In this document: positions 1 through 28,837 of the stretch, piece after piece
How the letters are laid out: every line of letters starts with the position of its first letter
Position numbering within the stretch: the first letter of the stretch is position 1
Source of the DNA: a virus
Lineage: Duplodnaviria; Caudoviricetes
Virus record (IMG/VR): IMGVR_UViG_3300020397_000464
Location: 1-28,837 of that record
DNA length: 28,837 nucleotides
Strand: one strand, 5' to 3'
The notes under the pieces: model-generated
Seen by the model: the letters and a program-made list of their open reading frames with translations, nothing else
Told to the model about the DNA's origin: nothing
The model's database searches: none
Program-made: the position numbers and the translations under genes

Positions 1-55
1 GAGCGTCTGGTTTGCATCCAGAAGGTCGTAGGTTCGATTCCTATCAGCTCCACCA
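1..55 (+). tRNA. tRNA-Ala(UGC), 5'-truncated by the window edge
   Basis: Anticodon arm TCTGG-TTTGCAT-CCAGA, T-arm GTAGG-TTCGATT-CCTAT, and 3' end AGCTCCACCA with encoded CCA, typical of tRNA-Ala. Confidence 0.93.
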
Positions 56-68
56 GCATTTACAATAT

Positions 69-296
69 ATGAAAAGAGTTCGCAATGGACTCAATGCAAG
101 ATATAAATTTCCCAACGGCTATGAAGCTAGTATTGTTTGTCATGATGGTTCTTATGGTGGTAAAAATAATTTATTTGAAATAGGAGTAATGGTTGATGGT
201 GATTTAGTTTATGATACACCTATTACGGAAGATGTCTTAGGACATTTAACATGGGATGAAGTTGAAGAAAATTTATGGAGGATTAAAGACTTATGA
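69..296 (+). CDS. Phage hypothetical protein (75 aa)
   Basis: The ORF-track start at 12 lies inside the tRNA, so ATG 69 is used. Sequence includes YKFPNGYEASIV..SYGG..LFEIGV. Confidence 0.75.
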   Translation: MKRVRNGLNARYKFPNGYEASIVCHDGSYGGKNNLFEIGVMVDGDLVYDTPITEDVLGHLTWDEVEENLWRIKDL

Positions 297-679
297 ATAT
301 ATTAAAAAGATTAATTGTTTTCGTAGTAGATAGTTGGAATGTAGTAATGGATAGTAGATATAATCCACTTAGACACATACATGACCCAAGTCTACAAGTT
401 TATTTTACACTAGCCTTATTCATAATGTGGTCAGGATACTTTGGGGCTCTGGCAGCATATTATATGGAATGGCTAGGTTATAGTGTAGTGACTTCTATTG
501 TAATTCACTTAGCTGTGTTTATACCTTTAATGGTAACAAGATATGTTTTCAAAGAAGCAGAAGAAAATGGCCATGTTTGGGTTCAAGAATGGAGAAATGT
601 CAAACTTGTAAGGCCTGAAAATTCAGGTAAATTTGATAAACAAAAAGTAGCTCCTTACAGAGACGGAGATAATACATAA
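293..679 (+). CDS. Hypothetical membrane protein (2 TM)
   Basis: ATGA overlap with the upstream ORF and two hydrophobic segments. Confidence 0.75.
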   Translation: MNILKRLIVFVVDSWNVVMDSRYNPLRHIHDPSLQVYFTLALFIMWSGYFGALAAYYMEWLGYSVVTSIVIHLAVFIPLMVTRYVFKEAEENGHVWVQEWRNVKLVRPENSGKFDKQKVAPYRDGDNT

Positions 680-837
680 TGGAGATTTTTGATAGTATAT
701 GGACACTTCTTCAAATAGGAATTGTCATAGGATTAATAATTGTAGCAATAATCGCATTTATACGAGTTGGTTGGGAACTAGGTAAATATCTAGTACCAAT
801 ATTATTAATTCTTTATATAATATCGAATTGGGTTTAG
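679..837 (+). CDS. Small membrane protein (52 aa, MEIFDSIWTLLQIGIVIGLII...)
   Basis: Below the ORF-track cutoff. TAATG coupling to the upstream gene and two hydrophobic stretches. Confidence 0.7.
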   Translation: MEIFDSIWTLLQIGIVIGLIIVAIIAFIRVGWELGKYLVPILLILYIISNWV

Positions 838-838
838 T

Positions 839-1000
839 ATGACAGTATTAGAACTTTTTATGATTACAGTAGGAACAACAGCTGTATCTTTCTTTTATAT
901 AAAACTACATGAATGGTTTCATTCAGTAGATATTAAAACTCATGGAGTTTCTTCTGGTGAAGAACAAAGTAAAACAAAACACATGGATGATATATTATGA
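839..1000 (+). CDS. Small protein with N-terminal TM segment (53 aa)
   Basis: Fills the gap exactly, with an ATGA overlap into the next gene. Confidence 0.65.
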   Translation: MTVLELFMITVGTTAVSFFYIKLHEWFHSVDIKTHGVSSGEEQSKTKHMDDIL

Positions 1001-1560
1001 ATATTTTTTATTTGAACGAATCTCCTGAGACTTGTGCTCAGATGCACTGTGATAAGCATGTGGTCAAGATGATTATAGAATATGCCCAACTCTTGTCCAC
1101 TGCACACCGTGTTATAGATGGTAATCCTTATTATGATAAGACAAAAAATGGCAGAAAAATTCTTAGATATAGAATGGAAAATCCAAATTTAGAAAAAACA
1201 CTTTATAAAGCTGCGATGATAAATCACCCATCTGCAGTTTGGGCTAGGCAAAATCCTGAAAATTATATTTTTCTCTATGACTTATTTGATGAACTATGTG
1301 CAGAATATACATGGAGATATGGTAAAACACATTCAACAGAAAATTTATTATCTAATTTATTATCGAGAGTACCAGAAAATATTCCAGAAGGAAAGTTTTT
1401 TGAACCACCACAATGTATGCCAGATGATGTAAAAGACACAACTTCTATTCAGGCATATCATAACTATTACAACAAATATAAATCATACTTTGCTAAATGG
1501 ACAAATAGAACAACTCCAGATTGGTATGGTTTCAAAGCAGATGCGGGGTACGCTTCTTGA
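997..1560 (+). CDS. Pyrimidine-dimer DNA glycosylase / endonuclease V-like family protein
   Basis: Motifs MNIFYL...HCDKHVVKMIIEYAQLLSTAH, HPSAVWAR and EYTWRYGKTH, typical of this marine phage family. Confidence 0.7.
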   Translation: MNIFYLNESPETCAQMHCDKHVVKMIIEYAQLLSTAHRVIDGNPYYDKTKNGRKILRYRMENPNLEKTLYKAAMINHPSAVWARQNPENYIFLYDLFDELCAEYTWRYGKTHSTENLLSNLLSRVPENIPEGKFFEPPQCMPDDVKDTTSIQAYHNYYNKYKSYFAKWTNRTTPDWYGFKADAGYAS

Positions 1561-1585
1561 CAAAAACAGATTTAGGGTTTAGGAT
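1557..1585 (+). promoter_or_regulatory. Sigma70-type promoter
   Basis: TTGACA-N17-TAGGAT, with ATG 1593 seven nt downstream. Confidence 0.7.
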
Positions 1586-1592
1586 GGACAAG

Positions 1593-1856
1593 ATGTATAA
1601 ATTTAATGAAGACAAATCTGTAAAAGAATTAAAGAAATATATTGATAAAACTTATTCTCAACATTATTCGAAGAATAAGTTTCAAGCAACAGAATTTATT
1701 ATTGACGGTGGACATGGAGAAGGCTTCTGTATCGGAAACATTCTCAAATATGCACAGCGTTATGGTAAAAAAGAGGGGCATAATAAAGCTGACTTAATGA
1801 AAGTTTTACATTATGCCGTAATCGCTCTTTATGTTCATGATAAAGAGCACAACTAG
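1593..1856 (+). CDS. DUF3310-like phage protein
   Basis: Motif HY...GFCIGNILKYAQRYGKK...DLMKVLHYA. Start placed downstream of the promoter. Confidence 0.75.
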   Translation: MYKFNEDKSVKELKKYIDKTYSQHYSKNKFQATEFIIDGGHGEGFCIGNILKYAQRYGKKEGHNKADLMKVLHYAVIALYVHDKEHN

Positions 1857-1869
1857 AAAAGGTGAATGA

Positions 1870-2538
1870 ATGAATATTAGTAATGAAACTCTAGACATAC
1901 TTAGAAATTTTTCAAGTATAAACTCTGGTATTACAGTTAAGGCTGGTAATGAATTGGTAACTGTTTCAGCGATGAAGAATATTTTCGCTAAAGCAGTCGT
2001 AGACGAAAGCTTCGAGAAAGACCATTCAATCTATGACCTATCTGAATATCTAGGTGCTGTATCTTTGTTTGATAGACCAAACTTTGATTTCAACGCCGAG
2101 AAAGTAACAGTATCAGAGGGCGATAATAGTGTAACTTATTATTACGCTGACCCACAAATGGTAATCTCCCCTACAAAAGAGATAACAATGCCTGAACCTG
2201 AGGTATCTTTTGACTTAGATAAAGATGTCTTAGATTCTTTATTGAAAGCTTCTTCTGTTTTATCCTTACCTGATATGGTATTATCAAGTGATGGTCAATC
2301 AGTTGTATTAACAGTAAAAGACAAAAAGAACTCAACTTCAAATGTCTTTAGTAAAACAGTAGCTCAAGGTAATGGGTCAACTTTCGAAATGTTTTTAAGA
2401 ATGGAAAACATGAAAATGATTCCTGGTGATTATACAGTTTTTGTATCATCAAAAGGTATCGCTCATTTTACAAACAGAAATGTAGCAGTTGAATACTTTA
2501 TAGCTTTAGAGCCAGATTCAACTTATAATGCTGTTTAA
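1870..2538 (+). CDS. 45: Sliding clamp (T4 gp45)
   Basis: N-terminus MNISNETLDILRNFSSINSGI, motif IYDLSEYL, 222 aa, located upstream of gp44. Confidence 0.95.
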   Translation: MNISNETLDILRNFSSINSGITVKAGNELVTVSAMKNIFAKAVVDESFEKDHSIYDLSEYLGAVSLFDRPNFDFNAEKVTVSEGDNSVTYYYADPQMVISPTKEITMPEPEVSFDLDKDVLDSLLKASSVLSLPDMVLSSDGQSVVLTVKDKKNSTSNVFSKTVAQGNGSTFEMFLRMENMKMIPGDYTVFVSSKGIAHFTNRNVAVEYFIALEPDSTYNAV

Positions 2539-3313
2539 TGTCCGAGAGATAAACAAAGATATAGCTATAAGTTTCATTGAGGAGCATCACTATACACCGA
2601 TGCTCCCAAAACTTACTAAACATTGGTTAGGTGGTTTTGTAGAAGGTGAACTAGTAGCTGTACTTACTCTTGGTTGGGGTACACAACCCAAACAAACAAT
2701 CAAAAAATTATTTCCACATCTAGATACAAAAGATTATTTTGAGATTGGTAAAATGTGCTTAACAGATGAAATGCCTAAAAATAGTGAGACACAATTTTTA
2801 AAAATGGTAAAAAAATGGATTCAAGAAAATACAGATATTGATTTACTCTATACTATGGCTGATGGTATTATGGGTAAAGCTGGGTATGTGTATCAGGCTT
2901 TCAACTTTTTTTATGGTGGAAAATTTAGAACAGCTGTTTATAGAGATACAATAACAGGAGAAAAAATACACCCACGAACAGCGAGAAAGTTATGTGAAGA
3001 GAACGCAATCTTTCTACAAAAAGAACGAGTTCATTGGTTGACTCCTGATTATATGAAAACTAAAAACTTAGAGAGAATAGATGGCTTGATGTTCAGATAT
3101 ATGTTACCAATGAACAAGAAAGCCAAGAAACATTTTAAGAAGTCTACAGTTGACTGGACTTTAAATTATCCAAAACACAAAGACATAGAGTTTTGGAAAC
3201 AAATAGAACTAGGTAAATACGAGAAGATGGCAGATTGGCCTGTATTTACTTTTGACAATATGAAATATAATAAAAAGATGTCAGGTGGTAGACTTGACGA
3301 ATTTATGACTTGA
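2528..3313 (+). CDS. Mom-like GNAT-fold putative DNA base-modification protein
   Basis: HHY, EIGKMCL..MPKNSETQFL and LYTMADG..GKAGYVYQAFNFFYGG resemble Mu Mom-family motifs. Confidence 0.65.
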   Translation: MLFNVREINKDIAISFIEEHHYTPMLPKLTKHWLGGFVEGELVAVLTLGWGTQPKQTIKKLFPHLDTKDYFEIGKMCLTDEMPKNSETQFLKMVKKWIQENTDIDLLYTMADGIMGKAGYVYQAFNFFYGGKFRTAVYRDTITGEKIHPRTARKLCEENAIFLQKERVHWLTPDYMKTKNLERIDGLMFRYMLPMNKKAKKHFKKSTVDWTLNYPKHKDIEFWKQIELGKYEKMADWPVFTFDNMKYNKKMSGGRLDEFMT

Positions 3314-3323
3314 GGATAAGATC
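3294..3323 (+). promoter_or_regulatory. Sigma70-type promoter with GATC overlapping -10
   Basis: TTGACG-N17-TAAGAT(C), with gp44 ATG 6 nt downstream. Confidence 0.7.
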
Positions 3324-3328
3324 TAATT

Positions 3329-4267
3329 ATGAGTGAAGAATTTTTATGGGTGGAGAAATATAGACCTAAAACTATTTCAGAGTGTATCTTACCTGATACT
3401 ATCAAAAATACCTTTCTTGATTTTGTAAAGAACAAAGAAATACCTAATTTATTATTATGTGGTACGGCTGGTGTTGGTAAAACTACAGTAGCTAGGGCTT
3501 TATGTAATGACTTTCAAGCTGACTATATTTTAATTAATGGTTCAGAAGAAAGAAATATTGACACACTAAGAGTTAAGATAAAGAACTTTGCTTCTACTGT
3601 ATCTTTATCTGGTGGTCCAAAGATAGTCATACTTGATGAAGCTGATTATCTAAATGCACAATCAACTCAACCAGCGTTGAGAGGTTTCATAGAAGAGTTT
3701 TCTAAAAACTGTAGATTCATATTTACTTGTAATTATAAAAACAGAATTATACCACCTCTACATTCAAGATGTAGTGTCATAGACTTTACTATTCAGAATG
3801 ACCAAAAGCCTATGATAGCTAATATGATATTTCAAAGAATACTTTTGATTCTAGGTTGGGAAAATATTAAATCAAATGACAAAGTTGTAGCTGAACTAAT
3901 TAATAAGTTCTTTCCTGATTTCAGAAGAGTTCTAAACGAACTACAAAAATATTCAGCGAGTGGTAGTATTGATTCAGGCGTATTAGCCAATCTTGACGAC
4001 CAATCTCTAACAGAAATAATTGGTTATCTCAAGAACAAAGAATTTTCTAAAATGAGAAAATGGGTAGCTATGAATATTCATAATGACCCACAAGCGATAT
4101 ATAGAAAACTATATGATAGTTTTTTCAACCTATTAGAAAACAGGTCAGTACCACAATCAATAATTATATTAAGTGATTACTCTTATAAGTCTGCATTTGT
4201 AGCCGACCAAGAAGTAAATATGGTGGCTTGTCTAACTGAATTGATGATGGAAGCTGAGTTTAAATAA
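3329..4267 (+). CDS. 44: Clamp loader large subunit (T4 gp44)
   Basis: LWVEKYRPKTI, Walker A GTAGVGKT, Walker B ILDEAD and the SRC motif. Confidence 0.97.
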   Translation: MSEEFLWVEKYRPKTISECILPDTIKNTFLDFVKNKEIPNLLLCGTAGVGKTTVARALCNDFQADYILINGSEERNIDTLRVKIKNFASTVSLSGGPKIVILDEADYLNAQSTQPALRGFIEEFSKNCRFIFTCNYKNRIIPPLHSRCSVIDFTIQNDQKPMIANMIFQRILLILGWENIKSNDKVVAELINKFFPDFRRVLNELQKYSASGSIDSGVLANLDDQSLTEIIGYLKNKEFSKMRKWVAMNIHNDPQAIYRKLYDSFFNLLENRSVPQSIIILSDYSYKSAFVADQEVNMVACLTELMMEAEFK

Positions 4268-5544
4268 TGGAACCTTTTGTTAAAAAACAATATGATGAAT
4301 ATCAGGCGAATAGAACTGAGAAAACCATATTATCTAAAGATGAACTAAGAGATAGAATTATAAAAGATTTATCTCAAGTTTCAAAAATGGGTGTTGGTGA
4401 ATATACTCTCTATCAAAAATATCTAGAAATACATATGAGATATCCGACTCAAGATATCGGTACTTTATTTGGCGAAGAGAAACAATTAGTAAATGAATCT
4501 CATTTAAAATTAATTAATGAAACAAAAAATAACATATGGTTTCCAGAAGACCCTATGGATTTTGAGAAGTTAGAACCAGAACTAGTTTATACAGATAGTC
4601 TCAAAGATAAAAGGTCAGCTGGTACACTTACTGAAAAATGGAACTGTATTCGAACATTTACCTCTACAATGAAAAATAGTTCAAACATAGGCCGTAATAT
4701 GCATTACATAGTAAGAGATAAAGTATCAGGTAAATATCTTGGTGTTATTTGTATTACAGGTGATTTTATTGATTTAACACCTAGAGATAATTACATTGGT
4801 TGGGAAAGAGAATACAAAACGAATAGTGGTAAACTAAATCATTCATGTATCGGCTCTACAATAGTACCTTTACAACCTCTTGGTTTTAATTACACAGGTG
4901 GTAAACTACTCGCTTTACTTTGTCTATCAGATGATATTCAAAAACAATGGGAAGAAAACTATGGTAATAAACTTGTAAGTGTAACAACTACATCTTTATA
5001 TGGTAAATCAAAGACAGGTGGTTTATCTCAGTATGATAGACTCAAACATTGGAAGAAAATGGGTTACAGTAAAGGCTCTTTATCATATGAGTTAACAAAA
5101 GAAACAGAAAAAGAAATGTTGAATTACGCTGAAGAACATTTTAACGAAAAGTATTTTTTACTTTATGTTGCGAAGAGAGAGAATGGCCAAACTCTAAAAA
5201 GAGACCATAGAAATAGAATGAGACAAATGATGTATTCGAAACTTGATATACCAAAAGATATTCAAAAGTCGGACCATCAAAGAGGTATTTACTATTCACC
5301 ACTTTATGATAATACCTGTGAGTTTTTAAGAGGTGAGATAGAAGAAGATAGTTTAGTTAAGTCTTTTGATACATCTACAGAAGCACTAACTGAATTATGG
5401 AAAGAGAAATACGCGAGAAAAAGAATTACAAATTTAATTAATAATGATAGGATAAATTTAGACGAAACATTATTTTATGATGATGTTTGCTTTCAAACAT
5501 GGGATGAAACGAAGGCTAAATATCTAGGTGAGGTCGGAAGATGA
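4267..5544 (+). CDS. DUF4338/DruA-like GNAT-fold protein (paralog 1)
   Basis: GRNMHYIVRD..GKYLGVI, VPLQPLGFNYTGGKLLALLC, TTTSLYGK and SQYD motifs. Confidence 0.7.
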   Translation: MEPFVKKQYDEYQANRTEKTILSKDELRDRIIKDLSQVSKMGVGEYTLYQKYLEIHMRYPTQDIGTLFGEEKQLVNESHLKLINETKNNIWFPEDPMDFEKLEPELVYTDSLKDKRSAGTLTEKWNCIRTFTSTMKNSSNIGRNMHYIVRDKVSGKYLGVICITGDFIDLTPRDNYIGWEREYKTNSGKLNHSCIGSTIVPLQPLGFNYTGGKLLALLCLSDDIQKQWEENYGNKLVSVTTTSLYGKSKTGGLSQYDRLKHWKKMGYSKGSLSYELTKETEKEMLNYAEEHFNEKYFLLYVAKRENGQTLKRDHRNRMRQMMYSKLDIPKDIQKSDHQRGIYYSPLYDNTCEFLRGEIEEDSLVKSFDTSTEALTELWKEKYARKRITNLINNDRINLDETLFYDDVCFQTWDETKAKYLGEVGR

Positions 5545-6713
5545 GCGAAAAGAGTGGAAGTAATTGGTCAAAAGGACTAATACTTGATAAAAAAGATGCG
5601 ATATACGCAGCGAATAGATTTACAGAGTATTTCAAAAACTTTGAACATATAATTGATTATTTCAAAGAAGTAAAAAAAGAACGAATAGAAAAAATGCCAC
5701 AGCCAATGTTTGGTATGTCATGGGGTGATGATTTCTTTCAGAATTGGGATATGCATCCAGAAGATATGGATTTTGAATTAAGAGATGCTACTAGTGAAAC
5801 ATTTCATCATTATCTTGAGTTAGTAGCTTCTCACCCGAATGAAGCTTCAATACCTGGTAGACATATTAGATATATGTTATATGAAAAGAATACAAACACA
5901 ATAGCTGGTTTTATCAGACTAGGTTCTCCTGTTATGTCGATAAGACCTAGAAATCAGTATCTAGACGGTGTTGTTGGTATGAATGGTAATATATCTCTAT
6001 CAACTTTTAATAAACATAGTATCAATGGTTTTATAATAGTACCAGCCCAACCATTTGGTTTTAATTATCTAGGTGGTAAATTATTAGCTGGTCTTTGTTG
6101 TACGGCAGAAGTAAAAGAACATTTAGATTCTAAGTACGATATGAACACTTGCTTGTTCGAAACAACTTCACTCTACGGTTCGAGCAAGCAGTTGTCGCAG
6201 TATGATGGTATGAAACCATTTATACGATTCAAGGGACTCACCGACAGCAGTTTCTCTCCCAATATGCATGATGGTGTGTTCCTTGACTTTAACAAATGGT
6301 TTACAGAAAAGAATGATGGCGTAAGAATTGTAGACCCAACAGTATCAGGTAGAAAGATGAAAACTCAAATGAGAATGATTTCTATCATTAAACAATCACT
6401 AAAAGAACATGATGAACAAGAATATAAAAAGTTTGTAGAGTTTCATAAAGAATCAACTAATCTAAATGAACAAAAAAGATTCTTTATATCTACATATGGT
6501 TATGAAAATGTTCCACAGATAATCAGAGGTGAAGAGACAGAGTTAAGAAAAGCCCCTAACTTTGATAGATATACTCAACAAGGTATTCTAGATTGGTGGC
6601 GTCCAAAGGCGGCTAGAAGATATGAACAACTTAAAAAAGATGGTAGACTTAAAACTAGTCTTGAAATCTGGTCTGAAACTTTTGATATAGATATATTAAG
6701 AGAAGGCAAATGA
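5541..6713 (+). CDS. DUF4338/DruA-like GNAT-fold protein (paralog 2)
   Basis: PGRHIRYMLYE..IAGFIRLGSP, VPAQPFGFNYLGGKLLAGLC, ETTSLYG and SQYDG. Shares its core with the upstream ORF. Confidence 0.7.
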   Translation: MSEKSGSNWSKGLILDKKDAIYAANRFTEYFKNFEHIIDYFKEVKKERIEKMPQPMFGMSWGDDFFQNWDMHPEDMDFELRDATSETFHHYLELVASHPNEASIPGRHIRYMLYEKNTNTIAGFIRLGSPVMSIRPRNQYLDGVVGMNGNISLSTFNKHSINGFIIVPAQPFGFNYLGGKLLAGLCCTAEVKEHLDSKYDMNTCLFETTSLYGSSKQLSQYDGMKPFIRFKGLTDSSFSPNMHDGVFLDFNKWFTEKNDGVRIVDPTVSGRKMKTQMRMISIIKQSLKEHDEQEYKKFVEFHKESTNLNEQKRFFISTYGYENVPQIIRGEETELRKAPNFDRYTQQGILDWWRPKAARRYEQLKKDGRLKTSLEIWSETFDIDILREGK

Positions 6714-7090
6714 ACCCTTTTGAATTCGTAAATTCGATAACATTTAATAAGAATGATATACTAGAACAAGATGAACTCTTGGAGAAAGAATATGCCCCTT
6801 TCCTAGTCAATCGGAGTCTATCATATCATCAGGACTGTATACTTTTTGCTAATGAAGTGAATAGAAGATTCGATATGCCACACAAGCTTCAATACCACTA
6901 TTTACTAAATAGCATTAGAAAAAGAAAAAGGTTTGCTCAATGGAGTAAACCTGAAAAGATTGACGATTTGAAAGTTGTCATGGATTATTATCAAGTATCT
7001 CGCCAAAAGGGAGAAGAGTATTTAAATATTCTATCTAAAAAACAAATAGGGATATTAAAAAGAAAAATGAGTAAAGGTGGCATGAAATGA
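6710..7090 (+). CDS. 62: Clamp loader small subunit (T4 gp62)
   Basis: Y.PFLVNRSLSY..DCILFANEVN and QYHYLLNSIRKRKRF, located upstream of regA. Confidence 0.93.
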   Translation: MNPFEFVNSITFNKNDILEQDELLEKEYAPFLVNRSLSYHQDCILFANEVNRRFDMPHKLQYHYLLNSIRKRKRFAQWSKPEKIDDLKVVMDYYQVSRQKGEEYLNILSKKQIGILKRKMSKGGMK

Positions 7091-7485
7091 GTTATGACAT
7101 ACAGGATATGCTAGAGGTATCATTCAAAGAGAGTGATGACTTCTTAAAAATACGAGAAACATTAACACGAATCGGTGTGGCTTCAAGAAAAGATAGAACC
7201 CTTTATCAATCTTGTCACATCTTACATAAACGAGGTAAATATTATCTAGTTCACTTCAAAGAACTTTTTGCTTTAGATGGTAAAGAGCATTCTATGAATG
7301 AGAACGATATTGGTAGAAGAAACGCTATAGCTAGACTACTTGAAGAATGGGGTCTAATTAAAGTTGTAGATGAATCAAAGGTCATGAGTCCATGTGCACC
7401 AATGAGTCAGATTAAAGTTTTACCTCATAAAGAAAAGAACGAGTGGAACTTAGTCGCTAAATATAATATTGGCGTCACAAAATAA
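7087..7485 (+). CDS. regA: Translational repressor RegA
   Basis: DDFLKIRETLTRIGVASRKDRTLYQSCHILHKRGKYYLVHFKELF. Confidence 0.97.
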   Translation: MSYDIQDMLEVSFKESDDFLKIRETLTRIGVASRKDRTLYQSCHILHKRGKYYLVHFKELFALDGKEHSMNENDIGRRNAIARLLEEWGLIKVVDESKVMSPCAPMSQIKVLPHKEKNEWNLVAKYNIGVTK

Positions 7486-8550
7486 ATGAAAGCAAAAAGT
7501 TTTAAATCCTTTTTGAAAGAGGACTTTGAACCGTATAAGTTAGTTATACTAACTCATTCTGCTGCAGGTGTTAGAGATACCAAAAGTGAACCCGCAGAAT
7601 CTGGAACAGAACTTCTTAAAAAAGTAGGCAAACAAATAGGTATACAAGTTGAAACTGCAGACTTTGTTGGAGCCTATACGAAAAAAGAAGGTGATAAAAG
7701 ACTTTTATATTCTTTTGAGTTTGACGAAGACGGCGAAGTTCAATTACCTGCTTCAGACGATAGAGTTTTAAAATATCAAAAACCTATAGTATGTGACCCT
7801 AAGAATACAATCATAATGCCTAGAGGTCTAGGTACTCAAGGGTTTACAGCTTCAAGAGGCTGGCTAGATTTAGTAAAAGAATTTGAGTATGACGGATTCT
7901 TCATTGTAAATGATATTGAATCATATGATATTTGTACGAGTAAGTATTTAACTTATGTAAATCTAAAACGATTCGGATTTAGAACTCCTAAAACTGTACC
8001 GATAGAACATTCAGAAGCTGCAGAGGCAGCATTCAAAAGACTCAAGACAGACTTTCCAATTATTTTAAAATCATCTACAGGAACTCAAACAGGTGTAGGT
8101 GTGGTAATTATCGAAAGTATGAGAACATTACGAGCAGTTGTTCAGATGTTATTACTTTACGAAAAATATCTACCACTAATCTTACAAGAATATATAAAAA
8201 CAGATTATGATATGAGAGTTGTTGTATGTAATGGCAAAGTTGTAGGTGGTATTAGAAGAGAGGTTATGTCAGATGATATAAGAAGTAATGTATCATTAGG
8301 GGCAGTAGCAGAACAAATAGAACTTACAGAATTAGAAAAACAAACAGCGATAGATATATCAGATAAATTAGGTCTACATCTAGCAGGTGTAGATTTCATA
8401 CCATCAGAAGACAGAGAAAAAATACCACCATATTGTCTAGAAGTTAACGCAAACTTAGGACTTATGGGTGTCGAAAAAAGAATCGAAGGTAGTCCTACCA
8501 AAAAAATTCTGCAAGAGCTTGGTGACCGAGACTCTTGGAATACTAAATAA
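7486..8550 (+). CDS. RimK-like ATP-grasp ligase
   Basis: FPIILKSSTGTQTGVGV, ILQEYI, DMRVVV, RSNVSLG, AGVDFI and LEVNAN. Confidence 0.85.
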   Translation: MKAKSFKSFLKEDFEPYKLVILTHSAAGVRDTKSEPAESGTELLKKVGKQIGIQVETADFVGAYTKKEGDKRLLYSFEFDEDGEVQLPASDDRVLKYQKPIVCDPKNTIIMPRGLGTQGFTASRGWLDLVKEFEYDGFFIVNDIESYDICTSKYLTYVNLKRFGFRTPKTVPIEHSEAAEAAFKRLKTDFPIILKSSTGTQTGVGVVIIESMRTLRAVVQMLLLYEKYLPLILQEYIKTDYDMRVVVCNGKVVGGIRREVMSDDIRSNVSLGAVAEQIELTELEKQTAIDISDKLGLHLAGVDFIPSEDREKIPPYCLEVNANLGLMGVEKRIEGSPTKKILQELGDRDSWNTK

Positions 8551-8576
8551 TTATACCAATAAAAAAAGGAGAATAT

Positions 8577-8801
8577 ATGTTAAGTATAGACTTTATTAAA
8601 GAATGGTGCATTAATAAGATTGAATACCTCAAGAGTCAAGCTCTGAAAGAGAGAACTTCTTGGGATGGTATAGTAATCATTGCTGTATCAGGTTCAATCA
8701 TTCTTTTTGGCGGTTTAATCAAACTAATCGCCTGGCTAGCTTTAGCCTACGGTATTTACACACTTGTAAAAGAAGAGGGATTTAATCCTCTAGACCATTA
8801 A
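8577..8801 (+). CDS. Small membrane protein
   Basis: AGGAG SD, a late-promoter-like CTAAATA at 8543-8549, and ERTSWDG followed by a hydrophobic hairpin. Confidence 0.75.
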   Translation: MLSIDFIKEWCINKIEYLKSQALKERTSWDGIVIIAVSGSIILFGGLIKLIAWLALAYGIYTLVKEEGFNPLDH

Positions 8802-9166
8802 TGATAGAAGTAACAGATGAGGCAATTACTAAACTTCTTCAAAAACAAAAAGAAGAACGATTTAGTCATATACGGCTTGGAATCAAGGGGGGTGGTTGCG
8901 CTGGTTTTGAGTATGTTTTTGCTGTTGATGATATTGGAGATGATGATATAGTTTTAGACTATGGTAAATGGAGTTTTATCATCAATAAAATATCTGTTCC
9001 TTATATTAATGGTATGACTTTAGACTATGTTAAAGAAGGTCTAAATGAGTTTTTCAAGTTTATAAATCCAAAAGAACAATCTTCATGTGGATGTGGTGTC
9101 AGTATCAACTTTGATTTGAATGCTGTTGAGGCTGACGAAAAACAAATATTCGCAGTGGAGGTATGA
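8801..9166 (+). CDS. iscA: A-type Fe-S cluster carrier (IscA/HesB family)
   Basis: RLGIKGGGCAGFEY and NPKEQSSCGCGVS. Confidence 0.92.
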   Translation: MIEVTDEAITKLLQKQKEERFSHIRLGIKGGGCAGFEYVFAVDDIGDDDIVLDYGKWSFIINKISVPYINGMTLDYVKEGLNEFFKFINPKEQSSCGCGVSINFDLNAVEADEKQIFAVEV

Positions 9167-9188
9167 TTCTCGAGCAGTCTCCACTGCG
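9151..9188 (+). terminator. Hairpin across the iscA stop codon (terminator or processing stem)
   Basis: Perfect 10-bp inverted repeat CGCAGTGGAG / CTCCACTGCG with only a weak U-tract. Confidence 0.45.
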
Positions 9189-9195
9189 TCTTAAT

Positions 9196-9203
9196 TATAA
9201 ATA
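9196..9203 (+). promoter_or_regulatory. T4 late promoter (gp55-type)
   Basis: Exact TATAAATA in the intergenic region upstream of ORF 9269. Confidence 0.75.
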
Positions 9204-9268
9204 GAGGTATACAAAGGGAGAGATTGAATAAAGTTTTACTATGATTCCCTGCACAATAAGGAAATTAA

Positions 9269-10345
9269 ATGAGGAAACTTTTTTTATCAATTACACTTTT
9301 ATCATTAGCGGGTATAATGGCTGCAGATGATGGTGCGACTGGAACTTGTGACGCAGGTACTCAGTATTGTGAGGCGTTGAATACTACCAACAATACAACC
9401 ACAAATAATACCAACACCAATACCAATACCAACACAAATACCAACACCAATACCAATACCAATACCAACACGAATACCAATAATAATACTAGCGTTAATA
9501 CTAATACTAACACGAATACTAGCACAAATAACAATACCAATGTTAATACCAATAATAATACTTCTACTAGCACTAACACTAATAATAATAACAATGTGAA
9601 TGTTAATACGAATAATAATACTTCTTCTAGTACGGTGAATAGTACAAGTAATAATACTAGTAATGTAACTTCGAATAATACCAACACGAATAATAATAAC
9701 AATAATACCACTTCGAATAATACCAATACGAATAATAATTATAGTGAAAGTAATTCTAATTCGAATGTAAATACAAACAATACAAATACGAATAATACTA
9801 CTTCGGACAATACAAACAGGAACATAAATGAGTCCAAGTCTGAACAAGTAATTACTCAAAACATCAATACAAAAGCTCCACCAGCTTCAGCGATAGCACC
9901 AAGTATCATGAGTTATTCGCAAGATTTATGTACTACTGGTGTTTCAGGAGCATTCCAAGGACAGGTCTTTGGTTTCTCAGCTGGTAAGACAATCAAAGAC
10001 GAGAATTGTGAAAGATTAAAACTTTCTAAGTATCTTTACGATATGGGTATGAAAGTCGCCTCTGTGGCTTTACTTTGTCAAGATGAAAGAGTCTTCTCAG
10101 CTATGCGAATGGCAGGAACTCCATGTCCTTACAAAGGTGAAATCGGACAGAAAGCTTCATATCAATGGGCTAAAAATCCACACGATATGCCAACTTACGA
10201 AAAAGATAAAGAAAAATATATCAAACAATGTAAGAGAGAAAAAGTTGAAAGTGGGCCTAAGAAAGGTGCTAAAAAATCTACTAGAACTTGTAGAAAAGAA
10301 TTTGAAGATTCATTCTATAAAATCAGAAACGATATAGAGGGCTAA
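9269..10345 (+). CDS. Exported Asn/Thr-rich protein with Cys-containing C-terminal domain
   Basis: Signal-peptide-like MRKLFLSITLLSLAGIMA, about 145 aa of N/T low complexity, and a C-terminal PPASAIAPS..CTTGVSG..CERLKL..LCQD..GTPCP domain. Confidence 0.8.
   Translation: MRKLFLSITLLSLAGIMAADDGATGTCDAGTQYCEALNTTNNTTTNNTNTNTNTNTNTNTNTNTNTNTNTNNNTSVNTNTNTNTSTNNNTNVNTNNNTSTSTNTNNNNNVNVNTNNNTSSSTVNSTSNNTSNVTSNNTNTNNNNNNTTSNNTNTNNNYSESNSNSNVNTNNTNTNNTTSDNTNRNINESKSEQVITQNINTKAPPASAIAPSIMSYSQDLCTTGVSGAFQGQVFGFSAGKTIKDENCERLKLSKYLYDMGMKVASVALLCQDERVFSAMRMAGTPCPYKGEIGQKASYQWAKNPHDMPTYEKDKEKYIKQCKREKVESGPKKGAKKSTRTCRKEFEDSFYKIRNDIEG
9380..9816 (+). repeat. Coding low-complexity (AAY ACN)n repeat encoding (Asn-Thr)n
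   Basis: Tandem ACCAAT/ACCAAC hexamers at about 9410-9480, degenerating downstream. Confidence 0.9.
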
Positions 10346-10346
10346 A

Positions 10347-10394
10347 ATGACAAAATGTAAATGTTGTAAATGCTGTGATTGCAGTTGCTGTTAA
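10347..10394 (+). CDS. 15-aa Cys-rich microprotein MTKCKCCKCCDCSCC
   Basis: Fills the gap between two genes, preceded by AGAGGG, and 8 of 15 residues are Cys encoded by mixed TGT/TGC codons. Confidence 0.65.
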   Translation: MTKCKCCKCCDCSCC

Positions 10395-10402
10395 GATGAA
10401 TC

Positions 10403-12808
10403 ATGGATTGGGAAAAATTTAAAGATAAATTAGAGCTAGGTATTCTAAGTACATTTTTTCTTCTTTGTTTAATATCTATAGCTAATCCTTTAAGTGCTCA
10501 ATATGTCTATGAATCCAATCAGCCACTAATTGATTTAACTCAAGAATCAGGCACAACTAGTTTAAACTCAGGTGACGACCAGTTATCTAATGCCTTTAAT
10601 TTAAACTTCACTTTTAACTTATATGACCAGAGTTTCACATCAGCTCGCATGGCGACGAATGGATGTCTCCATTTCAATTTAGGAACAGCTAATCAAAACT
10701 ATAATAACTATTGTGGTGATTATACACCAGACCCTTTACCTCAATATAACTACACATTGTTTCCATTCTGGACAGATTTAATTAGAGATAATCAATCTAA
10801 AATGTTAGCTAAAAACTTTAGTGATAAGTCAGTTTTTGGTTGGTATAATATGCGTGAATATAACCGTGCTAATACAGATAATAGTTTTGAAGTAATATTA
10901 TGGCCTAATTCTACTTTTGATTTTAGATATGGTGGATTAAATATTATTCAGCATGATGTTTTAATTGGTGAACAAGGGGACTCAAACAACTATTATCAAT
11001 ATCTTTTCTATGATGAATGTAATACAGGGACAACAAATGTGGCTGGAACTTGTGTAAATACAAATTGGAATAATTCTACATTTAATACCTTATTAGAGAA
11101 TGGTGGTTCATTATATGGTTCAGGTTCTGGTAATGGTATAGACTGTAGTAACCCTTTGAATGACTCTAGTTGTCCAGGTTATGCACAAGCTTACGAAACT
11201 CAACAATGTGGTTTAAACGCACTTTATTCAGAAAACTGTTCAGGTTATTGGGAAGCTTTTGATGATTTACAATGTAGTTTAGACCCACAATACGCACCTT
11301 TTTGTCGTGGATATAGACAAGAAGATTCTGTAGCTTTCTTTGATGAAGATAATGTTGACTATGGAACAAGTGACGAAGATATGTTTGGATTTGATACAGA
11401 CGGATACATTGAAGATGATTTTAGTACAGGTGCTATAGTTTTTGATTTTGACGGCACAGGTAGACCTGATGGCCAAGAACCAGATGAAGTCTTCATAGTT
11501 CTAGATGATGATTTATTTACAGAAGAATTTTCATATGATGATTTTTTAGAAGAGACAGAATTACGAGAAGAGGAAGTTTTTGTTATAAACTTTGATGATG
11601 ACTTCAATGGTGGATTCAACGACCCATTCGGTGGTCCAGATGAACCTTTTCTTGACCCTTTACCATTTGTAGACCCAAGTTTTCAACAGATAGAAGAATT
11701 AGTTTTACTTGAAACTTTAGAAACATTTCCTGTTCCAGGTTTTGAGTTAGATGACCCTGTAAGTATTGATGTAGAAGAAATAATAGAAACACAAATAGCA
11801 GCTATCGAAGAGAGACGCGAAGAAAGAGAAGAAAGAGAAGCTGAAGAAGAGTTTGCAGAAGTTCTTGAAGAGCTTTTTCAAGATGAAGCTGAAGGTGAAA
11901 GATTAGCAGAAGAAGTTTTTGAAGAAGAGGCTGTAGAAGAAACAATAGAAGCGTTAGAAGAGATATTTGAAGAAGAATTAATAGCTAGAGAAGAAGAACT
12001 AGAAGAAGAAATATTCGAAGAAGATATTCAAGTTGTAGCCTCTATCGAGAGAGAAGATGGTGGTAGTTCATTCTCTAGAGAAGATAGATTGGCTGTTGTA
12101 GCCTCTACTATAACTGCCGCACAAAATTCAGTTTCAGGAACTAATGCTGGTACGACAGCAGCTTCTGGTGGATACTCAGCATCAAGTAGTAATTCTGTAT
12201 CAAGTGGTAATTCAGCTATAACTAGTTCAATAGCAGGTTCAAGTACATTTTCTTCTGGTTCGATTTCAGACCAAGTACAAGCTTCTGCAGTTCAGACACA
12301 ACAAATTTTAACAATGAGTGACTCAGGGGCAGCAGGCGGAGAAGTCTCAAGTATTACAACTACCTCATCTCCAATGCCAGGAATTAATACTAGTTCTGTA
12401 GTAGCGTCATCAGGCTCAGACGCACAGTCATCAGTGCAGTCACAACTTGATAGTAGTGTATCAGGTGATATGTCGGCTACAGAAACAGAAGCATTAGTCA
12501 GTCAAATAGTAGCACAAAATTTACAAGAAGCTCAAGAAGAATTACAGGCATCAGCCAATAACTCAAACACAGGTGAATATGGAGACCAAACTCAACTTGT
12601 AGCCTTCATAGGTTTCAATCCTGGTTTCACTAAATATTATGATGTTAGACTACAAGATAATTCTACTTGGTATAAACCTGAACAAATATATGCTAATAAT
12701 GTCATGACAGATAATATCACGGCATTTTACACATACGCAAATCAGAGTATAAATAGCTTATCAAGTATGATAAATTTACAACCTGAATTAGAAGGAGGAG
12801 AATTATAA
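10403..12808 (+). CDS. Large acidic exported or membrane-anchored protein with nidogen(NIDO)-like N-terminal domain
   Basis: N-terminal hydrophobic helix, DD..S.AFNLNFTFNLY..F..A...TNG and LFPFWTDL, Cys repeats, then D/E-rich and Ser-rich regions. Confidence 0.7.
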   Translation: MDWEKFKDKLELGILSTFFLLCLISIANPLSAQYVYESNQPLIDLTQESGTTSLNSGDDQLSNAFNLNFTFNLYDQSFTSARMATNGCLHFNLGTANQNYNNYCGDYTPDPLPQYNYTLFPFWTDLIRDNQSKMLAKNFSDKSVFGWYNMREYNRANTDNSFEVILWPNSTFDFRYGGLNIIQHDVLIGEQGDSNNYYQYLFYDECNTGTTNVAGTCVNTNWNNSTFNTLLENGGSLYGSGSGNGIDCSNPLNDSSCPGYAQAYETQQCGLNALYSENCSGYWEAFDDLQCSLDPQYAPFCRGYRQEDSVAFFDEDNVDYGTSDEDMFGFDTDGYIEDDFSTGAIVFDFDGTGRPDGQEPDEVFIVLDDDLFTEEFSYDDFLEETELREEEVFVINFDDDFNGGFNDPFGGPDEPFLDPLPFVDPSFQQIEELVLLETLETFPVPGFELDDPVSIDVEEIIETQIAAIEERREEREEREAEEEFAEVLEELFQDEAEGERLAEEVFEEEAVEETIEALEEIFEEELIAREEELEEEIFEEDIQVVASIEREDGGSSFSREDRLAVVASTITAAQNSVSGTNAGTTAASGGYSASSSNSVSSGNSAITSSIAGSSTFSSGSISDQVQASAVQTQQILTMSDSGAAGGEVSSITTTSSPMPGINTSSVVASSGSDAQSSVQSQLDSSVSGDMSATETEALVSQIVAQNLQEAQEELQASANNSNTGEYGDQTQLVAFIGFNPGFTKYYDVRLQDNSTWYKPEQIYANNVMTDNITAFYTYANQSINSLSSMINLQPELEGGEL
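12748..12755 (+). promoter_or_regulatory. Possible internal T4 late promoter
   Basis: TATAAATA ending 52 nt before the ATG at 12808. Confidence 0.45.
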
Positions 12809-13254
12809 TGGACTGGTTTCAATCAAAAGCAGCTCAGATAATAGCATTAGTATCAATTATCGGTACCCTAGCAGGGTTCGGATATACAGGAGCTACATAC
12901 ATCAATAGACTAGAAAATCTAGAAAATAAAATTGGTGGTGTAGACGAAGCAGAAGATAGTCAAAAAGTAATCGAAGAAAGATTTGCTGGACTAGAAGCTA
13001 AAGTAGATAGTTACGAAAAACTCTATGATGAATCTCAAGAGGGAGTTTCTGAAAGTTTTAAAGCTCAATCTATGAGAATAGTTGAGTTAGAAGCTCAAGT
13101 ACAGAATCTATTAATTAAACTTGAAAATGTAGGTGATGAAGAGAAAGTAAATGACTTAGAAAAACAAGTTGAAAGAAACGCTGATTCTATTGAAGATTTA
13201 GAAGATGATATAGAGGAACTAAAAGACTCAAACAAAAATCCTTTGTCTGGATAA
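12808..13254 (+). CDS. Membrane-anchored coiled-coil protein
   Basis: GGAGGAG SD, N-terminal TM segment, heptad-rich remainder ending NKNPLSG. Confidence 0.8.
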   Translation: MDWFQSKAAQIIALVSIIGTLAGFGYTGATYINRLENLENKIGGVDEAEDSQKVIEERFAGLEAKVDSYEKLYDESQEGVSESFKAQSMRIVELEAQVQNLLIKLENVGDEEKVNDLEKQVERNADSIEDLEDDIEELKDSNKNPLSG

Positions 13255-13419
13255 ATGTCAAATTGGATATTTCAAAAGTTAGCACCTTACGCCGTAAAAT
13301 ATAGAGAGTGGTCAAAAGGTAAAACTTGGATTAATATACCATTATGGATTCTTATACTCTGGTTATTAGGGTTTGCTAATCCTTATTGGTGTGTTTATCC
13401 TGTTTGCTGGATTGTTTGA
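13255..13419 (+). CDS. Small Trp-rich membrane protein (54 aa)
   Basis: Abuts the upstream stop. Sequence MSNWIFQKLAPY...PLWILILWLLGFANPYWCVYPVCWIV. Confidence 0.65.
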   Translation: MSNWIFQKLAPYAVKYREWSKGKTWINIPLWILILWLLGFANPYWCVYPVCWIV

Positions 13420-13446
13420 CAACGCGCTACAACTTTTACTAAGATC
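13416..13446 (+). promoter_or_regulatory. Sigma70-type promoter with GATC overlapping -10
   Basis: TTGACA-N18-TAAGAT(C), with ATG 6 nt downstream. Confidence 0.7.
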
Positions 13447-13451
13447 GTATT

Positions 13452-13799
13452 ATGATAAATGAAGCTCAAGGTAGATACATAGGACAACCCAAAGAAAGAT
13501 ACGAATGGGTTTTAAAATTTATAACTTCACATACAACCTCAAGAGGGTATTATGTTCATAACTATGTCGATAGAGATGGTAATTCTGTTATCGCATTTGC
13601 AGATGAACCTAAACCTAAGAATGGTAAAGACAAAATGTCTGGAGAACTAGACCCAATTTCTGAAGGTAGTATTTTTAGATGTAAAGCTACCGTGAACAGA
13701 CACGCAATCAATACCTTTCAAGGTAATAATATGAAACAAACAATAATTAATAGAATGTCAGATATTCATAAATTATATGATACTGAATTAGAAGAATGA
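13452..13799 (+). CDS. Hypothetical protein, possible OB-fold
   Basis: YIGQPKER...D.DGN.V...KATV..H...KQTIINR pattern. Confidence 0.7.
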   Translation: MINEAQGRYIGQPKERYEWVLKFITSHTTSRGYYVHNYVDRDGNSVIAFADEPKPKNGKDKMSGELDPISEGSIFRCKATVNRHAINTFQGNNMKQTIINRMSDIHKLYDTELEE

Positions 13800-14002
13800 A
13801 AATGAGAGTGTTAGTAAAAAATTACGGCGATGTAAGAGTCTTTAAAGATAGACCTTACGGATATAAAAGATACATAGTTGAATGGCTAAATGGCCAATCT
13901 GAATGGGAAGATAATACAGAGATATATTCTGGTATTTGGTATTCAGAAAAACAAATTTTAAAAAAAGTCGAAAAAAGATTAGAAAACGGCTTGAAATCCT
14001 AA
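13796..14002 (+). CDS. Hypothetical protein
   Basis: ATGA overlap with the upstream ORF, 68 aa. Confidence 0.7.
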   Translation: MKMRVLVKNYGDVRVFKDRPYGYKRYIVEWLNGQSEWEDNTEIYSGIWYSEKQILKKVEKRLENGLKS

Positions 14003-14022
14003 AAAAACACCATATATAGATC
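13990..14022 (+). promoter_or_regulatory. RpoH (sigma32)-like heat-shock promoter
   Basis: CTTGAA-N15-CATATAT directly upstream of hsp20, followed by GATC at 14019. Confidence 0.6.
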
Positions 14023-14087
14023 ATGTAGATGCTCGAATGAGGTCTACATTTAAATTTAAACTTGCTTAATAATAGGAGAAAAAAATG
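14023..14087 (+). promoter_or_regulatory. ROSE-like RNA thermometer in the hsp20 5' UTR
   Basis: 5' hairpin 14023-14049, then CTTGCT (14061-66) pairing with SD AGGAG (14074-78) with a bulged G. Confidence 0.7.
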
Positions 14088-14537
14088 ACAAGATTAGACT
14101 TATTTGGGCAGTTCAGCCCTTTCACAGTTGGATTTGATAGAGTTTTTGACGAACTAAATCGAGTTCAATCAACATCACAAAGTAATTATCCACCTTACAA
14201 TATTCGTAAAGGTAATGAGGAAGATTCTTATCTCATTGAACTAGCAGTCGCTGGTTTTGGAAAAGATGATTTATCTGTAATGGTCAAAGAAAATAATTTG
14301 ACTATTGAAGGAGATATTTCTCATAAAGATAGTGCCTTTGTTCATCAAGGAATCTCACAAAGAAAATTCTCTAGAAACTTTGTTCTAGCAGAAGATGTTC
14401 TTGTAAAAGGTTCCGATTTATCAAACGGAATATTATCAATATTTTTAGAAAGAGTTGTACCAGAGGAGAAGAAAGCCAGAACTATTGATATAGGGAAGGT
14501 TTCAGCTTCAATGAAGAAACAATTCTTAGCTGAATAA
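14085..14537 (+). CDS. hsp20: Small heat-shock protein (Hsp20/IbpA family)
   Basis: VGFDRVFDEL, NYPPYNI, IELAVAGF, HQGISQRKFSRNF and NGILSIFLER. Confidence 0.95.
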   Translation: MTRLDLFGQFSPFTVGFDRVFDELNRVQSTSQSNYPPYNIRKGNEEDSYLIELAVAGFGKDDLSVMVKENNLTIEGDISHKDSAFVHQGISQRKFSRNFVLAEDVLVKGSDLSNGILSIFLERVVPEEKKARTIDIGKVSASMKKQFLAE

Positions 14538-14544
14538 TAGTGTG

Positions 14545-14737
14545 TTGGGTGCTTTCTTGCTGGAGAGCATATAACATTAATCGAGTTGAAGGCCATCAAC
14601 TCAACGGAGGGACAGAGCCTGATAGGAACTCATAATTGGCACCCGAATAGAGAGCACTAAAATTTAGTTTCAACCACACTTGGTAGTGTGTCGGGCGAAT
14701 TAAGTAGCCTGAACAGAGAGCACCCAAGTGTGGTTGA
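14545..14737 (+). ncRNA. Structured intergenic RNA element of unknown class
   Basis: GC-elevated region with no convincing ORF. 13-bp closing stem 14545-57/14715-27, internal hairpins, and a competing perfect 14-bp inverted repeat 14670-83/14724-37. Confidence 0.55.
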
Positions 14738-14762
14738 CAATATTAGATTATGGGTATAGGAT
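14734..14762 (+). promoter_or_regulatory. Sigma70-type promoter
   Basis: TTGACA-N17-TAGGAT, with GTG start 6 nt downstream. Confidence 0.7.
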
Positions 14763-14768
14763 GCATAA

Positions 14769-15062
14769 GTGATTGGAAATTATAGTAAAGAAGAATTAGA
14801 AAAATCAAAAAGAATATTTAAATCAGCAACACCAAAGTATACACCTGATTGGTATATAAAATGGATTGCTAGTGTTTTCGTGCTTGTCGCTATGAGTATT
14901 CGTGGTGTAGAAGAATATATAATGTATGATTTATATCTCTCAACTATAGGTATTTCTTTATGGTTAATTGTATCAGTTTTATGGAGAGACAGAGCTTTAA
15001 TAATGTTAAATGGGGCAGGTCTTTTATTTTTAATTCGTAATATTTTTCAAAATTTATTATGA
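14769..15062 (+). CDS. Small membrane protein (3 TM)
   Basis: DWYIKWIASVFVL...LWRDRALIMLNG. Confidence 0.75.
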   Translation: MIGNYSKEELEKSKRIFKSATPKYTPDWYIKWIASVFVLVAMSIRGVEEYIMYDLYLSTIGISLWLIVSVLWRDRALIMLNGAGLLFLIRNIFQNLL

Positions 15063-15514
15063 AAGAATTTGATTACAGTTTAGATTATAAAAATACTTTG
15101 TTTGAGCCTAATGATTATAGATATAGAATAGGCAGAGGAGAACAAGGCGTATTATTAGTTAGACCATATACAGATGATATCTGTAAACATTGGAAATTTA
15201 AAACACCTAAGATAGCAGAAAAATCAGCTAGAGTAATTACAGAAATGTTTTTTGAATATCTTTATGAAGATGATTTTGTTGGCATGGATATGTGTCGTAA
15301 ATTTTTAGAAATGGGTTTTACAAGGTCTAGAAGATACGCGAATCATAAAGACGGTAAAAAATACGATAAATATGGAAACATATTACCTCAGGAGAAAGAT
15401 TGGGCTACAAGTGATAAAGCTATATCTGCTAAAATATTCAAAGTCTACAGAGACTTAGTTGCAAAAAATGAAATCTATCAAAAAAGAAGAAAAGCTTGGC
15501 GAGAGAATGAGTGA
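15059..15514 (+). CDS. DUF4385-like protein
   Basis: YRIGRGEQGVLLVRPY and DFVGMDMCRKFLEMGFTRSRRYANH. Confidence 0.8.
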   Translation: MKEFDYSLDYKNTLFEPNDYRYRIGRGEQGVLLVRPYTDDICKHWKFKTPKIAEKSARVITEMFFEYLYEDDFVGMDMCRKFLEMGFTRSRRYANHKDGKKYDKYGNILPQEKDWATSDKAISAKIFKVYRDLVAKNEIYQKRRKAWRENE

Positions 15515-15875
15515 CGGCAAAGAATTAGATAAATACTATCCATTATTTGATGATGGATTATATACCGAAGTCGTTCATGAAACAGGCGAAAGAGGTATAC
15601 AAATATTGAAAGGCGATTATAAAGATGTTGTCTTTCAGTATGGTAAAATAGAATTTGTTCCTAGAGAAGAATCGGAAACACCGAGTATAAACTTTGATAG
15701 GGCGATAAGGAAATGTCCACCTGATTTAATTGATACCATATCAGAGGACAAAACTTTTAATCAGCTAATGGGTGATATATTAATTGAACTCTTAGCTAAT
15801 CAAGGTATCGAGGAGTATAACAATGCAATACAGCGACAACTTCATGAAGAGACTCCGAGAGGAGATAATAGCTGA
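15507..15875 (+). CDS. Hypothetical phage protein
   Basis: I.ILKGDYKDVVFQYGKI motif. Start moved to ATG 15507 to minimise overlap. Confidence 0.7.
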   Translation: MSDGKELDKYYPLFDDGLYTEVVHETGERGIQILKGDYKDVVFQYGKIEFVPREESETPSINFDRAIRKCPPDLIDTISEDKTFNQLMGDILIELLANQGIEEYNNAIQRQLHEETPRGDNS

Positions 15876-16290
15876 CGAAGGAGAAGTCCTTCATGTTTAT
15901 TTGGACCATTTAGGTTATGAGACAGTTGGCGTAGGACACTTAATTAGACCAGGTGATGCTGAACATGGAAAAGGCGAAGGCTTTCAGATTACAAAAACCA
16001 GGTCAGACGAACTATTATTCCAAGACTTAAATATTTGTCTAGAGGAATGTGAACATCACCTAGAAAGGTGGGAACATTATTCAGAGGAAGTTAAACTCAT
16101 TTTAGCCAATATGGCATTTAATTTAGGTATTACTAAATTGAAGAAGTTCAAAATGATGTTTTTAGCGATTGACTCTGGAGATTATGTAAGAGCTTCAGAA
16201 GAGGGCCTTGACTCTAGGTGGGCTAAACAAGTCTACAATAGAGCTAAAAGGTTGATGAACCGTTTGCGTGATGCAGACATAGAAGAGTAA
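15823..16290 (+). CDS. e: T4-type lysozyme (GH24)
   Basis: Catalytic E-x8-D-x5-T in DEGEVLHVYLDHLGYETVGVGHL, plus NMAFNLG and DSRWAKQV..RAKRL. GAGGAG SD. Confidence 0.92.
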   Translation: MQYSDNFMKRLREEIIADEGEVLHVYLDHLGYETVGVGHLIRPGDAEHGKGEGFQITKTRSDELLFQDLNICLEECEHHLERWEHYSEEVKLILANMAFNLGITKLKKFKMMFLAIDSGDYVRASEEGLDSRWAKQVYNRAKRLMNRLRDADIEE

Positions 16291-16300
16291 GGAGTAAATT

Positions 16301-16516
16301 ATGTTTTTTTCATGGTTTAAAAAATTATTTGTATCTGAACCTAGTGGCGTGAGAGCGAAAGACAAAAGAGGTAGATTCGTAGCTGACGACCCTAATACAC
16401 CAGATGTAAATGAAGCTTATGTTGATGGTAAAAAACCAAAATCAAAAGCTAAAGCCAAAGCCCCAGCTAAGAAGAGGGGAAGAGGAAGACCTAAAGGGTC
16501 AAAAAATAAAAAATAA
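16301..16516 (+). CDS. Small basic protein with AT-hook-like tail
   Basis: GRFVADDPNTPDVNEA and KRGRGRPKGSKNK. AGGAG SD. Confidence 0.8.
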   Translation: MFFSWFKKLFVSEPSGVRAKDKRGRFVADDPNTPDVNEAYVDGKKPKSKAKAKAPAKKRGRGRPKGSKNKK

Positions 16517-16530
16517 GGAAAAATTTTATA

Positions 16531-16743
16531 ATGAATTATTTGTTTCAAGCTTTATTAAAAAAATACGAAGGCGATATAGAGACTGCTAAGGCAAATCTAA
16601 AAGTCTATGAGAGTAACCCAGCTGGTATCGGAGAACATCCAGATATAGTTGAAGCTATGGATACTCAGGTAGCTAAAATCGCTGAAGCTGAAGATAAGAT
16701 TTCTGTTATCAAAAAACATTTTGAACCTCAGAAAGTTGTATAA
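16531..16743 (+). CDS. Conserved phage hypothetical protein
   Basis: NPAGIGEHPDIVEA motif in a helical hairpin. Confidence 0.8.
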   Translation: MNYLFQALLKKYEGDIETAKANLKVYESNPAGIGEHPDIVEAMDTQVAKIAEAEDKISVIKKHFEPQKVV

Positions 16744-16749
16744 ACTATC

Positions 16750-16779
16750 TAGACAAAATACAACTTTTATGAGATCATA
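16750..16779 (+). promoter_or_regulatory. GATC-containing promoter of DNA polymerase
   Basis: TAGACA-N17-GATCAT, with ATG 6 nt downstream. Shares a 17-mer with 22383-22399. Confidence 0.6.
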
Positions 16780-16784
16780 AGAAT

Positions 16785-19283
16785 ATGCACTTTTATACAA
16801 ATGTTTATAGATATAGAGATTACATTTTAGCTAGAGGTTACAGAAACGGTAAACCTTTTACAAACAGATTAAAGTATCAACCAACTTTTTATGTTTCTAC
16901 TAATAAACCTTCGGCTTTCAAAAGTATTCATGGTCATAACCTAGAACCTAAAAAGTTCCCAAGTATGTCAGCGTCAAGAGCTTGGCGTGAAAAGTATGAC
17001 AATATTGGTGGCTTTGAAGTTCATGGTCTTGATAGATTTGAATACACATATATTAATGAAAACTTCACTAGTGATATTGAGTTTGATTTTAATCAGATTA
17101 AAATATTAAATTTAGATATCGAGTGTGAGTGTGAAGAAGGTTTTCCAGAACCTTTGAAAGCTGAAGAGAGAGTAAATGCTATTAGTATGAAACTCTTTGG
17201 TCATGATACTATCTATGTTTTTGGCATAGATAATCATGACTATCAGACAAATGACCCGAATGTAAAATATTACAAATGTCAGCATGAGAAACATCTATTG
17301 TTGACTTTTCTAGATGTTTGGGAACAGATTTGTCCTGATGTGGTGACTGGTTGGAATGTTCTAAACTTTGATATAGCTTATCTAGTTAATAGAATGAAAA
17401 AACTCTTTGATGAAGAGACTGTAACAAGATTATCTCCACATAGAATTATTACATCTAAAAACTGGAAACATATGGGTCAACAAGATATGGTTGACTACAA
17501 CTTAGCTGGTATCGAGGTACTAGACTATCAAAAAATATTCAGATATTTTACATACACAAACCAAGAAAGTTATAGACTAGACCATATCGCTGAAGTTACG
17601 ATTGGTCAGAAAAAACTAGACTACTCAGAGTTCGGTGCGATGCATCTTTTCTACAAACACGATTATAATAAATTCTTAGATTATAATGTGCGTGATGTAG
17701 TTCTAGTTGAAAAGATAGATGATAAATTAAAACTTATGAATCTATTATTTAATCTAGCTTATAGTGCTAAATGTAACTATTCAGATACTTTTGGCCAAGT
17801 TAAGTTTTGGGACTTATTGATATATAACTTCTTGAGAAAAAAGAATGTTGTTCCACCACCAAAAGTAAATACAGGTGACGCACAAAGTTTCGCTGGGGCT
17901 TATGTCAAAGAACCTCAAGTTGGTTTACATGAATGGGTTATGTCTTTTGATTTAAATTCATTATATCCACACTTAATCATGCAGTATAATATTTCACCTG
18001 AAACACATCATAAAGAAAAGTTTGATGGTGACATAACTGTAAATAAATTATTAAAAGAAGAAGTAGATATCAATCTACAAAATCTAACTGTAACACCGAA
18101 TGGTTCTATGTTTGATACCACAAGTCAAGGTTATCTACCTGAACTTCTAGAAGAACTATATGACGAAAGAGTTTACTTTAAAAATAAAATGATTGAGTCA
18201 CAAAAACAATTTGAGAAAGTTACAGACCCAAAAGAAAAGAAAAGACTAGAATATGAGATTACAGCCAATCATAATAATCAACTTGTTAGAAAAATTTGTT
18301 TGAACTCAGCTTATGGGGCGATAGGTAATCAATGGTTTAGATATTACAATAGAGATATGGCTGAAGCTATCACTACAGCTGGTCAATTAAGTATCAAGTG
18401 GGTTGAGAAAGCTGTTAATGAGTTTCTTAATAAAGTCTTAAAGACTGATAACAAAGATTATGTAATCGCGATTGATACTGATTCTATCTATGTTACTTTT
18501 GAAGAATTAATTAAACAAGTAAATCCAAAAGGCGACAAGATTGATTTTCTAAATAGAACTGCGAAAGAGGCGATAGAGCCTGTAATCGAAGAATGTTATG
18601 AGAAGTTGGCTAAATATGTTTTTGCTTATAAAAACAAAATGAGAATGGGTAGAGAAGTCATCGCCGACAAAGGTATCTGGACTGCTAAGAAAAGATATAT
18701 TCTTAATGTATTCGATAGTGAAGGTGTTCGATACAATGAACCTCACCTTAAAACTATGGGTATCGAAACTGTAAAATCTTCAACACCTCAATGGTGTAGA
18801 GGTAGACTAAAAGAAGCTTTGAAAGTTGTAATGAAAGGTAATGAAACAGATGTTCAAAACTTTATTCAAGAAACAAAAGAAGATTTCAATAAACTATCGG
18901 CTGAAGATATCGCTTTCCCTAGAGGTGTTCAGAAAGTTACCAGATACAAAGACAATGCTAAGATTTATAAAAAGTCTACACCTATTCATGTTAGAGGTTC
19001 ATTATTGTATAATCATTATTTAAATAAATATAACATAGAGAAAAAATATCCTGTCATTCAGAATGGTGAGAAAATTAAGTTTTGTTATTTAAAAGTACCA
19101 AATATTATGAATGAAAATGTCATATCTTTTGTAAATGCTTTACCAAAAGAATTTAAGTTAGAGAACTACATAGATTATGATACACAATTTAACAAAGCTT
19201 TTCTGGAACCCTTAGAACTAATTATTGAGAAGATTGGTTGGCATACAGAACCACAAAGTAATCTGGAGTTATTCTTTGGTTGA
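16785..19283 (+). CDS. 43: Family B DNA polymerase (T4 gp43)
   Basis: Exonuclease LDIE, SFDLNSLYP, KICLNSAYG, IDTDS and KKRY, with C-terminal clamp-binding-like SNLELFFG. Confidence 0.98.
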   Translation: MHFYTNVYRYRDYILARGYRNGKPFTNRLKYQPTFYVSTNKPSAFKSIHGHNLEPKKFPSMSASRAWREKYDNIGGFEVHGLDRFEYTYINENFTSDIEFDFNQIKILNLDIECECEEGFPEPLKAEERVNAISMKLFGHDTIYVFGIDNHDYQTNDPNVKYYKCQHEKHLLLTFLDVWEQICPDVVTGWNVLNFDIAYLVNRMKKLFDEETVTRLSPHRIITSKNWKHMGQQDMVDYNLAGIEVLDYQKIFRYFTYTNQESYRLDHIAEVTIGQKKLDYSEFGAMHLFYKHDYNKFLDYNVRDVVLVEKIDDKLKLMNLLFNLAYSAKCNYSDTFGQVKFWDLLIYNFLRKKNVVPPPKVNTGDAQSFAGAYVKEPQVGLHEWVMSFDLNSLYPHLIMQYNISPETHHKEKFDGDITVNKLLKEEVDINLQNLTVTPNGSMFDTTSQGYLPELLEELYDERVYFKNKMIESQKQFEKVTDPKEKKRLEYEITANHNNQLVRKICLNSAYGAIGNQWFRYYNRDMAEAITTAGQLSIKWVEKAVNEFLNKVLKTDNKDYVIAIDTDSIYVTFEELIKQVNPKGDKIDFLNRTAKEAIEPVIEECYEKLAKYVFAYKNKMRMGREVIADKGIWTAKKRYILNVFDSEGVRYNEPHLKTMGIETVKSSTPQWCRGRLKEALKVVMKGNETDVQNFIQETKEDFNKLSAEDIAFPRGVQKVTRYKDNAKIYKKSTPIHVRGSLLYNHYLNKYNIEKKYPVIQNGEKIKFCYLKVPNIMNENVISFVNALPKEFKLENYIDYDTQFNKAFLEPLELIIEKIGWHTEPQSNLELFFG

Positions 19284-19310
19284 CAGGAGAGAAATCTACA
19301 CTAAGATCAT
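19280..19310 (+). promoter_or_regulatory. Sigma70-type promoter with GATC, upstream of uvsX
   Basis: TTGACA-N16-TAAGAT(CAT), followed by a GAGG SD. Confidence 0.65.
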
Positions 19311-19325
19311 TATAGAGGAAATTAT

Positions 19326-20369
19326 ATGAGTTATTTGAAAAATTTAGTAAAGGCAACAGGAAATGAATTCGCCTCTGTTGTTGAAGAAGGCGTTCAAGCA
19401 GCTGATGTATCAGGATATATTGACACAGGTTCTTATATCTTAAATGCATTATTGTCTGGTTCAATATTTGATGGTTTACCTAATAATAAAATTACAGCAT
19501 TAGCAGGTGAATCTGCTACAGGTAAAACATTCTTTGCATTAGGAATGTGTAAACAATTCTTAGATGATAATCCAGATTCAGCTGTGATTTATTTTGAATC
19601 AGAATCAGCGATTACAAAAGATATGATTGAGTCGAGAGGTATTGATTCATCTAGAATAGTTATTGTTCCAGTTACCACAGTTCAAGAATTTAGAACTCAG
19701 TCTATCAAGATTGTAGACCAGTATATTGAAGACCAATCTGATATGAAGATGATGTTTGTATTAGATTCATTGGGTATGTTATCAACTACAAAAGAAATTG
19801 AAGATACAGCAGCTGGCTCTGAAACAAAAGATATGACTAGAGCACAATTAGTCAAAGGTGCATTTAGAGTATTAACTTTGAAACTAGGTAAAGCTGGTGT
19901 TCCGTTAGTAGTAACTAATCACACTTATGATGAAATGGGTTTATTTGCTAAGAAAGTCATGGGTGGTGGTTCAGGTTTAAAATATGCAGCTTCATCTATT
20001 GTTTTCTTATCGAAGAAAAAAGAAAAAGACGGTAAAGATGTTATTGGTAATATCATTCATTGTAGAAATGAAAAGTCTAGATTAACTGTAGAACATAAAA
20101 TGGTAGATGTTCTTTTACACTATGAGTCTGGTTTAGATAGATATTATGGTCTTCTTGATTTAGCATTGAAGTATGGTATATTTAAGAAGAACGGCACTAG
20201 AGTTGAATTACCAGATGGTACAACGCAGTTTGGAAAAACTATAAACAATGAACCTGAGAAATATTTTACTCAAGAGGTTCTAGAATTAATTAATGAGGCA
20301 GCGAAGAAAGAGTTTTTATATGGCATTGACAATAGAGCAGACGATTCTCAAGAATCTGATTCAGAATGA
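19326..20369 (+). CDS. uvsX: RecA-like recombinase UvsX
   Basis: [13 protein letters not shown], Walker [16 protein letters not shown] and MGGGSG. Confidence 0.96.
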
Positions 20370-21702
20370 TGAATTTATCCGAAAGACCTTACCTTTCATA
20401 AAAGAAGAGTTCTTTCAGGAAAGACAAGAACAATTTATATTCAGAGAGATAAAAGAATACTTTATGAAGTATTCGGCTAGTCCTACATCTGAAGCATTAC
20501 TTATCACAATAGACGAGAAAGATAATATTGACTCTCAACTTATGGGTGATATATCTAATTTACTCAAGATTGTTGGTGATGATACAGAGAAAACACCTTA
20601 TGATTGGTTGTTAGATACTTCCGAAGAGTGGTGTAAAGATAGAGCTATCTATAATGGTGTCATGGACTCTATAGAAATTATTCGTGATGAATCTAGAAGT
20701 AAAGGTGATATACCTGAAATATTAAAAGACGCTTTATCTACATCTTTTGATAGTAATATTGGTCATGATTTCTTAGAAGACTATGAATCTAGATTTGATT
20801 TTTATCATACAGAAGAAGAGAAGATACCTTTTGATTTAGAAATGATGAATAAAATTACAAAAGGTGGTTTACCTAATAAGAGTTTGAATATTTGTATGGC
20901 AGGTACAGGTGTAGGTAAATCTTTGTTTATGTGTCATATGGCTTCCAGTTGTTTACTACAAGGTAAAAATGTTTTGTATGTGACCATGGAAATGGCTGAA
21001 GAAAAGATAGCAGAAAGAATAGACGCAAACTTACTAGACATATCTCTTAATGATTTACAAGATTTACCAAAAGAAATGTATGATAGAAAAATCAAGAGAG
21101 TTAGAGACAAGACAAAAGGTAAATTAATTATCAAAGAATATCCTACAGCTTCGGCTCATGTAGGTCACTTGAGACACTTACTACAAGAACTGAGTCTCAA
21201 GAAAGATTTTGTTCCAGATATGGTGTTCATAGATTATTTAAATATATGTGCTTCATCTAGAGTAAGACCTGGTGGTCAAGTGAATACATATTCATATGTT
21301 AAAAGTATAGCCGAAGAAATGAGAGGTTTGGCTGTAGAGTTTGATGTACCAATCATGTCAGCTACTCAAACAAATAGAACAGGTTTTGTATCTACAGATA
21401 TTGGTCTTGAAGATACTTCTGAATCCTTTGGTCTACCAGCGACTGCAGACTTTATGTTCGCTGTTATGTCAACAGAAGAATTACAAGAATTAGACCAAAT
21501 TATGATTAAACAACTAAAGAATAGATACAATGACCCTACATACAATAGACGGTTTGTCCTCGGTATTGACCGAGCAAAAATGAGACTGTATGATTGTGAA
21601 CAATCTGCACAAGATGAACTCATAGATACAGGTCCTGTGATGGATAATTCTGAAACAGGGGCTAGAATGCAGTCTGAAAAAATGGATAACTTCAAATATT
21701 AG
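20320..21702 (+). CDS. 41: Replicative DnaB-like helicase (T4 gp41)
   Basis: [33 protein letters not shown] and KQLKNRY. Confidence 0.97.
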
Positions 21703-21710
21703 GAGGCATA

Positions 21711-22259
21711 ATGATTGGAGATTTCAATGAAGATAGAAACTACATGCTAGGTGTTGGTAATGAGTTTCCTGATATATTTCTACAAGGTGTTGATGAAAAC
21801 AATAGTATTGTAGAGATATCAAATATGTCAGTACCAGAAGGTGATAACTGGCAAGTAATATTTTTCTATCCAAAGGACTTTACTTTCATATGTCCTACAG
21901 AGATAGCTAAAATGGATAAACTCATAGACGAGGGAGTTAGTGTCTTTGGTATTAGTGGTGACAATGAGTATTGTAAACTTAATTGGAAACAAACTAACGA
22001 CCAGATAAAAGATATTAGATATCCTCTATTAGCTGATTGTGGTTTAAGATTAGCTGGGGAACTAGGTATAGTGAATACTAGTGAGGGAGTTTGTTATAGG
22101 GCTACTTACATAGTAGACCCCCACAATATAATTCAGCATGTATCAGTAAATGAACTGGACACTGGTAGAAATGTTGAAGAGATAATCAGAACCGTTAAAG
22201 CCCTTCAGGCTGGTGGTAAAACTGGCTGTGATTGGGAACCAGGTGATGATTTATTATAG
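21711..22259 (+). CDS. ahpC: 2-Cys peroxiredoxin (AhpC family)
   Basis: FFYPKDFTFICPTE and GRNVEEIIR, with C-terminal GCDWEPG. AGGAGG SD. Confidence 0.93.
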   Translation: MIGDFNEDRNYMLGVGNEFPDIFLQGVDENNSIVEISNMSVPEGDNWQVIFFYPKDFTFICPTEIAKMDKLIDEGVSVFGISGDNEYCKLNWKQTNDQIKDIRYPLLADCGLRLAGELGIVNTSEGVCYRATYIVDPHNIIQHVSVNELDTGRNVEEIIRTVKALQAGGKTGCDWEPGDDLL

Positions 22260-22331
22260 TCGATTTTAATCGGCCAGGCTGGTCAGGTATACATGGTACA
22301 GCCGCCTTCGAATAAGTAAATGTCGAAATGT

Positions 22332-22355
22332 AGAGGCCCTAAGGGGCCTCTTTTT
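22332..22355 (+). terminator. Rho-independent terminator
   Basis: AGAGGCCC-TAAG-GGGCCTCT followed by a T-run. Confidence 0.9.
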
Positions 22356-22368
22356 CGCGCTAAAAAGC

Positions 22369-22399
22369 TTGACTCCGAGGCTACTTTTATGAGATCATA
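22369..22399 (+). promoter_or_regulatory. GATC-containing promoter driving a non-coding region
   Basis: TTGACT-N18-GATCAT, with a 17-mer identical to the gp43 promoter. Confidence 0.65.
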
Positions 22400-22404
22400 T
22401 ATAC

Positions 22405-22747
22405 ATAATTTCGTGTGAAGGAATTCTCCGTTAAGTTGGTTGGAGGTTGAGGAGAAAAAAGACGAAGTAAGATTTCTTTTCTATATTGATTTATAGTTGG
22501 AATAAAACCTATTAAGACGAGGTAAGGCTCTTACAGGAAATCTTGAATAGTAGTCTGAAATGGTCTGATGAAATTTATGTTTAGTATCGGGATTCAGGTA
22601 AAACGAACTCACATTATAGTGGACAGGCCGAAACCACTTAGATAAAAAATAGAGCGTAAGAAATTGGGGTAGTACCCAAGAAATTGAAAAGAGACTAATT
22701 CTAAACAAAAAGCGAGGTAGTAGGGGTTGAAACCCCGCTACTTTTTT
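22405..22747 (+). ncRNA. Putative ~340-nt structured ncRNA
   Basis: Own promoter and terminator, no sizeable + strand ORF, and nested stems. Confidence 0.6.
22717..22747 (+). terminator. Rho-independent terminator overlapping the next promoter
   Basis: GTAGTAGGGGTT-GA-AACCCCGCTAC followed by TTTTTT. Confidence 0.7.
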
Positions 22748-22757
22748 GTGTATGATC
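22727..22757 (+). promoter_or_regulatory. Sigma70-type promoter with GATC
   Basis: TTGAAA-N18-TATGAT(C), with TGTG just upstream of the -10 and ATG 22763 six nt downstream. Confidence 0.65.
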
Positions 22758-22762
22758 ATAGT

Positions 22763-23269
22763 ATGAATAATAAAGGCGAAAAATTGAGACAAATATTTTT
22801 AGACATGGACGGAGTTCTAGCAGACTTCGAGACTACTTGTTCCGAAATGTTAGGTGAGAAGATTGGAAACAACTCAGACGGACATCTTTTATATGATAAA
22901 AATAAAAGAGAACTAACAGCAAAACACTTATTTAGAAAACTAAAACCTTATCCAGACGCTTGGAAATTGATTGACTGGTGTGCTAATTCAGGTATACCTA
23001 CAGAGATATTGACAGCAGCTGGTACAGTAAACAGACAAATAGTTATTAAAGATAAAATTGATTGGGTGAGAGAATATGTTCATCCAGATTGGTTGTTAAT
23101 ACCAACTTTCAAAGGTTCTCAGAAAGCTGCTTTTGCACATAAAAAAGCAGTATTGATTGATGATAGAGAAAAAAATATTGATTGTTGGGTGGAAGCTGGT
23201 GGTATTGGAATACTACATACCAAGGCTGACGATACAATTGCTAAGTTAAATGAAATCATTGAATCCTAA
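22763..23269 (+). CDS. HAD-family 5'(3')-deoxyribonucleotidase-like protein
   Basis: FLDMDGVLADF, ILTA, K..W and LIDDREKN. Confidence 0.88.
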   Translation: MNNKGEKLRQIFLDMDGVLADFETTCSEMLGEKIGNNSDGHLLYDKNKRELTAKHLFRKLKPYPDAWKLIDWCANSGIPTEILTAAGTVNRQIVIKDKIDWVREYVHPDWLLIPTFKGSQKAAFAHKKAVLIDDREKNIDCWVEAGGIGILHTKADDTIAKLNEIIES

Positions 23270-23456
23270 CAGTAAAACAAAGAGAGGTGTCTTAAAGGGC
23301 ACTTCTGTTATGTCTTTGCTATCAAAAAAGGTTGAATTAAAGAAAGAACTTATTTCTTTGAAGAAAACCAAGTCACAGCCTAAAAGGCAAGAGTCTCTCT
23401 TAGAAGAAATCGAAAATATTGAGACTTATCTCTCCAAGCACAAAATACAAAAATAA
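23250..23456 (+). CDS. Small basic hypothetical protein
   Basis: 68-aa ORF filling the gap, helical. Confidence 0.6.
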   Translation: MKSLNPNSKTKRGVLKGTSVMSLLSKKVELKKELISLKKTKSQPKRQESLLEEIENIETYLSKHKIQK

Positions 23457-23461
23457 ATTAA

Positions 23462-23469
23462 CATAAATA
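23462..23469 (+). promoter_or_regulatory. Late-promoter variant CATAAATA
   Basis: One mismatch to TATAAATA, 6 nt before ATG 23476. Confidence 0.6.
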
Positions 23470-23475
23470 CTGCTT

Positions 23476-25590
23476 ATGAAGACATTTAGTCACTATTTGC
23501 AGAATCTACCAGAAGAGAATAAGTTAGATAAACTTAAACATGGTTTGCCTTTAACAAAGAAAAGAATCAAAGTTTTTTCTAGACCATATCCAGAATTTGA
23601 ACACTTTGACTTTGAAACATATGAAGGTATGCCACCACCTAAGAATTCTTCACATCAAGCTAGAAATGAGATTAATTTTCTGATATCATTACAGCCTATG
23701 CGAGATAAAGAAGCTGAAGAAATGATATTTCATGATAAAAAGATAGTTGAAGCTTTTGAAGAATATTTAGCCATTTATGGCCTAGAAGACCGAGTAGATA
23801 TAGAAAGAATTAGAAATATTCAAGAGCAGTCAGATGTTATCACATTACAATTAAAAAGATTTTATGATAGACCTAGACCAGCTAAACTAGCTAAGGCTCT
23901 AGGTATAGATTTACCACTTTTCCCATTACAGACAGCAGAAACACCATCATATCCATCAGGTCACGCATTACAAGGTAGATTATTAGCTAGACTTATTTCA
24001 GATGAATTACCAATCGAACATAGAAAAAATATATTAGATATCGGAAAAAGAATAGGTATCGGTAGACAAATAGCTGGTGTGCATTATCCTACAGACACGG
24101 AGTTTGGTGTAAAAGTAGCTGATGAACTTTACCGTTTAGTCAATACTGGTATGGAACCAACACTTAAACTAGAACAAATAACTGAAATGACTAAGAAGGC
24201 TATGCAAAAACAAATAGCAGATTTAGATAAAGGTTTAGAAGTTGTATCAAATCCTGATAGAATAGGTAACTCAGGTAAATTATCAGATGGTGAATTCTCT
24301 AGAAAGTTACAAGGTATGGGTGCTAAAGAAGTTGAAATGACTCCACCAAGAACAGGTAAAAATAAGAGTAGTCAATTCAATATGTTTTCTTTTGATTTTG
24401 ATGGTAAAGATTATGACATAGTTTTAGCTGGTGAAGTTAAAGGAAGAGGTACAAAAGGCACAGAAGATAATGAAGAGTCTTTCTTACTAGTCTTATCAGC
24501 ATTACAATCAGGAGCTAGTGACACCGATTTACTTGATAAAATGAAAGATAAAAATGTTTATGGGAAAGTTGGTATCACTGCAGAGAGAGCTCAAAATTTA
24601 GTTGACTATTTAGAAAATAAAACAGACTGGTTGATATCTCATAAAGCACAATGTAAAGCTCTAATGAAAGTTATAGGTAAAAAACAACCTAAAAAATATG
24701 TTAAAGATGATAGTAAACTTGATATCAATAGACAAGCCGTAAAACTATTTAAATCAGACATGGGTATGAATATGTCTAGGTCATTAGATAAATGGAATCC
24801 AGCAGATGTATGGTTATACTATGACAGCTCTGTTCCAGAGCACTCTACAATAGCAGAGTTAAACAAATATCTATATGACTCTATAAAGGGTAAAAAAGGT
24901 ATCATAGGTATATCTCTCAAAAAAGGTATAGGTAAACTAGACTATAAAAATTATTATCCACCAGAAGAAAAAGAACTTAGTAAAATAGATTTAAAATTAT
25001 CAGCAGTAAGCTCTCTATCAGGAACAATTAAATTTGTTGGTGACCCTGCTATCGAGGCACAAAGTTTAGCTTTCAGAATATTTCAAGCGAAAGATACTGA
25101 TAGAATCAGAGGTGAAGCAGAGAAAAAAGGTGCAGAAGCAGTTCAAGGAAAAGTTCAATTAGCTATGTTAGATAAATTTACTGGTAGAAAGTTTGACTCA
25201 AATATTAAGAAAGCTGGTGGGCCTGATATAATAGAACTAAAGGGTAAAGAGTATGTACTAACTAGAAATGGTAAGAAACAATTCGCTCAAGCTTCAAAAT
25301 CTTGGAAGAAAATATCAAGAAGAAGAAATCTAGTATTCGCCAGAGGTGCTACAGCTAAACAATATACAGACGCTTTTAAAAATGAAAATAATTTTCTAAA
25401 ATGGTTGAATGACCAAGATATGTTAGAGAATGCAGCAAAATCATGGGCAAATTCTAAATTTCAAGTCTTGAAATTATTTGAACTAATTGATACCATGGGA
25501 GAAGACGGCGAGAAAAAATTAGCTATGAATCTATTAAAATACGCTAGCTCAGAATCAGATTTCTCAGCAGCACACTTAAAACTAGAATAA
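23476..25590 (+). CDS. PAP2/acid-phosphatase domain fused to a putative PD-(D/E)xK-like domain
   Basis: PAP2 motifs KRFYDRPRP, SYPSGH and RQIAGVHYPTD. C-terminal half carries DKWNPADVWL...GISLKK. Confidence 0.75.
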   Translation: MKTFSHYLQNLPEENKLDKLKHGLPLTKKRIKVFSRPYPEFEHFDFETYEGMPPPKNSSHQARNEINFLISLQPMRDKEAEEMIFHDKKIVEAFEEYLAIYGLEDRVDIERIRNIQEQSDVITLQLKRFYDRPRPAKLAKALGIDLPLFPLQTAETPSYPSGHALQGRLLARLISDELPIEHRKNILDIGKRIGIGRQIAGVHYPTDTEFGVKVADELYRLVNTGMEPTLKLEQITEMTKKAMQKQIADLDKGLEVVSNPDRIGNSGKLSDGEFSRKLQGMGAKEVEMTPPRTGKNKSSQFNMFSFDFDGKDYDIVLAGEVKGRGTKGTEDNEESFLLVLSALQSGASDTDLLDKMKDKNVYGKVGITAERAQNLVDYLENKTDWLISHKAQCKALMKVIGKKQPKKYVKDDSKLDINRQAVKLFKSDMGMNMSRSLDKWNPADVWLYYDSSVPEHSTIAELNKYLYDSIKGKKGIIGISLKKGIGKLDYKNYYPPEEKELSKIDLKLSAVSSLSGTIKFVGDPAIEAQSLAFRIFQAKDTDRIRGEAEKKGAEAVQGKVQLAMLDKFTGRKFDSNIKKAGGPDIIELKGKEYVLTRNGKKQFAQASKSWKKISRRRNLVFARGATAKQYTDAFKNENNFLKWLNDQDMLENAAKSWANSKFQVLKLFELIDTMGEDGEKKLAMNLLKYASSESDFSAAHLKLE

Positions 25591-25593
25591 GAT

Positions 25594-26664
25594 ATGGAAA
25601 TACAAATAACAAATACACCTAACAAAGTTAGGCTTTTCGAGGGTGATTATGTCAAAGATTTAAATCCAGTTGATGTAGTCGAAATTTTTAAAACACCTCT
25701 TACAGGTTCTTATAATTGGGACTATACTGTTCAAGATAATCGAATCAAAAAATTATATGAACTAGGAAAAGAACTTAATTGGAATGTAGAATCAGATTTA
25801 GACTGGTCTCCTGAGTTCGAAGGCATGGGTGATGAAGAGTTTGACTTTGAAGATAATCAATGGTCAAATCATCCAGTTTACAAAGAGATGCCTAGATGGA
25901 AGAGAAAAGAGTTCTTTCATGATTTAAGTTCTTGGAGTGTCAGTCAGTTTTTACATGGAGAACAAGGTGCTTTATTAGTAGCGAGTCAACTCGCAAGTTG
26001 TGCACCTACATTTAACGCCAAACTATATGCAGCTTCTCAAACTTTTGATGAAGCTCGTCATGTAGAGGCATTCAATAAATACTTACAAACAAGAATTAAG
26101 AAAAGTTGGCCGATAGGGGCAGCTTTGAAAGGACTACTTGATAAGATATTGACAGACCCAAGGTGGGATTTAAAATTTATAGGAATGCAAGTAGTTATTG
26201 AGGGTTTAGCTTTGGCAGCATTCAACGCAGCTAAAGACGGAACAAATGACCCTGTTTTCAAAAGAATGTTAGAGTTAATTATTCGTGATGAAGCTCGTCA
26301 TGTAACTTTTGGTATAAACTATCTAACAGAGTTCGTACAGACTTTGAGTGAAGAAGATAGAAGAGATAGAGCTAAGTTTGCATTAGAGGCTTGTACTGTA
26401 AGTCGTCATAGATTAAAAGCTTATGATGTTTGGGAAAAGTATGGTATGAATATAGAAGAGACAGAAGAATATCAAAAAGAAAATATTTTACAAACACAAT
26501 TTCAAGATGTATTATTTAGTAGAATCATGCCAAACTTAAAGAAAATAGGTTTACTTACAGAAGATTTAATACCTGAATACGAAAAGTTAGGAGTTCTGGC
26601 TTACGCAGATGGTGATTCAGATTACGAAACAAGTTGGGAGGAGTTATCAAAACCACTTAATTAA
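25594..26664 (+). CDS. Ferritin-like diiron protein (AurF/N-oxygenase-like)
   Basis: Diiron ligand pattern HGEQGAL, DEARH, IEGLA and a second DEARH. Confidence 0.82.
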   Translation: MEIQITNTPNKVRLFEGDYVKDLNPVDVVEIFKTPLTGSYNWDYTVQDNRIKKLYELGKELNWNVESDLDWSPEFEGMGDEEFDFEDNQWSNHPVYKEMPRWKRKEFFHDLSSWSVSQFLHGEQGALLVASQLASCAPTFNAKLYAASQTFDEARHVEAFNKYLQTRIKKSWPIGAALKGLLDKILTDPRWDLKFIGMQVVIEGLALAAFNAAKDGTNDPVFKRMLELIIRDEARHVTFGINYLTEFVQTLSEEDRRDRAKFALEACTVSRHRLKAYDVWEKYGMNIEETEEYQKENILQTQFQDVLFSRIMPNLKKIGLLTEDLIPEYEKLGVLAYADGDSDYETSWEELSKPLN

Positions 26665-26665
26665 T

Positions 26666-27865
26666 ATGGAATTTTTATCAGAAGGAGCAGGAAAGAATTT
26701 ACACTTAGAACATTTAGAAGATGAAATTCTAAATTTTGGTGTAGCTGGTGGTCGAAGTGCTATAAACTTTTTAAGGTCACTAAGAGATATGTTCGCAGGT
26801 GACAATAAAAAGAAACTAAATGTAACTGTTAAATGGGATGGAGCACCTGCTATATTCGCTGGGCCACATCCAGAGACAGGTGAATTCTTTGTAGCGAAGA
26901 AATCTTTGTTTAATAAAACACCTAAGTATTATACTTCAATAGCTGAAATAAACTCAGACTTAGATGGAGATTTAGCCTCTAAGTTTAGAACATCATTTAT
27001 AGAGTTTAGTAAGTTAGATATGACAGAGATATTACAAGGTGATTTAATGTTCACCAAAGAAGACCTGGCGACTATGGACATAGAGGGTGTTTCACATTAC
27101 ACATTTCAACCAAATACAATATTATACGCAGTAGAAAAAGATAGTAAAATAGGTGAAGAAATAAAGAAAGCAAATATTGGTATAGTTTGGCATACAACTT
27201 ATAAAGGTAAAACAATTCAAGATTTAAGTGCTTCATTTGGGGCTAAACTACCTAAGAAGATATCTTCTGTATGGCAAGATGACGCAACTTTTAGAGATGT
27301 TTCAGGAAAAGGTAAGTTTACTCTCAAAGAAACAGCTAAAGTTACAAAGGCACTATCCAGTGCTGGGAAGCAGTTTCATCAAATCAATTCGTCATCTTTT
27401 AGTAATTATTTGAGATGGGAGGAAAGTTTAGGTAACTCTGCAGCTGGGGCTAAATTTAAGACATATTTAAATACATTTACGAGAGAAGGTAAAAAACTAC
27501 CAAAGGGTAGAGCAGCTGTAAAATTTTATCAACAACACTTTACTAAATGGTGGAAAAAGAACAAATCACAAAAACTACAGTCAGATTTACAAGAACATTT
27601 AAGATTTATCCGTAAATCAGAGAAAACATTAGAGTCTGTAGTAGATTTTATGAGATTTTTAGTCGAAGCTAAAATGATGATAATTAAAAAAATGAATGAG
27701 GCGAAAGGTCTAGCTAAAACTTTTGTACGAACACCAAACGGATTAAAGGTTGTCAATCCAGAAGGTTATGTTGCAATAGACCATACAGGAGGGGCAGTTA
27801 AGATAGTTGACAAATTAGAGTTTAGTTTTAATAACTTTACAGTCGCAAAGAATTGGGACAAATAA
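26666..27865 (+). CDS. Conserved myophage protein (DUF6267-like) with ligase-type nucleotidyltransferase motifs
   Basis: KNLHLEHLED, TVKWDGAPA, LQGDLMF, PEGYVA and AVKIVDKLEFS. Confidence 0.7.
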   Translation: MEFLSEGAGKNLHLEHLEDEILNFGVAGGRSAINFLRSLRDMFAGDNKKKLNVTVKWDGAPAIFAGPHPETGEFFVAKKSLFNKTPKYYTSIAEINSDLDGDLASKFRTSFIEFSKLDMTEILQGDLMFTKEDLATMDIEGVSHYTFQPNTILYAVEKDSKIGEEIKKANIGIVWHTTYKGKTIQDLSASFGAKLPKKISSVWQDDATFRDVSGKGKFTLKETAKVTKALSSAGKQFHQINSSSFSNYLRWEESLGNSAAGAKFKTYLNTFTREGKKLPKGRAAVKFYQQHFTKWWKKNKSQKLQSDLQEHLRFIRKSEKTLESVVDFMRFLVEAKMMIIKKMNEAKGLAKTFVRTPNGLKVVNPEGYVAIDHTGGAVKIVDKLEFSFNNFTVAKNWDK

Positions 27866-27898
27866 TGGCTATATGGTATCTTAAACTACTTGAAGAAG

Positions 27899-28030
27899 AT
27901 GAAAAAATTAAAAATGAGAAGGAAAAATCCAGTCGCGAAGAACATGGAGAAGTTCAATCGACCAAGCACACATCGCGATAAGACTAAATACTATAGGAGC
28001 AGAGACAAAGAGGTAACCATTTATGAATAA
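27899..28030 (+). CDS. Small basic phage protein (43 aa)
   Basis: MKKLKMRRKNPVAKNMEKFNRPSTHRDKTKYYR, an NPVAK..FNR motif familiar from phage microproteins. Confidence 0.6.
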   Translation: MKKLKMRRKNPVAKNMEKFNRPSTHRDKTKYYRSRDKEVTIYE

Positions 28031-28837
28031 AATATTAGACAAATATCTAGCAGAGAGAAAACAACCTCAAGATAAAGATGTTGATGATGTTAAGGGTTCA
28101 CAACCTAAAAAATATTTCAAAGGCCTAGATAAAGACGATAAGAAAGCTAGAGCTAATTATTTCGCACGAGGTGGTGGAAGAGGAAAAGCACCTGGTGATG
28201 ACGACCCCGATGCAAAAACAACTCCAAGTAAACATACTAAAAAGTACAAACAACTATTTGGTGATAATGTTACCGAGGTTAAACAAGGTAGAGATTATGT
28301 GTTTGACAAGAAGAAAAAGAAAGTTGTAATCTCAAAAGATAATTATAAGAAAGTTCAAAGAGATTCAAAAACTACAATCAAAGGTGTACCTTATATCATG
28401 TATAATATGGGCAATCAAGGAACAGTTCTGGCACCAGTTCATTTTGAAGAAGTTGAAGTAAGTGAAGAAAACTCATTAGAAGAAAAAATCGTAGCAACTA
28501 GTGACGCAATCAGTAAAATCTTTAAGACTAAAAATAAGAAAGAAATTGACGGTATTGCAAATCTCATGAGTATGACAAATGTTAAAGTTCTACAATCAAT
28601 GCAGAAACAAAATCCAAAAGGTTTCTCAAGAATGGCTGCTAAAATGGGTGAACTACCTGCTATGGAAGAAATAGAAGAAAAGAAAAAAGATATGACAGCC
28701 ATTTCTTCATGGAAAAAGAAACTACAAAAAGTCAAGGGTTTAACTAAACAACAAATACAAATGTTGAATACATTACCAACACCTGTAATTACATCTTTAA
28801 TTAATCAAATTGGTATGGTAGTAGCAAGTAATGATAT
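28023..28837 (+). CDS. Modular Lys-rich protein, probable internal head protein, 3'-truncated
   Basis: Open frame to the window end (MNKILDKYLAERKQPQDKDV...QPKKYFKGL..APGD..PSKHTKKYKQLFG), preceded by GAGG SD and late-like CTAAATA at 27984-27990. Confidence 0.8.
   Translation, partial: MNKILDKYLAERKQPQDKDVDDVKGSQPKKYFKGLDKDDKKARANYFARGGGRGKAPGDDDPDAKTTPSKHTKKYKQLFGDNVTEVKQGRDYVFDKKKKKVVISKDNYKKVQRDSKTTIKGVPYIMYNMGNQGTVLAPVHFEEVEVSEENSLEEKIVATSDAISKIFKTKNKKEIDGIANLMSMTNVKVLQSMQKQNPKGFSRMAAKMGELPAMEEIEEKKKDMTAISSWKKKLQKVKGLTKQQIQMLNTLPTPVITSLINQIGMVVASND

What the first reader, a model, noticed from the sequence alone, without database searches (positions are those of the whole stretch)
2528..6713. 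Three Mom/DruA-like GNAT genes interleaved in the clamp/clamp-loader operon: candidate replisome-coupled DNA modification system
Seen: the normally contiguous 45-44-62 block reads 45-[Mom-like]-44-[DUF4338-like A]-[DUF4338-like B]-62, and the inserted genes overlap their upstream neighbours. A and B are divergent paralogs sharing QP.GFNY.GGKLLA.LC and TTSLYG..SQYD. Established: Mu Mom is a GNAT-fold enzyme that hypermodifies adenine to block restriction, and DUF4338 corresponds to DruA of Druantia defence, whose biochemistry is unknown. Inference: with no Druantia helicase in this window, these genes may form an undescribed base-modification (anti-restriction) module acting at the fork, possibly as an A/B heterodimer.
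Basis: partly seen in the sequence, partly recalled or inferred. Interest (0 to 1): 0.85.

Follow-up and report, generated by a model that had tools for sequence, protein, structure and literature searches.

The report
Clamp-tailed Mom plus two DruA enzymes
An uncultured marine T4-like phage carries three acyltransferase-type genes among its DNA-replication genes: a Mom-family enzyme that ends in the same short peptide as the phage DNA polymerase, and so likely rides the sliding clamp and likely marks newly copied DNA, and two DruA-family enzymes that are predicted to share that fold and likely modify DNA separately; related phages carry the three in other places and combinations, so they are probably not one machine.

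The parts
1870..2538 (+). gp45 sliding clamp
   Evidence: PF09116 E 1.3e-14, phrog_223 E 1.6e-73
2528..3313 (+). X: Mom-family GNAT, 261 aa, of a subfamily with K at Mu R111 and I at Mu R151
   Evidence: PF25680 E 2.9e-47; 8bv8 E 1.8e-13; alignment with Mu Mom
3293..3313 (+). C-terminal LDEFMT of X: clamp-binding-type peptide (L-x-x-F-F/L/M)
   Evidence: same pattern as the window's gp43 end; 25 of 41 Mom-like ends vs 19 of 1844 background; weak complex support
3329..4267 (+). gp44 clamp loader large subunit
   Evidence: PF21328, phrog_168 E 1e-122
4267..5544 (+). A: DruA/DUF4338-family protein, 425 aa, predicted GNAT core with large insertions; likely acquired by horizontal transfer
5541..6713 (+). 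B: DruA/DUF4338-family paralog, 390 aa (phrog_19197), predicted GNAT core
6710..7090 (+). gp62 clamp loader small subunit
   Evidence: PF16790 E 1.7e-15
7087..7485 (+). RegA translational repressor
   Evidence: PF01818 E 3e-45
16785..19283 (+). gp43 DNA polymerase, ending in LELFFG; the only other window protein with the tail pattern
   Evidence: sequence; motif scan of window ORFs

Best explanation
These are three separate accessory acyltransferase (GNAT) genes that have collected in the open junctions of this phage's clamp operon: X is a Mom-family enzyme that likely docks on the gp45 clamp through its C-terminal peptide and likely acylates a base in newly copied DNA, while A and B are DruA-family paralogs predicted to have the same fold that likely modify DNA bases on their own, without that tail. 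For X the most likely chemistry is Mom-like transfer of an activated aminoacyl group to adenine after replication, with donor or product possibly unlike Mu's because two essential arginines are changed (inferred). A and B are old, non-redundant paralogs that many T4-like phages keep together but apart, so they probably have different specificities (inferred). The purpose is probably protection from host nucleases (inferred). Shown: layout, family membership, tail enrichment, independent distribution. Predicted: folds of A and B, clamp binding. Inferred: substrate, donor, purpose.
For: X: PF25680 and 8bv8 hits; it keeps Mu H58, Y59, D149, Y159 and has T at S124 (residues named in PMC13219725 section 13). 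Tail: strict pattern in 25 of 41 Mom-like, 41 of 54 gp43, 19 of 1844 other and 0 of 79 A/B distinct C-termini. The two non-T4 orthologs at 49-50% identity stop just before the tail, as does Mu Mom. T4 gp55 and gp33 bind gp45 through a C-terminal LDFL motif (PMC9690074, passage). Complex of three gp45 with X 222-261: score 0.58, best control 0.05, contacts agree at least 68%, partner pLDDT at least 41; the mark was reached by 116 of 157 solved and 2 of 215 mismatched pairs, but at 0.60 or under by only 18 of the 157 and by both mismatches, and like clamp-peptide complexes are solved, so this is weak. A and B: GNAT folds with 8bv8 ranked first of 48,161 chains, tied within 1 Z with other GNATs; they mostly stay near replication or recombination genes; distant relatives are fused to ParB_N (7 of 45 scanned), GIY-YIG (2) or a UDG-type domain (1). 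Independence. Variants: 24 synonymous to 4 non-synonymous over X, A and B among the 34 listed sites that I classified.
Against: No activity, product or binding was measured. X has I at Mu R151 (R151A is dead) and K at R111 (R111K strongly reduced), also K at W181 and D at W48. The tail pattern was drawn by eye from these same families, so only the background rate is a fair test; 9 of 41 Mom-like ends lack even the broad pattern. Mu Mom works on dsDNA after replication with no clamp mentioned. For A and B, Mom's lead over protein and small-molecule acetyltransferases is under 1 Z, Foldseek gave no hit at E 0.001 and listed no Mom row for A, and no sequence link to Mom was found. The window still avoids GATC (14 vs 184 expected) and ACGT (0 vs 50), which a broadly protected genome need not do.
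Confidence: 0.5

Rival explanations
1. X modifies DNA as above, but A and B acylate proteins, tRNA or a small molecule during host takeover rather than DNA.
For: Protein and small-molecule N-acetyltransferases tie with Mom in the fold searches. PMC10853773 (passages) calls DUF4338 a GNAT and suggests that such fused domains could target proteins. PMC7824862 (passages) cites a phage GNAT that acetylates host RNA polymerase. A and B have no clamp tail (0 of 79).
Against: Mom ranks first for both models and aligns over more residues (169-171) than most rows; fusions are to DNA-related domains; the genes stay beside gp41, gp43, gp44/62 and gp46.
Confidence: 0.25
2. One reading: the three genes are one replisome-coupled modification system, with A and B as a heterodimer.
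For: Overlapping, co-oriented genes in one operon. A and B co-occur in 17 of 32 records searched whole, and 26 of 27 A loci with enough upstream DNA carry B 7.3-9.7 kb away (related phages, not independent).
Against: A adjoins B in 1 of 60 distinct A sequences, the window's own. Mom accompanies A+B in 1 of those 17 records; none of 7 complete genomes has all three. B stands alone in cyanophages, A alone in Mosig. Window A is 86% identical to a clade whose gp41 is 63% identical, and the trees disagree, so A joined recently.
Confidence: 0.12
3. X is a Mom-type modifier or an inactive Mom relic that does not use the clamp; the tail is incidental.
For: Loss of R151 and R111; weak complex score with low peptide pLDDT; some members lack the tail.
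Against: Tail rate 25 of 41 against 19 of 1844, its absence in non-T4 orthologs, many invariant active-site columns, and 5 synonymous to 1 non-synonymous variants.
Confidence: 0.1
4. The genes are selfish mobile inserts such as homing endonucleases.
For: They change position, and the same junctions hold GIY-YIG and PD-(D/E)XK genes in other phages; 2 of 45 distant relatives scanned are fused to GIY-YIG.
Against: No nuclease domain in X, A or B; GNAT folds; long retention of A and B at fixed sites within clades.
Confidence: 0.03

Closest known systems
Phage Mu Mom (PF25680; PDB 8bv8; PMC13219725): Gly-tRNA(Gly)-dependent GNAT making 6-NcmdA in dsDNA
   Same: X is in the Pfam family, about 27% identical, and keeps H58, Y59, D149, Y159 and a hydroxyl residue at S124. 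Models of A and B have 8bv8 as nominal best structural match.
   Different: X has K, I, K and D at R111, R151, W181 and W48, and a C-terminal extension ending in a clamp-binding-type peptide that Mu Mom lacks; it lies in an early replication operon. A and B show no sequence link to Mom.
DruA (DUF4338, PF14236) of Druantia type I
   Same: A and B pass the Pfam cut-off and match PADLOC DruA models (E 1.4e-20, 6.3e-9).
   Different: Phage-encoded, two paralogs, no druB-E gene recognised in the 28.8 kb fragment. I found no biochemistry for DruA in the papers searched.
T4 gp45-binding C-terminal LDFL motif of gp55 and gp33 (PMC9690074); T4 alpha-glucosyltransferase binding gp45 (recalled, no call)
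   Same: Short C-terminal L-x-x-F-F/L peptide shared by X, gp43 and some gp55 in these phages; a DNA-modifying enzyme on the clamp has that recalled precedent.
   Different: Not described for a Mom-family enzyme in the papers searched; binding here is only predicted.
Published phage DruA-like genes: six Synechococcus phages in the Phold paper (10.1101/2025.08.05.668817); S-SCSM2R ORF152 called 'methylcarbamoylase mom' (PMC12801897)
   Same: These are B orthologs (S-PRM1 45%, S-SCSM2R 47%), often just before gp62.
   Different: Single genes, noted by structure prediction only, no experiment in the passages read; the A/B paralog pair is not discussed there.

Membership tests
Mom family (X) | Pfam PF25680 over cut-off and homology to Mu Mom | tested here: met
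   161 bits vs 27.1; 8bv8 E 1.8e-13
Mom family (X) | Active-site H58, Y59, S124, D149, Y159 | tested here: met
   H21, Y22, T88 (S in most relatives), D112, Y122
Mom family (X) | Essential R111 and R151 of Mu Mom | tested here: not met
   K75 and I114; the whole subfamily has K and a hydrophobic residue there; mutant effects from PMC13219725 section 13. X is therefore a family member but not shown to be a Mu-type 6-NcmdA maker.
Mom family (X) | Gly-tRNA(Gly) donor, N6-adenine product | not testable with these tools
   needs LC-MS and in vitro assay
Mom family (A, B) | Sequence homology to Mom | tested here: not met
   no PF25680 hit; profile-profile probability under 1%
GNAT superfamily (A, B) | GNAT alpha/beta core | tested here: met
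GNAT superfamily (A, B) | Acyl donor (acyl-CoA or aminoacyl-tRNA) and acceptor | not tested
   the QPxGFNYxGGKLL motif lies between strand 193-201 and helix 211-218 of A, where GNAT motif A would lie; inferred from topology, no superposition examined
DruA / DUF4338 | PF14236 over cut-off | tested here: met
   77.3 and 43.9 bits vs 27
Druantia type I system | druE helicase gene and druB-D beside druA | tested here: not met
   neighbours in the window and in the loci mapped are phage replication genes; PADLOC was run on X, A and B only, and the record is a 28.8 kb fragment
gp45 clamp-binding proteins | C-terminal LDFL-like peptide | tested here: met
   X ends LDEFMT; 25 of 41 vs 19 of 1844. A and B do not have it (0 of 79).
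gp45 clamp-binding proteins | Binding to gp45 | tested here: inconclusive
   weak support, 0.58 vs best control 0.05
Obligate three-gene or A/B module | Conserved adjacency and co-occurrence | tested here: not met
   A next to B in 1 of 60; all three in 0 of 7 complete genomes

The most novel reading that the evidence does not exclude
Aquatic T4-like phages run a widespread, chemically undescribed layer of DNA base acylation: a clamp-riding Mom subfamily with a rebuilt active site that makes a base other than Mu's 6-NcmdA on nascent DNA, and two ancient DruA-family enzymes that install further modifications, which would also show that DruA is the self-marking modifier of Druantia type I.
Probability: 0.3. 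Interest if true: 0.85.

Novelty: new variant of a known kind. Interest (0 to 1): 0.55.

Why it matters
The A and B families are large (4039 and 4877 proteins at 90% clustering, overlapping sets) and present in cultured phages of Pelagibacter and Synechococcus, yet no activity is known for any DruA-family protein in the papers searched. If they acylate DNA bases, abundant ocean phages carry unrecognised modified bases and DruA of Druantia type I gains a function. A clamp-tethered Mom would show how a post-replicative modifier is aimed at phage rather than host DNA. Cultured phages form a natural panel (A+B, A only, B only, Mom-type only) that makes the question testable by nucleoside LC-MS without genetics.

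Full report
Observation. The window is a 28.8 kb fragment of a T4-like phage, found in marine metagenomes. The order is gp45 (1870-2538), X (2528-3313), gp44 (3329-4267), A (4267-5544), B (5541-6713), gp62, regA, with overlaps of 11, 1, 4 and 4 nt at gp45/X, gp44/A, A/B and B/gp62. X is Mom family (PF25680 E 2.9e-47; PDB 8bv8 E 1.8e-13). A and B are DruA family (PF14236 E 1.5e-21 and 2.2e-11), 28% identical. I laid 4 of 24 listed runs; contigs of two DNA runs from different studies bridge every junction without indels. Of 34 listed variant sites classified (more were not shown or lay outside these genes), X had 5 synonymous to 1 non-synonymous, A 12 to 1 and B 7 to 2.

The interleaving is not special. 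In 79 loci chosen only by gp44 similarity, 28 of 74 gp45-gp44 and 48 of 76 gp44-gp62 junctions hold 150 bp or more of insert. Of 16 larger inserts scanned, 3 were 2OG-Fe(II) oxygenases, 1 a PD-(D/E)XK and 1 a GIY-YIG nuclease, 1 a weak DUF6445 and 10 unknown. Cultured phages put speD, purS or 2OG genes there. DruA-like genes filled 1 of 76 and Mom none, so this combination is rare, but the slots are general insertion sites.

The three genes travel separately. In 74 of 76 loci found with A, gp41 lies within three genes upstream of A; B sits 7.3-9.7 kb away in 26 of the 27 with enough DNA; Mom lies in 3 of 49 that cover gp43 to uvsX; A touches B in 1 of 60 distinct sequences, the window's. Other lineages put A after gp46, or alone between gp44 and gp62, and B after gp41, gp43, hsp20 or before gp62. 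Of 32 records searched whole (chosen for holding one of the genes; 25 are fragments), 17 have two DruA-family genes, 8 one and 7 none; Mom joins A+B in 1 of the 17. The 7 complete genomes read: A+B (G005, HTVC008M), A only (Mosig), B only (S-SM2, S-SCSM2R), B plus a distant Mom about 70 kb away (S-SSM7), Mom-type only (Melnitz). In GenBank phages, 30 of 31 matching records hold a full-length B type and 3 a full-length A type (some records are duplicates). Window A is 85-86% identical to a group whose gp41 is 63% and gp43 52% identical. A nests inside that group in its tree (95/92), while the gp41 tree leaves the window outside it (98/97) (no one-clade test). A therefore probably arrived recently and landed next to B. 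The A+B co-occurrence at a distance in several lineages is real and suggests non-redundant roles, but related phages inflate the count.

X carries a clamp-binding-type tail. I saw it in the family alignment before consulting earlier notes. With the strict pattern L-x-x-F-(F/L/M) in the last 5-9 residues of complete ORFs, 25 of 41 distinct Mom-like ends, 41 of 54 gp43 ends, 19 of 1844 others and 0 of 79 A/B ends match; the broad pattern gives 32, 41, 34 and 0. The 19 include 3 of 7 gp55 ends. Among A-type representatives 2 of 150 match. In the window only X and gp43 have it. A review states that T4 gp55 and gp33 bind gp45 through a C-terminal LDFL motif (PMC9690074, passages). The pattern was drawn from these families, so only the background is a fair test. 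A gp45 trimer folded with X 222-261 scored 0.58 against a best control of 0.05, with at least 68% contact agreement and partner pLDDT of at least 41. The mark was reached by 116 of 157 solved and 2 of 215 mismatched pairs, but at 0.60 or under by only 18 of the 157 and both mismatches, and like complexes are solved, so this is weak support.

X is not a copy of Mu Mom. Mu Mom moves glycine from Gly-tRNA(Gly) to adenine N6 in dsDNA after replication (PMC13219725: abstract, sections 13 and 14, passages). X keeps H58, Y59, D149, Y159 and has T at S124, but has K at R111, I at R151, K at W181 and D at W48; the K, hydrophobic and K changes run through the subfamily. In Mu, R151A is dead and R111K, W181A and W48A are strongly reduced. 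Strong conservation and purifying selection argue for an active enzyme with a rebuilt site, so donor or product may differ (inference).

Mechanism, most likely (0.5). X is loaded on gp45 behind the fork through its tail and acylates a base, probably adenine, in new phage DNA; A and B modify DNA independently with different specificities; the purpose is nuclease evasion. Shown: layout, families, tail enrichment, independent distribution. Predicted: folds, clamp binding. Inferred: substrate, donor, purpose. Against broad protection, the window still avoids GATC (14 vs 184 expected, both strands) and ACGT (0 vs 50). Rivals: A and B act on protein or RNA (0.25); one coupled module with an A/B heterodimer (0.12); X not clamp-bound or inactive (0.10); selfish inserts (0.03).

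What is known. DUF4338 is called a GNAT in PMC10853773 (passages). DruA-like proteins in six Synechococcus phages are noted in the Phold preprint (passages). The B ortholog of S-SCSM2R is annotated as mom from predicted structure (PMC12801897, passages). Mom domains in jumbo phages are noted in PMC7824862 (passages). Passages of three Druantia papers gave no DruA biochemistry. A clamp tail on Mom was not found in searches or in the main text of PMC13219725; supplements were not read, and most subscription journals are not in the library. The T4 alpha-glucosyltransferase/gp45 precedent is recalled, not checked. Earlier notes of this scan describe the same gene types and the clamp tail on other genomes; they are not independent support.

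Verdict. Real genes, partly right reading: a new variant of a known kind. The notable points are the clamp-tailed Mom subfamily with changed catalytic residues and a large untested DruA-type GNAT family for which cultured phages give a ready test panel. The interleaving and the trio are particular to this lineage. Interest 0.55.

Noticed in passing
window 1-28837: GATC is strongly depleted (14 vs 184 expected, both strands) and ACGT is absent (0 vs 50); GTAC and GCGC are also low.
   Followed up: no
L011:4588-5394; L170:10804-11250; L237:181-705: Other DNA-acting genes in related loci end in the same clamp-type peptide: a TAGT glycosyltransferase family (3 of 4 ends), a weakly matched PD-(D/E)XK nuclease next to Mom, and a MUG113/T5orf172 protein.
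   Followed up: partly
L027:5132-6139 (HTVC008M gp104 family): An unknown family of about 330 aa lies within three genes of B in 34 of 121 B occurrences; no Pfam or PHROG hit.
   Followed up: partly
L229:1384-2508; L238:5018-5641: DNA methyltransferases (N6/N4, MT-A70) recur near Mom-like and B genes, 13 of 86 Mom occurrences for the first family.
   Followed up: no
P0303, P0307, P0317, P0318, P0320, P0335, P0351, P0260, P0384, P0389: DruA-family proteins fused to ParB_N, a UDG-type domain or GIY-YIG nucleases.
   Followed up: no
L189, L190, L200; S-SSM7 216832-217392: Tandem or second, more distant Mom paralogs in some phages.
   Followed up: no
L245:2986-3756: The Mom-like open frame of Edwardsiella phage ET-ABTNL-9 is not annotated in its GenBank record.
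   Followed up: no
L215, L221, L223, L224, L227: The window's nearest relatives by gp41 (75-76%) carry a Mom only 50% identical to X, placed after gp41, where the window has a peroxiredoxin-like gene.
   Followed up: partly
window 25594-26664, 23476-25590, 7486-8550, 8801-9166: Accessory genes: AurF-like di-iron protein, a 704 aa protein with a PAP2 domain, RimK-type ligase, IscA-type Fe-S protein.
   Followed up: no
window 9269-10345, 9196, 12748: Asn/Thr-rich repeat protein with a signal-peptide-like start, preceded by a T4 late promoter match TATAAATA; a second match precedes the 148 aa gene (2 matches is below chance count).
   Followed up: no

Follow-up and report, generated by a model that had tools for sequence, protein, structure and literature searches.

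The Dam-sensitive promoters of the IS10 (pIN) and IS50/Tn5 transposase genes were reportedly described by Roberts et al. in 1985, and in Caulobacter some of the sigma70 promoters are said to be marked by a short word for adenine methylation, in the GcrA/CcrM system. The mom promoter of phage Mu is regulated by GATC methylation, and gene timing in T4-like phages is believed to depend on proteins which redirect RNA polymerase. A study of Mycobacterium tuberculosis states that methylase motifs at the edges of -10 elements modulate transcription (PMC7591249), and two other papers report that lambda replication outruns Dam and that T4 encodes Dam (PMC10644984), and that GANTC depletion in pelagiphages is restriction-site avoidance (PMC9516812).

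We analysed a stretch of 28,837 nucleotides (the window) which, judging from its sequence, is a fragment of a marine, uncultured T4-like myovirus. The T4-like core is present (gp45, gp44, gp62, regA, gp43, uvsX, gp41, gp46/47 and the TATAAATA late promoter) and the best isolate match for gp43 is 49%. In marine samples this phage is frequent enough to allow long-read methylome calls. The phage DNA covered amounts to about 42 kb; the genome is estimated at 180 kb, so that about three quarters of it is unseen.

GATC in coding and noncoding DNA

The window contains exactly seven GATC sites, at 3320, 13443, 14019, 16773, 19305, 22393 and 22754, vs 88 expected from base composition and 92 from a Markov model; a preliminary description of this DNA had listed the same sites, and its expectation of roughly 80–90 fits. 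As it had also claimed, all seven are intergenic and lie 23–28 nt past a TTGAC, TAGAC or TTGAA, and Asp before a C-starting codon is written GAC (GAC|C occurs 45 times in coding DNA). The single GAT|C counted is the 22754 site and is due to an ORF start placed too far upstream, at 22727.

By counts and shuffles, the 27,436 bases of coding DNA (1..28837, irrespective of strand) are free of GATC, ACGT and CCGG: 200 synonymous shuffles of the window gave 66.6 ± 6.5 coding GATC (minimum 50), and the synonymous-shuffle expectations for ACGT and CCGG were 36.6 and 11.4. Over the whole window ACGT (0 observed, 25 expected) and CCGG (0 observed, 8 expected) are purged like GATC, and GCGC is mostly purged (3 observed, 15 expected). 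GANTC is not depleted (102 observed vs 110.6 expected). We rejected the idea that GGATG is another purged word for methylation, since it is not purged (18 observed, 27 expected). It should be noted that GATG/CATC is plentiful (211), so depletion is uninformative for a SATC-type methylation motif, which is named in PMC8919816. The coding purge of GATC is still enforced among strains, where synonymous GAC/GAT differences number 0 of 40 before C and 36 of 132 elsewhere (strains L545 and L547 have sites in common). Codon and amino-acid bias do not account for the depletion of these palindromes, and selection against them continues, as restriction avoidance would have it; the loss regardless of context which it would also entail is not seen, GATC having been gained and kept at promoters.

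Over 38.5 kb (the window plus flanks) there are 11 GATC vs 124 expected, every one at a promoter. The seven noncoding sites of the window are not in excess (4.3 expected in 1401 bases), and it is their position, not their number, which is non-random (P ~6e−7 or less under random placement in noncoding DNA, a value obtained with promoters partly recognised once the sites were known, so that the out-of-window test weighs more). That partial recognition is the point in favour of chance or an assembly artefact, an explanation to which we give next to no probability and which is largely refuted: all four new GATC sites in 9.7 kb outside the window (L548; other assemblies) lie in promoter bubbles, the same sites are found in independent assemblies, and four DNA runs, each from a different study, cover the region with no GATC affected by any of the 40 differences listed (of 380).

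Predicted promoters and their GATC sites

The promoters described here are predictions based on consensus matches, on the geometry of gene starts and on orthology. Among 12 predicted sigma70 promoters in the 38.5 kb, nine carry GATC overlapping the -10 or the melted region, three read TAGGATG and none reads TATAAT. There is one GATC per promoter, except for one promoter with two, and there are no clusters; the sites take up three registers or more (-12, -9 and -4), all within about -12..+1. The promoters are about 40 bp long, with matched ancestral TATAAT versions in relatives. RNA runs gave short scattered contigs only, at low depth and without start information.

All of the following predicted promoters are on the + strand. 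The gp44 (clamp loader) promoter (3294..3331) reads TTGACG-17-TAAGAT with GATC at 3320–3323 and the ATG at 3329, six nt past the -10 (leaderless geometry), and is identical in L545, L547, L548, L209, L210 and L211. ORF 13452 (13416..13454; TTGACA-18-TAAGAT, GATC 13443–13446, ATG 13452) and the HAD/5'-nucleotidase gene (22727..22765; TTGAAA-18-TATGAT, GATC 22754–22757, ATG 22763) are also leaderless, as is gp43 (DNA polymerase; 16750..16787; TAGACA-17-(TG)-GATCAT, ATG 16785), where GATC at 16773–16776 makes up -12..-9. The uvsX-gp41 promoter (19280..19310) reads TTGACA-16-TAAGAT or, alternatively, -19-GATCAT, with GATC at 19305–19308. In the double-site promoter the arrangement is GATC-N-GATC-ATG, where N differs among three strains (A, T, G) and the second GATC is wholly inside the discriminator, and in a tRNA promoter the spacer has mostly changed between strains and GATCAT is kept.

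The site at 22393 had been placed before an ncRNA. A predicted promoter does lie there (22369..22398; TTGACT-18-(TG)-GATCAT, GATC 22393–22396); of the ncRNA, 1012 bases are deleted in the window strain, and the large 1-kb noncoding element is present behind this promoter in strains L002/L289. The remaining 321 nt gave no folding signal (z 0.20), and Rfam returned no match for the 1-kb element or for 22405–22725. The element has a GATCAT promoter and no internal GATC in this species; the L198 version (87% shared) has a TATACT promoter and one internal GATC.

GATC is not a rule for promoters of this phage. The promoter before DUF3310, gp45 and the Mom-like gene (1557..1595) and that of DUF6552 (14734..14771, leaderless GTG 14769) both read TTGACA-17-TAGGAT-G without GATC. 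The 38.5 kb contain only three TAGGATG, all of them at promoters, and the one at 1557 is constant in seven strain loci with a variable spacer. Other consensus-like GATC-free matches, such as TTGACC-17-TATGAT-T at 21566, could be real promoters.

The earlier statement that every GATC overlaps or abuts a -10 stands for six of the seven sites, which overlap a sigma70 -10; the hsp20 site lies behind a late-type promoter (14011..14022, + strand), where CATATATA is directly followed by GATC at 14019–14022. Orthologous regions upstream of hsp20 in relatives carry the T4 late promoter TATAAATA, of which CATATATA is the variant found here, and the TTGAA before this site is therefore probably not a -35. 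For the same reason a sigma32 reading of this promoter, and the host inference drawn from it, were dropped. The TATAAATA at 9196..9203 (+ strand), which we take to be a T4 late promoter motif, has no GATC; a second late-like motif, CATAAATA, lies at 23462–23469.

All 12 predicted promoters, the GATC-free ones with TAGGATG included, have GAT in the -10, and no TATAAT promoter is retained. This would suit a phage protein (a sigma appropriator, activator or repressor) which reads GAT or GATC in the bubble without methylation, and which either separates phage promoters from the TATAAT promoters of the host or shuts phage promoters off later, with the purge preventing its titration. No methylase was identified among the ORFs scanned, which come from about 42 kb, and about three quarters of the genome is still to be seen; both points also favour such a protein. 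Nor was there a GATC reader or a GcrA homologue among these ORFs, so that neither the phage dam gene once envisaged nor a candidate factor came to light. A stereospecific factor would hardly cope with a word which occurs in three or more registers and at a late-type promoter, four-base palindromes are what methylases and nucleases typically recognise, and the same purge is found in lineages without such promoters. We consider a protein reader unlikely, though worth keeping in mind.

Relatives, strains and the candidate host

Conservation of the promoter sites holds among strains of the same species (90–100% identity), where the GATC sites are invariant and the spacers change, and breaks down beyond it, none of the more distant relatives which we tested having these sites. 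Among 137 distinct leaderless promoters of relatives, fully purged lineages included, none contains GATC and 93 read TATAAT. In the sister clade the orthologues of the gp43, HAD and post-gp43 promoters have TATAAT or TATACT; that of gp43 is TAGACA-17-TATAAT, and HAD orthologues read TTGAAA-18-TATAAT-A. Purged sister lineages, with one GATC in 93.7 kb and none in 61.5 kb, have no promoter GATC. In a screen of loci up to L414 full promoter placement of GATC was found in this species only; seven other low-count rows passed its loose filter, and their inspected sites were coding. A search for TTGAC-N14-24-GATC in 10 records of purged relatives gave one match, in coding DNA, and four large records gave a single chance-like match. 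Motif scans of the viral collection for more of this genome returned known contigs and unrelated matches (40 of 64 parts in one scan). Metagenome contigs of this species include CEVB01014274.1 (54 kb) and VTLG01005649.1 (98 kb), of which the analysis covered 10-kb flanks, and further contigs of up to about 135 kb encode the same AurF-like protein. The 3' end of L209 past base 3759, a different, GATC-rich sequence, was treated as a chimera and left out.

On a gp43 tree (75 rows of 191 near-full-length gp43, dereplicated) the GATC purge recurs, with at least 10–11 changes. Because of this recurrence, and of DpnII-type systems in the candidate host order, the purge resembles restriction avoidance of the ordinary kind. 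The promoter sites are, from these comparisons, a lineage-specific gain which appears to be under selection, and the earlier argument that restriction avoidance alone cannot explain them has been strengthened: the sites arose at positions where TATAAT stands in relatives, do not vary among strains and recur outside the window.

These comparisons also bear on the idea that GATC is a by-product of a lineage shift to a host or promoter strength favouring TAnGAT/GATCAT, and can be tolerated since RNA polymerase, by covering or melting the site, protects it from restriction. The sigma70 -10 consensus is TAnnnT, and TAAGAT, TATGAT and TAGGAT are acceptable boxes; the noncoding count is near neutral expectation, and three promoters work without the C. 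However, C follows the hexamer in all five TAAGAT/TATGAT boxes of this species vs 1 of 137 promoters in relatives, the discriminator GATC and the hsp20 site lie outside sigma70 hexamers, and TTGAC-N17-19-TADGATC shows no excess in 41 candidate-order genomes (21 matches vs 56 in the reversed control). Perfect TTGAC-TATAAT is also rare in those genomes, so this comparison of promoter grammar is weak. We regard a by-product as rather improbable.

The candidate host is a lead only. Within a gammaproteobacterial order with small genomes, the sole taxon tested, 140 of 151 genomes have a homologue (~60%) of the AurF-like gene of the phage, and closer homologues exist at 80%; we infer that the order is SAR86. 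MAG labels were rejected as host evidence, being scattered and resembling binned phage contigs, and an Atlas lookup returned viral clusters only. Of 81 genomes in this order only 8 had D12 methylases above the cut-off, the clearest contexts being restriction-modification systems, so the host dam search turned up methylases with no housekeeping Dam apparent. This order, to which G006 belongs, has a DpnII-type system (L601), a similar locus with two methylases and a nuclease (L603) and an AlwI-type system (L611). In five partial records of phage relatives D12 methylases were absent, and one of the five gave one weak N6_N4 match.

Candidate DNA-modification enzymes are present in the clamp-loader cluster around gp44 (2528..6713, + strand), where profile matches identified a Mom-like gene (2528–3313, PF25680) and two DruA-like genes (4267–5544 and 5541–6713, PF14236). 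Such enzymes could put bulky groups on adenines, and promoters, all of which have lost TATAAT, could have moved their adenines to GATC, where they are spared or methyl-blocked. This is quite doubtful: relatives with Mom-/DruA-like genes keep TATAAT, TATACT or TATCAT whether purged or not, and modification was rejected as driver because it does not track the pattern across relatives.

Possible methylation-sensitive promoters and comparison with known systems

Taking these analyses together, we tentatively favour, at a little below an even chance, a reading in which a phage whose coding DNA lacks GATC carries it in nine of 12 predicted promoter openings which would respond to adenine methylation, like the IS10 transposase promoter. 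The purge would be avoidance of a GATC-cutting host restriction, as in sister lineages which lost every site. Promoter GATC would be a later gain on this branch, by changes from TATAAT to TAnGAT-C or TG-n-GATCAT which place methylatable adenines in the discriminator or at -11 or -8. The packaged genome would be marked by a GATC methylase, encoded most probably in the unseen part of the phage genome and otherwise belonging to a host restriction-modification system. Marked parental promoters would fire at entry, and replicated, unmarked copies would be weaker, so that early and middle transcription would dim once replication starts. The TAGGATG promoters would be insensitive, and one of them serves the gp45 clamp, on which late transcription depends. 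Which way the effect runs is a guess, and the opposite, in which methylation would shut the promoters off, is nearly as likely. A register which varies by 3 nt between promoter classes would fit melting chemistry better than a stereospecific activator. It should be noted that virion methylation would make the purge needless against DpnII-type enzymes, so that methylation-sensitive promoters need an extra per-site cost, and that they do not predict the GAT shared by all 12 promoters, the three GATC-free ones included.

It is possible, and more speculative, that a lytic phage here runs early and middle transcription on GATC methylation, with the state of a genome copy (parental or new) deciding the output of replication proteins without a dedicated repressor. 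If so, transcription would be tied to replication, or to host methylation, differently from systems of polymerase-redirecting proteins. Even without a methylation signal, the switch from TATAAT to a GATC-form -10 on one branch would point to an unknown reader or sigma modifier.

As to known systems, GcrA/CcrM relies on GANTC, a word without depletion in our phage, and the ORFs scanned include no GcrA-like gene. SeqA sequestration of the dnaA p2/oriC type finds no counterpart in phased GATC clusters, and the 41 incomplete genomes searched in the candidate host order yielded no SeqA. The analogy with pap, agn43 and mom drawn in the preliminary description was to the wrong subtype: there a regulator competes with Dam at upstream GATC, whereas here single sites lie in the melted bubble. 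Promoter-region GATC and a proposed methylation signal are shared with pap/Lrp, agn43/OxyR and P22 gtr/OxyR (PMC13076061). However, pap, agn43, gtr and mom have several GATC in regulator-binding regions and heritable ON/OFF states; our promoters have neither a shared upstream operator nor a regulator-bound GATC region. The M. tuberculosis study describes MamA and HsdM motifs which overlap SigA -10 elements, but on a host chromosome, with the enzyme identified, the effect measured at four promoters and a motif that is neither GATC nor purged (PMC7591249).

With restriction-avoiding phages our lineage shares the purge of GATC, ACGT, CCGG and GCGC, in lineage-specific sets with repeated gain and loss on the tree; restriction-avoiding sister lineages keep no promoter GATC, whereas this lineage placed GATC in its promoters. 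The likeness to IS10 pIN is that a single GATC overlaps the end of a sigma70 -10 without upstream regulator sites, and the TATGAT-C at 22754 presumably reproduces the pIN arrangement of GATC on the -10 end. The differences from pIN are that no Dam was identified and that here the arrangement, in several registers, extends to a regulon of at least nine promoters in a lytic phage whose genome is otherwise stripped of GATC.

GATC counts in the window and among strains

Exactly seven GATC sites were counted in the window, at the positions named in the preliminary description: 3320 (gp44), 13443 (ORF 13452), 14019 (hsp20), 16773 (gp43), 19305 (uvsX), 22393 and 22754 (HAD gene). Composition predicts 88 and a Markov model 92. 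The avoidance of GATC in coding DNA was also borne out, as the 27,436 coding bases contained 0 GATC, compared with 66.6 ± 6.5 on shuffling synonymous codons (200 shuffles, minimum 50). ACGT (0 observed, 25 expected) and CCGG (0 observed, 8 expected) were absent too, and GCGC was low (3 observed, 15 expected). We compared the window with three strains of its species (L545, L547 and L002, of which the first two cover largely the same sites) and found GAC to GAT differences at 0 of 40 sites before C versus 36 of 132 without C next, and ATT or ATA to ATC differences at 0 of 77 sites after G versus 18 of 433 without a preceding G. The purge is still enforced among strains; L547 carries a single coding GATC as a strain variant, one of its six sites. 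T4 late promoters have TAAATA as their core, and this was one of the most depleted hexamers when both strands of the window were counted (51 vs 74).

The window covers part of the genome of a marine T4-like myovirus that has not been cultured, with the T4-type genes gp45, gp44, gp62, regA, gp43, uvsX and gp41 and further genes for hsp20, an Fe-S carrier, AhpC and RimK-like and AurF-like proteins. The closest isolate match of gp43 was 49% and its nearest uncultured clade 63–66%, with the gap between that clade and its own species empty. CheckV completeness values of relatives imply a genome of ~180 kb, and about 42 kb of phage DNA was examined, comprising the window and flanks from other assemblies. 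Downstream of a late promoter, window 9269–13254 encodes three proteins without a Pfam match: one of 358 aa with Asn/Thr low complexity, a very acidic one of 801 aa and a coiled-coil-like one of 148 aa.

GATC sites at predicted promoters

Six of the seven GATC sites overlap a predicted sigma70 -10 box, and two registers can be told apart: in the first class the -10 reads TAAGAT or TATGAT followed by C (gp44, ORF 13452, uvsX and HAD), and in the second GATCAT is itself the hexamer, accompanied by an extended TG (gp43 and 22393). In four of these six promoters the ATG lies exactly 6 nt past the hexamer, which settles which hexamer is the -10, and the same leaderless geometry is found in relatives, there with TATAAT. 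Most sigma70-type promoters of the phage group (window and loci L003–L208) have a start codon 5–7 nt behind the -10, implying leaderless mRNAs even for the DNA polymerase. The claim that all seven sites lie at -35/-10 promoters thus holds for six; the hsp20 site lies directly after CATATATA, where relatives carry the late promoter TATAAATA. It should be noted that every promoter is a prediction, and that a few consensus-like matches within genes (e.g. 21566) could be genuine promoters that lack GATC.

Metagenome contigs from this species extend the window by 9.7 kb to the left (L548), where four GATC sites were found, all within the bubbles of three predicted promoters; the ~3 kb to the right (L290) contained no GATC. 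In the total of 38.5 kb, 11 GATC were observed vs 124 expected. TAGGATG occurs three times in the same 38.5 kb (window 1557 and 14734, and L548:4362), each time at a predicted, GATC-free promoter as the -10 plus the next base, and these may form a second promoter class. Of 12 predicted sigma70-type promoters, nine contain GATC and none contains TATAAT. GAT is common to all 12, even those without the C, which speaks against a reading through methylation. A reader of the promoter word that is independent of methylation is possible, if rather doubtful, and we consider it unlikely that GATC is a by-product of an altered -10 preference. In two strain comparisons it is the GATC word itself that is conserved: one promoter reads TAAGATC-N-GATC-ATG, with N as G, A or T across three strains and the second GATC entirely inside the discriminator, and a tRNA promoter keeps GATCAT though most of its spacer differs between strains. 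Contig L209 changes within gp44 (3760–4111) to the GATC-rich sequence of another phage, and is either an assembly chimera or a recombinant.

The site at 22393 had been placed before an ncRNA, which the window itself does not contain. This 1012-base non-coding element is present in some strains (L002:5392–6403, inserted at window 22409; also L289) and is shared with a distant lineage (L198:12547–13426, at 87%), where it has TATACT and an internal GATC, vs GATCAT and no internal GATC in the window's own species. It is a candidate large phage ncRNA with a tRNA-like T-arm sequence near the 5′ end and a terminal hairpin; nothing in Rfam matched it at E 0.1, and a contig from an RNA run contains its 3′ junction.

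Purging and promoters in relatives

Relatives were compared as loci with gp43 at 49–66% identity. Many lineages lacked GATC and others had it at normal frequency; a quick tree of 75 rows required 11 changes of the purged state, 10 of these forced by well-supported branches, and placed the window phage as sister to a mostly unpurged clade. The sites left in partly depleted lineages are coding, and purged relatives had one GATC in 93.7 kb and none in 61.5 kb, with none at promoters. The set of purged 4-base palindromes (from among ACGT, CCGG, GCGC, GTAC, GATC, GGCC) is specific to each lineage (L001–L208) and differs even between close relatives, such as L136 and L145 for GATC.

Among 137 distinct leaderless promoters of relatives, none contained GATC, 93 contained TATAAT and one had C after the hexamer. 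The gp43 promoter is TAGACA-17-TATAAT in relatives vs TAGACA-17-GATCAT here, and the HAD promoter TTGAAA-18-TATAAT-A in orthologues vs TATGAT-C here. As orthologous promoters have TATAAT or TATACT and the promoters compared in relatives are GATC-free, promoter GATC was probably gained on this phage's branch.

A Mom-like gene (window 2528–3313) and two tandem DruA-like genes (4267–5544 and 5541–6713) are inserted around gp44, and their homologues adjoin replication genes in many relatives; the products are candidate adenine-hypermodification enzymes. That promoter GATC protects from Mom/DruA modification seems very unlikely, as relatives with these genes retain TATAAT-type boxes.

Host, methylation and comparison with known systems

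Homologues of the AurF-like gene at ~60% were found in 140 of the 151 genomes from the order of a small-genome marine gammaproteobacterium, probably SAR86, and this order is a tentative candidate for the host. Marine viruses, some of them T4-like, carry Fe-S assembly genes that have been linked to Gammaproteobacteria, and one such virus has been linked to SAR86 (PMC5332604). Within this candidate host order, 8 of the 81 genomes had a D12 methylase scoring over the cut-off; the best-scoring genes lie within DpnII-type or AlwI-type restriction-modification loci, and next to two others no recognisable nuclease gene was found. These loci provide a plausible cause for the purge, which we infer to be restriction avoidance, yet no housekeeping Dam. 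DpnII-type, two-methylase plus PD-(D/E)XK nuclease and AlwI-type loci (L601, L603, L611) are patchy in streamlined marine gammaproteobacterial genomes. None of 41 incomplete genomes of the order gave a SeqA match, and TAnGATC promoters were not enriched in the order. The ORFs scanned in the ~42 kb of phage DNA included no methylase, no nuclease with a GATC label and no GcrA-like gene, and no D12 methylase was found in five relatives' partial records. GATC was the most frequent methylated motif in the marine prokaryotic MAGs of one study (PMC8919816), and another reports some marine viral genomes with methylated GATC (PMC9516812).

The observation (purge, promoter placement, strain conservation and absence in relatives) is firm, and as a mechanism we propose that promoter GATC may be read via adenine methylation, which would directly affect how sigma recognises the promoter or how it melts. 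A small cost per GATC would keep coding DNA clean while a bigger benefit would retain the promoter sites, making the two layers compatible. We favour a direction in which marked parental DNA would be active and unmarked copies from replication dimmer, because marking would reset itself at packaging. Lambda DNA is described as only half methylated, since its replication outpaces Dam (PMC10644984). Against the favoured direction, marked virions would need no purge against DpnII-type enzymes.

Restriction-site avoidance and single GATC-containing -10 boxes are already known, and full-text searches of open-access papers gave no description of a lytic phage whose GATC sites all lie in promoter bubbles. 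At IS10 pIN, methylation acts directly at a GATC-containing -10 promoter, and the promoter GATC of this phage can be likened to it. It can also be likened to M. tuberculosis, where methylase motifs lie at -10 edges and an effect of methylation on the promoter is described (PMC7591249).

Follow-up and report, generated by a model that had tools for sequence, protein, structure and literature searches.

The region analysed here, 22369-22747, follows the gene for AhpC and precedes that for an NT5C-type nucleotidase in the window, the whole 28,837-nucleotide stretch of DNA under study. The window comes from a T4-like phage and encodes a clamp, clamp loaders, RegA, DNA polymerase, UvsX and the gp41 helicase, and its DNA polymerase found its closest match among cultured phages at 49%. 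All 20 sequencing runs containing the stretch were labelled marine or seawater. IscU, IscA and bS21 are encoded in related records; the IscU genes of such phages are tied to gammaproteobacteria including SAR86 in the accessible text of PMC5332604, and a host in this group, by that link, is only a guess. Elsewhere in the window, two tandem proteins matching the DruA family are encoded between the clamp-loader genes (4267-6713), a Mom-like DNA modification gene is located at 2528-3313, and the 3' part of a tRNA with anticodon TGC lies at the window's edge (1-52). A 146-kb relative, G001 (L366-L373), encodes alternative oxidase, cytochrome c, CsgG, FecR, a CHASE2-cyclase, IscU, IscA and bS21, and also a Tet/JBP oxygenase with a cytosine methylase.

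In the initial annotation the region was described as a stand-alone, + strand gene for a structured RNA of ~340 nt, with its own promoter and terminator. Our analysis gives a probability of about 0.93 that it holds a real gene for a non-coding RNA, of which the conserved unit is ~295 nt, about 22405-22700 (Table 1). The claimed promoter, of sigma70 type, was present at 22369-98, and the + orientation was backed by an upstream promoter or tRNA in the homologs. The spacer motif of this promoter is that of the NT5C promoters of relatives. Over the -10 region, 17 nt are identical between 16763-16779, upstream of gp43, and 22383-22399, with GATCAT replacing TATAAT; the identity behind a suggested co-regulation with gp43 is real, but it is no family trait, because type 2 copies of the RNA stand behind a T4 late promoter and tRNA-Asp. 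As for the terminator, a terminator-like hairpin with a U tract was found at 22723-36, but it overlaps the promoter of the next gene and is missing in most homologs. Among the loci displayed it was confined to the window's lineage, and most homologs continue into the next promoter. The long NT5C frame starts at TTG 22727, and its ATG is 22757. The terminator-like hairpin after ahpC was missed by the terminator scan and is absent from the near-identical L002, and 22 nt are missing from the window in this 22332-22355 region relative to L001. As had been noted, no + strand ORF of at least 50 aa lies wholly inside the region; no conserved reading frame was found across the homologs, between which the frames shift.

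Table 1. Features of the RNA locus, in window coordinates
Feature	Position	Strand	Evidence or remark
Hairpin and T run after ahpC, terminator-like, outside RNA gene	22332..22355	+	Read directly in sequence
Sigma70-type early promoter (TTGACT, 18 nt, GATCAT)	22369..22398	+	9/12 matches; predicted start near 22405
Conserved non-coding RNA, ~295 nt	22405..22700	+	Full-length homologs; covariance model R1; RNA contigs in 4/4 runs examined
Junction; near-identical phages have 1012 more bases (1-kb structured RNA gene and terminator)	22408..22410	+	
P1, closes predicted four-way junction	22413-18/22609-14	+	RNAalifold; 2/6 pairs two-sided, 100% paired; sequence differs in types 2, 3
P2 hairpin, GU-rich loop with invariant GTTGG	22424-29/22451-56	+	3/6 pairs two-sided; four stem versions across types
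P3 outer helix	22460-63/22553-56	+	No two-sided pairs
P3 inner helix	22469-77/22536-44	+	4/9 pairs two-sided
P3 type-1 hairpin	22481-85/22492-96	+	Invariant
PK1 long-range pseudoknot, CTCTT with AAGAG	22528-32/22689-93	+	8 versions, 40/40 positions paired
P4	22564-68/22594-98	+	5/5 pairs two-sided on 20 distinct rows
P4 opposed pentanucleotides, candidate double T-loop	TGAAA 22569-73, CGGGA 22588-92	+	Around short inner stem
P5 hairpin, loop with conserved (G/A)CC	22618-22/22634-38	+	1/5 pairs two-sided
A-rich single-stranded linker, strongly conserved; TAGATAAAA in all four types	22639..22663	+	
P6 hairpin	22664-68/22675-79	+	2/5 pairs two-sided; another version in G001
Terminator hairpin with U tract, overlaps promoter 22727-56 of NT5C-type nucleotidase gene	22717..22756	+	Composite promoter-terminator

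Homologs were collected, as had been proposed, and relatives were found in marine viral and metagenome records. The first pattern scan gave two near-identical contigs and 4 chance matches, and the first diverged relatives were found at loose ends of DNA contigs. Finally, 57 records from marine T4-like phages contained homologs (37 viral and 20 metagenome, some of them maybe one sample filed twice), with 26 distinct cores of four types at several loci. Pattern scans and profile filtering revealed 25 distinct cores, which span 176-183 nt with near-constant spacing, and the 26th, a further type in G001, was found by the covariance model R1; the metagenome scan, in which 120 of about 160 stretches (47/64 parts) were covered, returned at least 20 homologs. 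Type 1 includes the window, L248, the L120 group, L263 and L335, at other loci and mostly behind an own sigma70-type promoter. Type 2 begins immediately behind the CCA of tRNA-Asp(GTC) in 9/9 loci scanned, with iscU downstream; these copies and their tRNA are preceded by TATAAATA, and their expression signal is a T4 late promoter, unlike the early promoter of types 1, 3 and 4. Type 3 (L150) and type 4 (G001) each have their own promoter. Searches beyond these records were negative within their range: blastn with the window region or a type-2 copy found nothing in cultured phages, R1 did not match phage C48C1, and one exact 19-base pattern scan of bacterial and archaeal genomes, which divergent cellular homologs could escape, gave 4 matches, all by chance. 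R1 found 0 further copies on 97 related viral fragments, which are 2-30% complete and too partial to show absence.

Single-sequence folding was no better than shuffles (MFE z -0.73, 21/100 shuffles as stable; z 0.15 for 22405-22716). The fold was supported by covariation, a check that had been proposed at the outset. From 9 type-1 sequences RNAalifold predicted 55 pairs, of which 13 showed two-sided change. The letters of all eight stems drawn in the initial annotation are present, and three of the eight helices showed two-sided change on the 9 close homologs: TTCTCC/GGAGAA in 3/6 pairs, AAGATTTCT/GGAAATCTT (22469-77/22536-44) in 4/9 and TTGGG/CCCAA in 1/5. CTATA/TATAG did not vary in these homologs but is absent from the other three types. 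Four helices failed, with no two-sided change and with 84.8% (TTTCGT/ACGAAG), 68.9% (GTAAG/CTTAC), 81.5% (TAGTCT/AGACTA) and 77.2% (TGGTCTG/CAGGCCG) of cells paired; their strands are taken up by competing covarying helices, and the repeat formed by the two AAGAAATTG copies is not conserved. On the same alignment, the first model had 89.7% of cells paired and 8/49 pairs two-sided, all 8 in helices common to both models, and the revised model had 98.5% of 477 cells paired and 15/53 pairs two-sided (0/500 shuffles). The revised model was partly built from the same sequences, and the cross-type tests are therefore the stronger ones.

In the overall fold, as predicted from the aligned sequences, P1 closes a four-way junction with P2, P3 and P4. 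Next come P5, the A-rich linker and P6, and the 3' strand then folds back onto the P3 loop. Its partner strand in the pseudoknot is borne by the large loop of the P3 domain (22460..22556). With fixed anchors on 23 sequences and 10,000 shuffles, which ignore relatedness, PK1 paired at 40/40 positions against a null mean of 20.4 (0/10,000), and the 7 versions of P4 paired at 28/28 (3/10,000). The 3 versions of P5 were all paired, but not above the shuffle null (1689/10,000). As there are only four sequence types, the counted cells are not independent events. Between the 3' tail and the P2 loop, 10-11 bp could form in type 2 alone, against 6-9 bp in the others; these counts carry no null, and the pairing is not put forward for the window. 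A contact of 3 bp (ACG/YGT) that fits 20 rows was set aside, as it showed one-sided change only and was not evident in G001. The view of the region as a decayed gene, spacer or assembly artefact, with which the shuffle-like single-sequence fold would agree, has already been largely refuted by the covariation tests; with frames that shift between homologs, the allele present in DNA contigs of three runs, and RNA contigs, its probability is negligible.

The RNA libraries agreed with an expressed gene. In six RNA runs, 45-57% of sampled words were present, and RNA contigs matched the RNA with 0-1 differences in 4/4 runs examined, from 4 studies, the runs having been picked for containing the stretch and the contigs bearing no strand, ends or level, with DNA carry-over possible. 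Coverage of the gene by metatranscriptome contigs, one of the checks first put forward, was thus obtained, in strandless form. Two contigs stopped where the pseudoknot strand ends, at window 22693 and 22689, and one extended to 22777; the former are a weak hint of where the RNA ends. The window's own joint (22408-10) was in no RNA contig of the 4 runs. RNA contigs covered the flanking genes sparsely or not at all, and missing cover proves nothing there.

Known RNA families were searched with the Rfam 15 covariance models at the gathering threshold. Over the whole window the single match was the tRNA at 1-52; on the RNA region 8 matches were obtained at E up to 10, all far under threshold, and on five homolog loci there was no match over the RNA. 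The Infernal search against Rfam proposed in the initial annotation thus matched no known family, and the absence of tRNA, tmRNA and RNase P hallmarks stated there was borne out, ARAGORN being negative and no Rfam RNase P match being found. For a tmRNA, ARAGORN gave no hit and no conserved tag frame was seen; for a T-box leader, the neighbours vary, no Rfam T-box model matched and the terminator is not conserved; for GOLLD or ROOL, no model matched and the size is under ~600 nt. Hammerhead, CRISPR-repeat-like and group I readings were dropped by eye, the words concerned not being conserved. The description as a novel stand-alone structured phage RNA therefore held, on covariation, on homologs with their own promoter elsewhere, on RNA-library contigs and on the lack of an Rfam match.

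Bacterial RNase P RNA, as in E. coli rnpB, has a similar size class, a long-range pseudoknot closing near the 3' end and a similar 3' element order. A putative rearranged RNase P-like ribozyme, cutting or processing tRNA precursors, would account for the 3' half, which follows the order of rnpB (hairpin, TAGAT, hairpin, ACA..AA, pseudoknot strand), for GAGGTAAG before the other pseudoknot strand of type 1, where rnpB has GAGGAAAG, and for the candidate double T-loop. However, the catalytic P4 signature is absent here: the P4 strands of rnpB, GAGGAAAGTCC and GGCTTA, were not found, the 3' pseudoknot strand lacking GGCTTA and a bulged U, and the PK1 strands vary freely in 8 versions. GAGGTAAG is gone in types 2-4, and the 5' topology differs in its nesting. 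Neither direction of search gave a model match, as the RNase P RNA models found nothing on the window (E up to 10) or the five homolog loci (E up to 1) and R1 did not match E. coli rnpB in the reverse test. Such a ribozyme is therefore quite improbable.

Like GOLLD and ROOL, the ~295-nt RNA belongs with the orphan structured RNAs of phages, as an uncatalogued family (not in Rfam 15), and no published description was found in the literature searched, which left subscription journals mostly outside its scope. Large structured phage RNAs are few and mostly unexplained. T4 rnaC and rnaD are orphan stable RNAs of about 120-140 nt beside phage tRNA genes, and are likened here by description, not by sequence. 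GOLLD and ROOL, in the accessible part of PMC12286853, are likewise large, structured and pseudoknotted phage RNAs that often lie close to tRNA genes and have no assigned function, but ROOL env-120 has 659 nt and GOLLD often >800 nt, against ~295 nt here. Candidate viral structured RNAs from the same source (IMG/VR), obtained by the same method (covariation), are listed in PMC10690425; the motifs given in the portion available are 29-151 nt, so that at most a fragment of the ~295-nt RNA could be listed there.

A second RNA accompanies the first in part of these phages. The near-identical L001 and L002 carry the 1012-base insert between the 22369-98 promoter and the ~295-nt RNA. It corresponds to L001:1451-2462, and the joint of 1450 to 2463 was found in contigs of 3/4 DNA runs (long contigs in two; the source sample may be included); the insert-less form of the window is a genuine allele. 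In 6/6 other window-like records checked, the terminator of the insert was present at the 22408-10 site. The window probably arose by deletion from an L001-like allele, given that two extra T at the junction match the U tract of the insert and that a second, 22-nt loss lies upstream. The 1-kb RNA (~950-1000 nt) matched 25 further loci (L093-L119) at several genomic sites, with its own promoter, and 14 aligned copies of 936-978 nt gave 265 pairs, 57 of them two-sided. Swappable small modules stand before its terminator, and it was well covered in RNA contigs. Its sole Rfam resemblance was to a sub-threshold YrlA-like domain (T-arm and D-loop), and blastn against cultured phages returned tRNA T-arm words only.

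The ~295-nt gene adjoins the 1-kb RNA in both orders, 3' of it in 6 records and 5' in L335, and G001 has both RNAs. This arrangement would suit a self-assembling RNA like GOLLD or ROOL, in which predicted loop-loop pairing with itself or with the 1-kb RNA yields an RNA-only complex, a behaviour with precedent in the available sections of PMC12286853. Pairing would be feasible between the P5 loop (GGCC, GACC, CTGCC) and the P2 loop (GGTT, GGTAG), and one matching double change was seen, in G001. We regard this as unlikely, however, since the loop-loop contact is one event that could be intramolecular, the size is half that of ROOL, and the window allele, without the 1-kb RNA at the site, nevertheless shows 0 differences from L001 over 352 nt.

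The downstream neighbours of the gene differ (NT5C, IscU, unknown proteins, tRNA, 1-kb RNA), and the next gene has its own promoter in 7/10 loci displayed, the late promoter of L129 being counted. A cis element, whether a leader of the next gene, a transcript that primes an origin or a selfish cassette, is for this reason very unlikely, even though most homologs lack a terminator and the RNA is flanked by composite promoter-terminators resembling PeSLs. It has no mobility gene as a neighbour, and type 2 lies behind a late promoter and tRNA. The origin-priming transcript that had been offered as an alternative does not fit several unrelated loci and a fixed pseudoknotted fold. PeSLs are promoter-terminator cassettes of T4-like phages and, as far as the accessible text of PMC4122927 describes them, resemble the locus in that a gene is flanked by similar promoters, a terminator hairpin overlaps one of these, and neighbouring modules are gained or lost; here the cargo is RNA genes, and recombination through these sequences would be the presumed route. 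The mobility and the varied neighbours of the ~295-nt gene point to action in trans.

We tentatively propose that the gene product is a stable trans-acting RNA, predicted to clamp the tRNA elbow via a double-T-loop-like module in P4. Its 5' end would come from its own promoter or from processing of the upstream tRNA-Asp, and its 3' end may be trimmed to the pseudoknot, which would then protect it. By interlocking, the opposed (A/U)GAAA and (U/C)GGGA loops might build a platform for stacking against the tRNA elbow, and a CCA end might be paired by UUGG, which is invariant in the P2 loop. The likely effect would be that tRNAs are held, protected or withheld during infection. The most specific clue lies in P4: in 23/23 sequences, (A/T)GAAA and (T/C)GGGA face each other across a short variable stem, with G2 and A5 invariant in both loops. 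According to the available part of PMC3664808, AGNNA...UGNNA defines the clamp that RNase P, T-boxes and the L1 stalk use on the tRNA elbow. Its two loops, of five bases each and with G2 and A5 invariant, lie on opposing strands with a short stem between; in RNase P the loops flank P12 as the P4 loops here flank the variable stem. The exact AGNNA...UGNNA was present in 10/23 sequences, and the window reads UGAAA...CGGGA. Against the clamp, loop 1 starts with U, not A, in 13/23 including the window and loop 2 with C in 3, also including the window, and an A/U pair of closing bases is argued to be structurally required (PMC3664808, as accessible). In addition, the first loop of this candidate module follows the stem directly, and the same P4 letters also fit a plain tandem G.A internal loop.

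The genomic context bears on the tRNA clamp in both directions. tRNA-Asp(GTC) lies directly 5' of the RNA in 9/9 type-2 loci scanned and directly 3' in G001, but no tRNA adjoins the RNA in seven loci (the window, L001, L120, L122, L150, L248 and L263), and adjacency to tRNA genes is common for unexplained phage RNAs such as GOLLD and ROOL in the accessible part of PMC12286853. No specifier loop or anticodon-pairing element was found, and the complementarity of the three conserved single strands to rRNA, tRNA and rnpB of E. coli did not exceed that of shuffles.

A decoy, sponge or anti-defence role, as suggested in the initial annotation, is possible. In a protein-binding decoy or scaffold, the rigid knot would expose the A-rich linker, which is invariant, together with the purine-rich P4 loop, as a tandem G.A loop bound by protein, to a host partner such as a defence sensor or nuclease, an RNA chaperone or the ribosome. 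The long invariant single-stranded linker, the early promoter of types 1, 3 and 4, and a patchy, mobile distribution as for accessory genes (0 further copies in the 97 related fragments) would be consistent with this function. We consider it doubtful nevertheless, because no partner gene accompanies the RNA, no reverse transcriptase, Ro60 or Hfq family was found in the 109 G001 ORFs scanned (tail-region and short ORFs being left out), and the late expression of type 2 is a poor fit to an early anti-defence role.

With a well-supported fold, the ~295-nt RNA is small enough for transcription, probing and imaging, and natural alleles exist with the ~295-nt RNA, the 1-kb RNA, or both. If tRNA binding is true, the RNA would be a trans-acting tRNA clamp that falls outside the three classes described so far, and would give abundant marine phages a new means of acting on host translation. 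If it is false, an uncatalogued pseudoknotted family still travels with a second uncatalogued RNA of 1 kb.

Several further elements were observed in the related phages. At the same gp41/NT5C site, L004:2640-3010 is another ORF-free stretch of ~370 nt with a promoter upstream (fold z -1.89) and no homolog among the loci compared; it bears a short-word likeness to the RNA region, yet no profile or R1 match. In L010:2795-2990, L011, L023:2765-2990 and L024, this site holds an intergenic element of ~200-230 nt, driven by a promoter and containing a repeated unit. At L150:1835-1898 (-) and L129:2745-2866 (+), the glutamine riboswitch was matched with scores over the Rfam threshold. In type-2 loci (e.g. 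L129:1705-1778 and L134:1241-1314), the body of tRNA-Asp(GTC) is kept while several differing anticodon stems occur among near-identical phages.
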